A stretch of 64,000 nucleotides of DNA from a virus: positions 15,662-79,661 of IMG/VR virus record IMGVR_UViG_3300008267_000265; one strand, 5' to 3'. The position numbers and the translations under genes were made by a program. Below are positions 1 to 64,000 of this stretch, piece by piece (positions within the stretch are counted from its first letter, which is position 1; the number at the start of each line of letters is the position of its first letter). The notes under the pieces are model-generated. The model did no database searches, was not told the origin of the DNA, and saw nothing but the letters and a program-made list of their open reading frames with translations.

Positions 1-1580
1 TTGTAGACTGTATACCTACAATGAGCTGATGTCCACGATCCAGTTGCTTGCTGGAACATATTGTTCGATCCAACTATTGTAGATGCATACTTTGAGAAAT
101 CTGTTAGTGTTTCGTCTATTGTAAGTGTTGATGTTACAACGAAGTTTGATCCACTCTGTGCATTTATTGCATTAATTACAGTTCCAGTTACTAGTGACGC
201 TGTTTGAGCAAAACTTGCTGTACCTGCAAACTGAGATGTGTTGGATCCAGTGTACGCGTTAAAGCTCGACGTCGTCACTAATCCACTAGTATCTACTGAT
301 CCACCTCCTGCATTCATAGCATATGATGCTGTTAGTGCGTATGATGATGATCCTAATAGTGATCCTGTTATATTCGCAGCAAGTAATGATCCAGTTACTG
401 TAAGCCCGTTTGTAAAATTACCTGAGCCTGATACATCTAGTTTGTAGTTTGGAGTGGTTGTACTTATACCTACATTTGTATTAGCTCTAATATAGAGAGC
501 AGTATCTAAAATAGAAGAACCATTTCTTACTTGAATAAAAAAATCACCAGTATAAAGACCTGTACCTCCACCTAATGTTATTAATCTAGATCCTAATCTA
601 GCTACAGCTGTAGGACCATTACCATGAGCAAATGAAAATAGAGAAAATGTGTTAAGAGTTGTTGCTCTATTATATGTTGATATTGTAGATCCTAATGTCA
701 AATCTGTTAAATCAGTTTGAGAATCAGCGGTTGTTACTCGAAGTACATTAGTACTAAAAGTACTTCCACTTACTTCTAATCTAGTATCAGGACTATTTAC
801 TCCTATACCAACTCTATTAGCGCCTCCATCTACAAATAATGTATTACTATCTATATTTAGATTACCCAACAAACTCATAGTAGCCGCATTCATTACAATG
901 CTATCTGTTGTAGCATCGCCAAATGTCATATTCCCTGAGACGATTAGATTTCCATTTAAGACAGTTGCTCCTGAAACAAATAAGGATCCTGATGTGCTTG
1001 GTCCATTTATTGCTATTCTATATCCTAAATCTCTAATAGTGATACCACTTTGAGATGGTTCAAATACGAAGTTTCCTGATGAGGAGAACATAGTAGCTAC
1101 TACTGTATTTCCTGCGCTGCCTGATTGAAAAACTAGATCGCGTGTATTTGCTCGTATGATATTTGTTACAATGTGAGATGTAAATGTGTTACCGCTTGCT
1201 CTCATATCTCCAGATACATCAAGTTGCACACCAGGAGAGATTGTACCTATACCAACTCTATTAGCTGCTCCATCAACATATAAAGTATTACTATCTATAT
1301 TTAATATACCATTACCACTGCCTAGACTCATTGTGGTAGCGGTTAATGTAATAGTATCTGTACTTGTATCACCTAATGCAACGTTGCCTGATACGATTAA
1401 ATTATTTCTCACAGTAAAGGCATCAGCGCTTGATGCTGTGGCGGCATGAGATGCACTGACGGTGTTTAGAACATTATTAGCCCAGCTCGCAGTTCCAAAT
1501 AAACTACCCGTAAAGCTAGTTGCAGTTACTGATCCTGTTACATTTAGTGATCCTGTTACTATGGGTTGAAATATTCTCAT
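1..1580 (-). CDS. Tail fibre-like structural protein (partial, runs off the window's left end)
   Basis: Own translation from ATG at 1580: MRIFQPIVTGSLNVTGSVTATSFTGSLFGTASWA...; repeated NRVGIGT.SP...LDVSG fibre motifs; open to the window edge. Absent from the ORF track because it has no stop in the window. Confidence 0.75.
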   Translation of the reverse strand, partial: MRIFQPIVTGSLNVTGSVTATSFTGSLFGTASWANNVLNTVSASHAATASSADAFTVRNNLIVSGNVALGDTSTDTITLTATTMSLGSGNGILNIDSNTLYVDGAANRVGIGTISPGVQLDVSGDMRASGNTFTSHIVTNIIRANTRDLVFQSGSAGNTVVATMFSSSGNFVFEPSQSGITIRDLGYRIAINGPSTSGSLFVSGATVLNGNLIVSGNMTFGDATTDSIVMNAATMSLLGNLNIDSNTLFVDGGANRVGIGVNSPDTRLEVSGSTFSTNVLRVTTADSQTDLTDLTLGSTISTYNRATTLNTFSLFSFAHGNGPTAVARLGSRLITLGGGTGLYTGDFFIQVRNGSSILDTALYIRANTNVGISTTTPNYKLDVSGSGNFTNGLTVTGSLLAANITGSLLGSSSYALTASYAMNAGGGSVDTSGLVTTSSFNAYTGSNTSQFAGTASFAQTASLVTGTVINAINAQSGSNFVVTSTLTIDETLTDFSKYASTIVGSNNMFQQATGSWTSAHCRYTVY

Positions 1581-1583
1581 CTT

Positions 1584-4500
1584 TTATGCTATCTGTGTTA
1601 CTGTTACTGTTATTGATGGTGTTGCTGGGAATCCACTTCCTGCAGCAGTATACGGAAAGGATGTATTTGCTCCGTTGGAATGGTACCATATTTCGATATA
1701 CTCTCCTGCGTTTATAGATTGTGCAAATTGAGACGTTACAGCTGTTTGACTATTGTTTTCCAATTGTATAATCGTACTCGAATTATCTACATTAGATCCT
1801 GTTTTCCTAAACCATATACGTAAGGTAGGTGTAGTATTTCCTTGTTGTGCTAGTGCTGCGTATTGTATGTTATATAATCCTGTGTTTTCAAAAGTCATCC
1901 TACTACTACTAACTATACTTACACCGTCCTTAAAATATGTTAGTGGTAGTTCAATAGACGCTGATACGTTTTGAGTCGCTGTTATAGAGCCGGTATTAGC
2001 AAATTGAGCATAGTTAAATAGTTTGTTACCCCATCTTGTAAATGAAGAACCGCTTATAACGTTGATGTTGCCTATTACATTTAATGATCCTGTTATAGTT
2101 GAATTACCTGTAAGGCTTTGGTTTCCATTAATGAAGGACGACCCTGTAAAATACTGAGATCCGGTTACTGTGAATGTCGTATTTGAGAATGTAGAGGTGC
2201 CCCTTACGTCGAAGTTTCCTAGTACTTTTGTTGATCCAGTTACTATAAACTCACTATTGTGAAAATTAGAAGATCCACTAACTTCAATACTACCGCTCAT
2301 TACCGTATTCCCCAAAATTGTATTACTTCCACTTAGAGTGTGGTTACCGTAGAACGCCGATGTACCGTTAAATGTCTGAGATCCACTTATGTTAATTGAT
2401 CCTGATAGTACTGTGTTTCCTATTAATGTGTTATTGCCCGTTTGTGTTGTTGAACCGGTAATGTTGACCGATCCTGTAAAGTATGAGTTACCTACTTGAT
2501 TTCCTATACCTGTGAATGTCTGAGATCCGCTTATATCTATACTACCGCTTAAAACTGTAGTACCTATTAATATATTATTACCGGTTTGTGTAGTAGAGCC
2601 TGTTACACTTAGAGAGCCAGTTAAAGTAGTTAGCCCTATATTTGTGAATGTACTCGATCCAGATACGGTAAGTGAACCAGTTATTGTGTATGATCCACTT
2701 AGTTGTTTTGTATTAACCCAAACACCGTTACCGTTGCGCATTAGTAAATCTCCATATGCTAATGAACCTGTATTAATCAATACATTGTGAAGCTCATCTA
2801 ATTCATAGCCGTTATCCACTTTTACAAAGATAGATCCGTTAGGACTTGCTTGTACAACGTATCCTAATCTAACTGAGTGACTTGGGGCAGATGGTGGTAT
2901 ATTCGTTATTCCTCCAAATGTAGTGGGAGACAGATAAAGTCCGTCTCCATCAACCCAAGTTTCTCCTTGCAATGTTCCTCTTGTATCAATATTTCGTACT
3001 AATCCATAGGTAGTAACAAAACCTTCTTGGTTAATAGCTATATTCTCTGTTACTAATCCTATTGTATCTAATGAATTTGCATCACCATCTCCTTTAGCTA
3101 GTGCCACTTTTATTCTATTTCCTTGAGCACCATCCAATCTTACAACCTGATATCCTGCTTCTGTTAGGTTGGTTCCGGTTTTGTTTACGACACGGACTAC
3201 TTCTTCTTGTCCTATTTGTAAAGTAACGCTGCCTCCTTTTAATCCTAAATCTAATGTACCGTCGACATCATTCCATTTTAATCTACCTACTGCTCCTGCA
3301 TTTGATGCCGTTGTATCAAAGTCGATATAATCAACTCCTGATATGTAGGATGACCCCGACATTATGATAGAGCCTGTTAGTATTACATCTTGATATAGTG
3401 GATTAAGGTAGGATGCTGTTTGTGAATTTATAGCATTACTAGCACTAGTTGCCCAGCTCGCAGTTCCAAATAGTGATCCCGTAGCTCCATTTACTAAAGT
3501 TACACTACCGTTAAATGTAGTTGATCCTGATATTGATAATGAACCTGTTATTGTTTGGTTGCCTCTAAATGTATTTGATCCTGTTGTTGCTAATGATGCT
3601 GACTTGGCTACAAATACTGGATCTGTTTCTATGTAGTATGACGCTGTCTGAGCATAGTCTGAGAAAGTTGCGTATGATGCTGATAAGGCTGTTCCTGTTG
3701 TACCGCCCGTAGATCCAATAGCAAATCCACTTTCTTGAGTCGGAAATGTTATAATAGCACTTGCTGTGTCTACTAGTTGTATGTTTTCCGGTATGATTTG
3801 ATTATAGTTAGAATCAAATACAGTTATGATAGGTGTTCTAGTACCGAGATCGTGGTTGAACGTAAAAGATGTTGTGTTGACGAAAGATCCGGTTACGAGT
3901 GATCCTGAAATGATTGTTACGCCTCCGCCTGCAGATGCTATAACTGTTACCGCTCCTTGACCGTTAGATGGGAGGAGTGTTATACCCGATCCAGCTATTA
4001 GCTGCGTTACACCTCCATTTCCTGCTATTGCTGCATAGTCAGCAGAAGTTGCAGTATTCGACTGTAGGGCATGTGATGCACTTGTTACTGTTCCTACTAC
4101 GTTTGCCGCAGCTACAAATGAAGCTGTTTGTGCAGTTTGTACATACGATGCTGTTTGAGCAAATGAGCTACTGACTGCTTGTAATACGTAAGATGCAGTT
4201 TGAGCAAATGAAGCTGTTTGTGCTAGTGATGCTGTAGTTGCAAATGAACTACTAACTGCTTCTAGTACGTAGGATGCTGTTTGAGCAAATGATGCCGTCT
4301 GTGCTAGTGATGCTGTAAAAGCATACGAAGCTGTGCCTGCGAATTGAGACGTATTTGATCCTGTGTATGCATTGAAGCTTGACGTTGTAACAACCGAGCT
4401 TGTAAACGCATTGAAAGAACTTGTTGTTACGAATGATCCTGTATCGACTGCAGAACCTCCTGCATTTAATGCGTAGGATGCTGTTAAAGCGTACGATGCA

Positions 4501-5879
4501 CTTCCAAACAGCGATCCAGTAATACTTGATGCATTTAAGGAACCTGTGATCTGTTGACTACCTGATACTATTACCGTTCCTACTAATGTTTGTACATCGT
4601 CCGTGTTATCACCAAATATATTTGATCCACTTGAGTATATTACAGAGGCTGATTCGTAGGTTACATTTAGAAATGTTACCGATGCTGTTCCGTTTACAGT
4701 TACATTTCCATTTATCGTACCTCCTGTGAGTGGTAGATAGGCTGGTGCGAAAGATGCTGTTTCAGCGTAGCTTGCACTTCCGTATAGTGATCCGGTTATA
4801 CCTCCGAGTACAACTAGGTCTGTATCAATCTCTAACGAACCAGTTATGTTGTGGAGGTTGTTAGCATTTAATTCAAACTTCCTATCTACTTCTGTATCCG
4901 GTCCGCCTACAAAGAACTGTAGTGGTTTATTAGGAGTTGCATTACCAATGTGAAGATGGCTACCAGTAGCGTATAGGTATGCATCATTAGGTCCACCTAA
5001 GAATCCGCTGAAGTTATCGCTATTGATACCCATATCAATGTAGTTGCCATTCTCGTTTCCGTTACCTGCTGTTGCAACTACATCTGATGATGCATTCGTA
5101 CCTTGATTTGTATTTTGAATGTTAAGCTGTAGGTAGCTATTAAGGTTACCTTTACCGCTTATTACATTAATTGATGTTGGATTTGGTTGATAGACGTATA
5201 ATGCTTCTGGATTGTCTATTGTAGCATTGTCTTGGTTTATTACTACAGTGCTGGAACCTGATTGATATAGAGAGCTTGTAGCAAGTGTTGTATCTGTGAT
5301 GAAATATGGTATGTGAGTTGCTTTACCTCCTAAAATAGCTGATGCTGTTGTTGAGTTAAGAGCGTATGACGCACTCACTGCATTTTGTGCGTAGGATGCT
5401 GTTTGTGCGTTTTGTGCGTATGAGGCTGTTCTTGCATAACTAGCTGTCACTGCAAAACTACTACTCAATACCCTCATCGAACTAGTCTGCGATGTCAACA
5501 CATAAGGTGCTAACATAGAGCTAGTTGCGGTCAGCGGTAAGTAGGCTGGTGCAAAGGATGCTGTTGAGGCATTTGTTGCATTTAGTGCATATGATGAGCT
5601 GATTGCATTATCGATCGTACCTGATACGTTTACTGCGTACGATGCTGTTAGAGCATTTATAGACCAGCTAGCTGTTGCAGCGTAGGATGCTGTGCCCGGA
5701 AAAGATCCCGTATACGTAGTGGAAACTAGAGAGACTATTGATTGTGTAGTATCGACTTCTTGCTTAAGATAGACGGCACCGTCGTAGGTATTAATTGCTA
5801 ACTCACCTAAGTCTAGCGATGCGGTGGTTGGTATTTTACCTGGTACGGAACTACGTTTCAGTTCTATCTTAACTGCCAT
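1584..5879 (-). CDS. Long tail fibre / receptor-binding protein, 1431 aa
   Basis: N-terminal KIELKRSSVPGKIP...LGELAINTYDG fibre-anchor motif; TASYA/TGS repeats; beta-rich C1q/BclA-like C-terminal region. Confidence 0.75.
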   Translation of the reverse strand: MAVKIELKRSSVPGKIPTTASLDLGELAINTYDGAVYLKQEVDTTQSIVSLVSTTYTGSFPGTASYAATASWSINALTASYAVNVSGTIDNAISSSYALNATNASTASFAPAYLPLTATSSMLAPYVLTSQTSSMRVLSSSFAVTASYARTASYAQNAQTASYAQNAVSASYALNSTTASAILGGKATHIPYFITDTTLATSSLYQSGSSTVVINQDNATIDNPEALYVYQPNPTSINVISGKGNLNSYLQLNIQNTNQGTNASSDVVATAGNGNENGNYIDMGINSDNFSGFLGGPNDAYLYATGSHLHIGNATPNKPLQFFVGGPDTEVDRKFELNANNLHNITGSLEIDTDLVVLGGITGSLYGSASYAETASFAPAYLPLTGGTINGNVTVNGTASVTFLNVTYESASVIYSSGSNIFGDNTDDVQTLVGTVIVSGSQQITGSLNASSITGSLFGSASYALTASYALNAGGSAVDTGSFVTTSSFNAFTSSVVTTSSFNAYTGSNTSQFAGTASYAFTASLAQTASFAQTASYVLEAVSSSFATTASLAQTASFAQTASYVLQAVSSSFAQTASYVQTAQTASFVAAANVVGTVTSASHALQSNTATSADYAAIAGNGGVTQLIAGSGITLLPSNGQGAVTVIASAGGGVTIISGSLVTGSFVNTTSFTFNHDLGTRTPIITVFDSNYNQIIPENIQLVDTASAIITFPTQESGFAIGSTGGTTGTALSASYATFSDYAQTASYYIETDPVFVAKSASLATTGSNTFRGNQTITGSLSISGSTTFNGSVTLVNGATGSLFGTASWATSASNAINSQTASYLNPLYQDVILTGSIIMSGSSYISGVDYIDFDTTASNAGAVGRLKWNDVDGTLDLGLKGGSVTLQIGQEEVVRVVNKTGTNLTEAGYQVVRLDGAQGNRIKVALAKGDGDANSLDTIGLVTENIAINQEGFVTTYGLVRNIDTRGTLQGETWVDGDGLYLSPTTFGGITNIPPSAPSHSVRLGYVVQASPNGSIFVKVDNGYELDELHNVLINTGSLAYGDLLMRNGNGVWVNTKQLSGSYTITGSLTVSGSSTFTNIGLTTLTGSLSVTGSTTQTGNNILIGTTVLSGSIDISGSQTFTGIGNQVGNSYFTGSVNITGSTTQTGNNTLIGNTVLSGSINISGSQTFNGTSAFYGNHTLSGSNTILGNTVMSGSIEVSGSSNFHNSEFIVTGSTKVLGNFDVRGTSTFSNTTFTVTGSQYFTGSSFINGNQSLTGNSTITGSLNVIGNINVISGSSFTRWGNKLFNYAQFANTGSITATQNVSASIELPLTYFKDGVSIVSSSRMTFENTGLYNIQYAALAQQGNTTPTLRIWFRKTGSNVDNSSTIIQLENNSQTAVTSQFAQSINAGEYIEIWYHSNGANTSFPYTAAGSGFPATPSITVTVTQIA

Positions 5880-5941
5880 ATCTAGGAGCGTTTAAAGTAT
5901 ATACTACGAGGACTTATATAAGCCGTTTATAAATAGTATAC

Positions 5942-6424
5942 TTAGAAGGTTCCCCCGTCGATTGTATTGGTTGGTTCCATGGATCCTGATACGGATACGA
6001 TAAAGTCTTCGTTAGGTACGAATGGTAGATTTAGGTCTTGTGCAAAGGTCGTTGATCCTGATACATACAAGCTGCCAGAAATAATAATGTCGTTGTTAGC
6101 GGTTCCGTTGAGCGCACTAATAATTCTAAGAACGTGATCAGCTTTAATGATTGCTCCAGGATAAATTCCATCAGTTGAGATTGTACCGCTGGTAGGTGTT
6201 GGGGTGTAGATTATGATTGGTCCACCAACATTCGCTCCAGATACGAAGGATGCACTAGTTGGTGGTATATTAAAACCTGTTAAGTTATTAATTTGATTAA
6301 CTATGCTATTTACAGATCCACTTCCAACTGGTTGAGATGCACTTATAATATAGCCACTAGCACTTGGAATTAGGTACCCAGTCAAACTGTTTATCTGGCT
6401 TATTATATCTCCTAGTGTACTCAT
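5942..6424 (-). CDS. Putative virion structural protein
   Basis: 160 aa, SGS/SAS rich, ends IDGGTF (common fibre-associated terminus), overlaps the upstream gene (ATGA). Confidence 0.6.
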   Translation of the reverse strand: MSTLGDIISQINSLTGYLIPSASGYIISASQPVGSGSVNSIVNQINNLTGFNIPPTSASFVSGANVGGPIIIYTPTPTSGTISTDGIYPGAIIKADHVLRIISALNGTANNDIIISGSLYVSGSTTFAQDLNLPFVPNEDFIVSVSGSMEPTNTIDGGTF

Positions 6425-7281
6425 AAGGCTTGTTCGGTGTTAAATACTATCTTGCATAGGTTGTATGTCTTACCTTGTAGCTGTGCTAGGAAGGCATTTA
6501 TGGAGTCTGGTATTAGATATCCATTCAGCGTCATATCGAATTCTGTTCTTACTAATCTATCCTCACCTTGTTCATACGTCTGAGAATCCGTAAACGTTTC
6601 AATTTTTGTTAAGAATTGAAATCTTGATGGATCACCCCAATAAGAATTGGATGCGAAATTTACCGCTTCTATTAGCTTATCCATCTGCTCTACGAAGTTA
6701 GTCCACATTAGACATCTGTAGTTTACTGTAACATAGTCCGGTGTTACTGTTACAACGAATTCTTTTTGTGGTGTTTGGTTCCGCAGTACTGCGAAGTTAT
6801 CGTATACGTTTCTTCTTGAGTATGACTTTTCAAATAATTGCACGTTGTGAGCATTGTTACCATCCAACTTGTTACCAAGTGTGCGATTCTGTACAACAGA
6901 CTCTCTTTTAAACATCACAAGTGGTGACATAATTCTAGCTGCTCCGTCTCTGTAGTATCCGTCTGCTTGTACTGATTTCCACTTTTCAGGTGATCCGTAT
7001 ATGATTGGCACTAGTACTGACTCATTGTTCTGGTATACTGATAGCTTGAGGACATTATCAAAATAGTACATGATAGCTTCGTCAATATCCTTTATACCAA
7101 TAGAAAACTTCTTATCTTGCAGATCCTTTAAAGATGTCTCATATGCACGATTAAACTCAGGTTGACCTGGTTTGAACGGTTCAGAGAATACAATGTTAGG
7201 ATTACCGTACTGTGGGTCGTACGGATTCACTAACTTATTCATGAACTCCCTTCTAGTTTGTGGTCTTACTTGTTGTCCCAT
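6421..7281 (-). CDS. Tail terminator / sheath stabiliser (T4 gp15-like)
   Basis: VPIIYGSPEKW...P motif and P.YVTVNY...QMDKLIE; position after the neck genes. Confidence 0.7.
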   Translation of the reverse strand: MGQQVRPQTRREFMNKLVNPYDPQYGNPNIVFSEPFKPGQPEFNRAYETSLKDLQDKKFSIGIKDIDEAIMYYFDNVLKLSVYQNNESVLVPIIYGSPEKWKSVQADGYYRDGAARIMSPLVMFKRESVVQNRTLGNKLDGNNAHNVQLFEKSYSRRNVYDNFAVLRNQTPQKEFVVTVTPDYVTVNYRCLMWTNFVEQMDKLIEAVNFASNSYWGDPSRFQFLTKIETFTDSQTYEQGEDRLVRTEFDMTLNGYLIPDSINAFLAQLQGKTYNLCKIVFNTEQAL

Positions 7282-7282
7282 A

Positions 7283-7774
7283 TTATAATCTTTGGCGTGT
7301 AATACCCAATCTTTCTGGTGATGTTAAGTGAGCGTTTAGTATTATTGAGAAGCTGCCACCAAAGTTTTGTAATCCATCAGAGTATGTATAATCCGGATCT
7401 TTACCAAGTATTAATTGGTTTTCATTGGTATTATCAACTTCGTAGTATAGCTCATTATACATAATAATATCGCCAGTTTCTGGTACGACGTTTGCAGTTA
7501 TTAGATCGTCTTTTAAGAATCTAAAAACAACCTCTCGTCTACTGTCTGGTCCAAAGCTATCAGCTACTGTTGTAAAGTCTCCTCTCTCAATCAAACAGTC
7601 TATCAATACAGGTCCAATATAGTCTTTTACCAAAGCTTCACCGTACACATTGGGTTGTGTATTAGGTAGTATTACTTTGTAGTATCCTATCTGCTGAGTA
7701 GCAACGTTGTGAACGAATTCCATTGAAATTCCTTTAAACATTGTTACGTCTCGTACTGTTCCAAATAATGCCAT
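7283..7774 (-). CDS. Head closure / neck protein (T4 gp14-like)
   Basis: NVYGEA..K and VPETGDIIMYNELYYEV motifs; lies between gp13- and gp15-like genes. Confidence 0.65.
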   Translation of the reverse strand: MALFGTVRDVTMFKGISMEFVHNVATQQIGYYKVILPNTQPNVYGEALVKDYIGPVLIDCLIERGDFTTVADSFGPDSRREVVFRFLKDDLITANVVPETGDIIMYNELYYEVDNTNENQLILGKDPDYTYSDGLQNFGGSFSIILNAHLTSPERLGITRQRL

Positions 7775-7775
7775 G

Positions 7776-8963
7776 TTATCCTATGTACACCATCATCGGT
7801 ATACTATTTAGTGTATCGTTTAATGATTGATTCTCTGATTGCTTTCTTTCTAGTTGAGCCTTTCTTGACATCTCTTCTAGATCTCCTCTTAGCTTCTCTC
7901 TCAAGGTTGTCTGCATTGCTTGTCCTCGTGATATTAGATCAGCAAAGTTGAGAGTTACCTCTGCTCCTGGTATTGCTACTTGTTGGTACTTACCTCTAAC
8001 TAATCCTAACAACTCAGATGTCAAAGCAGCTGTGTATTCTTTGATCCACTGCTTACCTGGTTGATTGATTTCTCCGTATACAATGTTAGCATACGGTACT
8101 TGTGATGGGTTAGCTACCAATCCTTGGTTGCCGTTATACGGACTGTTGGTAGTCAAACTCATTAAATCTGATTGAAAGCAGTATTGAATAGACATGTAGG
8201 AGTATACTGATAGTCGTGGTACTGGCATTAGTCTCAAGTTTGTACCAATTATCTCGAAGCTCCAGGCTGGTAGACGAACTTGGTTTGACATCTCAAGCTC
8301 CTGGATTCTTTGAATATCCCAGAATACTGGGTATAGTGTAACACTATTACCTGCACCACCTACGCCAACTCCCATACCAAATCCACCCCAATCACCTGGT
8401 GTAGCTCCGGCTCCTCCTAATTGTGGATAGTATGCACCGTAGCCATATCCATACACAGCTGGTGGTGCTTGATACATTACTCTTTGTACGATTACTCTAT
8501 CGGTAGGATCCATGCCTTGCGTATTGACAGCCCAATCGTATAGATCGTAGTTTTGCTGGCCAGCTATCAACTCAATTGACCCTGTCCTCCAACTTACAAA
8601 TCCACCAACTCCTGCAGCTTGACCGTAGGTTTCTGATATGTTTAGGGTGTTTGTTAGGTTTGGCGACACTACTGTATTATTCAGAGTAGATCCAGTTGGA
8701 GTACCTTCAATTGTAAGATAGTTGTCTTTAATCTTAATTTGGTAGAGCTCTTCTGCGTAAATAGCAGTTGCTTCTTCAAAGCAGGCGTATATGTTGATAT
8801 CTTGAAGCTCAACATCTAATACTGGATATCCTAATTTACGAGCACAATAGTTTGCTACCTTAGGGCCGTCTGCCTGGTATACCGGGTCACTATCAAAGTA
8901 CCCGAAAGGAGTTGATCCTGAGATTGGTCCTGGTGTACCGTCGTATATTATTGGATTTGCCAT
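7776..8963 (-). CDS. Head-tail adaptor / neck protein (T4 gp13-like)
   Basis: RKLGYPVLDVEL, WIKEYTAAL..ELLGLVRGKY, IPGAEVTLN, C-terminal PMMVYIG. Confidence 0.8.
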   Translation of the reverse strand: MANPIIYDGTPGPISGSTPFGYFDSDPVYQADGPKVANYCARKLGYPVLDVELQDINIYACFEEATAIYAEELYQIKIKDNYLTIEGTPTGSTLNNTVVSPNLTNTLNISETYGQAAGVGGFVSWRTGSIELIAGQQNYDLYDWAVNTQGMDPTDRVIVQRVMYQAPPAVYGYGYGAYYPQLGGAGATPGDWGGFGMGVGVGGAGNSVTLYPVFWDIQRIQELEMSNQVRLPAWSFEIIGTNLRLMPVPRLSVYSYMSIQYCFQSDLMSLTTNSPYNGNQGLVANPSQVPYANIVYGEINQPGKQWIKEYTAALTSELLGLVRGKYQQVAIPGAEVTLNFADLISRGQAMQTTLREKLRGDLEEMSRKAQLERKQSENQSLNDTLNSIPMMVYIG

Positions 8964-8968
8964 GTTAA

Positions 8969-9634
8969 TTAGTCTCTGTGATCATTGTAGATTTTTAGAA
9001 GCTCTTCTACAATTGGATCACGGTGGTTTGTTTTAAGTGTTACTACTGAAAAACCTTTAACAGTTGTTAGATTATTGCATATAAAGTTGAATCCTGACTG
9101 CTTTCTATCTTTTAGATCCACTTGAGCAGTATCACCGCAAATAATCATCTTGCTACCCTCGCATAGACGGCCTAGAATCAGTTCCATCTGTCTGTGAGTA
9201 ATGTTCTGCCCTTCATCAACTACAACGCAGCAATTCGAAAGATTTCGCCCTCTCATGAAGGCTACTGGAATTACTTCGATGTGACCTTCTGCCAGCTCTC
9301 TGTCGATCTTCTCTTTGCTGTACAATCTATACATGTTGTCGTAGATTGCGGCTGTATAAGGAGCTAATTTAGCATCCTTATCACCAGGCATAAATCCTAA
9401 TTCTTCACCAGATGTTACAGCTGGTCTTGTTAGGATAATTTTCTCTACTTGGTGTGTAAATAAAAGATCTAAAGCTACTTGAGCTGCAACCATCGATTTA
9501 CCCGATCCTGCACCTCCTTTCAGCACTGTTATCTTATTTTCTAATATAACTGCTTTAGCTTGTTTCTGTTCTTCGTTTAGTGTAACCTGGAACTTTATTG
9601 GGTTCTTTGGTTTGCGCTTTGGTTGTGTGCTCAT
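8969..9634 (-). CDS. phoH: PhoH family ATPase
   Basis: Walker A GGAGSGKS, TRPAV, LGFMPG, FMRGR, DEGQN, GD..Q.D, HR motifs. Confidence 0.95.
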   Translation of the reverse strand: MSTQPKRKPKNPIKFQVTLNEEQKQAKAVILENKITVLKGGAGSGKSMVAAQVALDLLFTHQVEKIILTRPAVTSGEELGFMPGDKDAKLAPYTAAIYDNMYRLYSKEKIDRELAEGHIEVIPVAFMRGRNLSNCCVVVDEGQNITHRQMELILGRLCEGSKMIICGDTAQVDLKDRKQSGFNFICNNLTTVKGFSVVTLKTNHRDPIVEELLKIYNDHRD

Positions 9635-9670
9635 ACGTATACCTTTTAAATAAATAGTTTATACTACCAA

Positions 9671-9697
9671 ATAAAAAAGCCCCCATGTGGAGGCTTC
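9671..9697 (-). terminator. Rho-independent terminator
   Basis: Minus strand aagcctcc-acat-gggggctt followed by a T-run, downstream of 9719..11107. Confidence 0.75.
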
Positions 9698-9718
9698 TAT
9701 ATTATTCTTGTTTTTAAA

Positions 9719-11107
9719 TTAACCTAGACTTGATGTTACCCATCCATCTACACCTCCGTTTCCAGTGTAGATCCACAATTTGTTAGTCGCTGGTTCAACA
9801 TACATAGAGCCGGTTAATGTTAGCGATGAGCTGATTGGTATTACCAATGAGCCGCTTATTCGAACTGACCCTGATGTGATTTGATCTCCGTTAAATGTAT
9901 TTGAGCCAGTTGTTGCTAGATTTGATGCTCCTGTTATAGTACCAGGAACACTTAAAGATCCACTGGTATCGAAGGTCCATGTTTTTGTTGCTCCAATACC
10001 ATCATAGGTGTTTATAGTTACGTTACCATTTTGTATATATCCGTATCCCGACCCACCATAAATATTTACAGCACCTCCCACTGCATTAATACTGTCACCT
10101 CCTCTTATTTCTACGAATCCTGCATTACCATCATCCGTATTACCACCTTCTATTCGAACATATCCACCGCTTCCTGATAATGGTCCGTATCCACCACGTA
10201 CTTTAATATCGCCACCACTACCACCTTCCACACCGCCGCGTCCTGCCCATAGGTAGATATCACCACCTTCACTTGAGCCACTTCCTTGTCCTGGGTTGAT
10301 TACTAGTCTTTGGCTGTTAGGAAATGCAGCAGTTCCGTTAGGTGTGCTTATCACTGCTTGATCTGTACCATCGCCTAATTTTAATGTATTTGTGGTTAGA
10401 TCACCACTAGCGTTGTCCCCTCTTGGAGTAGTCAAGGATGGAAATAACGTATTCCCGTTGTCATCGAATACCCAGGTGCTTTGGGTTGAGCCTGTTTGGG
10501 AATTAATTTGAACCCAGTATTTGTCGTTAAAAGAATTATCTAAATTTCGTACAACTACATTTGCTTTTTCACCACCTAAATATAAATAAGCACTTGATGA
10601 ATCTATTGTACCACCGGCACGAATGTGAATATGATTTGGTGATGTTGGGTCTAATACTATATATTGATCAGTACCTAAATTTTCATCTGGGTTTAATTGT
10701 AATGTTGACGCTCCTAATCCGTCTCCTGAGCTCTGTGATACCGATTGTATTAAACTACCATCTCCAAAATTAATTGATCCTGATATTGTTTGATTTCCTC
10801 TGAACGTGTTTGACCCTGTTGTTGCAAACGATCCAGTATTAATATTAACTCCTCCACCACCGTTCATGGCATATGATGCTGTTAGTGCATACGATGCACT
10901 TGTTACTGTTCCTCTTACATTAGATGCTGTTACAAAAGAAGCTGTTTGAGCTGTTGTGGCTGTTCCTACGGTGCCATCTACATCAGCACCAGCAACATAG
11001 GATGCTGTTTGAGCGTAGGATGCAGTTGTGACTAAGGTTGCGTTTAAGGTTATAGTGGTTGAACCGCTGGAAAACGGTGTGATATTGTCTACTCTTAGTG
11101 TGCTCAT
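9719..11107 (-). CDS. Fibre-like virion protein
   Basis: MSTLRVDNITP N-terminus, TASYA repeats, Gly-rich GGDI.L.AG.G repeats. Confidence 0.65.
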   Translation of the reverse strand: MSTLRVDNITPFSSGSTTITLNATLVTTASYAQTASYVAGADVDGTVGTATTAQTASFVTASNVRGTVTSASYALTASYAMNGGGGVNINTGSFATTGSNTFRGNQTISGSINFGDGSLIQSVSQSSGDGLGASTLQLNPDENLGTDQYIVLDPTSPNHIHIRAGGTIDSSSAYLYLGGEKANVVVRNLDNSFNDKYWVQINSQTGSTQSTWVFDDNGNTLFPSLTTPRGDNASGDLTTNTLKLGDGTDQAVISTPNGTAAFPNSQRLVINPGQGSGSSEGGDIYLWAGRGGVEGGSGGDIKVRGGYGPLSGSGGYVRIEGGNTDDGNAGFVEIRGGDSINAVGGAVNIYGGSGYGYIQNGNVTINTYDGIGATKTWTFDTSGSLSVPGTITGASNLATTGSNTFNGDQITSGSVRISGSLVIPISSSLTLTGSMYVEPATNKLWIYTGNGGVDGWVTSSLG

Positions 11108-11146
11108 TTTCGATTGGATTATTTGTAATAAAATATTATATTTTTG

Positions 11147-11488
11147 TTATAGTATTGATAAATTTGAACCAGACCCCACAGACACTGTTCCACCAAACCC
11201 AGTAGGTCCTATTAAAAAGGCGTTATGCTGCGCTGGTATATCTACGTTGCTTGTTATTGTTTGTGGATGCATAAACATCTGGCTGTTAACGGTGTTACTT
11301 GTAGTTATACTACCGCTTACTGCTAAAGATCCGCTAATAACAACGGCTTGATCATCTAAGGAGATCGCTGTTGGATTGCCAAGACCATCTGTTATATTTT
11401 TTAGCGTACTGTCTACTATACCGTTATCTACTGTTTTTAGGAGCGATTGATACGTTGAAGCTACCGTATTGTTTGTTAAAGCTGCCAT
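11147..11488 (-). CDS. Putative virion structural protein
   Basis: 113 aa; C-terminal IPAQHNAFLIGP..V.VGSGS..IL motif seen in phage fibre-associated proteins; own TATTTAT motif. Confidence 0.55.
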   Translation of the reverse strand: MAALTNNTVASTYQSLLKTVDNGIVDSTLKNITDGLGNPTAISLDDQAVVISGSLAVSGSITTSNTVNSQMFMHPQTITSNVDIPAQHNAFLIGPTGFGGTVSVGSGSNLSIL

Positions 11489-11530
11489 GCTTAGAGATTG
11501 ATTCCTATATAAATAGTGGTATACTCAATA

Positions 11531-11558
11531 TAAAAAAGCCTCTCATTAAAAGAGGCTT
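11531..11558 (-). terminator. Rho-independent terminator
   Basis: Minus strand aagcctct-tttaatg-agaggctt followed by a T-run. Confidence 0.75.
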
Positions 11559-11584
11559 ACTATAAATTAGAGCTAATTAACTTA

Positions 11585-11881
11585 CTATTGTCCTGGTGTG
11601 CCTGGAAGGTACGCTCCTGAATATAGTATTGCTACTCCTGCTGATTGACTTACTGATGTGATTGCACCGTAAATGCTTTGGCCGGCTGCAAACGATGCAG
11701 ATATTGATCCTGTAGCAATGGTTCCAGCATTAGTCGTTAAATTACTAAAGTTTATAATTGCTGTTGTTGCAGTTACAGCACTGTACCAAAAGGCATCTAC
11801 TGAGAATGTTACTGATCCGCTTAGGATTTTTCCACCTGATAGACCGAAAGGACTTTTTAGTTGATCTACTATTTGAGGCAT
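11585..11881 (-). CDS. Small virion protein, possible head decoration
   Basis: Likely start MPQIVDQ at 11881, 12 nt after the TATTTAT motif; directly downstream of the major capsid gene; own terminator. Confidence 0.55.
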   Translation of the reverse strand: MPQIVDQLKSPFGLSGGKILSGSVTFSVDAFWYSAVTATTAIINFSNLTTNAGTIATGSISASFAAGQSIYGAITSVSQSAGVAILYSGAYLPGTPGQ

Positions 11882-11914
11882 AGTTGTTTTTATATAAATA
11901 GTTACTACTTGCAA

Positions 11915-11950
11915 TAAAAAAACCGGCCTTACGGGGCCGGCTTTCTTTTT
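11915..11950 (-). terminator. Strong (possibly bidirectional) terminator after the major capsid gene
   Basis: Minus strand agccggcccc-gtaa-ggccggtt plus T-run; A/T runs on both sides. Confidence 0.85.
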
Positions 11951-11973
11951 ATTCTAAAGTTCTGATTTTGCTA

Positions 11974-14814
11974 TTAAGCTACACCAGCAACTTGTAGGTC
12001 AGATACATACACCTTACCATAGAATTCAGGACGAACCATTTTCTTAGCGTAACGAGTCATGATACCTTTACGTGGAGTGAAGGTAGTTGGATCGTAGATA
12101 AGAGGAGTCATGATCAATGGAACATAAGGAGCGTAAACAGCACCAGTCTCCAAGAATTGGTTACCTCTGAAGCCCATCAAGATGGTGTTTTCAGTCATGT
12201 ATGGATTCTTGTAAACTTTGTAACGGCTGTTCAAAGAACCAATTTTCTGTACGCCAAATGCATACTTCATTGTATCTGCTGCACCATCAGTATCAGCTGC
12301 AAATCCAGGAATTGATTCCAAGATAGTAGCTACTGTTGGAGAACATACTAAGAAGTTAGCACCACCACGCAAAGTCAACTGGTGAATTTTGTTAGATACA
12401 GCTTGAAGCTTAATACCTAAAGTTTGGAACCAAGACATTTGATTGTAGTATGCACCAGCAGTGTTGCTTACATAAGCGGTACCAGCTGCATTGATTTGAT
12501 TACCAATCTGAGCAGACCAATTAGCAACTGTTGGAGCATTTTCAATCAACATATCCATGATTTCCAAGTCAATTTCCAAAGAAATGTACTCAGACAACAT
12601 ACCAGTCAATTCAGCTTCAGCATCCAATGAGTGGTAAGCATTCAAGTCTTGAGCAAATTCTGGAGTCCATTGTGCTTTCAACTTACGAGTTTTAGCAGAA
12701 ATGGTTTCAGACTTCATCTGAACATTGATTTCTGGAATAACGATCTGAGTTGCAGAAGCAGCGTTTGGATTAGAGAATGGAGTTGGGGTATCGTTTGGAG
12801 CATCTTCGAAGTCACCACGAGTTTGGAAGTTAGTAGCTTTGTTGTACCATACTGCAAGTGAACCTGTGCAAGCTTCGATAGCTGCTCTTGTACCACTAAC
12901 AAAGAAAGTCAAATTACCACCACTTAAAACAGTGAAGTCGTTAATTGTAGTTGATGGAGCGATAACTACACCAGCACTTTGAGATGAATACAATTCAAAA
13001 GCACGAACACCGTTTGAATCAATTGATCCTGTCAAAGATGATGTTGGAACTGTGATAGCCATCATAGTAACAGTTGCACCAGCGATTGACGCTGAGTAAT
13101 CCGCGTTAAAGTTAAGTTGTGCATAGGTAGCTGGTGCTATACTAATAGACGCAGAGCTAACAGATGCAGAGAATTGGTTGATTGAGTAACCAAAACGACC
13201 TTGACCGTAAAGACCACCGTCAGCAGTGTTACCAAATCCGCTATTTGCAGTTTGGGTTAAGTTACCATACAATGAGTTTCCAGCACTGAAAGGCTTAGGA
13301 ACGTTGTTACCGTATTGGAAATCTAGGTAGAATACCAATCCAGCAGGCAAGTTCATTGGTTGAACAGAAACGAACTCTTTAGCAGCGATCTGACCGAAGA
13401 TCTTACGAACCAACGGAAGAGCTACACCAGCCCATTGCTCACCATTACCTGGAGTGAAAGTAGCACCGTTTGTTACGTTACCACCTGTTGATGATTGTTC
13501 CATCACCAATTGTTTTGCTTGGTTTTCCAAGATAGTAGCCATGTTGTTTTTGTCGTAGTCCTTAAGACCTTCCAACAAACCAGATTTGGCCCACTTCTTT
13601 ACAAGCTTCTGGCTAACACCAAGTTGATCTTGGTAAGGGCCAGCAAGCACTTGCCATCTGTTTACGAAGGCGTCTGCTTCAACAATTGGACGAGCTGGGG
13701 CGTTTCCAATTGGTTTTGATGCGAAACCAATAGATTCTTTAATAGATGACTTTTTAGATTCACCTATAGATTCCATTAATGTTTTGTAGGTATTCTCAAC
13801 TTCTTTAACCGATGTTACTCTATCAAATGCATTGATAACCTTAGTCTTTTGAGCTTCGTTAAGATTTTTAGCTTTGAAGATTTTATTTACGTAAAGCATT
13901 TTGGCATTGAACAAATTAACTTCGTTAAGTTCTGCTTTAAGGGCTTTGATAGTCCTAATAGCTTCATTCAACTCTTTCTTTACTTCTTCAACCGCATAAG
14001 AATCAGCAGCTTTAGTTTGGATCTGTCCACCTGGGATGTGTCCTGGTTCAGCAGCTTCTTCCATTTTCTTTTCGTCTTCTTCAAGCTCAGCCAGAATTTC
14101 TTCAAGAGTGATCTCTTTCATTTCTTCGTCGTCTGTGCCTAAAGTAGCCGCCATGTCAGTACCTGCGTCTAAGTCACCTGCTGGTGCTCCGCCGCCTTGC
14201 ATCTGCGTAAATACATCACGGATGATGTCTTTTAGCTCGCCAACTTTCAGTTCAATAACTTCTTCTTCATCAGTTACTGGACCACCGTCGTCATCGCCTG
14301 CTGGTAATTCTGTGTCTGCTTCTTCAGCATCTTCTTCATCACCTTCGTCTTCATCAGCTTCGTGTAGTTTGTAGTCACTGTGAGATACCTTGTCTGATTC
14401 GCTGTAACTACCGTTTTTGTTGCCAGATTTTTTTCCAGCCTTTTCAGTGTAAACTGATTCTTTGCCTTCTTCAATTGATTCATCTTTCATGTCACTTCCG
14501 TCCATGTCTTCTGACAAGGCGTTTAGTTCAGCTAAGATTTCATCAAGAGTAGATTCGTCCATTCGATCTGAATCTTCTGTGTGCATTGATTCGTCCGTTC
14601 CTTCTTCCATGTTAGTACCTTTTTCGTCCATTGATTCTTCAATGTCCTCTTCAATTTGGTCGTCCATGTCTTCAGAAAGTTTTTGACGCATCATTTCTTT
14701 GATCTGTGGCTCAAAATGTTCCGCGAGAGTCGTTCTAGCTGCAGCCATAGCCGTCTCACGTACTGCTTTTGCATCCAAGATCGCTTGTCTGTACAAGTCT
14801 TGATTGCTTTCCAT
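11974..14814 (-). CDS. Prohead scaffold protein joined in frame to T4 gp23-like major capsid protein
   Basis: N-terminal ~390 aa acidic/coiled-coil scaffold ending FVNRWQVLAG; from ~13638 MCP motifs KW.KSGLLEGL, ILENQ, LPLVRKIF, VSVQPM..P.GLVFYLDF, KTRKLKAQWTPEFAQDL.AYH.LDAEAEL, YAPYVPL, TFTPRKGIMTRY. Confidence 0.9.
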   Translation of the reverse strand: MESNQDLYRQAILDAKAVRETAMAAARTTLAEHFEPQIKEMMRQKLSEDMDDQIEEDIEESMDEKGTNMEEGTDESMHTEDSDRMDESTLDEILAELNALSEDMDGSDMKDESIEEGKESVYTEKAGKKSGNKNGSYSESDKVSHSDYKLHEADEDEGDEEDAEEADTELPAGDDDGGPVTDEEEVIELKVGELKDIIRDVFTQMQGGGAPAGDLDAGTDMAATLGTDDEEMKEITLEEILAELEEDEKKMEEAAEPGHIPGGQIQTKAADSYAVEEVKKELNEAIRTIKALKAELNEVNLFNAKMLYVNKIFKAKNLNEAQKTKVINAFDRVTSVKEVENTYKTLMESIGESKKSSIKESIGFASKPIGNAPARPIVEADAFVNRWQVLAGPYQDQLGVSQKLVKKWAKSGLLEGLKDYDKNNMATILENQAKQLVMEQSSTGGNVTNGATFTPGNGEQWAGVALPLVRKIFGQIAAKEFVSVQPMNLPAGLVFYLDFQYGNNVPKPFSAGNSLYGNLTQTANSGFGNTADGGLYGQGRFGYSINQFSASVSSASISIAPATYAQLNFNADYSASIAGATVTMMAITVPTSSLTGSIDSNGVRAFELYSSQSAGVVIAPSTTINDFTVLSGGNLTFFVSGTRAAIEACTGSLAVWYNKATNFQTRGDFEDAPNDTPTPFSNPNAASATQIVIPEINVQMKSETISAKTRKLKAQWTPEFAQDLNAYHSLDAEAELTGMLSEYISLEIDLEIMDMLIENAPTVANWSAQIGNQINAAGTAYVSNTAGAYYNQMSWFQTLGIKLQAVSNKIHQLTLRGGANFLVCSPTVATILESIPGFAADTDGAADTMKYAFGVQKIGSLNSRYKVYKNPYMTENTILMGFRGNQFLETGAVYAPYVPLIMTPLIYDPTTFTPRKGIMTRYAKKMVRPEFYGKVYVSDLQVAGVA

Positions 14815-14905
14815 TTTTTAAAATGTTTCGGGGATTGCTTATTAGAGTAGTAGCAATATAGGGGTAAAATGAAATTAACATGCTATATTGGGATAGCATA
14901 CACTC

Positions 14906-14913
14906 ATAAATAT
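14906..14913 (-). promoter_or_regulatory. Putative late promoter TATTTAT (scaffold/capsid)
   Basis: One of 21 copies located upstream of gene starts. Confidence 0.6.
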
Positions 14914-14941
14914 CAGAGAGTTAGAGAAAAAACTATGCTAG

Positions 14942-15499
14942 TTACTTAAGATTTGTTAAAAAGTTTTTTACTATCTGTGTTAGTTTTGGCGCACTGTGTT
15001 CGCTAATTGCTTGTAAAATCTCACTACTTGATTCACCTGCAAGGTCTTTTATTGCTGCTACTGCACTGTCTAGTTTGGTTAGGTCTACTGCTCCTAAAAC
15101 TGCCATACTTGCCAATGTTATTGCTTTTAAAAATTTAGCAACTTTGTCTCTCTTCGTTTGATCGGGTATGAATGGGCGAAGCATTAGTTTGAAAGGGGTG
15201 TCTAAATAGCCGTCTATTTTAGCAGTTACTTTTTCTATAGTTTTATACCAACTTGGACTTTTCCTCTTTTTTAAATCGATGCCACTTTTCTTAGCGATTA
15301 CATCCACGACCTTCATAACCGCATTAATAATACCCGGTGCTGCTAGTACAAGTGCGGTAGCACCTAGTATTGATTCATTCTCTTGCTTTGAAGCTTTTTC
15401 TAGCTCCTTACCTATTAAATCAGGAAGGTCCCTCAAGTCTGATAAATCGATGGAGTTTTCTTCTTGTATTTCTTTTAGTATATTAACAAACTTAATCAC
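14942..15499 (-). CDS. Hypothetical protein, probable head-internal
   Basis: 185 aa ORF with MIKFVNILKE leader, in the head module. Confidence 0.6.
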   Translation of the reverse strand: MIKFVNILKEIQEENSIDLSDLRDLPDLIGKELEKASKQENESILGATALVLAAPGIINAVMKVVDVIAKKSGIDLKKRKSPSWYKTIEKVTAKIDGYLDTPFKLMLRPFIPDQTKRDKVAKFLKAITLASMAVLGAVDLTKLDSAVAAIKDLAGESSSEILQAISEHSAPKLTQIVKNFLTNLK

Positions 15500-15510
15500 T
15501 CTTAAAACAA

Positions 15511-15858
15511 TTAAGCTTTTACGTTTTTCATAGTTCTGGTAAAGTTTGCGTTCGTTGTCTTAGCTATACCAGAGATACTTGCTTTACTACCTTTTTCTAC
15601 GAATTGCTTGATAAAATCATACAACGCTACTGCTTCTTTAGGATCAAGATCCATTTTTATTTGACCCGTACCTATATTTTTAAGGTATAATTTAAGGGTC
15701 GCTGAGTTTGTTACTACTGGTTCTTCTTTCGCACCAACAGCTGCTGGCTCTTGTTCTATGCTACCGTTTGTTTCTTCCATTGATGCTTGGTACTCACCTT
15801 CTGTTATAAGCCCAGCTTTTAACTGCATTAATTTTGCTTCTTTGATTAAGTTTGCCAT
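15511..15858 (-). CDS. Hypothetical head-associated protein with LAG-type leader
   Basis: Starts MANLIKEAKLMQLKAGLITEGEY. Confidence 0.6.
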   Translation of the reverse strand: MANLIKEAKLMQLKAGLITEGEYQASMEETNGSIEQEPAAVGAKEEPVVTNSATLKLYLKNIGTGQIKMDLDPKEAVALYDFIKQFVEKGSKASISGIAKTTNANFTRTMKNVKA

Positions 15859-15873
15859 TGTGCTATTTAGTTT

Positions 15874-16503
15874 TTATTTTAAACAACAGACTCCTGACTG
15901 GGTACAGATGATGTCTGAGATTAATCTGTCAATCCCTGCACGTCTATTGTTGTTTATTTGTGGATTATAGCTTTCATTTAAGCCTCCTACTGGTTTTACA
16001 TATGCTCCATAAGTTGATGGAGTGGATACGAAATCCCAGCAAATTAATTCCAAATCCTCCTCAACTTGAACAAGACCTTCACCAATTGGTGTTACAGATC
16101 CCATTGCTCTTGATGATACACCAACATTAATTCCTGCTAGGAATAATTCTTTTAATATGTTTCCAGATGGAGTGTCTAAGATTTCAAATTCACCAAACAA
16201 TTCTTTTCCTTCCCACCACAGTCTTGTAATATTGTGACAAACGTTCTTTAAGTTGATCACAGAGGTTTCTGGGTGATCTAATTCACCTAGAGCTCTTTTT
16301 TCTTTAACCGGACCTTCCATGTAGAGTTCTACTTGTTTGTGGAGCGTTGGATAGCTGTAGATACGTTTATTTGCATTAGGCATGTCCGCTGCCTGCACCT
16401 TACCGGATACTAAGAAAGGAGCTCTTGGATTCACTCTAGCTTCATGCAACTGCTTAGGCAGTGGCTTGAAGGTCATGTATTCTATTAAGACTTCTTTGCT
16501 CAT
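15874..16503 (-). CDS. Prohead core protease (T4 gp21-like)
   Basis: N.N.R.Y, ALGELDHP, ILDTPSG, GVSSRAMGS, DFVSTPS motifs. Confidence 0.95.
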   Translation of the reverse strand: MSKEVLIEYMTFKPLPKQLHEARVNPRAPFLVSGKVQAADMPNANKRIYSYPTLHKQVELYMEGPVKEKRALGELDHPETSVINLKNVCHNITRLWWEGKELFGEFEILDTPSGNILKELFLAGINVGVSSRAMGSVTPIGEGLVQVEEDLELICWDFVSTPSTYGAYVKPVGGLNESYNPQINNNRRAGIDRLISDIICTQSGVCCLK

Positions 16504-16504
16504 G

Positions 16505-18244
16505 TTATACTTGAGTTTCTTCTCCTGTTTTAGTGTTTATTACCTTAAGTCGATCCTTTGTTGTTGCTGTTATCTGCTTACCTTTTTTTATAGCATCTGC
16601 TACAGTTGGTCCTGAGTAGATTGGTGTCGATTGTGTTGTAGTATTTCCAACTTGACCTGTTGCAAGAATAGCTCCTTCCTCTACTTCCTTTTTAACAAAC
16701 TTCATCAACTTCTCTTTGATAGCTTTTAGCTTATCTTCTCTGCTCATCTCTTCTTTCTGTGCAAGAGGTGGTGCATTCTTTATGAAATCAGATTGATAGT
16801 TAGGTAGCTTTGGTCTTGGAGCTGCGTCTGAGTGTTTTAAGAAATTTGGTTGAAAATCTCTTTCTTCACCTGTCGTATCTAATTTAACAGTGGCTGTATG
16901 TCCATCGAATTTAGTTATCTCTCCTGCAAACCTTCCGTCATTAGTCTCCACTCTATGTCCGGTTTGGAATTGTTTTTTTATTGGGTTTTCCACTGTCAAA
17001 TCTTCCATGATATGCTCTTTGAGAGCTAGTACTTTTTCTTTGCCAGGAACTTCCATTACTTGAGCAATTCCTTTAGATTTTTTTGGAGTTTGAGTCATGT
17101 GCTTAAGTCCTTCTCCGTTTTTGCTTTTAGCTCTTTCTTTCTTTCCTAAATTATCTTGAACATTTCCTTTTGCATCTTTTTCAACAACTTTCATTCCGTT
17201 TGCCTTATCAACCATGTTATCTTTTTTAACTGGTTGCATTCTAAGGTCTTTATCTTTCTTCTCGATATCCTTAACGTTGGCAATTACTAAGTCTCTGTAG
17301 GCGTTAGGATCTTTTACAAGATTCTTAACAGCTTTTTGCTTAGCTTTTACCAATGCCTCATCTGTAATCTCTCCCATCTTAGAAAGCTCGTATTGTAGAC
17401 CTTTCATTAGTTGGTTGTAGTTTACATGATCAGCTCCTGGAAATACATCGTATTCTGCTTTGCCAGTTACCTCTTTATATTTTCCTTCTGATTTTTTAAC
17501 TGCTTCGTTTAGGGATCCTTGTAGAGATTGGTTAAGTGCCGTTATGTAATCCGATGGCCAATCTTCGTCAGCAAGGCCGTATGTTAAGTTTTTAACAACT
17601 ACTTGTTCCATTTTAGCATCAATCATCATATTAAAAGCGTGATTAAGTGCAGCGTGTTCAAATTCTTTGTAGCCTTCGCTCTTTTTCTGTTTTAATTCTT
17701 TGCCATGCTTCTTTGCTACTGCTTTAGCTAGGATTTCCGGATTGCGGAAAGTTTGGTTTGGAGTTGATCCCGGTACTGCTTCGTTAAATCTATCTGCACT
17801 TACTTCTGGATCAGCACCTGGATTGCTTGGATCGTGATGGCTTTGTTTTGATGCCATTTGCGACACCATTTCACTTTCAGCTCTTTTCACAATCTCGCTA
17901 GCATCTCCCATAAACGCTCTAGCAGCAAACGGTGATTGCATCATTCCATACATATCAACTAATCCATGATCTCCTAAATATCTCATAGCTGCTTCCGCCT
18001 CTTCTTTCTTTTCAGGTGATAGGTTTGCTGCTTGGATATCCTGCTTAAAGGTATCTAACCATTGAGTGTTCCCTTCGTGGCTTTCATTCAAAATCCTCTT
18101 ACTCTTCAAGATATTCACGGCATCGTTAAACGAGTTACCAGAGGAAATCCACTGAGGGAAGTCTCTGCGTATGTTTACCATGAAATTGGTTTTTGACATT
18201 TTACCTTCTAAGAGGTCTTGGTACTGTGCTTGTATGTTCTTCAT
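16505..18244 (-). CDS. Large charged hypothetical head protein
   Basis: 579 aa, K/E rich, multiple LNE/LKE candidate protease sites, AVKNLVKDPNAY motif, just upstream of the protease. Confidence 0.6.
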   Translation of the reverse strand: MKNIQAQYQDLLEGKMSKTNFMVNIRRDFPQWISSGNSFNDAVNILKSKRILNESHEGNTQWLDTFKQDIQAANLSPEKKEEAEAAMRYLGDHGLVDMYGMMQSPFAARAFMGDASEIVKRAESEMVSQMASKQSHHDPSNPGADPEVSADRFNEAVPGSTPNQTFRNPEILAKAVAKKHGKELKQKKSEGYKEFEHAALNHAFNMMIDAKMEQVVVKNLTYGLADEDWPSDYITALNQSLQGSLNEAVKKSEGKYKEVTGKAEYDVFPGADHVNYNQLMKGLQYELSKMGEITDEALVKAKQKAVKNLVKDPNAYRDLVIANVKDIEKKDKDLRMQPVKKDNMVDKANGMKVVEKDAKGNVQDNLGKKERAKSKNGEGLKHMTQTPKKSKGIAQVMEVPGKEKVLALKEHIMEDLTVENPIKKQFQTGHRVETNDGRFAGEITKFDGHTATVKLDTTGEERDFQPNFLKHSDAAPRPKLPNYQSDFIKNAPPLAQKEEMSREDKLKAIKEKLMKFVKKEVEEGAILATGQVGNTTTQSTPIYSGPTVADAIKKGKQITATTKDRLKVINTKTGEETQV

Positions 18245-18258
18245 ACTTATAAATAGTT

Positions 18259-18390
18259 TTAGCGACCTTGGCCGCGGTATGTTTTCTCTGTTCTATTGTG
18301 CTTATTTCTTGACTTTGCTGCCTTACCTGACTTTCTTTTTCCGAAAGTGATTTTTGTGGCTGATCCTGCTGATGATTTTGTCTTTGCCAT
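18259..18390 (-). CDS. Small basic protein (43 aa) ending YRGQGR
   Basis: Own translation MAKTKSSAGSATKITFGKRKSGKAAKSRNKHNRTEKTYRGQGR*; fills the intergenic gap; below the ORF-track cut-off. Confidence 0.7.
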   Translation of the reverse strand: MAKTKSSAGSATKITFGKRKSGKAAKSRNKHNRTEKTYRGQGR

Positions 18391-18398
18391 TTTATAAA

Positions 18399-19019
18399 CT
18401 AGATTGCGTATTTTTTAAGATAGTTTTGTATTTTACTTGGTACAGTTGCGTTATCAGTACCCAAATCTACGTAGCCTCCTCCTTTGAGAATACCTTCCAC
18501 ACTTTGTGTTCGTCCTGAAGAATCTTTTTTGTTTCTAGCTGTAACTCTCTTAGTTGCTGGAAAGAATACTAGTTCGTAGTTGATTTGTCTTGATCCATTC
18601 TGTGTAAAGCCCTGCACGTCAAATTCAATGCGGTTAAACTTAGGGTCATTCTTGTCTGGGGTTATAACTAATCCTCCAATAGCTTCACCGTCCGTAAGTG
18701 CGTCTCCTTGAGAGCCACTCCCATCATCTTCGTACATACGACCAAACGGCTCATCTCCACCAAAATCATCATCTCCCATTTCAAAATCACCTGTTAAATC
18801 TTCTCCGTAGATGCTATTTACAATCATTTTAGCTTTGATTGGATCGATACCGGATACTTCTAATTCTTCAGCTGCATCTTCTGCAGTTGCTCCATCCAAC
18901 TTTGCTTGTCTAGCTATTTTATGAGCTGTTGAATCCATTCCTTCTTTTACTACAGCCTTACTGTAAGCTCCTAATTTATTTTCCATTAGGAATTTCTTAA
19001 AATCAAAATTGTCTGCCAT
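18399..19019 (-). CDS. Hypothetical head-associated protein
   Basis: MADNFDFKKFLMENKL leader, acidic. Confidence 0.6.
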   Translation of the reverse strand: MADNFDFKKFLMENKLGAYSKAVVKEGMDSTAHKIARQAKLDGATAEDAAEELEVSGIDPIKAKMIVNSIYGEDLTGDFEMGDDDFGGDEPFGRMYEDDGSGSQGDALTDGEAIGGLVITPDKNDPKFNRIEFDVQGFTQNGSRQINYELVFFPATKRVTARNKKDSSGRTQSVEGILKGGGYVDLGTDNATVPSKIQNYLKKYAI

Positions 19020-20089
19020 TAGTTTAAGTGTTTTAGTTTTTTATATGCTTCTGCTATTTTTGTTTTTAGTTTATCCATTGATTTAGCTGTACGAGCCTTT
19101 ACTTCTAACGTTTCTTCTCCTTCTGATAATTCCTCTTTCATTCTGGTTGTAAACTCTAGTATTCTATTTACTTCGTCTAGCTTTTTATTTACAGCTTTGA
19201 TTGCTTCGTGGTATTGATCCTGCTTTGGACGTATTTTTGTTTCTTTTTTGAAGCGGTTGTAGTTTTCTTGAATGCCTGCTTTTGCTGCTGCGTCTACTAC
19301 ATCACTATATGTATGTGGTGCTAAATCCATTTCAAGAGCGTATTTAATTTTCTCATACACAGATTCATTCTTTTCTTTTATCTTACTAAGTAGCTGTAGT
19401 ATTTTTTTGTAGTCTGGTTTATACCAAGTTTCTTCCAGTTCCTCGCTCATTGCAGTTGGTTTCGTATCCCACAAATCATCTACATCAATGCTTTTTAATT
19501 TTGGATGACCCTCTGTTTTCTTAAATCCGTCTTGTGTATATGTGCTGATATCTGCTTTGCCTGCTGCAAGCATTGGAGCGTCCTCGTTAACTGACTTGAT
19601 TTCTTCGCCTTTATTTAGTATGTTAGTTGCTTTTGTTAAGCCGGTACCTTTGTTATAGGATACGTTGTAATTCCACCTACCCATCATATCTTTCTCAACT
19701 TTTGTAATTACTGCAGGATGTCCGAGATACGCCACTTTCTGACCTACTTTAAACATGGGGCTATCACTACCTTCTTCCATCTTTTTTCTGCCCGTCATCT
19801 GCTCACCATTATTTGTTCCACTTGACCAGCTTGCTCCGTTTGTTACTCCGCCACCTGTAGTTGATCCAACACCCATTCCATCCTCACTTAATCCAGTTGT
19901 TGCTTTGCAGATTTCAATAGCTTTTTCAAAATCAATTACATGATCTGCTGCTGCTTTTGCTAACATGGTAGCAGCATCTTTATTAGCTCCACAGTATCTT
20001 ACAAGATAATCTACCATCTTCTGGCGGAAGGCTTCTTTGTCTGCATCGAACTCCTCCAATAAAAACTGCGTTGCAAATTGATTATTCAT
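19019..20089 (-). CDS. Hypothetical head-associated protein
   Basis: 356 aa, C-terminal coiled coil (ENYNRFK...), head module. Confidence 0.6.
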   Translation of the reverse strand: MNNQFATQFLLEEFDADKEAFRQKMVDYLVRYCGANKDAATMLAKAAADHVIDFEKAIEICKATTGLSEDGMGVGSTTGGGVTNGASWSSGTNNGEQMTGRKKMEEGSDSPMFKVGQKVAYLGHPAVITKVEKDMMGRWNYNVSYNKGTGLTKATNILNKGEEIKSVNEDAPMLAAGKADISTYTQDGFKKTEGHPKLKSIDVDDLWDTKPTAMSEELEETWYKPDYKKILQLLSKIKEKNESVYEKIKYALEMDLAPHTYSDVVDAAAKAGIQENYNRFKKETKIRPKQDQYHEAIKAVNKKLDEVNRILEFTTRMKEELSEGEETLEVKARTAKSMDKLKTKIAEAYKKLKHLN

Positions 20090-20940
20090 TATTTGATGGC
20101 TTTAAGCTCATTTACTAATTGATAGTACTGCATAAGACCGATCAAAACTTCATCTTTTATAGATTCGTTAGGACCGATTGGCTTTACGAAGTTTAGTACT
20201 TCGTTTAATTTTATCTGTAGTACTTTGTCTTGTGCTTTATCTTTCAAGCTACTTAGCTCTACTTTTACTTCAATTAGTTTTGTATTCAGATAGCTTCTTA
20301 GTTGCTTTGTATCTGATATATTGTTGATGTACTCTTTTAGTAGGTCCTTCTGCTCTGCAGATAGGGTTGAGTATTTATCGTTAAACTTTTCTACTAATAT
20401 TTTGTAAGCCAGTACTCTGATTTCTTTATCCTCTTTCATGAACTCCTCAACAACTTTAGATGCTACTTTTCTTTCGGTGAGAGTTTCTTTTGTGATATGT
20501 TCTAGGAGGGTTAGTTTGTTTGTTACAATCTGCTTTGTGTCTGTTGCACTTCTAGCAATTGTTGCTTCAATTAGAGTGTATACTGATGCGTAAACTTTGT
20601 AAGCGTCGATCTTTGCTTTGAAGAAATTGTCGAGGTCGTAGTTCTTTTTAACCTCTTTTATTAGATTATACTTCTCTTTATCTAGCTTTTCTCTATCAAG
20701 TTTCTTTGCTTGCTCTGTAATCGTTGATATTAAAATATCAGCTTTAGTTTCGTTTAATTTCGGAGCGTTTAATACTGTGTTGTACAAGTCGTACTCCTTA
20801 CTGAGTTCGGTATTTGTAAAGTATTTCTTGAAGATTTTTACGGCTACTGGGTTCTTGTTTGACATTAGATCCGAGGTTGCTTGCCTCACTAATAATTCAA
20901 ATAATATTCCAGTATTTTTGTATTTGCTGTGCTTTATCAT
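20089..20940 (-). CDS. Conserved helical protein downstream of portal
   Basis: MIKHSKYKNTGILFELLVRQ...KFNDKYS.LS.EQK.LLKEYI; recognisable large-phage head-module family. Confidence 0.7.
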   Translation of the reverse strand: MIKHSKYKNTGILFELLVRQATSDLMSNKNPVAVKIFKKYFTNTELSKEYDLYNTVLNAPKLNETKADILISTITEQAKKLDREKLDKEKYNLIKEVKKNYDLDNFFKAKIDAYKVYASVYTLIEATIARSATDTKQIVTNKLTLLEHITKETLTERKVASKVVEEFMKEDKEIRVLAYKILVEKFNDKYSTLSAEQKDLLKEYINNISDTKQLRSYLNTKLIEVKVELSSLKDKAQDKVLQIKLNEVLNFVKPIGPNESIKDEVLIGLMQYYQLVNELKAIK

Positions 20941-20972
20941 TGCGTTTTAGCTTACTTATAAATATCTGTGTA

Positions 20973-22919
20973 TTAGGTTAAATCGGGTTTTATTTGGTTC
21001 TCATTGAGCAGATCGCTCTCCTTGTACAAGTCCACACGTCTTTTACCGAATGCCTCTAAAGCACTTTTGTTTCTTAGGTAAGCCGCAACCGTGTTATTAC
21101 TGTGTTCTTTGTTCTCTTTCAGTGATAATGGTGAGTTTCCTTTGTACTTGACCTTTAAGTTGTCCTCTCCTGTGGTTGGTTTTGACTTCAAGTCATAAAC
21201 ACCCATTCTGTCACGTCCTAATGGATCCTCTGATGTGTTGATAAGTGATACTTTATCTTCAGGTCTGCCTGGCAATTTAACTGGTTCGTTAGGATTAATC
21301 TCGTCGTATCCCTGCGGAACCTCTGTATTGGCTAGGTTAGTGTTGCCGTATCCACCGTACATAGACGCAATCTGATGCGGTGTACCGAATGCTTGGCCTG
21401 ATTGAGCTGGATCATTACCCTCTTCTTCGATTTGTTTGAACCTAAATGCTCTCTTTTTGTCTTCTGCAACAAGGTCTCTGTACTCATCAAACTCTTCCTC
21501 AGAGAAGTGGAACAGTTTATCGTAGATCCAGTCAGTAGGTAACAAGCTAGTTTCCATCATTTGAGCTGCTAAATCCATCTTTTCCTTCATTAATGCCACT
21601 CTTTCTTGTTCGTAAATGATGGATGGAGTTGTTAAACTTAGATCGAAATTAGTTAACGACTCGTCTGTATAACCCTGTGCGTACAAGTGAACTAGTGCTA
21701 TCTTAGTCAATTCACTAAGAACAATGCGCTGAAGTCTCTCGATTGTACGGGCAAAACGGATATCTTCAGCTGCTAATGTCGCTTTACCGGTCAAGTCTTT
21801 CTCATATCCTAAGAACGCTTTTGGTATTTTAAGAGCTGCGAATAGCTTGTTTAGTAGATAGTTGATGTCCTCTATACCGTTGTAATCCAACGCTTTAGCT
21901 GTGTCAATTCTCGTTGATGTATCGTTACCGCGCACAGGGATGAAGAAATCTTCCATCATATTCTGCACGTTAAAGTTGAGATTGTACTGTCCCGTTTTCT
22001 GATCAACAAGTGGTGTTTTCTTCATCTTGTTAATCATTCTTTGCATGTAGTTTTCTACTTCATTTGGCGGAATAGCGCCAACGTTTACATAGAATATTCT
22101 ACGCTCTGGGGCACGTGTGATACGGTGAATTAACATCGCATCTTCCATCAAAACGTACTGCTTATACAATCTACGTCCTGGCTCCAAATAAGATCTACCG
22201 TATGGCAAATAATTTATATCTCCAATCAATCTTAGGTGTGCCATTTCATAGTTATAGAAGGTAATACCTAAGTCAGTATTTTGATATGAGGTTGAGTATC
22301 CCGCAGTTGCACCTAAGGCAGCTGTCGGATCGTACTTGTAAATTACTTCAGATGGATTACTTGGGTTGGTTCCTTCTAAGCGCACAATATTATATGCCGA
22401 GAAAGGAATTACATTATAGACACCAAACTTTTCTGCGATCTCTAATTTCAAGAAGAAATCGCCGTATTTACACATATTCCTAATCCAGAACCACAAATTG
22501 AATTCAATATTCAATACATCGTAGAATAAACTACGAAGGATATGCTGTATGTTTTCGTCTGCTGATCTAATTTGTAATACATCTCCAGTTGCATTCTTTA
22601 ATGTACACTCATCTGCAATAATATCCAAAGCGGATGCTACGATTGGATCTGTATCCATTGCTTCGTAGTCTGCGTAAATTTGAACACGTACATTCTGGTA
22701 ATTCTGAGCGAGATTAAGGTTTACACCGTAGGAAGTTGATGTCGTGTAAATACGATTAAAACGGTCAATAAGTGCATTCGTTTGAAGCACACCATCGACC
22801 TGAATCTTTTCGACATCTACTGTCTTTAAATCTCCACCATCGTTACGTATAATAACGTCCGTGGAAAATAGCCTTTTTAAGGTTGAAAACAGATTTCTCT
22901 GCGGTTGTTGTTCTGCCAT
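20973..22919 (-). CDS. Portal protein (T4 gp20-like)
   Basis: YEAMDTDP...ALDIIADE, MEDAMLIHRITRAPERRIFYVNVG..P, EDFFIPVRG, ALKIPKAFL, EDIRFARTIERLQ. Confidence 0.95.
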   Translation of the reverse strand: MAEQQPQRNLFSTLKRLFSTDVIIRNDGGDLKTVDVEKIQVDGVLQTNALIDRFNRIYTTSTSYGVNLNLAQNYQNVRVQIYADYEAMDTDPIVASALDIIADECTLKNATGDVLQIRSADENIQHILRSLFYDVLNIEFNLWFWIRNMCKYGDFFLKLEIAEKFGVYNVIPFSAYNIVRLEGTNPSNPSEVIYKYDPTAALGATAGYSTSYQNTDLGITFYNYEMAHLRLIGDINYLPYGRSYLEPGRRLYKQYVLMEDAMLIHRITRAPERRIFYVNVGAIPPNEVENYMQRMINKMKKTPLVDQKTGQYNLNFNVQNMMEDFFIPVRGNDTSTRIDTAKALDYNGIEDINYLLNKLFAALKIPKAFLGYEKDLTGKATLAAEDIRFARTIERLQRIVLSELTKIALVHLYAQGYTDESLTNFDLSLTTPSIIYEQERVALMKEKMDLAAQMMETSLLPTDWIYDKLFHFSEEEFDEYRDLVAEDKKRAFRFKQIEEEGNDPAQSGQAFGTPHQIASMYGGYGNTNLANTEVPQGYDEINPNEPVKLPGRPEDKVSLINTSEDPLGRDRMGVYDLKSKPTTGEDNLKVKYKGNSPLSLKENKEHSNNTVAAYLRNKSALEAFGKRRVDLYKESDLLNENQIKPDLT

Positions 22920-22924
22920 ATTTT

Positions 22925-22932
22925 ATAAATAT
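22925..22932 (-). promoter_or_regulatory. Putative late promoter TATTTAT (portal)
   Basis: ATATTTAT 5 nt before the portal ATG. Confidence 0.6.
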
Positions 22933-22944
22933 CTTTTGTCTGTA

Positions 22945-24420
22945 TTATCCCAGCAGCCAGGTTATATCTGTTTGTTCGTTGCCAGCCTGCATTGTCCATG
23001 GGTTATTTTGAGTGTTGGACGTTGGTGTATAAACTTGGAATCCGTCAGTTGTTCTTGTAAAGCTATTGAGGCTTGCGTAGGTTAAATCCATTGCTGTTCG
23101 TCTGAATCTCAATGCTGTATCTCGTAAAAATAATCCAACACATCCTGGCATCACAAGGTCATCGTTGTAGCCATTCATTGCTTGTGCTCTACCGTTCTTC
23201 CAGATGAATACTCTCAGCTCATCTAAGAATCTTTGTGATCTTATTACTACTGTTTTTTCTTCTATGAAGGATCTTGCTTTTTCAATTACAAGTGGTCTCG
23301 TTTTTTGGTTCATTGAGAAGCCTGGAACCATTCCGTCTCCTCTATCAAACTTGGCAACGTATAAATCTATCTGTGTGCCAACTACTTCTGATTTAGGAGA
23401 GTAGTATAGGTTTGCATAGCCAGCTTCTTGAATTGTTGTTACAACATCCCATCCAATACTTGCATTCTCCACGACTAGCATTGCGTTATTCCAATCGGTT
23501 GCAACTGATATTAGCTTGCGTGCAAAGTCTTTGGTTGGTATTTGATCTTTAAACTCTGCTACTTGCTCTAATTCATCTACATCAAATACGTGGAAGGTTG
23601 AGAAGTCTTTTCCGTCTCCACGGGCAACGTCAGCTACAACCATATAGGTCTTCATTGAGTCCGGATACTTCCATATCCAGTAGTTGCCACCTTGATCTCT
23701 TCTTTCAACTGGCTCTCTTACTGTGTTCTCTTGGTAGTAGTTTAGTGTATTCGGTTCAATTACAGTATCACCGGATGTACTGAAGTCACAATCACATTCC
23801 TGCGCAGCTGCTCTCGGTCCTAGTTGAGCTGTTTGCTCGTCTCTCCATGATTGCTCTCTTTCTGGATGTACTGTCCACGGTAAGCTAATTGGAGTAAATT
23901 TATTCTCTCCAACTTGAGCTCTTGTGAACTCTTTATGGAACCAGTTACCAACACCGTTAGGAGTTGATAGTGCAATACATCTACCACCCGTTGCAAGTGT
24001 TTGTTGTGCAGCTGTAAAGATGTCTTCAATACGATCAATGAACGCAGCCTCATCTATTACAAGTAGTGATACCGCTTCCGAACGAGCTGAGTCAGTTGCT
24101 GCTGATACTGCTTTGATTTGCGATCCGTTCTTAAGTCTTAAACTAAGACGGTTATGTTCCATCACCGGTAGCTTCATCCAGGTAGGTAGATTGTCGTATG
24201 CAAATCTAACCTTTGTTACCATATTCTTTGCAGTTGCTTGCGTTGTCGCAAGTACAAGAATATTCTTATCCTGTTCAAAGAGCATCATCCAAAGAGCAAA
24301 TGCAGAGCTCAGCGTTGATATACCGAGCTGTCTTGATTTGTTTATGATCGTGTAATCGTATCTCTGTAGTAGTTTTAACGTCTTTTTTATTGCGTCGTTT
24401 ATGCTTAGTTGGGAAGCCAT
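22945..24420 (-). CDS. terL: Terminase large subunit (T4 gp17-like), N-terminal segment apparently missing
   Basis: KSRQLGIST Walker A, LLVIDEAAF Walker B, STPNG, nuclease ADVARGDGKDFS, VENASIG, GYNDDLVM; no adenine-binding Q-motif segment before Walker A. Confidence 0.92.
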   Translation of the reverse strand: MASQLSINDAIKKTLKLLQRYDYTIINKSRQLGISTLSSAFALWMMLFEQDKNILVLATTQATAKNMVTKVRFAYDNLPTWMKLPVMEHNRLSLRLKNGSQIKAVSAATDSARSEAVSLLVIDEAAFIDRIEDIFTAAQQTLATGGRCIALSTPNGVGNWFHKEFTRAQVGENKFTPISLPWTVHPEREQSWRDEQTAQLGPRAAAQECDCDFSTSGDTVIEPNTLNYYQENTVREPVERRDQGGNYWIWKYPDSMKTYMVVADVARGDGKDFSTFHVFDVDELEQVAEFKDQIPTKDFARKLISVATDWNNAMLVVENASIGWDVVTTIQEAGYANLYYSPKSEVVGTQIDLYVAKFDRGDGMVPGFSMNQKTRPLVIEKARSFIEEKTVVIRSQRFLDELRVFIWKNGRAQAMNGYNDDLVMPGCVGLFLRDTALRFRRTAMDLTYASLNSFTRTTDGFQVYTPTSNTQNNPWTMQAGNEQTDITWLLG

Positions 24421-24452
24421 TTATTTAGGTTATAACCTACGAGTGTTTATTA

Positions 24453-24460
24453 ATAAATAG
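24453..24460 (-). promoter_or_regulatory. Putative late promoter TATTTAT (terminase)
   Basis: CTATTTAT 32 nt before the terminase ATG. Confidence 0.55.
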
Positions 24461-24466
24461 CTAGAA

Positions 24467-24715
24467 TTAGAAGTCAAAGTTTGTTGGCTCCACTGCTGCA
24501 AACATCTTATCCTGTGCTACAAGCGCTAACCAGTCGTTTTTGCTGTACTTAATTCCGTTTACATAATACTCAGGTTGCAACCCTTCTGATTCTGGGTAGG
24601 TTATAGCCGGTCCTTCCAAGGAATGTGGCTTTGCATTTTCTCCAACCCTTTGTGTATAGGTAATTGTTTTACCGCATACAGTTGTCATTGTTTTGTTAAT
24701 AATTGCTGCTCTCAT
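24467..24715 (-). CDS. Hypothetical protein
   Basis: 82 aa with HSLEGPAI...EYYVNGIKY motif (phage H...GPA repeat family); own GTTG-N20 promoter. Confidence 0.6.
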   Translation of the reverse strand: MRAAIINKTMTTVCGKTITYTQRVGENAKPHSLEGPAITYPESEGLQPEYYVNGIKYSKNDWLALVAQDKMFAAVEPTNFDF

Positions 24716-24735
24716 ATCGATTTGTTTATACTAAT

Positions 24736-24765
24736 AATATAGTTCCTTTTATTGGTATTTCCAAC
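24736..24765 (-). promoter_or_regulatory. Putative Bacteroidota-type early/middle promoter
   Basis: GTTG-N20-TATATT upstream of 24715. Confidence 0.55.
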
Positions 24766-24771
24766 AATAAA

Positions 24772-24800
24772 ATAAGAAAACCCAAGCTTACAGGCTTGGG
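24772..24800 (-). terminator. Rho-independent terminator
   Basis: CCCAAGC-ctgtaa-GCTTGGG followed by ttttctt. Confidence 0.8.
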
Positions 24801-24850
24801 CTTGCACCTATGGTCTAGATAGGCTGTCCTAGGGTAGCAGGACGATTATT

Positions 24851-25318
24851 TTATGATTCAGTCTCACCTGCTGTTTCTTCTGCTGGTGTTGGTTCTTCTT
24901 CTGCTGCTTCTGGTTCAGATGTTTGCTCTTCTCCTTCTGGTCCTTTTGTTGTGATTGGGTTACCCAATGCAAGCAGTCTTGCTATTGCATTTATACACCT
25001 CTCTTTCTCACCGATTGTACGAAGATAAAACTTCTTACCAGCCACTGTTGCTTCGTATGCTTTTTCTAAGAAAGTTAGTAGATATTCTTGGTCGTTGTGT
25101 AAAGCAATTTTGAAAGTTGTTGGCTTTGGTGCAATGATGTAGATACCCGTAACGTAATCTTTGAAGGCTGGTGTCATCAACATCTCTAATGTGTGGTTGA
25201 GAGTTGGATACTTTTTAAGAATAAAAGCGATTGGATTATCCTCAAATGATTGTACATTCGGTTCCATCCTCTCCACTTCATTCAATATCAGTCTTCTTAT
25301 AATTGCTTTATTGTTCAT
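24851..25318 (-). CDS. Hypothetical protein
   Basis: Likely start MNNKAIIRRLILNEVE at 25318; APKPTTFKI, V.GKKFYL motifs; acidic tail. Confidence 0.65.
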   Translation of the reverse strand: MNNKAIIRRLILNEVERMEPNVQSFEDNPIAFILKKYPTLNHTLEMLMTPAFKDYVTGIYIIAPKPTTFKIALHNDQEYLLTFLEKAYEATVAGKKFYLRTIGEKERCINAIARLLALGNPITTKGPEGEEQTSEPEAAEEEPTPAEETAGETES

Positions 25319-25319
25319 A

Positions 25320-25850
25320 TTAATATCCTTTTTCTTGAGCTCTGCGTTTAGAATAATCTGAAGCATACTCCTTTTCGTCATCTTCTATTTCAGAGTCGTA
25401 TCCTACCTCATCAATAAACTCTTGTAGTTCTCCTAGTGCCTGCAGCAGTCCTTGTTTATCTGCTGTAGAAATATTTGAATTGGTTGAGATATTTCTCATT
25501 AAGTTACGGACGGTGGTGTCAGCGGCCTGTACTTTTTTTAAATCCACAGATTCAGCTACCACAGCAAATCCCGGTGTTGGTTGCTGCATTGCTCCCATTT
25601 CGTGTTGCTTTCCAATCATATACTCAGCTACTGAGTGCATATAGTCAGCTGCTAAACTAATGTATGCTGAAACCCATCCTGGAAGTTCATCTCCTGGTTG
25701 GATGATGTTTTGTAGTTTTGATGCGTTTGAGATCATATCTCTCAATTCGCTGTCAGCCATTGAAGCTTCGTGATCGTGTCCGTGAGTGTAATCGGTGCCT
25801 TGTCTTTCGCAGTCTCCGCACTCGTTTAGTAAGTTAGCTAATCTGATCAT
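25320..25850 (-). CDS. Hypothetical head-associated protein
   Basis: Start MIRLANLLNEC after a TATTTAT motif; DHEASMA...LPGWVSAYISLAADYM motif. Confidence 0.65.
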   Translation of the reverse strand: MIRLANLLNECGDCERQGTDYTHGHDHEASMADSELRDMISNASKLQNIIQPGDELPGWVSAYISLAADYMHSVAEYMIGKQHEMGAMQQPTPGFAVVAESVDLKKVQAADTTVRNLMRNISTNSNISTADKQGLLQALGELQEFIDEVGYDSEIEDDEKEYASDYSKRRAQEKGY

Positions 25851-25872
25851 TACTGTGTTTTTAATAAATAGT

Positions 25873-26220
25873 TTACTTGTGTTTAATAAGTAATTCACCT
25901 AGAACCTCAATCTTACCAACTATCTCCTGAAAGCGGATCTGAGATATGTCCATCTCTTTGCTGGTGGCTTTGTGTAGTTTCTTGAGTAGTTCTTTGTATT
26001 CTTTTTCTGCTCTCTCGATATCAAACTTACCTTCTGCTGCCTTTTTATAGTATGGCTCTTTTACTTTGAAGTGATGCCAGGTTAGTAGTGCTAGACCACC
26101 TTTATCGTGGGCATTATCAGCAATCTTAGCAGCTCCTTTGCCACGTGTCTCTGCAAAGTCTTCGAAGGTGTCTTTTACTTCTTTCTTTGCTTCGCTTAGT
26201 AGGTCGGTTAGTTTTATCAT
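25873..26220 (-). CDS. Hypothetical head-associated protein
   Basis: Start MIKLTDLLSEA; R.KGA.KI...LT.HHF.VK motif. Confidence 0.6.
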   Translation of the reverse strand: MIKLTDLLSEAKKEVKDTFEDFAETRGKGAAKIADNAHDKGGLALLTWHHFKVKEPYYKKAAEGKFDIERAEKEYKELLKKLHKATSKEMDISQIRFQEIVGKIEVLGELLIKHK

Positions 26221-26582
26221 TAGAATAAGTTGGCTACGGTTAAATTGATAATAAGTGCTATAAAGAATATCATCCAAGCCTGGTTGATTTGTGGTTTAAC
26301 TCCATCCTCATCGAAGTTACCAATGTGATACGGTCTTGTTTTAAAATTAGAGAATCCCATTGTTAATCCAGCTCCAATAAATGCAAATAGATATGCTAAT
26401 ACCACATACCACATTTGATGATCCTTGTCTGCAAATAAGATTGGAAACGGTATACCTACTCCTATTACTATGACTGGTATTAGAGCAAGTAGTGGGGATA
26501 GTATAAAAAAGGATAGACAGTATATTACTGTCCCCGCTATGAAATGGTTTGCTTTGTCGGCTGCTATAATTAGTTTTGTCAT
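26220..26582 (-). CDS. Membrane protein, probably a chimera of two genes
   Basis: Several hydrophobic segments; the DKANHFIAG family N-half stops at IGVG without the usual following KExxD motif. Confidence 0.5.
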   Translation of the reverse strand: MTKLIIAADKANHFIAGTVIYCLSFFILSPLLALIPVIVIGVGIPFPILFADKDHQMWYVVLAYLFAFIGAGLTMGFSNFKTRPYHIGNFDEDGVKPQINQAWMIFFIALIINLTVANLF

Positions 26583-26689
26583 GCTTTTAATTTCTTCAAG
26601 ATCGCATTATTTTGATCTATCTGCTTTTGTTTTTTGATACCACTTCTTTTTGATTTCATTGGTACCTTTTTTAATTTTGCTCTTGCCAT
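26579..26689 (-). CDS. Small basic protein (36 aa)
   Basis: Own translation MARAKLKKVPMKSKRSGIKKQKQIDQNNAILKKLKA*; stop overlaps the next ATG (ATGA). Confidence 0.55.
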   Translation of the reverse strand: MARAKLKKVPMKSKRSGIKKQKQIDQNNAILKKLKA

Positions 26690-26709
26690 TTGTGGAAGCT
26701 CTTTATTAT

Positions 26710-27006
26710 TTATCCTTGTTGCATTAGCTTTTTCATGTACGCTCTAGCATCTTGAAGATCATCTATATCTATAGTCGCTTTAATGTGTGCACGTAGTTCA
26801 TCATCACTAAGCGGTGTCATATCTAGGCGCTCACGTGGCGAAAAGGCTTGTTTAAAAGCAGGTGTGTTTCTGTTCATTACTATAAAGTCAATATCTTCAT
26901 CACTACCCTCTTTAAAGCCATAGCCTCCAAATTCGTTCAACTGTGATTCTTTAATCAATCCAGCTAATTGCTGCATTCTTTTTGCTTCGTTTATTAGTTT
27001 TTTCAT
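26710..27006 (-). CDS. Hypothetical protein with LAG-type leader
   Basis: MKKLINEAKRMQQLAGLIKESQLNE. Confidence 0.65.
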   Translation of the reverse strand: MKKLINEAKRMQQLAGLIKESQLNEFGGYGFKEGSDEDIDFIVMNRNTPAFKQAFSPRERLDMTPLSDDELRAHIKATIDIDDLQDARAYMKKLMQQG

Positions 27007-27009
27007 ATT

Positions 27010-27627
27010 TTACCATGCTCTGCAGGACCAGTAGTTTGCTTTCCATCTTGGTCCAGGGTTTTGACAATGGTGTCTTGCTCTATAGGATTTTCTACGAGCT
27101 GGGATGTTCTTTTTTATTTTCATGTTAGGATCACCGAAGTTCACCTTAACAACGTTTCCTTTTGCATTCTTAACGTATACCGATCTTTTCTTGGGTCCGC
27201 CTGGTGTTAGGAATGGTTTACCTAGCTTTACTTTGCGACCTCTATACTCTGCTTCTTCTAGCTTGTGTTCGTATTCTAATAGATACTCTATCATGCACTC
27301 TGTACAGAAGCTATCTGTCTCGTCCATTGCATTTATTCTATCCGCTGCTTGTTTTGCTTTTTTAAAAGCTTCTGATCCTTTGCGGGCAGGCTTTTCGCCA
27401 CGGGCTTGCTTAGCTCTGATGTTTGCCCATAGACCTTTTAAAGCCTCTTCAACATCAGCTTTTGGATCGTGAAACTCATCATGGGCGTCGTGATTCATTG
27501 TATGCATTTCATTTGCTCTTCTTGCACAGCTTCTCTCTCCTTTTAAATAAGGGGTTGGGCACGATGTTCCTTTTACGTGAACGTGCCCACATCTACCACA
27601 GCATGTACCTTTCTTTTCGTCTAGCAT
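27010..27627 (-). CDS. Conserved basic phage protein (DUF6321-like C-terminus)
   Basis: EAEYRGRKVKLGKP...KKRSVYVKN..GNVVKVNFGDP...RKSYRARH.C...ANYWSC. Confidence 0.7.
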   Translation of the reverse strand: MLDEKKGTCCGRCGHVHVKGTSCPTPYLKGERSCARRANEMHTMNHDAHDEFHDPKADVEEALKGLWANIRAKQARGEKPARKGSEAFKKAKQAADRINAMDETDSFCTECMIEYLLEYEHKLEEAEYRGRKVKLGKPFLTPGGPKKRSVYVKNAKGNVVKVNFGDPNMKIKKNIPARRKSYRARHHCQNPGPRWKANYWSCRAW

Positions 27628-27643
27628 TGCTCTTTAGTTACTA

Positions 27644-27946
27644 CTATCCTATAATCCGGTTAACATCATTCACAAGATTTCGATCTACGTCAACTGTGCT
27701 CCAGTCTGAAAAGTCGATTTCACTATCTATACGCGCTTCAGGATCTTCTTGAGAAGATAGTTCTTTTTGAGAGAGATCAAATGAAATAGAGTATTCGTTA
27801 TCTAACATGTCGACTAGTGTATCTATTTTACCGTTGTTATAAGCTTTCTTTAGAGCGTTTTTAAAAAATCTCTCAGTAGTTCCTTCACCTTCTTTCAAGA
27901 TTCCAGCTAATTGCTGCATTCTTTTTGCTTCGTTGATTAGTTTCAT
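27644..27946 (-). CDS. Hypothetical protein with LAG-type leader
   Basis: MKLINEAKRMQQLAGILKEGE. Confidence 0.65.
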   Translation of the reverse strand: MKLINEAKRMQQLAGILKEGEGTTERFFKNALKKAYNNGKIDTLVDMLDNEYSISFDLSQKELSSQEDPEARIDSEIDFSDWSTVDVDRNLVNDVNRIIG

Positions 27947-27947
27947 A

Positions 27948-28167
27948 TTAATGTAAGAATTTTAGTTTGTACTTAGTTGATATAGCCTCTAACGATTCCG
28001 TATCTACCTTGGAAACTTTCTACCAAACCGTCTGCTAAATCAACGATTTCATCGTAGAAGGTATTCAATGCTGCGTGAGCTGCAAATGAAGTTGTCTGTA
28101 GGTGAAAGATGTGAGCTTGTGTGCGTGATGCAAACAGCGTGCTGATGAATTGTGCGTATTGTTCCAT
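27948..28167 (-). pseudogene. Ferritin/Dps-like (DUF5856-type) protein with internal deletion and frameshift
   Basis: QAHIFHLQT.SFA.H.AL..FYD.I..L.D...ES.QGRYG, then jumps at ~27981 to the family C-terminus STKYKLKFLH* in another frame; may be an assembly artefact. Confidence 0.7.
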
Positions 28168-28508
28168 TATTTTTTATCTTTATTTTCTGGTAATCCGTAT
28201 GGGATGCCTAGTATGCTGTGTACAACACTTCTAAACATTTTTTGCGACTCTACTTGAAATGCTTTTAATAGTAAATCCTGTAGTACTTTATTGCCTACTA
28301 ACAGTGGTATTTTATGGTTTTCTGGACCGTGGTAGAAAGCGCTTATTTCAAGTTTTAATTTATTGTTATCATCCACGTATAATCTAACAGATGGCACGTC
28401 GTCTACCTGCTCCGGGTCAGCGGGTTCATCTATTTGATTAAACTCCTCCTCACCAACAATACCTGCTAGTTCTTGTAATCTTCTTGATTCGTTGATTGAT
28501 TGTTTCAT
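28167..28508 (-). CDS. Hypothetical protein with LAG-type leader
   Basis: MKQSINESRRLQELAGIVGEEE. Confidence 0.65.
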   Translation of the reverse strand: MKQSINESRRLQELAGIVGEEEFNQIDEPADPEQVDDVPSVRLYVDDNNKLKLEISAFYHGPENHKIPLLVGNKVLQDLLLKAFQVESQKMFRSVVHSILGIPYGLPENKDKK

Positions 28509-29122
28509 TACTCCTCTTCTTTTTCGATTTCTTTTTTAGATGCCTCAACCCTTTGATGCTTACTGCGGAGCTCTGCGATTCTTTGTAGCATTTCTTGTGC
28601 TTTCATGTCATTACCCTCATCCATGCAGCGATTAACTTCTTTTTGCAGTTTCTTAATTGTTTCTTCAATTTTAGAAATTACTGTATGCTTCTTATCTTCG
28701 ATTTCTTTTAGTTTATTTTGGATAGCTGCAATAAGCTGGTCAGCTGTTTTTACAGCTTTTGACTCCTCTTTGTAAATGCCGATTACCTCTTCCTCGTACA
28801 AGCCACCTCTAACCTGATTTGCAAAGTGTAATACGTTTGACTCAAACACGATATCTTCCATTGTTGATCCTTCGTTTGGTCTAGTCACTACCCAAAAACT
28901 TCCAACTTCGTCTACCATTTCAGGCTGCTGGGCTTCTTCAATAGACTCATTTACGTGTTTTGGTAATCCTTTGTGCTTTGTAGATGCTACTTTTTCTAAT
29001 TCTTTTTTAGACATCTTAGCCATTGATTTAGCTGCGCCTTTAAGATCTGTTGTTTTTCCTTTTTTCTTAGCTGCTAAAGCTGCTCCTGCTGCTTGTTGTT
29101 GTGCTTTTGATACTGCTGGCAT
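28508..29122 (-). CDS. DUF3008-like N-terminal domain plus coiled-coil protein
   Basis: Start MPAVSKAQQQAAGAALAAKK...MSKKELEKVASTKHKGLP after a TATTTAT motif. Confidence 0.65.
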   Translation of the reverse strand: MPAVSKAQQQAAGAALAAKKKGKTTDLKGAAKSMAKMSKKELEKVASTKHKGLPKHVNESIEEAQQPEMVDEVGSFWVVTRPNEGSTMEDIVFESNVLHFANQVRGGLYEEEVIGIYKEESKAVKTADQLIAAIQNKLKEIEDKKHTVISKIEETIKKLQKEVNRCMDEGNDMKAQEMLQRIAELRSKHQRVEASKKEIEKEEE

Positions 29123-29133
29123 GTTATTGTGAG

Positions 29134-29568
29134 TTATTTTGATTATAAATATCAAGTTTCTTAAGTTCAGCTATACGCTCTTTTACCTGTTGGTATATAG
29201 CTTTCTTGTCTCCTCCTCCCCATTTCTCTACTTCTCCAGCTGATGACACAGTCAAAACAGGTTTTGTGGATGTTCCACATTTTCTTCTCAATATCGTGCG
29301 TTTTCATAAGACCCCCACAATTAGGACAGGAGAGAGGCATTAAAACTAGTTCTTTGATCTTATCGAGTTTGGTAACTGTCTGCTTTATGCCGCTCTTGAT
29401 AGTCCATTTCTTGCCACCCTCTTCCCAGATATCACCTTCTCCGTAGCTCTTCTTCTCTTTTTCCCAGCCAGCTTGCAGTTGTGTTGCATCTCCTGTGTTA
29501 CCTGTGATGATGTTTCTCATTCTTTGCACATCTCTTGGTGCAAATTCTTTCTTTAAATTATTGTCCAT
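29134..29568 (-). pseudogene. Conserved Zn-finger-like phage protein with internal deletion and frameshift
   Basis: EGDIWEE..K.WTIK.GIKQ, CPNC...CFDC, then a frame change at ~29241 to AGEVEKWGGGDKKAIYQQVKERIAELKKLDIYNQK*. Confidence 0.65.
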
Positions 29569-29588
29569 AACATTTTATTTTATTATTA

Positions 29589-30392
29589 TTATTCGTCGTC
29601 GTCTGGAAATAGTTGGTGTGCTTTGCTTGTATCGATTTTCATGAATTTATTTACATCCTTTGGATCAGCTATGACATAGAATAAGCCGTCTTGCTCTTCT
29701 TCAGATGCTTTTCTTGTTCTGTGATTACCGTCTATCAAGATCCACTCTGTCTTTTTTGATTCTGGATCTTCGAACTTTACTACGATTCCAATTGGCTTGC
29801 TGTAATCTATCTTCATAGCAGCTACCTTTGTAGGTTCTGCTACACTAAACTCAGGATGTGATAACTGCTTCATCATATATGGCTTGAATGGCTTAATGTT
29901 GCTTTTAACCTTTCCTGACTCAATCATTTGGTAAGCCCTTGTTACATCAAACAAATACCTACCGTTGTATGCTGAGAATATTTCATTTTCTGGTTTGATC
30001 TTAGCTTCGCTCATCATCTGCGATGACGCATCTAGATCATAAACACTTAAATTCAGCTTACCGTAATCTCTCATTAAGATACCTGCCATCGCATTTGCTT
30101 CGTTCTCAATCTCCGATCCAGTATCACCTGAGTTAGTTGCGATCATACCAAGCTCGTTCTGTCTGTGGTGTACCAGTTCATGTGCCAAACTTCTACACAC
30201 ATCTGCTAAATTTCTGCCTGGGTAGTACAGTCTTATTTGGTTCTCATGCACACTATACTCACCGTATGATCTAAATTGCTCAACAAAGCTTCTATCATTT
30301 ATCAGTTTAATCACAGGTAGCGACTGTATGTTTAACTCTTCTTTACAGTATCTAATAAAGTGTTTTATTATATCAAGCTTGTTTTGGTTCAT
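29589..30392 (-). CDS. Zn-metallopeptidase-like (HExxH) domain fused to a ParB/Srx-like domain
   Basis: RSLAHELVHHRQ...GSEIENEANAMAG; C-half WILIDGNHR. Confidence 0.65.
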   Translation of the reverse strand: MNQNKLDIIKHFIRYCKEELNIQSLPVIKLINDRSFVEQFRSYGEYSVHENQIRLYYPGRNLADVCRSLAHELVHHRQNELGMIATNSGDTGSEIENEANAMAGILMRDYGKLNLSVYDLDASSQMMSEAKIKPENEIFSAYNGRYLFDVTRAYQMIESGKVKSNIKPFKPYMMKQLSHPEFSVAEPTKVAAMKIDYSKPIGIVVKFEDPESKKTEWILIDGNHRTRKASEEEQDGLFYVIADPKDVNKFMKIDTSKAHQLFPDDDE

Positions 30393-31065
30393 TTGGTATA
30401 GGTGGTGCTTTAGGTATAGGTGGTGCTTCAGGTGTTGCTGGTTCAGCCGGTGCTGGTTCTTCTTGCGGTTCTGGTTGCTCTTCCGGTGGCTGAATTGTTG
30501 CTGTCAGCATTTGAAATATTTTTGGAGCGAATCCTTTATTGTAAGCTGCTTCTGGGATTGTTGTTTTGAATCCCTCATAATCACGCTTTCTCAAAAGCTC
30601 TCTAACGTAGTACGAATTAACTCTACCATCCTTCTCCTGTACTGAGATTGTCTTTAGAATGTTTGGGTATCTTTGTCGTAGACTTTTCATGTATTCCTGA
30701 TCATCCTTCTCATCTTCTCCTCCTGCTACGTAGATTGCTTTTAGATCCTCTTTACCTGCCAAGTATTTAAAGATATCTTCTACTGGACTATCCTCTTCGG
30801 CTATTCTTACTTTGATCTTTGGATTTGGTTCTGCCTTCAAAAACATCTTCCACACTTGCAGTGACTGCTCTGGTGTGAGGCCTTCTTCAGTTTTTCTGCT
30901 TATTATAACAACTACTTCTGTTATATAATTTCTGGATGTGAGATTTTTAGCAGCTTTAAAGTGACCTTTATGAGGTGGCTTGAAACCTGCTGGATAAAAG
31001 CAGATGCCTGCTTCGTTTACAATCTCTTCAACTATTAATTTGGCTATTGATGTGTAGTCAATCAT
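30373..31065 (-). CDS. Cytidylyltransferase-like (HxGH) nucleotidyltransferase
   Basis: FYPAGFKPPHKGH motif; Pro/Glu-rich tail. Confidence 0.75.
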   Translation of the reverse strand: MIDYTSIAKLIVEEIVNEAGICFYPAGFKPPHKGHFKAAKNLTSRNYITEVVVIISRKTEEGLTPEQSLQVWKMFLKAEPNPKIKVRIAEEDSPVEDIFKYLAGKEDLKAIYVAGGEDEKDDQEYMKSLRQRYPNILKTISVQEKDGRVNSYYVRELLRKRDYEGFKTTIPEAAYNKGFAPKIFQMLTATIQPPEEQPEPQEEPAPAEPATPEAPPIPKAPPIPNEPKQA

Positions 31066-31078
31066 ATGATAATAAATA

Positions 31079-31735
31079 TCATTGAGCCGGATCTACCTCG
31101 GTAATTAGTTGGTTATTACGTTTTTTAAACAATTCTTTTAGCTCTTCCATGTATTTTGCAGCCTGCTCAATCCTATCTATCATGCTTTTTACCTCATCCT
31201 CATTACGATTCAGTCTGTAAACGAACATAGTATACTCGGAATCTACTCTTGGATCAAAGCTAATAAAGTCACACCACTGCGCATTTGCACATATCATATT
31301 AGAAATACACTGGTAGTAATAGTCGGATGCTATCTTTTTGAAGTCTGCATCTGTCTTTATCATGCCGTGCTTAAAGTGTTTTGCAGATGTATAGGGGCAT
31401 TTCACTTCTATAATACCTTCAGGCGGTGCTATTCCGTCCGGAGATCCGCCGTAGTAGTCGTTGTATACTATAAAAGATGCCTTATCTACTTGTGTTTTTG
31501 TAATATCTGAGTAGTGTTCTATCGCTACTGGCTCCCAATTCGTTCCCCATTCTAAGGCTATTCCAGTGGCTGAGGATGCTGCACCGCCGTAAAACTCCGA
31601 TACTTTTTCCAGTAGGTAGGTCTTTGCTGTCTCACTAAACCCCTCTTTGCCCATTATTTTATGTACTTCAGAGCTTGTTATTTTACCTTTTCTGATCTTG
31701 AACCATTCCTGGCTTCTTTGTTCAATTATCTGCAT
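31079..31735 (-). CDS. YqaJ / lambda-exonuclease family recombination nuclease
   Basis: QRSQEWF..RKGKITSS, WG...EP.A, GGSPDG, IEVKCP, YYYQ, CDFISFDPR. Confidence 0.9.
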   Translation of the reverse strand: MQIIEQRSQEWFKIRKGKITSSEVHKIMGKEGFSETAKTYLLEKVSEFYGGAASSATGIALEWGTNWEPVAIEHYSDITKTQVDKASFIVYNDYYGGSPDGIAPPEGIIEVKCPYTSAKHFKHGMIKTDADFKKIASDYYYQCISNMICANAQWCDFISFDPRVDSEYTMFVYRLNRNEDEVKSMIDRIEQAAKYMEELKELFKKRNNQLITEVDPAQ

Positions 31736-32493
31736 AGTTGCATTTTCTTTAGTAGCAAGTCGCTGAATGTTAGCTGCTTTGCTGTGTGTAAATACTTTGT
31801 TATATTTTCAAAGCCAATATCGGATGGGTCTTTTCCTTCTAATTCAATCAAATAAACGTCTTTACCGAGGTTTAATAATTGTTGTGAGTAGTTGATAGCT
31901 TCCTTTAAGGCATCGTTATCTAACGCAAGATAAACCGTTTTAACATCATTCTCTACGAGCTTCATCATAAGAGACTTTGGAATCGTCTTACCGAAGAGTG
32001 GTATTGCATTTCTTTTGAGTGCTATTGCGTCAAAAATACCCTCACATAGTATGACTGGTACCTTCCAATTAATATAATACTCAAAACCAATCAGCTCATT
32101 CTTGTTGCAAGACGGTGCATTATACTTTCTTCCTGGATCTTTCTCGAATGATCTTGAGATGTAGTAGTTTAGTTTACCATTTTTATCGTAGGATGGCACT
32201 TGGTAAGTTTTGTTCTGTTCTTCTCCTTTTCCATCTGGAAAGTAGGACCTCATTTCACTTACTTGTGTAGGATCTGCGTGTAGTTTCTTGAGTAATGATA
32301 CTAGATTTCTACCCTTAGTTGCAGGCTGACACGTCCAGCAGTTATAGAAGCCAGTCGTTGGATCTATCTCAAGTTTTGGTTTATGATGCTTGCAGAAAGG
32401 ACAATGGAAGGCGTGATTACCCTTCGTAGATGGCTTGGATCTACCAATAACAGTGTGTAATAAACCTAATACTAACCGTGCTTTTTCGTTCAT
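31726..32493 (-). CDS. DNA primase (CHC2 Zn finger + TOPRIM), middle segment apparently missing
   Basis: CPFC..HKPKL...CWTC; LCEGIFDA; ALDNDA; KDPSD; no YL..RG...IGY segment between TYQV and PSYD. Confidence 0.85.
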   Translation of the reverse strand: MNEKARLVLGLLHTVIGRSKPSTKGNHAFHCPFCKHHKPKLEIDPTTGFYNCWTCQPATKGRNLVSLLKKLHADPTQVSEMRSYFPDGKGEEQNKTYQVPSYDKNGKLNYYISRSFEKDPGRKYNAPSCNKNELIGFEYYINWKVPVILCEGIFDAIALKRNAIPLFGKTIPKSLMMKLVENDVKTVYLALDNDALKEAINYSQQLLNLGKDVYLIELEGKDPSDIGFENITKYLHTAKQLTFSDLLLKKMQLCR

Positions 32494-32511
32494 AGTATAC
32501 CTTTAACTTAT

Positions 32512-32541
32512 ACTATACTACTTCTTCTTTGTATTTGCAAC
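32512..32541 (-). promoter_or_regulatory. Putative Bacteroidota-type promoter for primase
   Basis: GTTG-N20-TATAGT (one mismatch to TAnnTT). Confidence 0.45.
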
Positions 32542-32958
32542 AGGCTGTTCTTCCAGCCATGCGTCCGGAATCTTTTTATCGGCGTACGGTATGCCTAGTG
32601 CTTCACACCAACTGCCATAGGTTGTCTTTGATCTCTTGGATATTTTTGTATTGGAGTTGCTAAATACGAATCTAATATCAAGCTCTGGGTGTTGTTCTTT
32701 AATCAGCTTGTGCTTCTTTCTATCTGCTAGTACGAATCTACCTTTTGTTTCTACAATAATTCCGTTCCATAGCTTGAAATCGGGTAAGTAGGTGTGATCT
32801 TTAGCGGGGACTGTATATTTTACAGTATTTGCTTTGTCTTCGTAGTCGTAATATATCTTTTGTTGTTGTAGTTGCTCTGCAACCGCTTCTTCTAATCCGC
32901 TGCGGTATCCGTGCTTTATTGCTCTTGCTCTCGCACTAACCTTTTTCTTTTTTTTCAT
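32518..32958 (-). CDS. T7 endonuclease I-like Holliday junction resolvase
   Basis: GYRSGLE, Y.PDF, VETKGRF...DR.KH, HPELDIRFVF, TTYG.WC. Confidence 0.9.
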   Translation of the reverse strand: MKKKKKVSARARAIKHGYRSGLEEAVAEQLQQQKIYYDYEDKANTVKYTVPAKDHTYLPDFKLWNGIIVETKGRFVLADRKKHKLIKEQHPELDIRFVFSNSNTKISKRSKTTYGSWCEALGIPYADKKIPDAWLEEQPVANTKKK

Positions 32959-32967
32959 AAGTTTGTT

Positions 32968-33339
32968 TTAAGAATCCCATCTGACTATGAACGTCATATC
33001 CGTATTGGATGGGATCGGGTATGGGGTCGCCAATTTACCAACTACTAGTAGATCGTTATTTTCATTGTAAAGACCTATGGTAGTTGCATATGGACGGAAG
33101 TCTGATCCCGTAATATTATCAGCTAATGTACCATCTATAATTTGACCATTTATAGCCGTTTGCCCTGGTGGTGCAAAAAACGGTAATGCTGCTGAGGAGG
33201 TTATACCTGATACCCTAGCAAATACTGATGGATTCTGTGAGTAATTAAAGTCGTTTTCTAAAACTCTACACTTAACCTCGTTCTGATAAATTGTGGTTTC
33301 AGAGGTAAGTCTTAGTTGGTATGGTATTGTTGTTGGCAT
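32968..33339 (-). CDS. Stand-alone C-terminal module of a baseplate/tail protein
   Basis: SETTIYQNEVKCRV.ENDFNYSQNPS...PYATTIGLYN....LLVVGKL..P resembles the C-terminus of 43664..44749. Confidence 0.7.
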   Translation of the reverse strand: MPTTIPYQLRLTSETTIYQNEVKCRVLENDFNYSQNPSVFARVSGITSSAALPFFAPPGQTAINGQIIDGTLADNITGSDFRPYATTIGLYNENNDLLVVGKLATPYPIPSNTDMTFIVRWDS

Positions 33340-33358
33340 GCTTATAAATAGATTATTG

Positions 33359-34303
33359 CTACTGTTTTACTTCAACTACAGCTATATTTGCTGCATACGA
33401 GTACTCATCTGTCATTGGAAACAGCTCTTTACTCTTTGCATAATGTCTTATCATATTTGCAAATTTTTGCCTGTCCATGTCTTTTTTAAAACAGAATTTA
33501 TGAATAAGAAAATCGCAGAGTCTGTGAGCATCTTCTATTGGTTGTACGTTCGTAACAAATTCTTCTTTTGAATAAATTATTCCATACGCATTGTAGAAGG
33601 TGCCTGGAGCATACTGCACGTACGGCACTCCTTTTAGGAGCGCATCCACTGCAAAAGTAGAGTTGAAGGATACACAAAATTCTGCATTGTCTATTATACT
33701 CAACCTTGCTTTTCCATACTTACATCCATACTGCTTTACAATGGCTTCTAACTCTGCGTAGATTTCTCCAGAATTCCATGGATGAAATTTAACAAATAGT
33801 TTATCTCCGTAAAATTTACAGCAATCTCTTACAAACTCTAAGTACTTCTTTGTACTTGTTACGCTCAGTATCGATCTATCTGTTGGATTCTGTAGTATCA
33901 AGACCGGGCCAGTCCAGCTAGCGATCTCACTTTCATTGTATGTTGCATTGTATTTAGATTGCTGATGGGCTGGAAGACTTTGTATCAACTCTCTAGCACT
34001 TTTTTTATCTTCTAGATCAAAGTCAGCCACTGCCTTATAACCAGCTGCTGTGTTTAATGAAATAGTCTGGTAGTTGCCAACTGTATCTATAAAGGATGCG
34101 TTGTGAAAAAAGCCTGTTTCCATCACACCGTATCTATCGCCGTACTGAGCAGTATACGGCTTAGTTCCCCAGTAGACAACATACTCGTAATCTGTTTTAC
34201 TCTTGTGGCTAAAAGTGAATCCTAGCTCTTGAGCCTCTGCTTCTGTTGTTAGCGGTAGCAGTCCGTAGTTAGTTGCGTATGATGGCAGTACTATACTAGA
34301 CAC
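33359..34303 (-). CDS. Putative glycosyltransferase (GT-B; KpsC/KpsS-like C-terminal motifs)
   Basis: ILQNPTDRSI, VKFHP, SFNSTFAVDALLKGVP resemble capsule-biosynthesis KpsC/KpsS motifs. Confidence 0.55.
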   Translation of the reverse strand: MSSIVLPSYATNYGLLPLTTEAEAQELGFTFSHKSKTDYEYVVYWGTKPYTAQYGDRYGVMETGFFHNASFIDTVGNYQTISLNTAAGYKAVADFDLEDKKSARELIQSLPAHQQSKYNATYNESEIASWTGPVLILQNPTDRSILSVTSTKKYLEFVRDCCKFYGDKLFVKFHPWNSGEIYAELEAIVKQYGCKYGKARLSIIDNAEFCVSFNSTFAVDALLKGVPYVQYAPGTFYNAYGIIYSKEEFVTNVQPIEDAHRLCDFLIHKFCFKKDMDRQKFANMIRHYAKSKELFPMTDEYSYAANIAVVEVKQ

Positions 34304-35250
34304 GACTTACTTGCTGTTTCAATGATCTCTCTAACATAGTTATATGTGCAGCTATTAGAGCTATAATCTTCTTGTTGTATACTGTATGGTAGCTCAGTCA
34401 TGTACAAACCCTTGTAAAACTTTCTACCGCAGTTACACACAATACCTGCATTGTGAAAGATTGGACATTCATCCCATCTTTCAACCGGATCTGTTGCCCA
34501 TGCAAAGTTTAGTTCTGGGACTACTTTGACTTCGTTACCTCTCAACCAGCTATTCCATAGCACTGCCCACATATCTGCACACCATATTTGCAGTTCATGG
34601 TAGTTAGGTTCTGTTTCTTTTACCTGGTAGTTTATTTTATTAATCTCAAAAAACATAGTTTCAGCATCTCTTTCAACCTTATGCCAGTAGTCTGCATCAA
34701 CATTTTTAAGAATGTATTGTGCACCTCCTGAGTGTGCGTTGTTTTGTTTAGGTATTTCCGGATCGATACCAACTATCTCACACATCTTTTCATAAACACC
34801 GTAGCCTTTTGACTGGATATACGTGTAGTTTATGTAGCTGTTTGTGTCGCTAACGTACCAAACATCGTCGTTTAGTAGATGATCAAAAGTAGGTTTTCGT
34901 GTAAATAGTGCATCACAGTCGTGATAATATATCGCAGCATCCTTCAATTCAGGGTAAGCTTCAAAGTGCTGCTTCAAGATATTGGGGCGGACTGATGAAA
35001 TGTAGTGAATTGGGTGTGGTCTTGTGTCTCTGTAGAAGTGAAAATTAACAGTTGTATAGTGCTTTTTTAATTTATCCCAAGCACTCACTGCTTCTTGAGT
35101 GTTGGTTCCGTCTATCGGATTCCAAGCAACTAGGATATCAATCTTACTTCCATCTATTCCATGCTTTAGGAAGTTGTTTATTGCAACTTCAACTTGCCAT
35201 GCATAGTAGACTAGGCGTGGTTGAACGCACATGTACCGTAACTCTTTCAT
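34291..35250 (-). CDS. Putative protein O-glycosyltransferase (GT-A; HPAT/SERGT-like)
   Basis: YYAWQ, YISSVRPNILKQHF, DxD (HDCD), GGAQY, WCADMWA, H motif near the C-terminus. Confidence 0.65.
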   Translation of the reverse strand: MKELRYMCVQPRLVYYAWQVEVAINNFLKHGIDGSKIDILVAWNPIDGTNTQEAVSAWDKLKKHYTTVNFHFYRDTRPHPIHYISSVRPNILKQHFEAYPELKDAAIYYHDCDALFTRKPTFDHLLNDDVWYVSDTNSYINYTYIQSKGYGVYEKMCEIVGIDPEIPKQNNAHSGGAQYILKNVDADYWHKVERDAETMFFEINKINYQVKETEPNYHELQIWCADMWAVLWNSWLRGNEVKVVPELNFAWATDPVERWDECPIFHNAGIVCNCGRKFYKGLYMTELPYSIQQEDYSSNSCTYNYVREIIETASKSCLV

Positions 35251-35263
35251 AAACTATTTTATA

Positions 35264-35271
35264 ATAAATAG
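35264..35271 (-). promoter_or_regulatory. Putative late promoter TATTTAT (glycosyltransferase pair)
   Basis: CTATTTAT 13 nt before the ATG at 35250. Confidence 0.55.
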
Positions 35272-35329
35272 CTTAGTATATATCTAAACGAAGAGCTATG
35301 TTGCTTTTAGTGTATTATATTTTTTGTTT

Positions 35330-37765
35330 TTATGTTATAGGATAATAGTTATTAGCCACTTCAGTAATATTAATTAGGGCTGATGCATATGTATAGGCAC
35401 TTGGGTACAGTCCTGTAATGTTGGATGCTACTGACCCACTTCCTATTAGCGTTGTACCACTAGATGGATCGGCTACTCCTTTCCATATAAATCTATAATA
35501 TCGTGATCCATCTAAATTTAGTATACTGCTATAGTTAGTACTTGTAACTGCGCCGTCAGGTGTGTATACCTCGTATATTCTATATGTAATCGGCATATCG
35601 CTCCAACCTATGTAACTTCCAGGTCTCGTTTGCATTCCCGTAACTATTACTTCACCAGCACTTACACCAACAGTTATTGATAGGTCTACTCTATAGACAC
35701 CAGTAGTTGGTACATAAAATCCATCGCTACTATCGTATGTTATTCCTAATGAGTTTTGTATTTGTAATTGCGCTATAGCTTGATAGGTGTCTGCCGTGGT
35801 AAGATCCTGAGATGATGTACTGTATGCTGATATGTAGTATGGATCGCGACTCGGCACTGCTGTTGATGCTGTAGCAAATACTTGTCCACTACTACTAATC
35901 ATTAAAATGTTTGTTGGTAGTGTTACTGGTGTTTGTAGGTCTGGGAAATATATTGAGCCTGATAAATTAGTTGAGCCTGTTACCGTTAAATTATTTCTAA
36001 AGTTGCCATCACCGTCTACGTCAAAAGTATATGCTGAGGATGTTGCTCCTACTATTAATTTAGATCCGTTTCCTCCAGTTTTAGTTCCAGATAGTGATGC
36101 ACTAAGAGCTACTCTACCGTCATCAAAAATTGACAATATATCATTATAAGAGCCGAGTACGAGACCAGCTGTGTTTCTTTCTAAAGAATTAAATCTAACT
36201 CTATTTTGCGATTGAGTATTGCTACCAAACATCTGTATTTCAAATCCAGGATAGTAGGTTGAGGAGGCTGTTACATTACTATATCCAAATGCTATGGCAG
36301 CCCCTCCTGAGGTAAAGTTAGCAACTGATGTGTATACTCCCATCTTTAGGTCACCGTTTCTTTCACTAACTATATTCTCATATTGATTCGTAGCCATGCT
36401 ACCTGCACCATTAATCGCTCTTAAAGAACCTGTTGCGTTTATTGATCCAGTCACTCTGTGTACGTCTGTTAGTGCGTTGCCTATTGTTACACCCGTTCCA
36501 GCCACAGCAAACTCTGTTATACTAGCGCTTGCAACAGTAAATACATTTCCTCCACCTATGTTTACACTGGCAGTTACTGACCCTGTTGCTATTTGCATTG
36601 GTGTTGTACTGACTACACTCAGCGCTGATGAAGCTGTTATAAATAACTGTCCGCTATTATCCATCAGTACGACTTTATCGGCAGTATTTGAGTCTGTTAG
36701 GTTTGGAAATCCAACTGTACCGCTTACATGTAGCGTATATAACGGTGTCCGAGTGCTGATACCAACTCTCGCACTTTGTACTGAACCTGAGAATGGATTT
36801 CCTGTGGTTGTACCGTATGATCCAGTTGCAAAGATCACACCTCCTATGTTGATTGAGTTTCTAGATCCGCTTGGTAATGTAATGTTTGTACCGATGATGA
36901 TGTTGTTGATGCCTACACTCCTCGGTCCCTGTGTAGCTTCGTAACCTGCGTAGTATCCTATGAAGGTCGAGTAGGATGCATTTATTGAGTACGCACCTGC
37001 GTTGTAGCCTATGAAGTTCGAGGATGATGCGGCAGAGGCACTGTAACCTACCCCCGCTCCTATAAAATTTGAATAGTTTGCATTAATCGCTTTTTCACCT
37101 GCTCCGCTTCCGATGAAAGTCGAATAGGCTGCGTTTGTTGCTTGATATCCCGCTTGTGTTCCTATAAAAGTAGAATAAGATGCACTTACTGCTTGGTTTC
37201 CTGCAGAATTTCCTACAAAGTTTGAATTGTCTGCATGTCTTGCGTCGTTGCCCGTATTACTTCCTATAAAATTTGAGTTCGCTGCGTTAGTTGCTCCGAA
37301 ACCTGCTAAGGCTCCTATAAAGTTTGAATTATACGCGTTCGTTGCTTGACGGCCTGCATTCAGACCTATAAAATTGGAATACTGGGCGTTTGTTGCACTT
37401 AGACCTGCTTGGTATCCTAGAAAGTTTGATATGTTTGCGTTTGTTGCATTACCACCCGCTTGATATCCTATAAAGTTTGACTCAGCTGCATTTGTTGCAC
37501 CGTATCCAGCTCCTGTATTTAAAAACACTGAGTTGTTTGCTAGCGTTGCATTATACCCTGCATCTAGACCTAAGAAGATCGATTCCGTTGTATTAACGCC
37601 CGTGGTTGACGGGTCATATGAATATATTGTACTTCCAGTTGTTCGCACTGAACCTAATGGTCCTTCTAGAGCGTAGGATGCTGTACCGTGTAATGATCCT
37701 GTAAATCCTCTGGTTGCTATGATCGATCCTGTTAAGTCAATTGATCCTGATAATATTAGTGGCAT
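35330..37765 (-). CDS. Tail fibre/adhesin with 14-residue SNFIG..AG beta-roll repeats
   Basis: About 15 repeats of NA..S[NT]FIG..AG..AT; ARVGISTRTP; C-terminal beta domain. Confidence 0.7.
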   Translation of the reverse strand: MPLILSGSIDLTGSIIATRGFTGSLHGTASYALEGPLGSVRTTGSTIYSYDPSTTGVNTTESIFLGLDAGYNATLANNSVFLNTGAGYGATNAAESNFIGYQAGGNATNANISNFLGYQAGLSATNAQYSNFIGLNAGRQATNAYNSNFIGALAGFGATNAANSNFIGSNTGNDARHADNSNFVGNSAGNQAVSASYSTFIGTQAGYQATNAAYSTFIGSGAGEKAINANYSNFIGAGVGYSASAASSSNFIGYNAGAYSINASYSTFIGYYAGYEATQGPRSVGINNIIIGTNITLPSGSRNSINIGGVIFATGSYGTTTGNPFSGSVQSARVGISTRTPLYTLHVSGTVGFPNLTDSNTADKVVLMDNSGQLFITASSALSVVSTTPMQIATGSVTASVNIGGGNVFTVASASITEFAVAGTGVTIGNALTDVHRVTGSINATGSLRAINGAGSMATNQYENIVSERNGDLKMGVYTSVANFTSGGAAIAFGYSNVTASSTYYPGFEIQMFGSNTQSQNRVRFNSLERNTAGLVLGSYNDILSIFDDGRVALSASLSGTKTGGNGSKLIVGATSSAYTFDVDGDGNFRNNLTVTGSTNLSGSIYFPDLQTPVTLPTNILMISSSGQVFATASTAVPSRDPYYISAYSTSSQDLTTADTYQAIAQLQIQNSLGITYDSSDGFYVPTTGVYRVDLSITVGVSAGEVIVTGMQTRPGSYIGWSDMPITYRIYEVYTPDGAVTSTNYSSILNLDGSRYYRFIWKGVADPSSGTTLIGSGSVASNITGLYPSAYTYASALINITEVANNYYPIT
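36822..36876. repeat. 55-bp near-identical direct repeat (second copy 38021-38075)
   Basis: 54/55 identity; encodes the LPSGSRNSINIGGVIFATG segment in both fibre genes. Confidence 0.85.
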
Positions 37766-37776
37766 CTGTTTTTATT

Positions 37777-40020
37777 TTATACTATTCTTATTGCTATAAA
37801 GTTTCCGCTTCTATATAACCCTCCTAACGGTACTCCACCTGCTGCGGCTGCAGTATCGTCTGCAAAATTCAAGCTTTGTGATACTTGTGTTAGTATTACC
37901 ATGCCGTGATTGAATCTAGCAGATCCCGATACATCTAATGATGCGCTTGGTGATACAATATTAATACCAACTCTACCGCCTGCTGATCCTGAGGATACAG
38001 TTGAGGTATTTGAATAGGACCCAGTTGCAAAGATCACACCTCCTATGTTGATGGAGTTTCTAGATCCGCTTGGTAGGCTGATGTGGTTTCCAATTATAAT
38101 GTTATTACTTCCTACTGTACGAATGGAATCTGTTGTTGAACCTGCTTGATATCCTATTGCAATGTTATATGATGCGCTAGCTGCATAATAACCAGCAAAT
38201 GTTCCTAAAAATACTGATCGAGATGCGAAGGTTGCATTGTTGCCTGCACCGTATCCGACAGCTGTTGTATTATCTGCTCCTGCAGCTTGTGTACCAGCAG
38301 AGTCCCCTACGAATGTTGAGAAGGATGCACTAAATGCTTGGAGGCCTGTATTTGTTCCTATGAAAACCGAGTTGTTTGCATTGGTTGCACCGTTTCCTGT
38401 GTTACCTCCTATAAAGCTTGAATTATACGAATTCGCTGCATCATTCCCTGCACTACTTCCTATAAAGTTTGAATTGTATGCGTTCGTTGCTTGACCGCCT
38501 GCATTACTTCCTATGAAGTTTGAATTAGATGCGCTGTAAGCGGATATACCAGCAGCATATCCTATAAAGTTTGAGTAATACGCATTTACTGCACTCTGGC
38601 CTGTCTGACGTCCAATAAAATTTGAATGTGATGCGTTCGTTGCACTTCTACCTACATCGCTACCTATAAAGTTGGAGTATGATGCACTTGTTGCTTGTAA
38701 GCCGGTGGAATCTCCTATAAAGTTAGAATAAAATGCATTTGTCGATCCTGATCCAGCAGTTATTCCTATAAAATTAGAACCGCTGGCATTTGTTGCACCA
38801 TACCCTGCATTAAATCCTAGGAAGTTTGATAGGATTGCACTCACTGCTTGATATCCTGCATTTGTTCCTATGAAGCTCGAGCTGGCTGCGTTTGTTGCTT
38901 GAAAGCCTGCACTATTTCCTATAAAATTCGAGTTTGAGGCGCTTACTACTGATTGTGCTGCGTTTCGTCCTAAAAATATACCGTTTTGTGTATTTTGAGT
39001 TGAGAAAGTAGTTATCGATACCGGTGCTGTTGTGTATATTGTACTACCTGTTACATTTATCGGATATGATGATGTTGTAGCAGTTGCTGTAGTTAGTGCA
39101 TACGATGAGCTTACCGAATATGAACTAGTCAAAGCATATGATGAGCTTACCGAATATGAGCTAGTCAAAGCGTACGATGAGCTTACCGAATATGAACTCG
39201 TTAGAGCGTATGAACTACTTAAAGCTGGATTTGTCGATGTGAATATTGAGCCAGTTACATAGCTAGCTGTGCCAAATAAAGATCCAGTTATTCCTTGGCT
39301 TACACTCAGCGATCCTGATATTACAGCTCCGCTGCCAGATACAAGTAAACTGCCTGAAATGACTGCATCACCTGTGTAAGGAAAGGTTGGTGCTGCCACA
39401 AAAGCTGATGATGCTGTGTAGTAGACGTCTCCTGTCGTTTCGTCGTACACCAGTACATTATTAGCACCCGCGTTATCTAGATATCTAAAATTAACAGACC
39501 CGGTTACGCGTAGTGATCCGGTAAATTCATGTGTATTTGTTAGGAGGCTACCAAATCTTGATGAGCCTGTTACGTAGTCTACGCTCGATGTTACAAACTG
39601 TGTAAAGAGTGTAACTGTCGTTAGAGTACCGTTAATTAAGGCACTTGATGCTGTTATTGGTCCGTTTACATTTAGCGATCCAGTTATAGTAGCACCACTT
39701 CCTGATAGTCGTAGACTGCCTGTAATTACTGTATCTCTTAACCTTGTTGTTCCGTCTACATTTAGTGATCCAGTTATGGTAACACCGCTTCCCGATACTA
39801 ATAAACTACCTGATATTACAGCATTTCCTACGTAGGGAAAAGTAGATATTCCACTACTATTTAGAGCATAGGACGCTGTAAATGCGTAACTACTGCTCAA
39901 TACAGTCATTGAGCTCGTTTGAGCACTTGATATAAACGAGGATGATAGGTATAAAAAGTTATCATCCAGCTCCTGGTATGTGAGTGGTAATCCTTTGGTA
40001 AGTCTGAGTGTTAATGCCAT
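37777..40020 (-). CDS. Tail fibre/adhesin with SNFIG repeats (paralogue of 35330..37765)
   Basis: MALTLRLTKGLPLTYQELDDNF anchor; about 20 SNFIG repeats; C-terminal DDTAAAAGGVPLGGLYR motif. Confidence 0.7.
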   Translation of the reverse strand: MALTLRLTKGLPLTYQELDDNFLYLSSSFISSAQTSSMTVLSSSYAFTASYALNSSGISTFPYVGNAVISGSLLVSGSGVTITGSLNVDGTTRLRDTVITGSLRLSGSGATITGSLNVNGPITASSALINGTLTTVTLFTQFVTSSVDYVTGSSRFGSLLTNTHEFTGSLRVTGSVNFRYLDNAGANNVLVYDETTGDVYYTASSAFVAAPTFPYTGDAVISGSLLVSGSGAVISGSLSVSQGITGSLFGTASYVTGSIFTSTNPALSSSYALTSSYSVSSSYALTSSYSVSSSYALTSSYSVSSSYALTTATATTSSYPINVTGSTIYTTAPVSITTFSTQNTQNGIFLGRNAAQSVVSASNSNFIGNSAGFQATNAASSSFIGTNAGYQAVSAILSNFLGFNAGYGATNASGSNFIGITAGSGSTNAFYSNFIGDSTGLQATSASYSNFIGSDVGRSATNASHSNFIGRQTGQSAVNAYYSNFIGYAAGISAYSASNSNFIGSNAGGQATNAYNSNFIGSSAGNDAANSYNSSFIGGNTGNGATNANNSVFIGTNTGLQAFSASFSTFVGDSAGTQAAGADNTTAVGYGAGNNATFASRSVFLGTFAGYYAASASYNIAIGYQAGSTTDSIRTVGSNNIIIGNHISLPSGSRNSINIGGVIFATGSYSNTSTVSSGSAGGRVGINIVSPSASLDVSGSARFNHGMVILTQVSQSLNFADDTAAAAGGVPLGGLYRSGNFIAIRIV
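39104..39213. repeat. Three tandem 36-bp coding repeats
   Basis: gatgagcttaccgaatatga.. at 39104, 39140 and 39176; encodes YALTSSYSVSSS x3. Confidence 0.85.
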
Positions 40021-40061
40021 TTTTTGTAGTTTCTTCCTATATAAATATCACAACTACCTTA

Positions 40062-41891
40062 TTATAATTGTCCACCATCAATTAGATTCCAAGTAGCATC
40101 AGCTATTATGTTGTTTCTAGCTGTTGCTGCTGATGATGGATATTGGATTGTTCCAAAGTTTACAGTCAGGTCTGGTTGTAGTTCTATTAATGACCAACTA
40201 TTCAATATATCACCGTAATTAACTGCTGAGTAATTAGCTGATGTTTTACCAGCCATGAAGTTGATAAAGTTTCTAACGTTTGTAACATTCCAATTATTGA
40301 TTGGTTGGTTGAAATTAGTAGCGTTTTGGAACATAGACTCCATGTTTGTAACAAATGCTACTTCCCATATAGCTGTGTTAGGGGTTGTATTGATTGGTTG
40401 ATTGAAGCTAGTAGCATTCTTAAACATATAGCTCATGTTAGTTACTCTCAATGTATTCCAAGTTGATATACTATAGTTGAAAGCAGTTGCGTCTTCAAAC
40501 ATATGCGACATGTCAGTAACCAGCTCAGTATTCCACGTTGATAACGGTCTGTTAAATACAGTTGCACCGTTAAACATGTAAGACATATCTGTTACTTTAG
40601 CTACGTTCCATGCTCCTACCGGACTATTGTATAAAGGCGTATCTTGGAACATAGCTTTCATTGTAGTAACATTGTTAGTATACCAAGTTGCTACATCACC
40701 TAGGACAGCTCCAAAATTTGCTGCACCGCTAAACATATAAGACATGTCTGTTACATCGGTTGTAGTCCAGCTTGTCAAATCTTGATCAAACGAAGCTGCT
40801 GCACTGAACATACCTGACATGTTTGTTACATTGCTCACATTCCAATTGCCAATGCTTTGATTAAAGAGACTAGCTCCTCTAAACATATCGCTCATATTTG
40901 TCACGTTTGCTAGCGTCGATCCAACTCTCTCCCAATTAGATAGTGCTCTGTTAAAGGAGCTAGCACCTTGGAACATCCCTGCCATGTTTTGAACATTTGT
41001 GACATTCCAGTTTGGTAGTATTGTGTTAAATGTAGTAGCGAACGCAAACATGTATGACATATCTCTAACAAGACTGGTATCCCAGCTGTTAAGGATTTGA
41101 TTGAATACCATTGCGTTGTAGAACATATATGACATGTCTTTAACCCTACTCGTATTCCAGCCACTAACATCGTCGTCAAACTGTTCACAGTTCTTGAACA
41201 TACTTGCCATGTTTGTCACTCTAATTGTATTCCAACTAGTAATATTAGCAATTGTTGTGAGACTTATGCAGTCCTCAAACATTCCACTCAAGTTCGTTGT
41301 ATTCCCTAAAATAAGTGTGTCCGTTACTGCTGATAAATCTAGATTGGTACACCCTTTAAAGTAATTTCCATCATTTCCTAATCTAAGTGGTCCCCACTCT
41401 AGTATACTTGTTAATTTTCTCTCACTAACGCTTATGTTCCAGCCAATACCATTAATTACTCCGTAAATTTGAACAGTGTATGTGCCCGCTACCACGTATG
41501 TATGAAAGGCGTCCGTATCATTCCAAGTTGTCACATTTACGACTGGGCTTCCGTCGCCCCAATCAACGTAAAAGTCATATGTACCGTTGCTTGTAAGTGG
41601 TAAGCTAATTTGTTCGTAAGGGACCGTTGTTGTCCACGTACTTCTGAAATACTGTATAGGTATTGGTATGTCTTGGTAGTTATCACATGTTGCATTTGTT
41701 GATTGAACTCTAACTGAGACAGCACTTCTTGGTACTTGTACTGTAAAACCACTACCTAAAAAACCACTTGGTGGTACACCTATTGCTAGTAGCATTAGAT
41801 TTCCATTTGCATCCACGGAATATACGTCGAACGGTCCTGTTCCAAGACCATTGGCTGTTAATTGTACTTGTACTGTATAATACTGTGCCAT
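40062..41891 (-). CDS. DUF285 / BspA-like repeat surface protein with PKD-like domain
   Basis: About 13 repeats W[ND][TV]..V.[ND]M..MF..A..FN..; VDWGDG...HTY...GTYTV motif. Confidence 0.85.
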   Translation of the reverse strand: MAQYYTVQVQLTANGLGTGPFDVYSVDANGNLMLLAIGVPPSGFLGSGFTVQVPRSAVSVRVQSTNATCDNYQDIPIPIQYFRSTWTTTVPYEQISLPLTSNGTYDFYVDWGDGSPVVNVTTWNDTDAFHTYVVAGTYTVQIYGVINGIGWNISVSERKLTSILEWGPLRLGNDGNYFKGCTNLDLSAVTDTLILGNTTNLSGMFEDCISLTTIANITSWNTIRVTNMASMFKNCEQFDDDVSGWNTSRVKDMSYMFYNAMVFNQILNSWDTSLVRDMSYMFAFATTFNTILPNWNVTNVQNMAGMFQGASSFNRALSNWERVGSTLANVTNMSDMFRGASLFNQSIGNWNVSNVTNMSGMFSAAASFDQDLTSWTTTDVTDMSYMFSGAANFGAVLGDVATWYTNNVTTMKAMFQDTPLYNSPVGAWNVAKVTDMSYMFNGATVFNRPLSTWNTELVTDMSHMFEDATAFNYSISTWNTLRVTNMSYMFKNATSFNQPINTTPNTAIWEVAFVTNMESMFQNATNFNQPINNWNVTNVRNFINFMAGKTSANYSAVNYGDILNSWSLIELQPDLTVNFGTIQYPSSAATARNNIIADATWNLIDGGQL

Positions 41892-41911
41892 TTAGAGTTT
41901 AATTAGTTTTA

Positions 41912-43651
41912 TTAACAGACGATATCAACAAAGCCTTGACTTGGACATGGGTGACTACCTTGAACACCTGCTCTTTCAGCATTGTATGTTGGTCCAGTAG
42001 CTCCCCCCTCTAGTTGAGCTAATCCAAAGCTAGTACATACAAATGGCTCTGTAATAGGTGTAGTAGATCTCACTATAAACTGATCTCCATATGATTCACA
42101 GTTCTCTGAGTCGAATTGCCTTGCGTTATAATAATAATATAGTATGCCACTAGTAGTCGTTGTAGTTGTTGTACTTGTCGTAGTTGTTGTTGTACCGGTT
42201 GGGCATGGTCCTTGTGGTGTTGCTGAACCGAAGCCACTTAATCTTACTACGGTTCCTGTTCTAGCACAAACAAATTTAGGAGATGCTGTAGAATTGACAG
42301 TTATAGGTAGTAGGTCGTTTTTATCACAATCTCTGTACTGGAAGGTTGTCTGTGCGAACGGTGATGCTAATCTATAGTAGGTACATGTCACTGCTGCAGT
42401 AGTCGTTGTAGTCGTTGTACTTGTTGTTGTTGTTGTTGTAGTTGGCGGTGCAGTAGTCGTTGTAGTTGTTGTACTTGTTGTTGTTGTCGTTGTTGTAGTT
42501 GGTACTATAACACTACCTGCTAAGAAACAATCTGCTATACAGCCTATTCCCGATAATAGACTAACGTTAAATAGTATTGGATCGTAATTTATTTCGTTGT
42601 TGCAAACGCAGACTTCTATTTGATTATCATCATTCGTTAATTGGACCGTTTCTGTATTGCCCGTACTACACGCAGTGTATGTAAATGTTGCTGCAGTAGG
42701 TCCTAGATACTGTACGTAATATGTTCTACATATACACGGATCAGGTGTCACTGTAATAGTTACTCTACCACGATTACTTGTTAGTAGGCAGCCCTCGTTG
42801 AAAGTACTATCTACAGTATAATCTACTGTGTAAGTTCCAATTGTTGTTGAATTGAGTGTGATAGTGCCATCTAAATTGTTCGTAAATAACGGTGCATTAC
42901 TTCCATATAGTACTACTGAGGATGGTACTATTGTGCCACTCCCTGCTATATCGTTTGCTATAACGTTAATTGTTTTTGGAACAGTTGATTTTGCATATGT
43001 TCCAAAATCTGGTATTGCAGTCGGTGCTATAGGGAATACATTCTGATAATTAGGGTTTGTTATTACTGCAAATCCTTGTTTATATAAGACATTACCTACG
43101 TGCGTTACTGGACCGTATACATACCAATCTGTAAATTCAGGTACGTAGGCTTGCTGTATAACGTATGGAAGTGCTGATATATCCAACAAGTTACCGTTTC
43201 CATCGTCTACAATAACACCCAGTGATGAGCTAGCCCAGAAGCCGTATCTTGAGATTTGTTGACCGAATACGTTTCTAGGGATTGATATTGCAATAATGCT
43301 ATCTCCTGATCCTGTTGGAAAATTTCTTATATCTGCATCCTCTGTTCCGAATGCTGCTGACGATTGTAGTGAATTATCAAAGCTGGATGTGGTGGTTAGA
43401 TAGGAGCCTGATAGTTGTGCGGTAGTTACTGACCCAGTGAGGTAGTTTGAATAAAAAAGTTGCCTGATTGATCTGTAAATCAGCGTCTCTTCAGGCACTG
43501 ACCCTGTTACTGTCACAGCTCCATTAACTCCTTTGTAAACCGCTATACCTACTCCAGGTGCTGTATTGCAGTCGTATGAAGAAGTATACTTTAGTTTAAT
43601 TGGAGTAGTTATAACATCTGATACCCTAAGGCTATTTGACGATCTACTCAT
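41912..43651 (-). CDS. Baseplate/tail protein N-module plus Ig-like, Cys-rich and poly-Thr segments
   Basis: YRSIRQLFYSNY, VDDGNGNL, VGNVLY..G..VIT; three poly-Thr tracts; Cys pairs. Confidence 0.65.
   Translation of the reverse strand: MSRSSNSLRVSDVITTPIKLKYTSSYDCNTAPGVGIAVYKGVNGAVTVTGSVPEETLIYRSIRQLFYSNYLTGSVTTAQLSGSYLTTTSSFDNSLQSSAAFGTEDADIRNFPTGSGDSIIAISIPRNVFGQQISRYGFWASSSLGVIVDDGNGNLLDISALPYVIQQAYVPEFTDWYVYGPVTHVGNVLYKQGFAVITNPNYQNVFPIAPTAIPDFGTYAKSTVPKTINVIANDIAGSGTIVPSSVVLYGSNAPLFTNNLDGTITLNSTTIGTYTVDYTVDSTFNEGCLLTSNRGRVTITVTPDPCICRTYYVQYLGPTAATFTYTACSTGNTETVQLTNDDNQIEVCVCNNEINYDPILFNVSLLSGIGCIADCFLAGSVIVPTTTTTTTTSTTTTTTTAPPTTTTTTTSTTTTTTTAAVTCTYYRLASPFAQTTFQYRDCDKNDLLPITVNSTASPKFVCARTGTVVRLSGFGSATPQGPCPTGTTTTTTSTTTTTTTSGILYYYYNARQFDSENCESYGDQFIVRSTTPITEPFVCTSFGLAQLEGGATGPTYNAERAGVQGSHPCPSQGFVDIVC
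42151..42501. repeat. Low-complexity poly-Thr coding tracts (gtt/gta/gtc)n
   Basis: Three T7-8-S-T7 tracts within 41912..43651. Confidence 0.9.
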
Positions 43652-43663
43652 TATATTTTTTTA

Positions 43664-44749
43664 TTACCAGTCTAACTTAACTCTGATTAAAGCTTCTTTT
43701 GTGAAATCCTTAACTAAAGGTTTAGATAATTTTGCTACTGCTAGTAGCTCTGTGTTATCATTATACATACCTATAGTTGTAATATATGTCTGTGGACTGA
43801 ATACCATTGTATCAAACAATACGTTACCTGATCCTGAAGTGAAGCTTGGGTTTGATGAGTAATTATAGTCTCCGTTTGCCACTCTTACAAATACGTAATC
43901 TGATGAAATAGTTTCTTCCGAGTTCAGTTGAAAGTATCCAGCAGTATTTAACGCATTATATAGTACTGTGTTATTTGTTGAGGTATATGATGCTGATGCG
44001 TTGAACGAAACTACTCCGTAATTTCTAGTATCGTTTTGGAAGGCGATTCCTCCTGATACTGCTGATAATTTAAGAGCACCTACGTTAAGAATAATTGTAC
44101 CTATGTCAGGTAAGAACAAGCCATATGATCCAGACGCTGTGTAGCCTGGAGCTATTTGATTAGCTGCGGCTGTTGCTGCAGCGTTTCCGTAGGAACCTGA
44201 TACTATATTGAAAACTCTACCACAGTCTAAGTAGCTTACTACTGTTGTATCTCTACTATCATCACATAGTTGTATCTTTGTTCCGGTTGGACCTGTAAGT
44301 TGTAAGTTAAAAGTTCCTGGGAATAGGCTGCCTTTATATCTATTTCTTTCGACGTTAAGTGCATAGATCTCAGGAGCTTGTGTAGATGCACCACCAAAAT
44401 TAAAGCCTTGAGAGCCTGATAACTCAGGTCCGTATATCAAGGTTTTATACTGCTTATAAGTTGATAAAGACGGTGACACTCCCGGTACTAGTTGATTATA
44501 TAGGATCGATCCAGACCCGTTAATATTACCGTAAGCAATTGCGAATTGTACGGCTGATCCGTTAGTTCCTATTGGTAATTGGTATACGTTTAAGTAGAAG
44601 GCTCCGGCTGTAATGGTTGTACTTGGTAGCGGAGGTGCTACATTAAAATTACCAGGAGTTAGTACTGTAAGGTTAGTACTCCAGGCAGGAGCTGTTACAG
44701 AATCAGAGCTTATTACAAAGTCTGTTGGAGCGAATCTTGTAAATGACAT
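43664..44749 (-). CDS. Baseplate/tail structural protein
   Basis: RNRYK..L.PG, NYSSNPSF, PQTYITTIGMYND..ELLAVAKLSKPL.K. Confidence 0.65.
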   Translation of the reverse strand: MSFTRFAPTDFVISSDSVTAPAWSTNLTVLTPGNFNVAPPLPSTTITAGAFYLNVYQLPIGTNGSAVQFAIAYGNINGSGSILYNQLVPGVSPSLSTYKQYKTLIYGPELSGSQGFNFGGASTQAPEIYALNVERNRYKGSLFPGTFNLQLTGPTGTKIQLCDDSRDTTVVSYLDCGRVFNIVSGSYGNAAATAAANQIAPGYTASGSYGLFLPDIGTIILNVGALKLSAVSGGIAFQNDTRNYGVVSFNASASYTSTNNTVLYNALNTAGYFQLNSEETISSDYVFVRVANGDYNYSSNPSFTSGSGNVLFDTMVFSPQTYITTIGMYNDNTELLAVAKLSKPLVKDFTKEALIRVKLDW

Positions 44750-44763
44750 ATTATATTATATTA

Positions 44764-45420
44764 TTATGATCTTGTTATTTGAACTGGGATAAATAATCTT
44801 GCACCTGAATCGCGGCCGACAATTGTCAAGGTCGTGTATAAGGTTGTATTGGAGCCGAATAAAGTATTCACAGTCGTTGCTGTAATGTTAATACTTGTAC
44901 CAATCACCGTCTTAGATACTTCTGTTCCAACTGTTTGAGTAGCGGCATTCAAGGTTGTTGCCTGAGCTGTGTTGATACCAACTCCGTTAAATGCTGCAGT
45001 TGTTCTCACATCTCCAATTGTTGCAACATATCCTGATTGCTCGAAGGTCGAAGTTGCACCTAGGTAATTAAGAGTTTGTGGTGTTATTGTAGTTGAGCCA
45101 CCTTGTGGTAAAATGATTGACGGTCTACCTGCAGTAATTACAGGCAACTTAGCTGTTCCTCTCGGTAATGTGATTAGCTTGTACTTCATAATCTCATTTG
45201 ACTGAGGGAATGCTTGTACAATTGGCATATTCTCAATAGCTTCTCCGTAGAACGCTGATCCGGATGGATGGTTTGGATTATACAAAGTGTAATCAACTTC
45301 GTCATCCGATAGTGAAAATTGTGTAATTTGAAATGAACCGTTATTCTGTGCTAGTAGTTCTCGACCTTTGTCAGTCAATATAGCATCTACAACAACCGAT
45401 GTGTTACTTAAATATCCCAT
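44764..45420 (-). CDS. Baseplate-associated structural protein
   Basis: MGYL.N....VDAILT.KGRELLA...F.ITQF.L.DDEVDY.LY, MKYKL.TLP. Confidence 0.65.
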   Translation of the reverse strand: MGYLSNTSVVVDAILTDKGRELLAQNNGSFQITQFSLSDDEVDYTLYNPNHPSGSAFYGEAIENMPIVQAFPQSNEIMKYKLITLPRGTAKLPVITAGRPSIILPQGGSTTITPQTLNYLGATSTFEQSGYVATIGDVRTTAAFNGVGINTAQATTLNAATQTVGTEVSKTVIGTSINITATTVNTLFGSNTTLYTTLTIVGRDSGARLFIPVQITRS

Positions 45421-45477
45421 GTTTTAATTGTTTTTCTTCTTATAAATATATGGTTTAGTCAAAAGTTCTATTATTTA

Positions 45478-48400
45478 CTACCCTGGTGTATTTTGATTTT
45501 CCAATAATTGTGATTGTATCGCAGATTGCAGTGTATTAATTTGAGCTGTTACAGTCGGGTTCGTTTGATCTGGTATTAGGAATCCGTACGATGTTGCTCC
45601 TGTTTGTTTGTTAAAAGTCAATACTATGTTTTGTTCGTCTTTATATTTTCTTAAAATTAGAACTCTTGTGATTAGAGATGGATCATTTACCCAATTTGTT
45701 ACGACATTAGGTACAACATCTACTACCATTGATCTTGGCGATGTTGGCGATGTTTGCTGTATTTGTGACGAGAGTACCTCATATGTCTGAGTTGTACCGT
45801 TGTCGTCCTGTAATACCATCGTATCACCTGCTATTGGAGCCATTTGTGAGTTCACATCCCCATACTGCGTGTATAAGCTGCTTGAATAAATCGTTGATCC
45901 TGATTCAAAATAAGGAACAAATTCATAATCAGTATACTGCGATATGGAGTTGTTAAATGTAATAGATGCTTCTGCTGTTGTCGTATTTATGATACTGGTT
46001 ATAAAACCTGATCCTGCTGATGCAGATGCATACGTTGTGCCACCTCCTGCTGTTATAGCTGTAAGTAAACTATTCTGGCCTGGTGCTACAGATGCTGTGT
46101 ATCTGGATGTTGATGGTATAAACCGATACTTAAATTCAACGTAATCAGACGGCTCTAATCGTATAGGTGTACTCGTTTGATCGAATGTTAGAGTTTTGAA
46201 TAATCCTGGGTTTGTAACACCTTGCAGGGTGTCATGAACAAAATATGGATTGATTGGTGACGGTTGCTCATTCCATAGTGGTAAATTTCTAGCAAATATT
46301 GGATTATTTAAGTCTGAACTTCTTCTTACAATTCCAGGCTGAACGATAGTTTGAAAGCCGGTGGAAGTTCTAGCTATTAGCGTATAATTTTGTAGCTCTA
46401 TCCACGATCCTGGAGTTCCCATTGACTGTCCTAACAATGTCTGAGTAGCGTTCTGTATGTATGGACTTTTCCGATATGTAGTGAAAGGTCCAGCTAGGAA
46501 AGTCACTGGGCCAGATGGTGCAGCTACTATAGCGTTTGTTTGGTTCTGGGTACTACCATACCATAAAAATAATACGGTTGGTACTGGTGGATCTTGCGTA
46601 GCAGTTACTATACTACTCGTAGTGTAGTAGTTAGAGCCACCGTTCTTTGCTAGTTGCCACTGCAACTGTGCTGTTTGACCAACATTAGTAAACTGTACCG
46701 ATATTAGAAGCTTTGTTCTAAAACTTTTAATTGCTGCTTGAGATGCTGTAAATTTTGGAAATGCTGGAGCTGTTTTGCTTCCCGTCTCGTAGCCTGTTCC
46801 AGAATCGAATGCTCCAAAGAAATTGTATACTATATTATTTGGACCTGTTGGTTTGTAAAAAGGTGTTGGAACACCTGATATATAAGAGTTATCTTCCGGG
46901 AATGGTGCAGGAATTGGACTGTTAGTTGCTACGAAAGTATCTGATTCCCCCTCACCAGCATACTGAAAATATAAATCAGTATCCGTAGATGTATTGTAGT
47001 ATAGTCTCGGCGTATACGAATACCCACTATTAAAGACTCTTTTTACACCGTCCGTTGATGATTGGTTGCCATACTTTTGACTATCGAACTGCTTAATTGT
47101 TAGCGTTGTTCCTGCTATAAATGTGTTTTGTACATCCTGCCAATTCTTATTATTTTGATTCAATTCTAACAATCCGCCTGATACATCTGCCAAGTATGCC
47201 ATCTTAGCATTTACTTTACCTGGTAGGAATGAGCTTGTTTCTATCTGAGTAAAGAATCCTAACTTATTGGTATAGTGGTTTATTACAGGCTCGTTTCCGT
47301 ATGATAAGTCGCCGTTAGTGTATACGTTGTATCTCCTGCCTATCAATGTCGATCCGCTATATCTTGCATTTATCGAGGATTGTAAGTAATAGTTGAAGTC
47401 TTGTAGCTGTGCATATTGTGAGTACGGTTGTTGACTCTGTATAACCGATCCTGTCAAAGCAGTTTCCTCTAGTGACTTTGTTATTAGTCCGTAGTTAACT
47501 GGAGTAGCTTGTGATCCATTGTAGTCTAGATCTAAAAATCTTTGCGATAGTATTGCTCCCGATACATTCTCAAATAACGGACTCACTGAGTAGGTTGTGA
47601 ACATTATTTGCGACCTACCTCGAATAGATGATGTTGGTGGATTACTGTACGTTGATGTTTCTTGTTGATCGAAGGGTTGCTCGACCATTAAGATACTACT
47701 ACCACTAAGCTCTCCGTTATACTGCTGTACGTTATCAGTTGATGCTACGTAGACTGTTCCAGGAGCTAGTGCTAGTGGAGCAGATGCTGTGTAATTATAT
47801 TGTACTGGGATTGCTTGAATATATCCTGTTGATGTTGTTATACATCCTCCTCCTGAGCCCGATACGATCACCATTTGATAGTACCCCTCATTGGAGCTCG
47901 TTATGTACGTAGGCTCGTGTCTTGGGTACTTATTTCTTTCAAGTAAATGCGATTTGATTATAATACCGGTTGCTGCGCTTGATCTTGCAGGTACCCAATC
48001 TCTTAGCATTTTGAAAAGAGAGTTGTTATAGTATTTAATCAATCTAATAAAATCCCAAACATTGTATCTACTTGTGTAATTTGCAGCAAAGTACGCATCT
48101 TTTAAGTTCTCTAATGGCGTATAGGAGCTTGAATACTGTAGTTGCGGATCACCTATCAGCTGCATTATGTTGAAATAACCTGGCTGGGCTGATGATGTTA
48201 TCATTCCAGATGAGGTTATTGCTGCGTTAATGGAATCGGCAGGTGAGAAACCTATTTCGAGATCAATAGAGCTCTTCATTAAATTATTCTGATAAAGCTG
48301 TATTGTTGTGTTGGTAGTTAGTAGATCCGACTTTATTTGTGGCGTGAAACTACTAGTTAGTATCTTTGTGCGTGTTAGTTCTTGTATTCCTGGTACTAGT

Positions 48401-50124
48401 TGGTAGTCATATCCACCGTACTCGTGTACTTGTAGAACGTCGTTTGGTATACCATAGGTCGTTACTAGCGCTCTAATACCTCTTTCGGTTCCTCTTGTCT
48501 TTAACAAGTAGGCTATATTGTGGTACAGGCGTTTGTATATTTCGTTGGTTATTTGTGTATTCGGTAAAGTAGCAATGCTTGATGTTATGTAGTTGGTTAT
48601 TACTTCTGATCCTGTTGGCGGTAGTAAGCTGCCATTAGGATTGATACCTAGCATTGAATAGTATATGTTATTTGATATGCTAGTATTTGTATATAACTTT
48701 ACACCTAACCCTCTAAGTGCATCTGCCACTTGATCCATTGATATACCTACAAATGGATTATTCTCTGCTGAGAACCTATTTGAAACATCCTTTAAGTAAA
48801 TCCAAATGTTGTCAAAGTGTTGACCTATCATGTTAAGGAATATCAAGTAAGGTTCGTTACTTGAGTCATCTGTTATATATGCTGGGGTTGTATATTCTAG
48901 TAGGTCTTTGTTGCTATCATCATAGGTGGATGCTAAGTAGTACATACTCATTGTTGTTGAAGTAGGTACTGTATTAATCGATCCTAGCCAATTTCTAGCT
49001 TGTGATGATGTTACTGAATATAGTGTGTACGGTTGAGTACTATTCTGTTTAGGCCATGCTGTGGAAGCTGATGTGTAATATAGGTAGTACTCGTAGCCAT
49101 CAAACTTCGTTATTATGTTATCAATAGTGTTTTGAAGTGCTATCTTTGCTGCTGCTGTGTTTGTTGTTTGTAGTCCAGCCGATGCCGATTCAATTAATTG
49201 TAGTTTGTATTCAAAGTTGGATAATCTCTCTGTTGCAGAGGAAAAGTGGATAAAGTTTGAAAAACTACTATAATCGACGTTAATTTGAATACCCTTTTCA
49301 TCCATCAACGACTGCAACTGTTGATATGATGAGGTTACCGCTGTGCTAAAAAGAGAGGTGTAGTTATAATACGGTGTTGTTTGGCTTACAGCATCATTGA
49401 TTGGCACTTTAAAGTTAGGGCCTCTCAACTGGAAAGCGGCAGCTTCTGGTTCTGGTTCAGCCTCTATTGATACATTAAATTCTGCTGGGTCTGCTACTGT
49501 TGTTACGACCCAGAAAGTTGACTTAATGTCAAATTCTATTGGTAAGGGTTCGTATAGCTTAAAGATGATGTATGCATCTTGACCTTCTTCAACGTATACT
49601 GCATTTACACCTATAATCTGGCGGTCCAATCCAAAGTTCAGTAGGAAATCTGGATAGTATGCATCGGCTGATAGTGCCGCGTTAAAATTAAGGAAAGCTG
49701 CTTGTAGATCACTGTTTGATAGGTCTTGCCTAGCTACTTTTATCTCAGTTCTAGATGTTGATATCTCCTTTATCCAAAAGGTTTGAGCTTGTGAAGATGC
49801 TAGCTGTCTTGAGAAAAAGTTGTATTTTATATTAACAACACCTCTATTATACCCTGCGTTTCTAGCGTCTGTTTCCGGATCTAAATATAGTACTGACGTA
49901 GTTCCTGTCGTAGGGTCTAAATCGCTGCCTATAGTATACTGTGTAGCACTGTAGTTGCTTGCTAACACTGCGTTTGATAGATCCTTAATATAGTACTCAA
50001 TATAATCGCTTGAGCCACCAAAAGTTCTTGTTATATTTGCAGTGTTTATTAAGGCCGTGTCAGATGGTTGATATACTTGGTATTCGCCATCGGAGCCTAA
50101 ATATGCAACTTTTACTATATCCAT
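45478..50124 (-). CDS. Large baseplate wedge protein, 1548 aa
   Basis: EIS.SRTE, F.HFSSA.ERL.NF.YK, MIGQHFD.IW, LLKTRGTERGIRAL (gp7/gpI-like KGT motif). Confidence 0.65.
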   Translation of the reverse strand: MDIVKVAYLGSDGEYQVYQPSDTALINTANITRTFGGSSDYIEYYIKDLSNAVLASNYSATQYTIGSDLDPTTGTTSVLYLDPETDARNAGYNRGVVNIKYNFFSRQLASSQAQTFWIKEISTSRTEIKVARQDLSNSDLQAAFLNFNAALSADAYYPDFLLNFGLDRQIIGVNAVYVEEGQDAYIIFKLYEPLPIEFDIKSTFWVVTTVADPAEFNVSIEAEPEPEAAAFQLRGPNFKVPINDAVSQTTPYYNYTSLFSTAVTSSYQQLQSLMDEKGIQINVDYSSFSNFIHFSSATERLSNFEYKLQLIESASAGLQTTNTAAAKIALQNTIDNIITKFDGYEYYLYYTSASTAWPKQNSTQPYTLYSVTSSQARNWLGSINTVPTSTTMSMYYLASTYDDSNKDLLEYTTPAYITDDSSNEPYLIFLNMIGQHFDNIWIYLKDVSNRFSAENNPFVGISMDQVADALRGLGVKLYTNTSISNNIYYSMLGINPNGSLLPPTGSEVITNYITSSIATLPNTQITNEIYKRLYHNIAYLLKTRGTERGIRALVTTYGIPNDVLQVHEYGGYDYQLVPGIQELTRTKILTSSFTPQIKSDLLTTNTTIQLYQNNLMKSSIDLEIGFSPADSINAAITSSGMITSSAQPGYFNIMQLIGDPQLQYSSSYTPLENLKDAYFAANYTSRYNVWDFIRLIKYYNNSLFKMLRDWVPARSSAATGIIIKSHLLERNKYPRHEPTYITSSNEGYYQMVIVSGSGGGCITTSTGYIQAIPVQYNYTASAPLALAPGTVYVASTDNVQQYNGELSGSSILMVEQPFDQQETSTYSNPPTSSIRGRSQIMFTTYSVSPLFENVSGAILSQRFLDLDYNGSQATPVNYGLITKSLEETALTGSVIQSQQPYSQYAQLQDFNYYLQSSINARYSGSTLIGRRYNVYTNGDLSYGNEPVINHYTNKLGFFTQIETSSFLPGKVNAKMAYLADVSGGLLELNQNNKNWQDVQNTFIAGTTLTIKQFDSQKYGNQSSTDGVKRVFNSGYSYTPRLYYNTSTDTDLYFQYAGEGESDTFVATNSPIPAPFPEDNSYISGVPTPFYKPTGPNNIVYNFFGAFDSGTGYETGSKTAPAFPKFTASQAAIKSFRTKLLISVQFTNVGQTAQLQWQLAKNGGSNYYTTSSIVTATQDPPVPTVLFLWYGSTQNQTNAIVAAPSGPVTFLAGPFTTYRKSPYIQNATQTLLGQSMGTPGSWIELQNYTLIARTSTGFQTIVQPGIVRRSSDLNNPIFARNLPLWNEQPSPINPYFVHDTLQGVTNPGLFKTLTFDQTSTPIRLEPSDYVEFKYRFIPSTSRYTASVAPGQNSLLTAITAGGGTTYASASAGSGFITSIINTTTAEASITFNNSISQYTDYEFVPYFESGSTIYSSSLYTQYGDVNSQMAPIAGDTMVLQDDNGTTQTYEVLSSQIQQTSPTSPRSMVVDVVPNVVTNWVNDPSLITRVLILRKYKDEQNIVLTFNKQTGATSYGFLIPDQTNPTVTAQINTLQSAIQSQLLENQNTPG

Positions 50125-50468
50125 TATACTATATTATTTAAACTCAAGTAGTTTTGATTTGCTTCTAGCAACTGCTGTCTTAGTGAATTAATTTCTTCAA
50201 TGTATGCCAACTCACTATCTGTCATAACAGTACCGCCTATGTATTCGCTACTTCTTTTTACTAGATACTCATGCGAGTTCACTGCTCCTGTTACAGGGAT
50301 CTGGAAGAAGAGCTGCTCGTAGAAGTCAAAAAACTGCTCAACTGTAATTTGATCTGCTGCTGCAGATCCTGTAACTTCTACATATAGTTCGCTAAAAGAC
50401 GTATCGATTACTCTCGTGTAAGTGTTACGTCCGTATACTTCTTTTACTAAATTAACTGGTTGTTGCAT
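50124..50468 (-). CDS. Hypothetical baseplate-module protein
   Basis: IDTSF.EL, FF..Y..LF..IP..G..NSH.YL..S..Y motif. Confidence 0.6.
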   Translation of the reverse strand: MQQPVNLVKEVYGRNTYTRVIDTSFSELYVEVTGSAAADQITVEQFFDFYEQLFFQIPVTGAVNSHEYLVKRSSEYIGGTVMTDSELAYIEEINSLRQQLLEANQNYLSLNNIV

Positions 50469-50469
50469 A

Positions 50470-51810
50470 CTATCCTATCAATTTAAACATTAGATTTTGA
50501 CCACTATAGATTACTTCTTCTGCTGGTAGTAGCCTTAAGTCCTCCGGTCCGTATAATGATAGTGCGTTATAAATTGATTGCTCATTATCGTATACTGATA
50601 GTGGTCCGAAGGTAGTCGAATATATCTTCGTTTTAATTAATATACGATAATATCTATTAATTTCCAACCCACTTGTATATAAAGTAAAATAATTACTAAC
50701 ACTATCTGCACTTAACTTTGTATATTCGCTATCAAAGTCTACTACCATTTCATTCGTCTTAGCATCCTGTATTGCCCAGTATGTTTCCTCTGAAAAATAT
50801 AAATTCTGTAGATAGACTGAGGATGTTGTAAATTGTCTGGCTGGGTAAGTATTTCTTACCCCTGTTCTCATTTTATAAACTTCGTTCTGCCTAAGCTCTC
50901 CTGGGTTATTGATCAGTGTTACAGTTATTTGATCGTTTAGTACGTAGTTCGTTCCTTGCGGATAGTAGTATGCGTCGGCCCACTTAAACTCAATAGCTGG
51001 TGGGTATATTGTGTGAGTATCGACTGAGAAGAACTTTAAGTCTATAAACGATCCTGAGTTTTCTTCTATTGCAAATGGATGCTTTAAGATAATACCATAG
51101 TTAGGTATTGATCCTGATATCCATGCATCTACAATATTTGTGACATCCATATTGATGTCTTTATTGCTCATGTAATCAAAGCTCTGTGTTGCGCCGTAAT
51201 AGGTATACCAGGCTCCTCCTCCGTTTGGTAATGCTGGCGGTACGCTATTCCAATTTACAGGAATGTTGTTCCAAAAATTTGTTATGTTTTGCCACAATAC
51301 GTTGATGCCGTAGCTACCCGACCATGGAGCTGATCCGCTGTATGGACCTGTATAATCCCAACATACACCGTTTCTCTGCTCCGGTACATTTGCGTACATT
51401 CCAGTACCCATCTCCCATGATTGCGATACTGCGTAAGCTTCAATGGTGTATAATGTATTTAGGTTTTGAGCAGTTGCTAAACTTAACTGTAAAGATGCTT
51501 TCCAAGATCCACTAATTGATTGTGATGCAAAGTTTTGTAACTTTAATATGTCAGCATTTGAGAATTGTAGTAGTGGTCTTCTAATATCTGGTGTTGCTGG
51601 AACACTAAGTGGGATACTATAGTTATCGTTTACTGCTAAGTCGTAGTTGTAATAAGGTGATTTTGTCAACGGACTACGCTCAATAAACCTTAACGGGTCT
51701 TGTGAATTCTTCGCTGAGATTTCCAATATTTCATCTCTACCAGTATTCTTAGCTGGATATGATGAATAGACTGTTGCGTCTGCTGATGGAAAGATTTTAT
51801 ATATTGCCAT
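50470..51810 (-). CDS. Virion structural protein (DNRLRE-like)
   Basis: MAIYKIFP..DAT.YS..P..NTG.DEILE, W..GTG, DVT..V..W, NYG.ILK, FFS.DTHTIYPP. Confidence 0.6.
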   Translation of the reverse strand: MAIYKIFPSADATVYSSYPAKNTGRDEILEISAKNSQDPLRFIERSPLTKSPYYNYDLAVNDNYSIPLSVPATPDIRRPLLQFSNADILKLQNFASQSISGSWKASLQLSLATAQNLNTLYTIEAYAVSQSWEMGTGMYANVPEQRNGVCWDYTGPYSGSAPWSGSYGINVLWQNITNFWNNIPVNWNSVPPALPNGGGAWYTYYGATQSFDYMSNKDINMDVTNIVDAWISGSIPNYGIILKHPFAIEENSGSFIDLKFFSVDTHTIYPPAIEFKWADAYYYPQGTNYVLNDQITVTLINNPGELRQNEVYKMRTGVRNTYPARQFTTSSVYLQNLYFSEETYWAIQDAKTNEMVVDFDSEYTKLSADSVSNYFTLYTSGLEINRYYRILIKTKIYSTTFGPLSVYDNEQSIYNALSLYGPEDLRLLPAEEVIYSGQNLMFKLIG

Positions 51811-51812
51811 AA

Positions 51813-53669
51813 TTACATTGTTACTACTCGTCCTTGAATATCTGTGTCTGGGTATTTAACTTCAAAGATACTTGGATCTAGTGATGGATAAATTACACCG
51901 TTCAGTGTTGCTGCTGATATGTCGTAACTATATTGAGAGTAACCTGTTGATAATCCTGATAGGTTGCTGATTGTGACGTTTTGTACTGTTTGCACTCCTG
52001 CAACTCTATCGAGAAGTGTGTAGATCTCTGACGTAATGATTGGTTGGTTTATCTGCCAATTATCTCTTTTAAAATAGTCTTTTAGTGTTGTTAAGCACAT
52101 CGCTAACACCTCTCTCGTTGTGTAGTCAGGGCGTATGATTATATCAAAACCTACTTGAATATTAATTATGTAAGCTGGTTTCAGTAAAATTGTATCGGTC
52201 AGCATTCTATACTCTCCTAGGTAGGTTTGAATATTCTGTAGTAATGCCGGTTCTGGATTTGTAAAAGAGCCGTCTGTGTTGTAAGTCAACAGATATAATG
52301 ATGTAGCTAGTGCATCAGTCTCCCCTGGTTCATTCAATAAATATTGCGCAAAGACAGCGGAATCCTTTGTTACATATGCCTTTGCTACCTGTCCAAATTT
52401 AGCTGGCATTCCAAGCACCATTCCTAGATAATCTTGCTGCGTTACAGCTCTCATTTGTGATGGAAATTTAGCTAGTGTATTTAACTTTAGCTGACTTGCA
52501 CTATCTCCATCTCCGCCTCCTACAGCAACCTCTGGATTATTAATTGCGAGTGTTCCTTGAATTGCTGTTGCTATTGCTGGGTTTACTGGATTAGGGAATG
52601 ACGGTGTTACTTGTGCAATATTCGTTAGTTCGTTACTTTGCACATTTGCACTTGCGCCACCACCTACCAAGTAGGTTACTGTTAGGGTTGTATTAGACGG
52701 TGGTAAGCCGTATGAATCATTTGATACGAAGTTTGTTGGATCAAAAGCTGTTGTTAGTAGATCTAATCCATTAACTGTACCTATTCCAACATTAAATGGA
52801 TTTGGTAACGATCCTGATGCAGCAATAACACCTGCGCCAAATTCTAATTCTAATATCTTGCTGGTGCTGAACCTCGATACAAATCTTCTAGGTACTGGTA
52901 ATTTTTCTAGAATGTACGGTACCTGATTTGCTTGCTGGTATAGACTCGGATAATTAACAGCTGTATTTTGTACTGGATTCAAAATGTAATCTTGCGCCAA
53001 GTATGGTACTTCATACCATCTGTTACCATTGCTATCGTATACACTAAGTATCTCAATTATGTTGTCGTCTTGAATAGTTCTAAATGCAAATCTCTCAGCA
53101 CTTCCAAAAGATAATGTTGCTGTTTTAACTTGACCTGATATAGCTTGTGTTGTCTTTTTTAAGAGATATGTATTCGGATTACCACCTACCGTAGTGTAAA
53201 CAGATATCTCCATTGGATCGGCGGATGAGGATACGTTAAAATCTACCTTATTTGGACAATAGAAAAAATTAGTTGTGCTTACGTTGGATCTAACTTGCAT
53301 ACCTTCTTGAAGCGTCATTGCATAGTTTAAGTTAGGATTGTAGGCTGCGTCTGCTGGGACCTCTTGATAAACGTCTAAGTTCACAATAGCTGCAGATGTA
53401 ACTTTTGGCCTATATCCAAACATGTAAGCTAAGCTATATAAGCTATTTGTCTGCTTTGCGTACTCTATAAACGTTTCTTGTAGTTGATTATCTAAATAGA
53501 AGGATAATACATCTCCAACATAAGCTGCCATCTCAATAAACATCGTTCCTGGCGATGAAGTTGAGAAGTCGTTGTATGCGGTTGGATAGTATGCTTTTGC
53601 ATACTCAATTAGTGCCTGCCTAAAGCTATCAAAGTCTTTATTTAGGTATTTTATATCCTTATTGGCCAT
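51813..53669 (-). CDS. Baseplate wedge protein (T4 gp6 / baseplate J-like)
   Basis: YLNKDF..FR..L, YNDFS..SPG.MFIE..AYVGDVLSFY.D, GG...N, GG.D, RAVT..DY. Confidence 0.9.
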   Translation of the reverse strand: MANKDIKYLNKDFDSFRQALIEYAKAYYPTAYNDFSTSSPGTMFIEMAAYVGDVLSFYLDNQLQETFIEYAKQTNSLYSLAYMFGYRPKVTSAAIVNLDVYQEVPADAAYNPNLNYAMTLQEGMQVRSNVSTTNFFYCPNKVDFNVSSSADPMEISVYTTVGGNPNTYLLKKTTQAISGQVKTATLSFGSAERFAFRTIQDDNIIEILSVYDSNGNRWYEVPYLAQDYILNPVQNTAVNYPSLYQQANQVPYILEKLPVPRRFVSRFSTSKILELEFGAGVIAASGSLPNPFNVGIGTVNGLDLLTTAFDPTNFVSNDSYGLPPSNTTLTVTYLVGGGASANVQSNELTNIAQVTPSFPNPVNPAIATAIQGTLAINNPEVAVGGGDGDSASQLKLNTLAKFPSQMRAVTQQDYLGMVLGMPAKFGQVAKAYVTKDSAVFAQYLLNEPGETDALATSLYLLTYNTDGSFTNPEPALLQNIQTYLGEYRMLTDTILLKPAYIINIQVGFDIIIRPDYTTREVLAMCLTTLKDYFKRDNWQINQPIITSEIYTLLDRVAGVQTVQNVTISNLSGLSTGYSQYSYDISAATLNGVIYPSLDPSIFEVKYPDTDIQGRVVTM

Positions 53670-54072
53670 TTAGATTAAGTATTATATTATCTGATTCTCT
53701 CGTATTAACTATTGTATACGAAAATTGAATTACTATTAAGTTACTGTCCGGGTTGCCACCCACATCTAGAGTTGTTATACTCACATTAGGAAAGTAATTT
53801 TCTACTCCTGTCCTTATCTGTGCTTCCAACTTATCTAATGTTTCTGTACTAATCTGCTCAAACAATGTCTGTCTTATACCTGCTCCAAATCTAGGTACAA
53901 ATACTCTTTCACGTGGATCAGTTAGTAAGAAATTTATAATGTTATATTTTAGCTGCTCCTTAGTAGTATATACCGTTGTAAAGACTGACGGACTTGAGAA
54001 CGGTAGTGCAACTCCGACCCCAGTTGATGGTCTTAGATCTAAAACATTTATATTTCGTAAATTATACGCCAT
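53659..54072 (-). CDS. Baseplate gp25 / GPW-like protein
   Basis: KYNIINFLLTDPRERVFVPRFGAGIRQTLFE. Confidence 0.85.
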   Translation of the reverse strand: MAYNLRNINVLDLRPSTGVGVALPFSSPSVFTTVYTTKEQLKYNIINFLLTDPRERVFVPRFGAGIRQTLFEQISTETLDKLEAQIRTGVENYFPNVSITTLDVGGNPDSNLIVIQFSYTIVNTRESDNIILNLNGQ

Positions 54073-54509
54073 TAAATTTCTCCGTTTGCTTTCATTTTAG
54101 CCATCAATCCTGAAAAGTCTGGTACCGCATTTATCTCTATTGCATCTAAGTTCGAACTAGGTCTTGCTGATGCAAACATTCCGTTTACTGATTCTACAAT
54201 AGGTACATCTCTTTCTACACCGGCTCCTCCACCTAAACTGTCTAAATCGTTGTCTGTCATCGACTGAGCAGTTTCAGCAAGTAAGCTGTTTAAGGGGTTC
54301 CCTACACCTAAATTAGGAGCAATTACTCTAGGTTGTGCTGTATTAAGTGTTGCTGGTACTTGTGGTTGTTTTTTAGGTCTGGCCGCTTCTGTGATAGGTG
54401 CACCTTTATTGACCATAATAGCTTCTTTTAAGATACCTGCTAACTCTTCTTGAAACACAGCTTTTACCTCTTCTCTAATGATCTTTCTAAGTAAATCTAA
54501 TTTTGCCAT
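54072..54509 (-). CDS. Hypothetical protein
   Basis: MAKLDLLRKIIREEV leader; NSLLAETA; DFSGLM motifs. Confidence 0.6.
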   Translation of the reverse strand: MAKLDLLRKIIREEVKAVFQEELAGILKEAIMVNKGAPITEAARPKKQPQVPATLNTAQPRVIAPNLGVGNPLNSLLAETAQSMTDNDLDSLGGGAGVERDVPIVESVNGMFASARPSSNLDAIEINAVPDFSGLMAKMKANGEI

Positions 54510-54556
54510 ATAGTTATAAATATTTCTTTTTATGTATTTTAGTCGTAAAACTTTAA

Positions 54557-56632
54557 TTAGCCACCACGCTCTAACTCAGCAATTTTTCTTTCTGCTGCTC
54601 TTATTTCACTTCTTTTTTGTAATATTATTGCTGCTACTGTTGGTGTAACTCCGGCTGCTGCTAATTTGAGAATGTCGTCTCTTAAGTAGCTTATTTTGAT
54701 CTTTTCTGCAGCTATTAAATCCTGTCTTGCGGACGCTGTTAACTTGGCTGTAGTCTTACTTGTGAAGCTACCCTTTGGATCTTCTGCTTGTAGTGATTTA
54801 GCCAACTTGGCTTTTTCTTCAGCCTGTGCTCTCCTTACTCTACGCCTTAATCTCTTACCACCTTTCAACTTATTAATAAAGGCATTCAATCCGATACCTT
54901 CGTTTTCATTCTCGTTGTCTGGACTATCTATCTCTGTTAACGGTCCAGTTAAATCGTCTAGGGATTCGTCTTCAGTATCTAGGAATCTTGATGACTCAGC
55001 TAGGATTGCTGCTTGGTCAATAGTTAGTGCTTGATACTGGCTTGGTGCTAACCCAGCTGAAATTAGCTTCAACCGCACTTCCTGTATAATAACTTGTATA
55101 TCCGTTGCAAAAGTTAGATCAGATTGAACGACTATCGCTTCGTTTTTATCTAAAGCTATGCCTCTTCTGCGTTTGTTCGGTATTGATTGATCAGTTACTT
55201 GTTCATCAACAACGACTATTGTGTAGTCGCCAAAGCTGATGCTCTCTGATTCGTTTTTTGAATCGTAATTAGTTATGTAGGTTTCTAGTTGCTCTTTTAA
55301 TGTTTGTAGTGCATTTCTTGTACTAGCTAATTCTGCTATTATATCGGAATCCTTGAATGACTCACAGGTCTCTAGATTTTGTAACAAGATAGTCAATCTA
55401 ATTAACAGCTCGTTTGCATTAGTGAGGAGGTATCTGACAAATATCAAGATAGCATCCATCAGTCCATTAATCTGCTTTAGCAGCCTTGTTATACCATCAG
55501 TTTGTTTCTGAGCTGCTTCTCTTCCCGCATCCAATGCTGTCTGTATACCTGATGTTGTAAATAAGTTTGGTAACGGATTTGCGATGAAGAAAGCTATTAT
55601 AAATTTAAAAACCTTTGTTAAAAGGATTGCCAACCTAATGATCAACTGTATTGACCGTATGATAGTCTGCAGTCTCTCAGCCATTTTAATAAATGACCGA
55701 AGCGACTTATTTATGTCTCGTAGTGTTGGTACGATCTTTGTAGCATCTACATACTTATTTAGCTTTTGTATTTCACTTCTAATATCTACTCCTAAGAAAT
55801 TACCGGCAACAGCAAGTCCACTTTGTATATCTAGATTTTGAATCGTTACACAGACCGCTCTAACTGTTTGTATTTTTCTCTCTATTTTATCTAGGTCGCT
55901 GATTGGTATACTCCTATAATCAGCGTATGTGTTTACTTTAGCTACAAAATCATTTATAATATTTAGATTACCGCTTATGCCCGGTATAACTGATAAGTCT
56001 TGTAATTCTTGTGCTGAAAATAACGCTCTCTCTGAAGTGCTTGTTGGGGAGAAGGTATCCTGTATATCTTTTAGTAGGTTGTATATATTAAACTGTTTTA
56101 TAGCTGTGCCTGCTAGATCGTTGATGCTATTTGGTGTTGCTGATCCTGTAATAGCCTCCTCTGGTGATTGTGCGTTAGGTCCAATGCCTGCATACCTACC
56201 TATTATCGTATTTGGAAAAGCTGTGTACTTATCGATTGCCACTACAACCGCTCCTGCTTGATCTTGTAAAAAATATAGCGAAGTTTGAGCTGCGTTCCAT
56301 GGCTTTTCTGGTCTTGGGTTTTTTCTAAGACGTAGTTGTGAATTATCTGCTAAGTAGGTTACAACATTACATAAGTCAACTGTATTAAGTGCATCTAAAG
56401 CGTTAAATAATCCTGAGTCTATTAAGTTGCCTTTAACAGGTCTTGATGGTGGAGGGGGTGGTGTTGATTGATACTGTACCGCTCCCGCCTTTGCATCGTA
56501 CTTGGCTGTTGCGACTGGCTGTTTATTACCACGACCCCATAATACCTTATTAATATTGGCCTGCAGGGTTCCAAGGCTTTTTGAAAAGCCGTTTATTACA
56601 TTTGATAATCCTTCTCCTGCGCTCTTAGCCAT
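54557..56632 (-). CDS. Hypothetical helical baseplate-module protein
   Basis: 691 aa with a hydrophobic helix region and RRRGIA...SD.TF motif. Confidence 0.55.
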   Translation of the reverse strand: MAKSAGEGLSNVINGFSKSLGTLQANINKVLWGRGNKQPVATAKYDAKAGAVQYQSTPPPPPSRPVKGNLIDSGLFNALDALNTVDLCNVVTYLADNSQLRLRKNPRPEKPWNAAQTSLYFLQDQAGAVVVAIDKYTAFPNTIIGRYAGIGPNAQSPEEAITGSATPNSINDLAGTAIKQFNIYNLLKDIQDTFSPTSTSERALFSAQELQDLSVIPGISGNLNIINDFVAKVNTYADYRSIPISDLDKIERKIQTVRAVCVTIQNLDIQSGLAVAGNFLGVDIRSEIQKLNKYVDATKIVPTLRDINKSLRSFIKMAERLQTIIRSIQLIIRLAILLTKVFKFIIAFFIANPLPNLFTTSGIQTALDAGREAAQKQTDGITRLLKQINGLMDAILIFVRYLLTNANELLIRLTILLQNLETCESFKDSDIIAELASTRNALQTLKEQLETYITNYDSKNESESISFGDYTIVVVDEQVTDQSIPNKRRRGIALDKNEAIVVQSDLTFATDIQVIIQEVRLKLISAGLAPSQYQALTIDQAAILAESSRFLDTEDESLDDLTGPLTEIDSPDNENENEGIGLNAFINKLKGGKRLRRRVRRAQAEEKAKLAKSLQAEDPKGSFTSKTTAKLTASARQDLIAAEKIKISYLRDDILKLAAAGVTPTVAAIILQKRSEIRAAERKIAELERGG

Positions 56633-57063
56633 TACTTAGTATAGGTATTTTGTGATTTACAATTATCTAACCTTGTTTTTATACTTGGTATTTCCTTCGC
56701 TAGATATTCGCTTGTTGATTGAATTAATGGCACTGCTGCAGCTAGCTCCTCAGGTACCCACGATATTTTTGATAGTGCATTACTTAAGTTTTGAACAGCA
56801 TCTAGTAGTATTCCTATCTGTACTAGTGTACTACTACCTAATAAAACAGGTTCTCCTTTTGCTTCTGCTTCGTAACCTAATTCAATTTTAGGCGATGCTA
56901 TTATAGTTCTCTCATTTGCATCTATATTAAAAGTAGCTGGTGTGGATATTCCAACTCCTTTCTTACCAAATAAGAATATCATATCGTCTTTCGAATGTGT
57001 TACAACTCTACCTGAAGATATGATTACTTGGTTGCCTAAATATGGAAAGTCTGGTTTATACAT
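56632..57063 (-). CDS. Baseplate spike-associated protein (gp5 C-terminal-like)
   Basis: QVIISSGRV....K.D, I.LG......EPVLLG, S...YT. Confidence 0.55.
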   Translation of the reverse strand: MYKPDFPYLGNQVIISSGRVVTHSKDDMIFLFGKKGVGISTPATFNIDANERTIIASPKIELGYEAEAKGEPVLLGSSTLVQIGILLDAVQNLSNALSKISWVPEELAAAVPLIQSTSEYLAKEIPSIKTRLDNCKSQNTYTK

Positions 57064-58061
57064 TATTGGTTTGATTCATTTGAAAATATACCTAAGTTAT
57101 TAGTCTGTTTATTGAAATCACTAACAAATTGATCTTGAGCTGCTGGTGAAATCATATCGTAGCTTGTCAGCTGCTGCTGTATTGGTATCGATGTTGTTTG
57201 TGTACTTTCCAGGCTTGTTTGCCAGCTAGCTAATGAAAAATTAGCTTGGATGTCATCTATCACAATCCTCTGTCCCATCGTTAAATAAATTGATGATGCA
57301 TCCCTATTAATATTCTCAATAGTTGGTATCCATGCTGTTTTATCTAACTGCGGTCCTTGACCGTTTCTAATTATGGTGATTGGATTTCCAATACTACCTG
57401 TATCTGACCAGTAGTTGTCATTACTTTTGTTTGGTGACGTTGATCCAAATCTAATAGAATTACCCCATCTACCTTCCAATGTAACGTCTCCTGTAAATAT
57501 TCGAAGTGGCTTTATATCCGACTTTTCATAAAAATTAGGTCCAAGTGGATATACTATAGAACTCGATACTGATGTATTGTTTGCTCTATTGGTTGCTTTA
57601 TTTTGTTCGTATGTACTCGTGGTTGAGTTCGCAAATTGACCGTAATCACCTAAATCAGGTAATGCATTGTGGTGAGCAGCTCCCCATAGATCAAACGGAT
57701 TAGTGTAGTAATAGTCAATTTGATTTCTAGTCTCATTTAATCGTTGGCTTGGACCTGCTACTATTTGAACAAACTCACCTTCTACGGGTATATGTTTGAT
57801 AGCTGAATTAAGTGGTTTTGCAGGTAAGTTACCGGCACTATCTGCTGTTCTATCTTGATTGCCTTTTAAAAACTGAAAAGTTATTTTTCCTAAGTCTTTC
57901 GGGTTCTTATAATAAACATCGCGTAGTGTTGTTCCCGCTATAAACGGACCTGTAACAACATGAGTAACTCTGGCAACCATTACAGTGTTGCCCTGCCCTT
58001 GCTGCGGCTGCTGTGTTAGCAGTGCATTTTGTTGAGCTATGGTTAAATTTAAGTTTGACAT
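57063..58061 (-). CDS. Baseplate hub/spike protein (gp5 N-terminal-like)
   Basis: P..GE.V.I, HHNALP, GD..LEGRWGNSIRFGS, GNPITIIRNGQ, ENIN.D.SSIYLT. Confidence 0.6.
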   Translation of the reverse strand: MSNLNLTIAQQNALLTQQPQQGQGNTVMVARVTHVVTGPFIAGTTLRDVYYKNPKDLGKITFQFLKGNQDRTADSAGNLPAKPLNSAIKHIPVEGEFVQIVAGPSQRLNETRNQIDYYYTNPFDLWGAAHHNALPDLGDYGQFANSTTSTYEQNKATNRANNTSVSSSIVYPLGPNFYEKSDIKPLRIFTGDVTLEGRWGNSIRFGSTSPNKSNDNYWSDTGSIGNPITIIRNGQGPQLDKTAWIPTIENINRDASSIYLTMGQRIVIDDIQANFSLASWQTSLESTQTTSIPIQQQLTSYDMISPAAQDQFVSDFNKQTNNLGIFSNESNQ

Positions 58062-58429
58062 TACTGATCGATAGGTGGTAGTTCTTTTACATCTTTCTGA
58101 TCTAGTGGTGCCGTGCTCTTCTGTATATCGTTAAATAACAGCTCTAAATCTTTATCACTAAAAGCACCACTATCTCCAGCAGCTGGCTGATTTGCTTTTT
58201 GAGCTATTTGAGCTAATTTAAGCAATGCTTCGTCATTCTTGATGTCCGAATCAAGATACCCCTTTATCAGGGGTACTAACATGATAGCATCGCCAGGCTC
58301 ACTAACCATTTCGGTTAGCTGCTCAATCAATGCTTTTATCTGTGACTGCTTGCTTTTGTGGTTCTTTACAATATCCTTTAGTAGATCGGAATATTTCTTA
58401 CCATCGTATAAATCGAATTCTAACTCCAT
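58061..58429 (-). CDS. Conserved hypothetical protein
   Basis: GDA..LVPLIK.YLD...KND..L.KLA.I.Q motif. Confidence 0.6.
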   Translation of the reverse strand: MELEFDLYDGKKYSDLLKDIVKNHKSKQSQIKALIEQLTEMVSEPGDAIMLVPLIKGYLDSDIKNDEALLKLAQIAQKANQPAAGDSGAFSDKDLELLFNDIQKSTAPLDQKDVKELPPIDQ

Positions 58430-58450
58430 AATACTATTTTAAATAAATAG

Positions 58451-59224
58451 TTAACGAGCGAAAATGTTGATCTCGGTACCTTCTTCTAGATATTTATTCA
58501 ACATTTCCTTATAAATGCCCTTCAATACTTTAATTACCTTTGTAATAGTTGGGGTAGGAGCATCAGTAATCTCTTTGATATATATAAATAATGCTTTTTT
58601 ATTGAATATATCAATATGCTCTTTACGTTTACATAAAGCTACTATCGCATCTCCGACTCTTGCATCCTGCGGTTTTGGAAAGATGTCTAGTAGCTTTTCA
58701 TCTATGTGATTTACAAAAATATCAAAGAACGGAATCGGTTCTGGATAGTCTTGTTGCTCCAGTACGATATTATTTACTATTCTCTTGTCTTCGTCCACTT
58801 CTTCTACAGCTGCTTTCCCTTTTAGTCTTTTATAGTTGTTGTTATTGTATACTATTAGATATCTTTTAGCGATGGTACCGAAATAGGAATAGGCTTTTCC
58901 TTTTGAATCATCGTATAGATGTAATTTTTCTAATAGGAATGCAATCACTTCATGTTTAAGCTCATCAATATTATCAACCTCTGTGTAATAGAATTTAAAG
59001 GTGTGAATAATATTCTCAGCTAGCTTGTAGAAGGCGTAGTAGATTTTATCGTTGAATATCTGATTACGCTTAGCTTGCGATGTTTCAATTCTATAGTCTA
59101 AGATTGCCTGCTGTGTGTCAGCTGTAAAGTAGTCTATAGATTTTTTAGGCCGTCTCTTTCTAACCTTACCGTCTTTTGTAAGTGTTACCTCTGATTCCTC
59201 TGCTTTGAATATATCATTTACCAT
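58451..59224 (-). CDS. Phage sigma-factor-like protein (candidate late sigma, gp55 analogue)
   Basis: YFT...Q.AI..Y, KLAENIIHTFKF, [YF]D.SKGKAYSYFGTIAKRYLI (region 2-like), FNKKAL..YI.E. Confidence 0.6.
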   Translation of the reverse strand: MVNDIFKAEESEVTLTKDGKVRKRRPKKSIDYFTADTQQAILDYRIETSQAKRNQIFNDKIYYAFYKLAENIIHTFKFYYTEVDNIDELKHEVIAFLLEKLHLYDDSKGKAYSYFGTIAKRYLIVYNNNNYKRLKGKAAVEEVDEDKRIVNNIVLEQQDYPEPIPFFDIFVNHIDEKLLDIFPKPQDARVGDAIVALCKRKEHIDIFNKKALFIYIKEITDAPTPTITKVIKVLKGIYKEMLNKYLEEGTEINIFAR

Positions 59225-59497
59225 TTAGCTTTTATTAAAGTGGTTTAAAGCTTCTTGTACAGCTTTTAGGTTATGAAATACGGTTTGTAGCTCTTTGTCA
59301 CTATCCATCCAGATCTTATCATCAAGACCTTTGAGTGCTTTATCAGATTCTCCAATAAGTCCTTGTAGACCAGCTATGAAAGTTGCTTGGTTGATAACTG
59401 TTGTTTCTAACTTTATGTTTTTTTGGTATAGGTTATAAATAACCCAACCGACTACGGTTACTATCCAAATGAATAGCATTGTTAATCCAAATACCAT
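59225..59497 (-). CDS. Small membrane-anchored protein
   Basis: N-terminal hydrophobic helix followed by coiled coil. Confidence 0.6.
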   Translation of the reverse strand: MVFGLTMLFIWIVTVVGWVIYNLYQKNIKLETTVINQATFIAGLQGLIGESDKALKGLDDKIWMDSDKELQTVFHNLKAVQEALNHFNKS

Positions 59498-59498
59498 A

Positions 59499-60226
59499 TT
59501 ATAATGTTTTAAGTGCGTTTAGTAAACTAGCGTTTCCTTTTCCAATAGCTTGTAGCTTTTTAGCTTCTGCTTGTTGTTTGAATTGTCCTGGCGTTACTGC
59601 TTTTGCTTCTTTCTTTGCAGGTACTCCAACTTTATCTAACCACTCTCTTTCCCACTCAATACGTGATGCCATCATATCAGCTTGGTGCAAGATAAGTGGT
59701 AAGCAGCTTCTCAATTTCGATTCGTTTTGTCCAGAAATCAAGTAAGCTTTATTACCATCATCGTAAAGTCCGTCGTGAATTTTGATAGCAATGTACTCAT
59801 TTACAGTAAGTTGGATGCTAGCAGCCTGAAGTATAAATAGTGAGTTATCTTGAACAGGAAGGAATGGTAGCTCTGCATTTGGCTTATAGTTAGCACCTTG
59901 ATTCTTTACGTGCCACTCAGAGTCATTTGGAATGTAGCGAGGTTTACCGTCTAATCCTAATTTACCTAAGTCGTGATTGAGGGCTGCGAATACTAATTCC
60001 TCTCTTGTGTAGGTGTCAGTGTTAGCACCGCTAAGCTTCCATAAGTTGTGCATATCAAGTGCACATTGTACGACTCTATTAACGTGATCAACGTAACCAC
60101 CTGCAAAGGAGTTGTGGAAAGATGCTTTAGATGAGGCTGGGGCAACTTTCTAGGCTCAGAGATGTGATGATCAATGATGCTATAGAAGTTCTGTAGGTTT
60201 GTTTGAATTTGTTCTGCTGTTAACAT
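59499..60226 (-). pseudogene. HD-domain phosphohydrolase with internal deletion and frameshift
   Basis: MLTAEQIQ...ISEPRK shifts frame at ~60146 to APASSKASFHNSFAGGYVDHV...HDLGK...IHDGLY...HQAD; may be an assembly artefact. Confidence 0.8.
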
Positions 60227-60245
60227 AATATGTGTTTTTAATTAC

Positions 60246-60275
60246 AACATACTATATTTTTAAACAAAAAGCAAC
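60246..60275 (-). promoter_or_regulatory. Putative Bacteroidota-type promoter
   Basis: GTTG-N20-TATGTT upstream of the HD gene. Confidence 0.55.
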
Positions 60276-60279
60276 TTTT

Positions 60280-60471
60280 TTACCAACTACCTTGTGCCTG
60301 CTCGTTTTCTGAGTTGATTAGAGTTTGAATTTCCTCTATCTTTTCTTTAATGTGAGTAAACCATTGATCTACTTCCTGGGCAGATGATCCTTGATAAACC
60401 TTATGCTGTAAGGTACTCAGTGTGTTAGTTAGATTGTCTAATTTGCTTGTAACTAGTGCTTTGTAACGCAT
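60280..60471 (-). CDS. Small hypothetical protein
   Basis: 63 aa, tightly packed between neighbouring genes. Confidence 0.6.
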   Translation of the reverse strand: MRYKALVTSKLDNLTNTLSTLQHKVYQGSSAQEVDQWFTHIKEKIEEIQTLINSENEQAQGSW

Positions 60472-60473
60472 GT

Positions 60474-60794
60474 TTAATTATTTAGTAATGTTTTTAATTG
60501 CTCAACCATTTCGTCGGTGGTTGCGCATGCTATTTTGGAAACTTGATAGCTTAATGGATAATATCCTAACTCAGCAGAGTTATCAGCTAAATGTAGATAC
60601 GTTTTAGTGTCGGGAGTAGTAACAATAACGATAGGGTATATGTAGGTATCTAGTAATAACTCTACTTCATCAGCGAGCTTTCCATTATCATTAGCATCTA
60701 TGGATGTATAGGTAATTCCTAAATCATCCAGCGCAGTTATAAAACTCCGGCAGTGAGGACAGCCACTTAGCCGCAAAACCTTTACTTTTTTCAT
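60474..60794 (-). CDS. Glutaredoxin/thioredoxin-like protein
   Basis: LSGCPHC active-site motif, YP cis-Pro motif. Confidence 0.8.
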   Translation of the reverse strand: MKKVKVLRLSGCPHCRSFITALDDLGITYTSIDANDNGKLADEVELLLDTYIYPIVIVTTPDTKTYLHLADNSAELGYYPLSYQVSKIACATTDEMVEQLKTLLNN

Positions 60795-60864
60795 TGCTTT
60801 TTTACTTTTTATTTCCTTTTTCCTTTTTTCTACTTTTTTATAAAATGTATTTAAGTATTAAAAG

Positions 60865-60894
60865 AAGTTACGGATTTTTTTTCACATTTCCAAC
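60865..60894 (-). promoter_or_regulatory. Putative Bacteroidota-type promoter
   Basis: GTTG-N20-TAACTT upstream of the glutaredoxin. Confidence 0.55.
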
Positions 60895-61325
60895 GGGTCA
60901 TTTAAAGGATCTGCTGATCGTACTTTCATTACGTACCCTACACCCATTTGCTCGCTTGGTTGCATCCATCCTATCACGTATTTATTGATACCATTTTGTG
61001 TATACCCGGCTTGCCTTAATCTTGAAGCCATCTTACTAAGATCCTCTAAAGTTTGTAACTCTCTTCCTAGTAAGTCGTCTTGAATTGAATTATCTTCAAA
61101 TAAGTTCGGTTCCTCCCATGACTTTCCGACTTGGTATTGTGTATTTTCAGGATGATCTATTTGAATCATACCCTTTCCTTCAATAGTACCACCATCACCA
61201 ACATTAAACCTGTTTGGCTGCATTTCACTATTTTGTTCTCTAGATCCTCTGTATAAGAAATTACTCATTCTGGTAGGCTCACTTGGCTGTACCTGTAAGT
61301 CTATTAAGTCGGATAGTTTTATCAT
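60882..61325 (-). CDS. Hypothetical protein
   Basis: MIKLSDLI leader 4 nt after a TATTTAT motif. Confidence 0.55.
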   Translation of the reverse strand: MIKLSDLIDLQVQPSEPTRMSNFLYRGSREQNSEMQPNRFNVGDGGTIEGKGMIQIDHPENTQYQVGKSWEEPNLFEDNSIQDDLLGRELQTLEDLSKMASRLRQAGYTQNGINKYVIGWMQPSEQMGVGYVMKVRSADPLNDPLEM

Positions 61326-61337
61326 GGTAATAAATAG

Positions 61338-62384
61338 TTAGGAATTAGAACCTCCTAAGGAGCTCTGGAAGTATAAACCAATTCTTGTATCAGGAATAAT
61401 ACCTTTTGATGCTTTATGGTTTCTACCACTACGATAAGTAGCTGCCAACACTATTGGATCAGCTGTAGGCAACTCGGGGTAGACGTATATTTTAGTAGCT
61501 ACTAACTTCATTTGGTTATCACCTAGATCTTCTAAATCCATATCACCGATACAATACATCTGAACTGCAGCATCGCTAAAAGATCTATTGGCAGTTCCGT
61601 ACATGGCAAGTAGTTGCTCAGGTTTTTCTGTGATAGGTTCTATGATACGCTTTTTAAGAGGTCCGTTAGCCTCTACCTCATCGTACACTTTATTAACAAA
61701 GGCTAAAACTTGCTTATCTTTACTTAAAGCACCTCTTACAACACCTGCAAGTTGCTGATGCTTAGGATCCTTATGCTGTACGTAGATGTTTTTACCATCG
61801 GTAGTTGTGAACTTAAAATCAGCTTTCTTATTACCTGATATACGTTCGAAGCCATTTACATTATTGAAGGTGTGGATATCATCGTCGGCACCAGGTACTA
61901 GTAATGTAATAGTTTTACCTTGTAGCTTAGCTTTTATAGTAGCTTCTTGCTTAGCTTCTATAGCATCACCAGCAATATTACCTTTACCTCTACCTCCAAA
62001 CTCAGTCGTCTTTGCAACAGCAGAGATTGGGTATTGTTTACTACCGGCAAATAGAGATAGCTTATCACCTGACTGAAGTTCAGGTAGATCTGCCTTAAGC
62101 CTAGCCATATCCTCTTTAGAATTGGTAAAGTACTCTTGCTCTGCTTCAACACCTTCTTTAGGTTTTTTCCAAAGGATTTCAACTTTATCAACGACAACCT
62201 TCTTATCACCCTTTGCAAGCGTCAATGGAGTTCCACCACCTTCTTTTGTAGCATCGAGTGCATCAACAAACTTATCTGTTCTATCTGTGTGAGATGCTCC
62301 TCTAAACGAGCGAACATTGAGAGAGGTAAACCCTTCCTCAGAAAGGATTTGACGAATTAGGTATTCTAACAACAAATGGTTCAT
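61338..62384 (-). CDS. Hypothetical protein with possible PD-(D/E)xK nuclease fold
   Basis: KT.EFGG, E..QE, KKADF......YVQHK motif; LIRQILSE leader. Confidence 0.5.
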   Translation of the reverse strand: MNHLLLEYLIRQILSEEGFTSLNVRSFRGASHTDRTDKFVDALDATKEGGGTPLTLAKGDKKVVVDKVEILWKKPKEGVEAEQEYFTNSKEDMARLKADLPELQSGDKLSLFAGSKQYPISAVAKTTEFGGRGKGNIAGDAIEAKQEATIKAKLQGKTITLLVPGADDDIHTFNNVNGFERISGNKKADFKFTTTDGKNIYVQHKDPKHQQLAGVVRGALSKDKQVLAFVNKVYDEVEANGPLKKRIIEPITEKPEQLLAMYGTANRSFSDAAVQMYCIGDMDLEDLGDNQMKLVATKIYVYPELPTADPIVLAATYRSGRNHKASKGIIPDTRIGLYFQSSLGGSNS

Positions 62385-62420
62385 AGTTTTATTACTATAA
62401 TAAATAGTACCTAAAACACG

Positions 62421-62448
62421 AACACCCCTCCGTTGCGGGAGAGGTGCT
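62421..62448 (-). terminator. Hairpin, probable terminator
   Basis: gcacctctcc-cgcaac-ggaggggtgt followed by tcgtgtttt. Confidence 0.5.
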
Positions 62449-62469
62449 TATATATTTACTATTGGATTT

Positions 62470-62901
62470 TTAATTACCAGTTCTACCAGCAAGTACAGAG
62501 GCAGCTTGGCTTAGATGATGTGTTAGTGCTTTTACATCGATGTTAGGTAGTTCATTCTCATCTTCATCACCACTGCTAACATAATTAAAATACTTAACTA
62601 ATCCGATTAAGAAGTCTTCAACTTCAGGAGCACTTAACATCGTCACAGAACTGAGCGCTGCACGTGTTTCAGGAGTCATTTGATTTGATGCTTCGGTGAT
62701 AGTATCGTCGCCCCACTCTGCTTGCATCTTATCTTTGATTAGGTCTAGGATCTTATGATCGCCCGCCATTACCATATCTTGAATCGCTTGCAGGATAGCC
62801 TGATGCTCATCAGTAACGCCTGCTTCAGCACCTAGAGGCATCTCGGATAAAATACCAGCTAATTGTTTAAGTCTTACTGCTTCGTTGATTTGTTGTTTCA
62901 T
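62470..62901 (-). CDS. Hypothetical protein with LAG-type leader
   Basis: Start MKQQINEAVRLKQLAGILSE 4 nt after a TATTTAT motif. Confidence 0.65.
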   Translation of the reverse strand: MKQQINEAVRLKQLAGILSEMPLGAEAGVTDEHQAILQAIQDMVMAGDHKILDLIKDKMQAEWGDDTITEASNQMTPETRAALSSVTMLSAPEVEDFLIGLVKYFNYVSSGDEDENELPNIDVKALTHHLSQAASVLAGRTGN

Positions 62902-62985
62902 GGTAATAAATAGCAATAGATTAAAATAAACAGAGTAGCTGCGCGTGACGACCTCCCCTATATATACTGCTACAACGTTTGGTAA

Positions 62986-63261
62986 TTAGAACGGCTCAAT
63001 ACAGATCACACATCTAATATTATCCTCAGCATGTTCAAAGAACCACTCATCGTAGTTATCCTTAACAAAGGTAAACAACCTTTGCTGCCCAGTTTTATAA
63101 TTCTTAATGTAAAAGGGCTCTTTCATATTCGGGAAAGCCTTTATGCAATACTCTTCATCCATCCACTCAAGATTCCATGCATCTTGCACAAATGTCCTTG
63201 TTTTTGGATTCCAATGAAAAGCTTTAAGGTCATAGACCGGAGTCTCTTTTGTATTACTCAT
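62986..63261 (-). CDS. Hypothetical protein
   Basis: 91 aa ORF, F.IKN.KTG..RLF motif. Confidence 0.6.
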   Translation of the reverse strand: MSNTKETPVYDLKAFHWNPKTRTFVQDAWNLEWMDEEYCIKAFPNMKEPFYIKNYKTGQQRLFTFVKDNYDEWFFEHAEDNIRCVICIEPF

Positions 63262-63282
63262 TTTAAACGGTTTTAAAAGGGT

Positions 63283-63605
63283 TTAATTATTTTGTGGTAG
63301 AATTGCTTGATACTTTTTTCCAAGCGATTCTATAACGGCTATTGCAGTATTAGAGTCGATATCATTCCGATCTTGCAGATGCCGGGCATGCCTTGATTGA
63401 CAAGCACGTAGACCCATTCTGGTTTCTTGAGGGCACCAGAAGGATCAACAATGGACGGACCGTAGTAGGTCACGTCTTCCCAATCCTCCATGCCAATTAC
63501 TTGGCAGGGTGTAAGCGTAAACGCTACTGCCTGCGATAGACTTGGTAGATCCTCTATATCGAGTTTTCTATACCGTTCTGCTTCTTCTTTTGTTATTCTT
63601 TTCAT
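63283..63605 (-). pseudogene. T5orf172/GIY-YIG-like protein with internal deletion and frameshift
   Basis: Start MKRITKEEA; WVYVLVN.GMPGICKIGM jumps at ~63362 to IDSNTAIAVIESLGKKYQ...* in another frame; the catalytic R..L..E..H..EFF core is absent. Confidence 0.65.
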
Positions 63606-63834
63606 TTGATCTTTTTTCAAACAGTGAACAAGTGTGCTTGGATGATGGGATTGATATAGGCCACTTGCCTGGTTGCTTACGGTTCCCACATCGCAATCCT
63701 TTTCCAAGCCCAATCAAGGATAGTAAGTGCTTGCACTGCGCACACGTTCCTTTAAGCTTACGCTTTTCTTCTTTCTTTTCAAGATAGACTCCGTAAAGAA
63801 ATGCAAGTACTACAACAGATATTATGGATAGCAT
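63568..63834 (-). CDS. Small membrane protein with Cys motif
   Basis: N-terminal TM helix, CAQCKH...C...C..F. Confidence 0.5.
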   Translation of the reverse strand: MLSIISVVVLAFLYGVYLEKKEEKRKLKGTCAQCKHLLSLIGLGKGLRCGNRKQPGKWPISIPSSKHTCSLFEKRSNEKNNKRRSRTV

Positions 63835-63850
63835 GGTATATATTTATCTG

Positions 63851-63880
63851 AATGTACAAAATTTTTTCTCACCGTGCAAC
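63851..63880 (-). promoter_or_regulatory. Putative Bacteroidota-type promoter
   Basis: GTTG-N20-TACATT upstream of 63834. Confidence 0.55.
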
Positions 63881-64000
63881 TTAGAATCGATTATTTTGTT
63901 TCAAAAAGTCTGAAAAGGATTTGTACCCGCCCCATATTTTCCATTCATTCTTGGCGTGATTCCTACGCTCACATACCTTCTTAGCCCACTTATAGACTAA

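What the first reader, a model, noticed from the sequence alone, without database searches (positions are those of the whole stretch)
1..53669. A [ST][GA]S tripeptide saturates outward-facing virion proteins: candidate glycosylation sequon
Seen: TGS/SGS/TAS/SAS occurs very densely in the fibres and also in unrelated folds. Counts by eye: 7 in the 160-aa 5942 protein, 3 in the neck gp13-like protein, 5 in the 50470 protein, 3 each in the 11147 and 11585 proteins, and 5 clustered in one insertion of the major capsid protein (FSASVSSAS, YSASI, LTGSI, CTGSL). I see none in portal, terminase, PhoH or the 579-aa internal head protein. A motif shared by non-homologous surface proteins is not explained by fibre repeat architecture alone. 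Established: some mycobacteriophages glycosylate their own virion proteins with phage-encoded glycosyltransferases. Inference: this is the acceptor sequon of a phage-encoded Ser/Thr modification that coats the virion (glycan shield), with the transferases at 33359-35250 as candidate writers.
Basis: partly seen in the sequence, partly recalled or inferred. Interest (0 to 1): 0.8.

Follow-up and report, generated by a model that had tools for sequence, protein, structure and literature searches.

The report
Ordered serine tripeptide on outer virion proteins
The outward-facing proteins of this uncultured T4-like phage and its relatives carry the ordered tripeptide Ser/Thr-Gly/Ala-Ser three to five times more often than chance; it may be a sugar-attachment tag, but no chemistry shows this, and the two sugar-transferase genes proposed as its writers do not go with it.

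Summary
Observation confirmed and extended. [ST][GA]S occurs 268 times against 76 expected in this 79.7-kb phage fragment. It survives shuffles that preserve composition within 10-residue blocks. It is order-specific: [ST][GA]T and permuted orders are not enriched. It is confined to fibres and the outward parts of capsid, sheath, neck and baseplate proteins. The bias runs through one deep T4-like lineage (freshwater relatives, Flavobacterium phage immuto, Microcystis phage Mel-JY01, Rhodothermus phage RM378). T4 lacks it (0.69x); lambda, T5, P2, SPO1 and S-PM2 show only weak excess (1.06-1.58x) shared by the Thr-ending form.

Both genes at 33359-35250 are real glycosyltransferases, but complete relatives lacking both keep the bias. 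The 34291-35250 family instead travels with poly-threonine tracts in neighbouring virion proteins: 52 of 80 loci against 0 of 80 controls, plus four unrelated cultured phages. In this window that protein is 41912-43651. The 33359 gene is sporadic.

What the tripeptide does is unproven. My best reading (0.4) is an acceptor tag for a serine modification written by other, lineage-wide enzymes. A conserved phage-only GT4 pair in the complete relatives is the best candidate. A purely structural strand-edge or fibre-repeat motif is nearly as likely (0.35).

This scan has noted both patterns before on other DNA.

The parts
1584..5879 (-). 1431-aa tail fibre, the densest carrier of the motif (76 sites against 10.5 expected). 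It holds [ST]GS-[LI]-x-[VI] six-residue repeats and TAS-[YF]-A repeats.
   Evidence: spacing peak at 6 residues
3..1580 (-). Fibre protein that runs off the left edge of the window (full length 592 aa on the contig). 18 sites against 4.3 expected.
9719..11107 (-). 462-aa fibre-like protein. 18 sites against 3.2 expected. It shares modules with the other fibres.
35330..37765 (-). 811-aa fibre with SNFIG-type repeats. 22 sites against 5.6 expected.
37777..40020 (-). 747-aa fibre, paralogue of 35330. 31 sites against 9.3 expected.
5942..6424 (-). 160-aa protein with 7 sites against 0.9 expected. BLAST finds no similarity to the fibres.
7776..8963 (-). Neck/head-tail adaptor (gp13-like). 3 sites against 0.5 expected. 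The sites are positionally conserved in G002, G003 and Mel-JY01.
11147..11488 (-). 113-aa protein with 3 sites (p about 0.02).
11585..11914 (-). 109-aa protein with 3 sites. This is marginal (p 0.04-0.12).
12859..13170 (-). Cluster of five motif sites (aa 549-652) in the major capsid protein (ORF 11974-14814). It lies in the stretch that stands where T4 gp23 has its insertion domain.
   Evidence: The AF2 model has low confidence.
43664..44749 (-). 361-aa baseplate-region protein. 7 sites against 1.3 expected. The excess is kept in G002, G003, immuto and Mel-JY01.
45478..50124 (-). 1548-aa baseplate-region protein. 13 sites against 4.3 expected. Orthologues have 8-16 sites against 2.3-4 expected.
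50470..51810 (-). 446-aa baseplate-region protein. 5 sites against 0.85 expected.
34291..35250 (-). GT-A fold glycosyltransferase with a DxD motif (D111, D113), family phrog_4417. Its family is paired with poly-Thr tracts, not with the tripeptide.
33359..34303 (-). KpsC/polysialyltransferase-like glycosyltransferase (HP motif K172-H174-P175; Q138...D142). It is sporadic: absent from relatives and from all 80 loci with a 34291 homologue.
41912..43651 (-). 579-aa Cys-rich tail-module protein with two mucin-like poly-Thr tracts (window 42392-42499 and 42149-42193). It is the likely acceptor of the 34291 enzyme.

Best explanation
Two separate things lie in this stretch.

(1) The tripeptide. [ST]-[GA]-S is a selected, lineage-wide surface feature. 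It is usually flanked by hydrophobic residues. In a beta-strand that would put the two hydroxyl side chains on the solvent side and the small residue inside. I read it as the acceptor tag of a phage-directed modification of serine, most likely O-glycosylation carried out in the cytoplasm before or during assembly. It would coat fibres, baseplate periphery, sheath exterior, neck and the capsid insertion domain.

The writer is not the pair at 33359-35250. The best candidate is a phage-only pair of adjacent GT4-family genes conserved in every complete genome that shows the bias. This contig is only 49% complete, and that pair would lie in the missing half.

(2) The enzyme at 34291-35250. It belongs to a different system. 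Its family sits just downstream of virion proteins that carry poly-Thr tracts, here 41912-43651, and most likely glycosylates those tracts.

Shown: the statistics, the distribution across proteins and genomes, the glycosyltransferase folds and motifs, and the poly-Thr association. Inferred: that any serine or threonine is actually modified, and by which enzyme.
For: The enrichment is order-specific and Ser-specific, and it survives shuffles within 10-residue blocks.

It is confined to outward-facing proteins or their outward parts.
- Sheath sites lie at aa 92-270, N-terminal to the conserved core that aligns with gp18 residues 466-652.
- Capsid sites lie in the gp23 insertion-domain equivalent.
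- Portal and terminase have 0 sites in all 8 genomes examined.

The carriers are not homologous to the fibres.

The excess is kept in orthologues down to 28-50% identity. There are 98 positionally shared sites and 60 lineage-specific sites against 37.9 expected in total.

T4 has no excess; lambda, T5, P2, SPO1 and S-PM2 have only 1.06-1.58x, matched by [ST][GA]T.

The lineage is rich in glycosyltransferases.
- The slot after the tail module holds different GT families in G000, G001, G002 and G003, including two PF11397 genes.
- G002 has a 20-kb sugar-nucleotide and GT island.
- An adjacent GT4 pair is present in G002, G003, immuto and Mel-JY01, with a single copy in RM378. It is absent from six control phages.

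Known cytoplasmic Ser O-glycosylation acts on Ser-Ala-Ser-type low-complexity motifs (PMC5796085).

For part (2):
- 52 of 80 loci with a 34291 homologue carry a T>=6 run, against 0 of 80 control loci (Fisher 1.3e-21).
- In 39 of 60 loci with enough upstream sequence, the run lies on the same strand, a median of 388 bp before the GT gene.
- The same pairing occurs in Staphylococcus phage PMBT8, Lactobacillus phage Semele, Enterococcus phage VPE25 and Chryseobacterium phage MA9V-3.
- Ten genomes without the GT have no such runs.
Against: No chemical evidence of any modification exists.

The link between the GT4 pair and the motif is fully confounded with phylogeny. All carriers form one lineage, and I could not break the confounding with deposited phages.

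In fibres the motif sits in a six-residue periodic repeat with hydrophobic flanks. This is what a purely structural repeat looks like.

About 62% of sites in core proteins are positionally conserved, which equally fits a structural role.

The GT4 pair shows no specific similarity to GtfA/GtfB. Its best solved relative is chlorovirus B736L, at E 7e-5.

Phage glycosyltransferases often serve other ends, such as DNA or host-envelope modification. Non-virion proteins show no avoidance of the motif.
Confidence: 0.4

Rival explanations
1. A purely structural motif. [ST]-[GA]-S would be a strand-edge or tight-packing element: a small residue facing the core, with hydroxyls capping the strand. It would be the core of the six-residue repeat of this lineage's trimeric beta-helical fibres. 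The same building rule would be used in the lineage's own outward beta-domains on capsid, sheath and baseplate. Nothing is attached to it.
For: Spacing between fibre sites peaks sharply at 6 residues, with multiples of 3. V/I/L is preferred before the motif and L/Y/I/F after it. The middle residue is restricted to G > A > S. Most sites in core proteins are positionally conserved among lineages. In the capsid model the sites fall at strand starts or ends, though that model has low confidence. The outward domains of T4 are not alignable with these, so the absence of the motif in T4 could simply reflect different domains.
Against: The motif occurs in proteins with no detectable similarity to the fibres or to each other. 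It is absent from internal beta-rich proteins. Thr is excluded at position 3 although it favours strands. Lineage-specific sites still exceed expectation, 60 against 37.9. The fibres of T4 show no such bias, and those of five other phages only a weak excess shared with the Thr-ending form.
Confidence: 0.35
2. A binding surface. Arrays of outward Ser/Thr hydroxyls on beta-solenoid fibres and surface domains would form weak, multivalent contacts with host or environmental polysaccharide. This is comparable to Thr-x-Thr ladders on beta-helical ice-binding or adhesin proteins. No modification is involved.
For: The motif is outward-only. The six-residue periodicity in fibres would align hydroxyls on one face. 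It is densest in the fibres.
Against: Isolated sites in capsid, neck and sheath cannot form arrays. Nothing explains why Ser rather than Thr is required at position 3. No tool here could test binding.
Confidence: 0.1
3. One reading: the two transferases at 33359-35250 write a glycan on [ST][GA]S.
For: Both are real glycosyltransferases and lie directly downstream of two fibre genes.
Against: G002, G003, immuto, Mel-JY01 and RM378 lack the 34291 family, and G002 and G003 were also searched for and lack the 33359 family. All of them keep the bias. The 34291 family tracks poly-Thr tracts instead. Unrelated phages that carry it show no [ST][GA]S excess in neighbouring virion genes. The 33359 family is absent from all 80 loci with a 34291 homologue.
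Confidence: 0.04
4. An artefact of composition, repeats or a DNA-level signal, such as selection for GATC/GSATC sites or a codon-pair effect.
For: These proteins are rich in Ser, Thr and Gly. GGATC and GCATC are 2.0-2.4x over-represented. GGA is the preferred Gly codon inside the motif.
Against: The excess survives shuffles within 10-residue blocks. Permuted orders are not enriched. The 268 sites use 132 different 9-mers. The GGA preference holds for any Gly-Ser pair. The GATC excess is confined to the reading frame that encodes Gly-Ser in motif-rich genes. The DNA pattern therefore follows from the protein pattern.
Confidence: 0.02

Closest known systems
Virion glycosylation of mycobacteriophages by phage-encoded glycosyltransferases (Freeman et al. 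2023, Cell Host Microbe). I know it only through citations and my own knowledge; the paper itself was not held.
   Same: The phage encodes its own glycosyltransferases near structural genes. The proposed targets are outward-facing virion proteins. The modification would occur in the cytoplasm.
   Different: The hosts, phage lineage and enzyme families differ. As I recall, the acceptors there are terminal tails of capsid and tail-tube subunits. Here the candidate tag is an ordered tripeptide scattered through folded outer domains and fibre repeats. Nothing here has been shown chemically.
Cytoplasmic Ser O-glycosylation of Ser-Ala-Ser-type low-complexity motifs in Gram-positive bacteria. Examples are GtfA/GtfB on serine-rich-repeat adhesins, the AST domain of Acm2, and the Ser-Ser-Ala repeats of the Lactobacillus buchneri S-layer protein (review PMC5796085).
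   Same: The acceptor is Ser with a small neighbouring residue. The enzymes are soluble GT4-type and act before export or assembly. The complete relatives of this phage carry an adjacent pair of GT4-family genes of about 480 and 430 aa.
   Different: The phage pair shows no specific similarity to GtfA or GtfB. The bacterial acceptors are long disordered repeats. Here the sites are single tripeptides flanked by hydrophobic residues. The pair does not lie in this window.
Heptosylation of beta-helical autotransporter adhesins (AIDA-I, TibA) by AAH/TibC (own knowledge, not checked here).
   Same: Serines within short periodic repeats of a beta-helix are glycosylated in the cytoplasm. This shows that a structural repeat and an acceptor site can be the same residues.
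   Different: The enzyme family is different and no relative was sought or found here. The repeat is 19 residues rather than 6. The targets are bacterial adhesins, not virions.
The phage GT-A enzyme family (phrog_4417) paired with poly-Thr tracts. It has been noted repeatedly by this scan on other DNA. I found no paper describing it.
   Same: The gene at 34291-35250 is a member (E 5e-60). It shows the same pairing here: poly-Thr protein 41912-43651 in this window, and a poly-Thr protein immediately upstream in relatives.
   Different: In this genome a DUF285 gene and two fibre genes have been inserted between the acceptor gene and the enzyme gene. This pairing explains the transferase, not the tripeptide.
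Virus-encoded glycosylation machinery of chloroviruses and mimiviruses (own knowledge). The best solved sequence relative of the lineage's GT4 protein is chlorovirus glycosyltransferase B736L.
   Same: The virus carries its own sugar-nucleotide pathway genes (GDP-mannose 4,6-dehydratase, DegT-type aminotransferase) and several transferases (for G002). It is thought to decorate its own particle independently of the host.
   Different: Those are eukaryotic giant viruses. The island was seen in relatives of this phage, not in this 49%-complete contig.

Membership tests
Phage virion O-glycosylation system (mycobacteriophage type) | Phage-encoded glycosyltransferases | tested here: met
   There are two in the window. 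Relatives carry many more.
Phage virion O-glycosylation system (mycobacteriophage type) | Glycans demonstrated on virion proteins | not testable with these tools
   This needs mass spectrometry or glycan staining of purified virions.
Phage virion O-glycosylation system (mycobacteriophage type) | Presence of the acceptor motif goes with presence of the writer genes across genomes | tested here: inconclusive
   For 33359 and 34291 this is not met: relatives lacking them keep the bias. For the GT4 pair it is met in 5 of 5 biased complete genomes (a single copy in RM378) against 0 of 6 controls, but this is confounded with phylogeny.
GtfA/GtfB-type serine-rich-repeat glycosylation | An adjacent pair of GT-B/GT4-like proteins | tested here: inconclusive
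   Such a pair exists in G002, G003, immuto and Mel-JY01. None lies in this window or contig. The contig is 49% complete.
GtfA/GtfB-type serine-rich-repeat glycosylation | Sequence relatedness to GtfA or GtfB | tested here: not met
   PDB sequence searches with both proteins return B736L, TreT and BshA-type GT4 enzymes only. No GtfA or GtfB appears at E up to 1-5.
GT-A fold, metal-dependent glycosyltransferase (gene 34291-35250) | GT-A Rossmann-like fold | tested here: met
   The AF2 model has pLDDT 96.2. The top Foldseek hits are the UGGT catalytic domain, glycogenin, XXYLT1, WbbM and Skp1 galactosyltransferase (E 1e-6 to 1e-5, TM 0.4-0.5).
GT-A fold, metal-dependent glycosyltransferase (gene 34291-35250) | DxD motif | tested here: met
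   D113 is invariant and D111 is at least 90% conserved in 32 homologues of 35-65% identity.
Plant HPAT/SGT1-type peptidyl O-glycosyltransferases (Pfam PF23452; GT95/GT96) | Match to the family profile | tested here: not met
   No Pfam family matches at E <= 0.01 for the window protein or for any of 32 homologues. The only trace is an Atlas lead in which 10% of one neighbouring cluster carries the family.
phrog_4417 enzymes paired with poly-Thr tracts | Poly-Thr tract in a virion protein encoded nearby, usually just upstream | tested here: met
   Window protein 41912-43651 has two tracts. 52 of 80 family loci have a tract against 0 of 80 controls. Four cultured phages show the same pairing.
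KpsC/KpsS and sialyltransferase-like CMP-sugar transferases (gene 33359-34303) | HP motif and QxxxD motif | tested here: met
   K172, H174, P175, Q138, D142 and R143 are invariant in 30 homologues. They align to the VKVHP and QTFND segments of KpsC 6MGC.
KpsC/KpsS and sialyltransferase-like CMP-sugar transferases (gene 33359-34303) | Significant profile match to the family | tested here: inconclusive
   PF07388 scores 18.9 bits against a cut-off of 23.3. The profile search against KpsC gives E 0.98. Some homologues carry PF07388 or a KpsC name in source databases.
Bacteroidota general O-glycosylation (D-[ST]-[AILVMT] sequon) | The sequon form, and action outside the cytoplasm | tested here: not met
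   The motif here has no preceding Asp and needs a small residue followed by Ser. Virions assemble in the cytoplasm (established knowledge).

The most novel reading that the evidence does not exclude
One virion carries two independent sugar-attachment codes. The first is the ordered tripeptide [ST][GA]S on capsid, sheath, neck, baseplate and fibres, written by a phage-only GT4 pair conserved across an abundant aquatic T4-like lineage. The second is poly-Thr tracts on a tail protein, written by the GT-A enzyme at 34291-35250. Together they would give these phages a self-made glycan coat. The variable transferase cassette after the tail module would diversify the glycan.
Probability: 0.25. Interest if true: 0.85.

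Novelty: new variant of a known kind. Interest (0 to 1): 0.62.

Why it matters
Self-glycosylation of phage particles has been shown experimentally only for mycobacteriophages. If the tripeptide is an acceptor tag, it would be the first short, sequence-defined O-glycosylation code for tailed-phage virions. It would be found in a widespread aquatic T4-like lineage that has a cultivable member, Flavobacterium phage immuto. Glycan coats on virions could then be predicted from sequence. This bears on adsorption, stability, grazing and recognition of phages in nature.

Even if the motif is purely structural, it marks a lineage-specific building rule for outward domains.

The reassignment of the 34291 enzyme to poly-Thr tracts also corrects an attractive but wrong pairing of enzyme and motif.

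Tried and rejected
- Composition artefact: rejected by whole-protein shuffles and by shuffles within 40-, 20- and 10-residue blocks.
- Generic small-polar richness: rejected, because permuted orders and [ST][GA]T are not enriched.
- DNA-level signal (GATC/GSATC, a fixed 9-mer, codon pairs): rejected.
- Spread of one homologous fibre module into other proteins: the fibres share modules only with each other.
- A general property of T4-like or other phage virions: rejected with T4, lambda, T5, P2, SPO1 and S-PM2.
- The 34291 and 33359 genes as writers: rejected on distribution.
- HPAT membership of the 34291 product: no profile match.
- Homology between the 34291 family and the PF11397 enzymes that fill the same slot in G002: none (hhalign probability 2.9%).
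- PDB sequence relatives of the 34291 product and of the big fibre: none that are meaningful. The TALE-repeat hits are spurious summed repeats.
- AF2 model of the capsid protein to map the sites: overall pLDDT is 52.8 and only the insertion region reaches 60-85, so it serves only as a weak hint.
- My first impression that most sites turn over between orthologues: corrected. With a better alignment and a tolerance of 3 columns, 98 sites are shared and 60 are lineage-specific.
- Breaking the phylogenetic confounding of the GT4 pair using deposited phages: failed. The GT4 protein, the capsid type and the baseplate protein occur in the same few records.

Full report
**What the window is.**
All genes lie on the minus strand. 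The window is bases 15662-79661 of a single 79.7-kb viral contig. CheckV rates the contig 49% complete.

It is the structural half of a distant T4-like myovirus.
- The gp23-type major capsid protein is at 11974-14814. Its nearest deposited relative is Flavobacterium phage immuto at 56% identity, followed by Microcystis phage Mel-JY01 and Rhodothermus phage RM378.
- Portal, large terminase, prohead protease, PhoH, a neck adaptor, and gp6-like and gp25-like baseplate proteins are present.
- Sheath, tape measure and further fibres lie left of the window.

Hundreds of uncultured relatives exist in IMG/VR. I used four viral records:
- G000: this contig.
- G001: 95 kb, 57% complete, capsid 84% identical.
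- G002: 174 kb, complete, capsid about 68% identical.
- G003: 183 kb, complete, capsid about 67% identical.

Every count made by eye was reproduced. Across the window's 64 proteins there are 227 [ST][GA]S sites against 57.6 expected from shuffling each protein. On the whole contig there are 268 against 76.

Shuffling only within blocks of 40, 20 or 10 residues keeps local composition and leaves the excess almost unchanged. Fibres stay at 4.6-4.9x and other virion proteins at 3.5-3.7x.

The excess depends on residue order.
- [ST][GA]T is 0.6x in fibres and 0.95x in the other virion proteins.
- The permuted orders are near 1x.
- With [ST]-x-S, only x = G (about 5x), A (2.4-4.3x) and S (1.5-2.1x) are enriched.
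- Hydrophobic residues are preferred just before and just after the tripeptide.

It is not a DNA signal. The 268 sites use 132 different 9-mers. The GGA codon preference applies to any Gly-Ser pair. The GATC excess is confined to the frame that encodes Gly-Ser in the motif-rich genes.

**Where the motif is.**
It is dense in six mosaic fibres, where the spacing between sites peaks sharply at six residues. It is also significantly enriched in proteins that share no detectable similarity with the fibres or with each other:
- the 160-aa 5942 protein;
- the neck protein;
- the baseplate-region proteins 43664, 45478 and 50470;
- the tail sheath;
- less strongly, the capsid protein.

In the sheath all seven sites lie in aa 92-270. 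That is N-terminal of the core that aligns to T4 gp18 residues 466-652. By what is established for gp18, this is the exterior part.

In the capsid protein the five sites lie between the two stretches that align to gp23. This is where gp23 has its outward insertion domain.

Portal and terminase have no site in any of eight genomes. Tape measure, the gp25-like protein and the replication proteins are at or below expectation.

**It is a trait of one lineage.**
The table gives observed-over-expected ratios for the motif and for its Thr-ending counterpart.

| Genome | [ST][GA]S | [ST][GA]T |
|---|---|---|
| G000 | 3.5 | 0.72 |
| G001 | 3.2 | 0.73 |
| G002 | 3.1 | 1.05 |
| G003 | 2.7 | 1.04 |
| immuto | 2.1 | 1.5 |
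| Mel-JY01 | 2.1 | 2.3 (one ORF has 75 such sites) |
| RM378 | 2.2 | 1.1 |
| T4 (about 94 kb examined, including the structural genes) | 0.69 | 1.17 |
| lambda | 1.5 | 1.2 |
| T5 | 1.2 | 1.15 |
| P2 | 1.6 | 1.2 |
| SPO1 | 1.06 | 1.4 |
| S-PM2 | 1.4 | 1.4 |

No T4 virion protein is enriched.

The orthologous capsid, neck, sheath, 43664, 45478 and 50470 proteins keep three- to six-fold excesses down to 28-50% identity. Seventy-six capsid orthologues average 5.2 sites against 1.5 expected, clustered in the insertion region.

With a careful alignment and a tolerance of three columns, 98 sites are shared between at least two of four lineages and 60 are lineage-specific. The composition expectation for all sites is 37.9. 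So there is a conserved core of sites plus a moderate continuing excess of new ones. My first impression of mostly unique sites was inflated by alignment noise.

**The two transferase genes.**
The product of 34291-35250 belongs to phrog_4417 and has thousands of viral homologues.
- It folds with pLDDT 96 into a GT-A domain whose nearest solved folds are GT24/GT8-type enzymes.
- It keeps a DxD motif.
- Family members are often fused to further transferase, methyltransferase or radical-SAM domains.
- No Pfam model, HPAT included, matches it or 31 relatives.

The product of 33359-34303 is KpsC/polysialyltransferase-like. It has invariant HP and QxxxD motifs, but its profile scores are only borderline.

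Both are therefore real glycosyltransferases.

**They are not the writers of the tripeptide.**
Profile searches find neither family in the complete genomes G002 and G003. The 34291 family is also absent from immuto, Mel-JY01 and RM378. All of these genomes carry the bias.

The 33359 family is absent from G001 and from all 80 viral loci that carry a 34291 homologue.

**What the 34291 enzyme goes with instead.**
In four unrelated cultured phages the homologue lies in the structural module directly after proteins that carry poly-Thr tracts:
- Staphylococcus phage PMBT8: a run of 16 Thr at the end of the upstream frame.
- Lactobacillus phage Semele: two such proteins.
- Enterococcus phage VPE25: a poly-Thr frame overlapping the end of the capsid gene, and a poly-Thr tail on the major tail protein.
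- Chryseobacterium phage MA9V-3: two such proteins.

This window has such a protein at 41912-43651, with two tracts. G001 has one with a run of 27 residues, nearly all Thr.

Of 80 viral loci with a homologue, 52 hold a run of six or more Thr in an open frame, against 0 of 80 capsid loci of the same clade (Fisher 1.3e-21). Where enough upstream sequence exists, 39 of 60 have the run on the same strand, a median of 388 bp before the enzyme gene.

Ten genomes without the enzyme have no such run.

In close relatives the gene order is: 43664 homologue, poly-Thr protein, enzyme, 32968 homologue. Here a DUF285 gene and two fibre genes are inserted between the poly-Thr protein and the enzyme.

The neighbours of the enzyme in the four cultured phages show no [ST][GA]S excess.

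I reached this pairing before consulting the scan's notes. They report the same pairing on many other genomes. I found no paper describing it.

**What could write the tripeptide, if anything.**
Every genome with the bias has other transferases.
- The slot between the tail module and the 32968 homologue holds different families in different relatives. In G002 and G003 it holds two PF11397 genes, a family that did not ring in any of 14 control bacterial genomes.
- G001 has GT1-family, GT2-family and sulfotransferase genes among its fibre genes.
- G002 has a 20-kb island with GDP-mannose 4,6-dehydratase, epimerases, a DegT aminotransferase and several transferases.

One element is conserved across the lineage. 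It is an adjacent pair of GT4-family genes of about 480 and 430 aa in G002, G003, immuto and Mel-JY01, with a single copy in RM378. The pair is absent from the six control phages.
- The larger protein belongs to a virus-only cluster of over a thousand members.
- Its best solved relative is a chlorovirus transferase.
- It shows no specific likeness to GtfA or GtfB.

This makes the pair the best candidate for a conserved writer. However, its distribution coincides exactly with the lineage, so the association may be no more than shared ancestry. This contig and G001 are too incomplete to say whether they carry the pair. Earlier notes of this scan report the same motif and a transferase pair in other T4-like phages. 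I could not test that claim beyond the genomes above.

**Weighing the readings.**
For a modification tag:
- the strict order and the Ser requirement;
- the restriction to outward surfaces of unrelated folds;
- maintenance over deep divergence, with extra lineage-specific sites;
- its near-absence from other phages;
- the transferase-rich genomes.

Known cytoplasmic systems glycosylate Ser in Ser-Ala-Ser-type motifs (PMC5796085).

For a purely structural motif:
- the six-residue periodicity in fibres;
- the hydrophobic flanks;
- the majority of positionally conserved sites;
- the hint that capsid sites sit at strand ends (low confidence).

The two readings are not exclusive, since glycosylated serines in beta-helical adhesin repeats are known (own knowledge).

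I put a serine-modification tag written by enzymes other than the named pair at 0.40.

**Verdict.**
A sequon remains a live, testable idea, but the proposed writers are wrong. One of them belongs to a separate poly-Thr system. The decisive experiment is glycoproteomics on virions of the cultivable relative, immuto.

Noticed in passing
window 11974-14814: The capsid ORF is 946 aa and has a roughly 400-aa highly acidic, coiled N-terminal part. Capsid ORFs of 76 relatives are 543-604 aa. This may be a scaffold-like protein fused in frame to the capsid protein, or an internal start may be used.
   Followed up: no
L162 (Enterococcus phage VPE25) 2728-2883: A 52-codon open frame encoding poly-Thr repeats overlaps the last codons of the capsid gene in another frame, just before the 34291-type transferase gene. 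This suggests a frameshifted capsid form with a poly-Thr tail.
   Followed up: partly
L088 (G002) 7411-9934; G003 571-2728: Two tandem PF11397 (GlcNAc-transferase family) genes fill the slot after the tail module in both complete relatives. The family did not ring in any of 14 control bacterial genomes, nor in immuto, Mel-JY01 or RM378.
   Followed up: partly
L090/L110 (G002) about 141000-161000: A roughly 20-kb one-strand island holds GDP-mannose 4,6-dehydratase, two epimerases, a DegT-type aminotransferase, GT2, GT17-like and GT4 genes. This is a virus-encoded glycan pathway.
   Followed up: partly
L093 (G001) 9761-10582: A sulfotransferase gene (PF13469, E 5e-18) lies among fibre genes, next to GT1- and GT2-family genes.
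   Followed up: no
window 40062-41891: A 609-aa protein consists of five DUF285 repeats (E 3e-127). It is inserted between the poly-Thr protein and the fibres. Only one of the 80 loci with a 34291 homologue has a homologue of it.
   Followed up: no
Mel-JY01 635-3052 (L134): An 805-aa ORF has 75 [ST][GA]T sites against 13.6 expected, the opposite third-position preference. It lies next to a 1227-aa ORF with a GT4 domain.
   Followed up: no
contig 6264-13543 (left of the window; L082): Four paralogous Gly_rich_2 (PF21722) proteins lie around the sheath gene. One of them (6264-7460) is motif-enriched, 10 against 3.7 expected; the other three are not.
   Followed up: no
window 30373-31065: A 230-aa protein has a weak O-fucosyltransferase-like match (PF10250, E 0.006, below cut-off). 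A homologue is present in G001 but not in G002.
   Followed up: no
whole contig: GGA is preferred over GGT for Gly whenever Ser follows (55-60% against 39-42% elsewhere). This gives a GATC excess confined to one reading frame.
   Followed up: yes

What the first reader, a model, noticed from the sequence alone, without database searches (positions are those of the whole stretch)
34291..35250. Plant-type peptidyl O-glycosyltransferase (HPAT/SERGT-like) inside a phage tail module
Seen: the ordered motifs YYAWQ ... YISSVRPNILKQHF ... YYHDCDALF ... WCADMWA. As I recall them, plant/algal Hyp O-arabinosyltransferases (GT95) and Ser O-galactosyltransferases (GT96) carry the parallel series Y..WQ, Y...N[RK]P....[QH]W, DxD-type, W..EMY, and these enzymes glycosylate proteins rather than DNA or polysaccharide. 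The gene sits directly after two Ser/Thr-rich fibre genes and has the late-type TATTTAT motif 13 nt upstream. Inference: it initiates O-glycosylation of virion proteins.
Basis: partly seen in the sequence, partly recalled or inferred. Interest (0 to 1): 0.78.

Follow-up and report, generated by a model that had tools for sequence, protein, structure and literature searches.

The report
Phage sugar-transferase paired with poly-threonine protein
This uncultured phage carries an unannotated sugar-adding enzyme that, here and in many unrelated phages, travels with virus-particle proteins bearing runs of threonine, so it most likely sugar-coats the particle, though no sugar has yet been measured.

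Summary
ORF 34291-35250 (minus strand, 319 aa) carries all four motifs, and they fall on invariant columns of a large family that Pfam does not cover (phrog_4417, function unknown). The predicted fold (pLDDT 93) is GT-A. Its nearest solved folds are the retaining GT8/GT24 enzymes LgtC, glycogenin, Skp1 galactosyltransferase and UGGT.

The main evidence is comparative. In 111 of 168 loci a poly-threonine tract is encoded within 1 kb upstream on the same strand, against 0 of 163 downstream. This holds in all six deep clades, and the tract sits on different particle proteins in each. Within this phage's lineage the enzyme and the tract are present or absent together (14/34 against 3/1). Relatives without the enzyme keep only the tract-free N-terminal domain of the substrate protein.

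In this window the substrate gene is 41912-43651, three fibre genes upstream of the enzyme. A second, overlapping gene has a KpsC/WbbB-like Kdo-transferase fold.

The "plant HPAT/SERGT" label is not supported: the Pfam HPAT model hits nothing.

Virion O-glycosylation is the best reading (about 0.7), but no experiment has tested it. This scan has noted the same enzyme-tract pairing before on other DNA. I found no paper describing it.

The parts
34291..35250 (-). Soluble GT-A glycosyltransferase, 319 aa, of the phrog_4417 family. DxD = D111-C-D113. Other invariant residues are W18, Y83, Q178, M227, W228, H266 and K280.
35264..35270 (-). TATTTAT motif 13 nt before the start codon. It is a promoter-like element that recurs just upstream of many genes in this phage.
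33359..34303 (-). Second transferase, 314 aa. Its GTG start overlaps the 3' end of the first gene by 13 nt. The fold is that of the KpsC/WbbB retaining beta-Kdo transferases (GT107/GT99-like). H174-P175, Q138 and D142-R143 are invariant.
41912..43651 (-). Candidate substrate, 579 aa. Residues 1-207 form an N-terminal domain that is conserved across the lineage. The rest is an Ig-like region followed by Cys-rich modules joined by poly-Thr linkers.
42398..42499 (-). Poly-Thr linker 1, residues 385-418 (TTTTTTTTSTTTTTTTAPPTTTTTTTSTTTTTTT).
42149..42193 (-). Poly-Thr linker 2, residues 487-501 (TTTTTTSTTTTTTTS).
35330..40020 (-). Two Ser/Thr-rich fibre genes (811 and 747 aa; 24% and 29% S+T) lying between the poly-Thr gene and the transferase. 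They may be additional acceptors. Relatives do not have them at this position.
40062..41891 (-). DUF285 repeat protein, 609 aa. It is the third gene of the block inserted between the poly-Thr gene and the transferase.
32968..33339 (-). Conserved 123-aa gene that marks the downstream edge of the variable cassette slot. It stands alone in relatives both with and without the cassette.
43664..45420 (-). Two conserved baseplate-region genes (361 and 218 aa) that mark the upstream edge of the cassette slot. The 218-aa gene served as the anchor for the lineage test.

Best explanation
The gene encodes a cytoplasmic, nucleotide-sugar-dependent glycosyltransferase with a GT-A fold. It has a DxD motif, so it is probably metal-dependent. 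By fold it belongs with the retaining GT8-like enzymes.

It most likely puts the first sugar on threonine hydroxyls in the poly-Thr linkers of a baseplate-attached virion protein (41912-43651), and possibly also on the Ser/Thr-rich fibres encoded between the two genes. This would happen before or during particle assembly. The overlapping downstream gene, which has a KpsC/WbbB-like fold, would then add a Kdo-like ulosonic acid from a CMP-sugar. The result would be a short, acidic, mucin-like glycan on the particle.

Shown here: the fold, the conserved catalytic-type residues, the gene pairing across clades, and the joint presence or absence within the lineage.

Inferred: the acceptor is protein, this enzyme is the initiating one, the identity of the donor sugars, and any biological benefit such as protease resistance, linker stiffening, adhesion or shielding.

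For: 2. Pairing across 177 loci (140 distinct enzymes). A tract of at least 8 Thr in 12 residues is encoded on the same strand within 500 bp upstream in 98/173 loci and within 1 kb in 111/168. Downstream the figures are 0/170 and 0/163. Counted by clusters of the enzyme, the pairing is present in 38/53 clusters at 70% identity, 15/18 at 55% and 6/6 at 45%.

3. The tract sits on different particle proteins in different phages, always directly upstream of the enzyme:
- a 125-aa protein in Lactobacillus phage iLp84, whose major head protein also ends in a poly-Thr tail;
- a 115-aa protein in phage Semele;
- the C-terminus of the tail tube protein in Clostridium phage phiCTP1;
- the major tail protein of Staphylococcus phage SA2, plus an out-of-frame poly-Thr extension, and the same arrangement after the capsid gene of Enterococcus phage VPE25.

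4. Within this phage's lineage, anchored on the 218-aa gene. Counts are enzyme+/tract+ 14, enzyme-/tract- 34, enzyme+/tract- 3 and enzyme-/tract+ 1 (Fisher p = 5e-9, not corrected for relatedness). Relatives without the enzyme have a 201-aa orthologue equal to residues 1-207 of the window's poly-Thr protein (55% identity, E = 8e-60). The tract-bearing extension and the enzyme therefore come together.

5. Constant first enzyme, variable followers. Downstream genes in relatives include GT2, GT6, GT32-like, radical SAM/SPASM and methyltransferase-like genes. The same domain types occur fused to the C-terminus of this domain in other homologues. iLp84, a complete 39-kb genome, has no other annotated glycosyltransferase.

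6. Precedent. Mycobacteriophages glycosylate capsid and tail-tube proteins with their own enzymes, encoded in or near the structural operon (PMC12363180, PMC11256854 and PMC4351075, citing Freeman et al. 2023).
Against: - No sugar has been measured on any of these proteins.
- The nearest solved folds include enzymes that extend glycans (LgtC, GlyE, the Skp1 transferase), so the fold does not settle whether this enzyme starts or extends a chain.
- About a third of loci show no tract within 1 kb. In this window the tract gene is 6.7 kb away.
- The 80-locus samples are dominated by related aquatic phages. On the poorly resolved anchor tree only 2 independent pairs rest on supported branches, so the within-lineage statistic is weaker than its p-value suggests.
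- Poly-Thr linkers could have a purely mechanical role.
Confidence: 0.7

Rival explanations
1. The enzyme extends a glycan that another enzyme starts on the poly-Thr tracts. The starter could be a host enzyme or the neighbouring gene. On this reading it belongs to a virion glycosylation pathway but is not the initiating transferase.
For: Several of the closest solved folds act on sugar acceptors: LgtC, GlyE, the Skp1 alpha-galactosyltransferase, UGGT and LARGE1.
Against: It is the one constant enzyme next to the tracts, while the accompanying transferases vary or are missing. In iLp84 it is the only annotated glycosyltransferase candidate in a complete genome. In fused forms it is usually the N-terminal domain, followed by other glycosyltransferase domains.
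Confidence: 0.15
2. The enzyme modifies a host cell-envelope glycan (LPS, capsule or teichoic acid), for example to block superinfection or to help release. Its position next to structural genes would then be incidental.
For: LgtC and WbbM are envelope-glycan enzymes. The partner gene resembles the capsule and O-antigen Kdo transferases. Phage-encoded envelope-modifying transferases are well known (established knowledge).
Against: This reading does not explain the strict upstream pairing with poly-Thr tracts on capsid, tail-tube and fibre proteins in unrelated phages, with none downstream. It also does not explain the joint gain and loss. In the temperate phage iLp84 the gene sits between the head and head-tail adaptor genes, far from the integrase and lysogeny region. 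Virulent phages carry it too. The model shows no membrane anchor.
Confidence: 0.07
3. The enzyme glycosylates phage DNA (hydroxymethyl-pyrimidine bases) to evade restriction.
For: In the window the gene borders replication genes. Phage DNA glycosyltransferases are diverse (10.1101/2023.12.21.572611; PMC13326640).
Against: No thymidylate-synthase-family hydroxymethylase is found in the held record, in four relatives that are at least 95% complete, or in iLp84, and the control genomes do ring for this family. No TET/JBP domain is found either, but that control was uninformative. In five cultured phage lineages the gene lies inside the head/tail operon. No DNA glycosyltransferase appears among the structural matches.
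Confidence: 0.03

Closest known systems
Mycobacteriophage virion glycosylation (Che8, Corndog, Myrna; Freeman et al. 2023, known here through PMC12363180, PMC11256854 and PMC4351075)
   Same: The glycosyltransferases are phage-encoded and lie in or next to the structural genes. They act in the cytoplasm on capsid and tail-tube proteins. Accessory enzymes such as methyltransferases accompany them.
   Different: The enzyme family here is different: phrog_4417, with no Pfam match. Homology to the mycobacteriophage enzymes was not tested because I held no sequences. The predicted acceptor here is a pure poly-Thr tract. The family is found in aquatic phages and in phages of lactic acid bacteria, Enterococcus, Staphylococcus and Clostridium, not in actinophages. 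Nothing has been shown experimentally for this family.
GT8/GT24 retaining GT-A glycosyltransferases (LgtC 1g9r, glycogenin 1zcu, Skp1 AgtA 6mw8, UGGT 6fsn, GlyE 5gvv)
   Different: Sequence identity is 8-11%. The Pfam GT8 model gives no hit, and profile searches of the PDB find no glycosyltransferase. The chain is about 60 residues longer. Residue-level equivalence of H266, Q178 and K280 was not checked by superposition.
Plant and algal peptide O-glycosyltransferases HPAT (GT95) and SGT1/SERGT1 (GT96)
   Same: Those enzymes start O-glycosylation directly on hydroxyl groups in repetitive structural proteins (PMC8012813), which is the function proposed here. A language-model neighbour cluster has PF23452 on 10% of its members.
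   Different: The Pfam HPAT model does not recognise this protein, its homologues, or 25 phage records that carry one. The plant enzymes are Golgi type II membrane proteins that act on Hyp or Ser, whereas this protein is soluble and paired with Thr runs. No structural comparison was possible.
KpsC / WbbB retaining beta-Kdo transferases (GT107/GT99), for the neighbouring gene 33359-34303
   Different: Identity is 13-16%. The gene sits in a phage structural cassette, not a capsule or O-antigen locus. The donor and acceptor are unknown. Only a weak Pfam hit is found, to the polysialyltransferase family (E = 0.0012, below the cut-off).

Membership tests
phrog_4417 (phage protein family, function unknown) | Full-length match to the family profile | tested here: met
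   E = 4.8e-60; residues 5-311 match profile positions 2-290 of 293.
GT-A fold glycosyltransferases | Single Rossmann-like alpha/beta/alpha domain with a DxD motif after the central strand | tested here: met
CAZy GT8 / Pfam PF01501 | Significant match to the family's sequence profile | tested here: not met
   No Pfam family at E<=1 for the window protein. Glyco_transf_8 does not appear among the hits of the 43 homologues. A profile search of PDB sequences finds no glycosyltransferase.
CAZy GT8 / Pfam PF01501 | Third metal ligand (His) and phosphate-binding Lys in an HxxGxxK-type motif near the C-terminus | tested here: inconclusive
   H266-N-A-G269 and K280 are invariant or nearly so and occur in the right order. 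The spacing differs from the GT8 motif, and no residue-level superposition was available.
CAZy GT95 (HPAT) / Pfam PF23452 | Match to the HPAT family profile | tested here: not met
   No hit at E<=1 to the window protein. One of 43 homologues hits, at E = 0.23. No hit in the window's own record. No hit in 25 records that each hold a homologue, although that search had no positive control. The only pointer is the Atlas cluster with PF23452 on 10% of members.
CAZy GT95 (HPAT) / GT96 (SGT1) | Type II membrane anchor and secretory-pathway location | tested here: not met
   The model shows no N-terminal hydrophobic helix; the chain starts with strand 4-11. A phage enzyme in a bacterium would act in the cytoplasm.
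CAZy GT95 (HPAT) / GT96 (SGT1) | Fold closer to HPAT/SGT1 than to other GT-A families | not testable with these tools
   No solved GT95 or GT96 structure appears in the PDB searches, and no AlphaFold library was on hand. Plant sequences could not be obtained through the tools.
Phage virion glycosylation systems (mycobacteriophage type) | Glycosyltransferase gene located in or beside the virion structural genes | tested here: met
   In the window it sits at the end of the baseplate/fibre block. In iLp84, VPE25, phiCTP1 and SA2 it lies inside the head/tail operon.
Phage virion glycosylation systems (mycobacteriophage type) | Glycan demonstrated on virion proteins | not testable with these tools
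   This needs mass spectrometry or glycoprotein staining of particles.
GT107/GT99 retaining beta-Kdo transferases (neighbour gene 33359-34303) | Characteristic two-domain fold of KpsC/WbbB | tested here: met
GT107/GT99 retaining beta-Kdo transferases (neighbour gene 33359-34303) | Conserved His-Pro motif and catalytic Asp nucleophile | tested here: inconclusive
   H174-P175, Q138 and D142-R143 are invariant in 27 homologues. Their equivalence to KpsC D160 or WbbB D232 was not checked by superposition.

The most novel reading that the evidence does not exclude
phrog_4417 is a widespread, dedicated polypeptide threonine O-glycosyltransferase family. Phages of many bacterial phyla would use it to build a mucin-like glycan brush on poly-Thr tags attached to capsid, tail or fibre proteins, some of those tags being made by programmed frameshifting. 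Variable follow-on enzymes would diversify the glycan. In this phage the glycan would carry a Kdo-like acidic sugar that mimics host surface polysaccharide.
Probability: 0.3. Interest if true: 0.8.

Novelty: new variant of a known kind. Interest (0 to 1): 0.62.

Why it matters
Phage particles have long been treated as unglycosylated. The only experimentally shown exception that I found cited is a set of mycobacteriophages. This enzyme family has more than 2,700 clusters at 90% identity and 931 representatives at 50% identity. If it does sugar-coat poly-Thr tags, virion glycosylation would be common in aquatic phages and in phages of lactic acid bacteria, enterococci, staphylococci and clostridia.

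That would bear on phage stability, adhesion to mucus or polysaccharide, antibody recognition in phage therapy, and proteomics, where glycosylated peptides go unseen.

It would also provide a simple, soluble, single-domain Thr-O-glycosyltransferase with a genetically encoded tag, which could be useful for glyco-engineering in bacteria. The idea can be tested directly in cultured phages that already exist.

Tried and rejected
- Pfam, NCBIfam and PDB-sequence searches of the enzyme gave nothing. A profile search of PDB sequences returned only TAL-effector repeats, where many weak repeat hits (each under 4 bits) add up. I treat that as spurious.
- The HPAT Pfam model found nothing in the window's own record or in 25 homologue-bearing records. 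I had no route to plant HPAT or SGT1 sequences, so no profile-profile comparison was made.
- I tested whether the neighbouring gene equals the C-terminal halves of fused homologues. BLASTP found no similarity. The fused domains are GT6, GT2, GT32-like, GT25-like, radical SAM and methyltransferase instead.
- DNA-modification reading: no hydroxymethylase or TET family was found. The window's record is only about 49% complete, so absence there means little. The complete relatives are more telling.
The 123-aa ORF is homologous to the C-terminus of the 361-aa protein (E = 1e-11). However, the poly-Thr protein's N-terminus is not similar to that protein (E = 0.74). A 124-aa gene of matching size and position stands alone in relatives with and without the cassette (homology of that gene to the 123-aa ORF was inferred from synteny, not scored).
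- The tree-based test of correlated gain and loss was underpowered. The anchor protein tree has only 2 well-supported inner branches.
- The paper searches found no report linking phage poly-Thr tracts to a glycosyltransferase. Freeman et al. 2023 is not held in the library.
Full report
**What is at the coordinates**

ORF 34291-35250 lies on the minus strand and encodes 319 aa. It contains the four motifs in the stated order: YYAWQ (residues 15-19), YISSVRPNILKQHF (83-96), YYHDCDALF (108-116) and WCADMWA (223-229). TATTTAT lies 13 nt before the ATG. The window is part of a 79.7-kb IMG/VR virus record that CheckV estimates to be about 49% complete. All large genes read on the minus strand.

Going downstream along the minus strand, the order is:
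- baseplate wedge and a 1548-aa protein;
- two conserved genes of 218 and 361 aa;
- a 579-aa gene;
- a DUF285 repeat protein;
- two fibre genes;
- the target gene;
- an overlapping 314-aa gene;
- a 123-aa gene;
- an endonuclease, a primase and an exonuclease, and further on the terminase, portal and major head genes.

The gene therefore sits at the downstream edge of the baseplate/fibre block.

**What the protein is**

Pfam, NCBIfam and PDB-sequence searches give nothing. PHROGs places the protein in phrog_4417, function unknown (E = 4.8e-60).

The family is large. A word-indexed search found 2,734 clusters at 90% identity. An exhaustive profile search found 931 representatives at 50% identity. 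Seventy-seven cultured phage genomes carry a copy. They infect Lactobacillus, Enterococcus, Staphylococcus, Lactococcus, Clostridium and Chryseobacterium.

An AlphaFold model built on 23 homologues has pLDDT 93.2 and pTM 0.90. It is a GT-A fold. An all-against-all structural search ranks the following highest:

|---|---|
| LgtC | 14.5 |
| Glycogenin | 14.2 |
| Skp1 alpha-galactosyltransferase | 13.9 |
| UGGT catalytic domain | 13.6 |
| WbbM C-terminal domain | 13.2 |
| GlyE | 13.1 |
| LARGE1 | 12.6 |

Foldseek agrees. These are the retaining GT8/GT24 enzymes.

Across 43 homologues at 33-65% identity, the invariant or nearly invariant residues include D111-x-D113 directly after the central strand, Q178, H266 and K280. 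Their order matches the metal, sugar and phosphate ligands of GT8 enzymes. I could not superpose residues, so that equivalence is an inference. The model shows no signal peptide or membrane helix.

**The decisive evidence is the neighbourhood**

In Lactobacillus phage iLp84 the homologue lies between the head genes and the head-tail adaptor. The gene immediately before it encodes a 125-aa protein that is about half threonine. The pattern repeats in unrelated cultured phages:
- **Semele:** a 115-aa Thr-repeat protein directly precedes the homologue.
- **phiCTP1:** the tail tube protein ends in TTTTTNAPITTTTTTV.
- **Staphylococcus phage SA2:** the major tail protein ends in STTTTTTTTP and is followed by an out-of-frame poly-Thr reading frame.
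- **VPE25:** the capsid gene is followed by an out-of-frame poly-Thr reading frame.
- **Chryseobacterium phage MA9V-3:** two Thr-rich genes lie just upstream.

I then fetched 170 IMG/VR loci using three different queries. For every locus I scored all stop-to-stop frames for tracts of at least 8 Thr in 12 residues. On the enzyme's strand the results were:

| Distance from the enzyme | Upstream | Downstream |
|---|---|---|
| Within 500 bp | 98/173 | 0/170 |
| Within 1 kb | 111/168 | 0/163 |

A cruder gene-based count over the first 87 loci (80 IMG/VR, six cultured phages and the window) put the tract in the gene immediately upstream in 57 of 85 loci. The background rate in other genes was about 1%.

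After collapsing to 140 distinct enzymes and clustering them, the pairing is seen in 38/53 clusters at 70% identity, 15/18 at 55% and 6/6 at 45%.

**This window departs from the common layout, and the departure is informative**

Here the poly-Thr gene (41912-43651) is four genes upstream of the enzyme. It has two linkers, at residues 385-418 and 487-501, which lie between Cys-rich modules. Three genes intervene: the DUF285 protein and the two Ser/Thr-rich fibres. In close relatives the poly-Thr gene abuts the enzyme.

To sample the lineage regardless of enzyme content, I anchored on the conserved 218-aa gene, which is 73-89% identical across 80 loci. The 9 kb downstream of the anchor gave these counts:

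| | Tract present | Tract absent |
|---|---|---|
| Enzyme present | 14 | 3 |
| Enzyme absent | 1 | 34 |

Fisher's exact p is 5e-9. The loci are related, so this p-value overstates the evidence. The anchor tree needs about 10 changes for each trait, but only two of its inner branches are well supported. A formal independent-pairs test therefore has no power.

The gene-level comparison is clearer. Relatives without the enzyme (L184, L193) carry a 201-aa orthologue at the same position. The L184 copy aligns with residues 1-207 of the window's 579-aa protein at 55% identity (E = 8e-60). The enzyme-bearing relative L180 shares that N-terminal domain and has its own tract-bearing extension. The conserved N-terminal domain is presumably the part that attaches to the particle. 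The Thr-linked distal modules and the enzyme arrive together, in a variable slot bounded by the 361-aa gene and the 123/124-aa gene.

**A constant first enzyme with variable followers**

Downstream of the enzyme, relatives carry GT2-family (21 loci), GT6 (9), GT32-like (8), radical SAM/SPASM (9) and methyltransferase-like genes. The largest downstream cluster (41 loci) is a 290-aa protein with a rhamnose-binding-lectin-like segment. The same kinds of domains occur fused to the C-terminus of this domain in other homologues.

**Rival readings**

- **DNA glycosylation.** No thymidylate-synthase-type hydroxymethylase is present in the held record, in four relatives that are at least 95% complete, or in iLp84, and the control genomes do ring for this family. 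The TET/JBP searches were also empty, but their control was uninformative. The gene lies inside head/tail operons in cultured phages.
- **Modification of the host envelope.** This does not explain the one-sided pairing with poly-Thr tracts on particle proteins. In iLp84 the gene is far from the lysogeny module.
- **Glycan extension instead of initiation.** This remains open, because several of the nearest folds act on sugars. The enzyme's constancy, and its being the only candidate in iLp84, argue for initiation.

**The plant-enzyme label**

HPAT (GT95) and SGT1 (GT96) do start O-glycosylation on repetitive wall proteins (PMC8012813), so the functional analogy is apt. The Pfam HPAT profile, however, fails to hit the window protein, its record, 42 of 43 homologues (the best hit is E = 0.23), and 25 homologue-bearing phage records. 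The only support is a language-model neighbour cluster in which 10% of members carry PF23452. I could not obtain plant sequences or models, so a distant relationship is neither shown nor excluded. I do not file the protein under GT95 or GT96.

**Novelty**

Phage-encoded virion glycosylation is established for mycobacteriophages. I know this only through citing papers (PMC12363180, PMC11256854, PMC4351075); the primary paper is not held. Seven full-text searches found nothing that links phage poly-Thr tracts to a glycosyltransferase or that characterises this family.

Earlier agents of this scan reached the same reading on other genomes. I had found the pairing before I saw their notes on other genomes. 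The nearby poly-Thr gene in this window had been pointed out by an earlier first-reader note.

I rate this a new variant of a known kind. It is well supported by comparative evidence and entirely untested at the bench.

**Tool note**

Noticed in passing
L002:5750-5900 (Enterococcus phage VPE25) and L006:5667-5930 (Staphylococcus phage SA2): Directly after the capsid gene (VPE25) and the major tail gene (SA2), another reading frame encodes a long poly-Thr stretch with no obvious start codon of its own. This looks like a programmed frameshift that adds a poly-Thr tail to a fraction of the subunits.
   Followed up: partly
window, 16 sites, e.g. 18249, 22925, 31072, 33344, 35264, 40041, 54516, 61330 (minus strand): TATTTAT on the coding strand sits 4-39 nt before start codons far more often than chance (16 of 29 copies; p = 4e-15). 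At several genes it lies only 4-6 nt from the ATG, which is too close for a classical -10 box with a leader. It may be a promoter for leaderless or short-leader transcripts, or a translation signal.
   Followed up: partly
window 32968-44749, with L180, L181, L184, L193: The stretch between the conserved 361-aa gene and the conserved 123/124-aa gene is a swap slot. Relatives hold either a 201-aa plus a 469-aa gene, or a poly-Thr protein plus transferases. The window additionally holds three fibre-type genes. The 123-aa protein is homologous to the C-terminus of the 361-aa protein (E = 1e-11). A gene of matching size and position stands alone in relatives, so it is not a fragment left by an insertion.
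   Followed up: partly
window 40062-41891 (-): A 609-aa protein made of DUF285 repeats (Pfam E = 2.9e-127, five stretches), a repeat type typical of surface proteins, sits among the fibre genes.
   Followed up: no
window 30373-31065 (-): A 230-aa protein with an N-terminal PPHKGH motif of the HxGH nucleotidyltransferase type. It has weak hits to a cytidylyltransferase phrog (E = 8e-7) and to pantetheine-phosphate adenylyltransferase (E = 0.018). It ends in a proline-rich tail (PPEEQPEPQEEPAPAEPATPEAPPIPKAPPIPNEP). Whether it makes an activated sugar is unknown.
   Followed up: no
window 11974-14814 (-): The major head protein ORF is 946 aa. The head-protein profile covers only residues 402-925, so about 400 N-terminal residues are unexplained.
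   Followed up: no
L060:2539-3411 and 40 other loci, directly after the transferase: The commonest downstream neighbour in relatives is a 290-aa protein with no Pfam match. Residues 27-82 resemble an L-rhamnose-binding lectin (PDB 5h4s, E = 5e-7), so it may be a sugar-binding partner.
   Followed up: partly
P0129 (658 aa) and L123:6903-7949: Some homologues are fused to, or followed by, a radical SAM/SPASM enzyme. This hints at a further modification of the sugar or the peptide.
   Followed up: no
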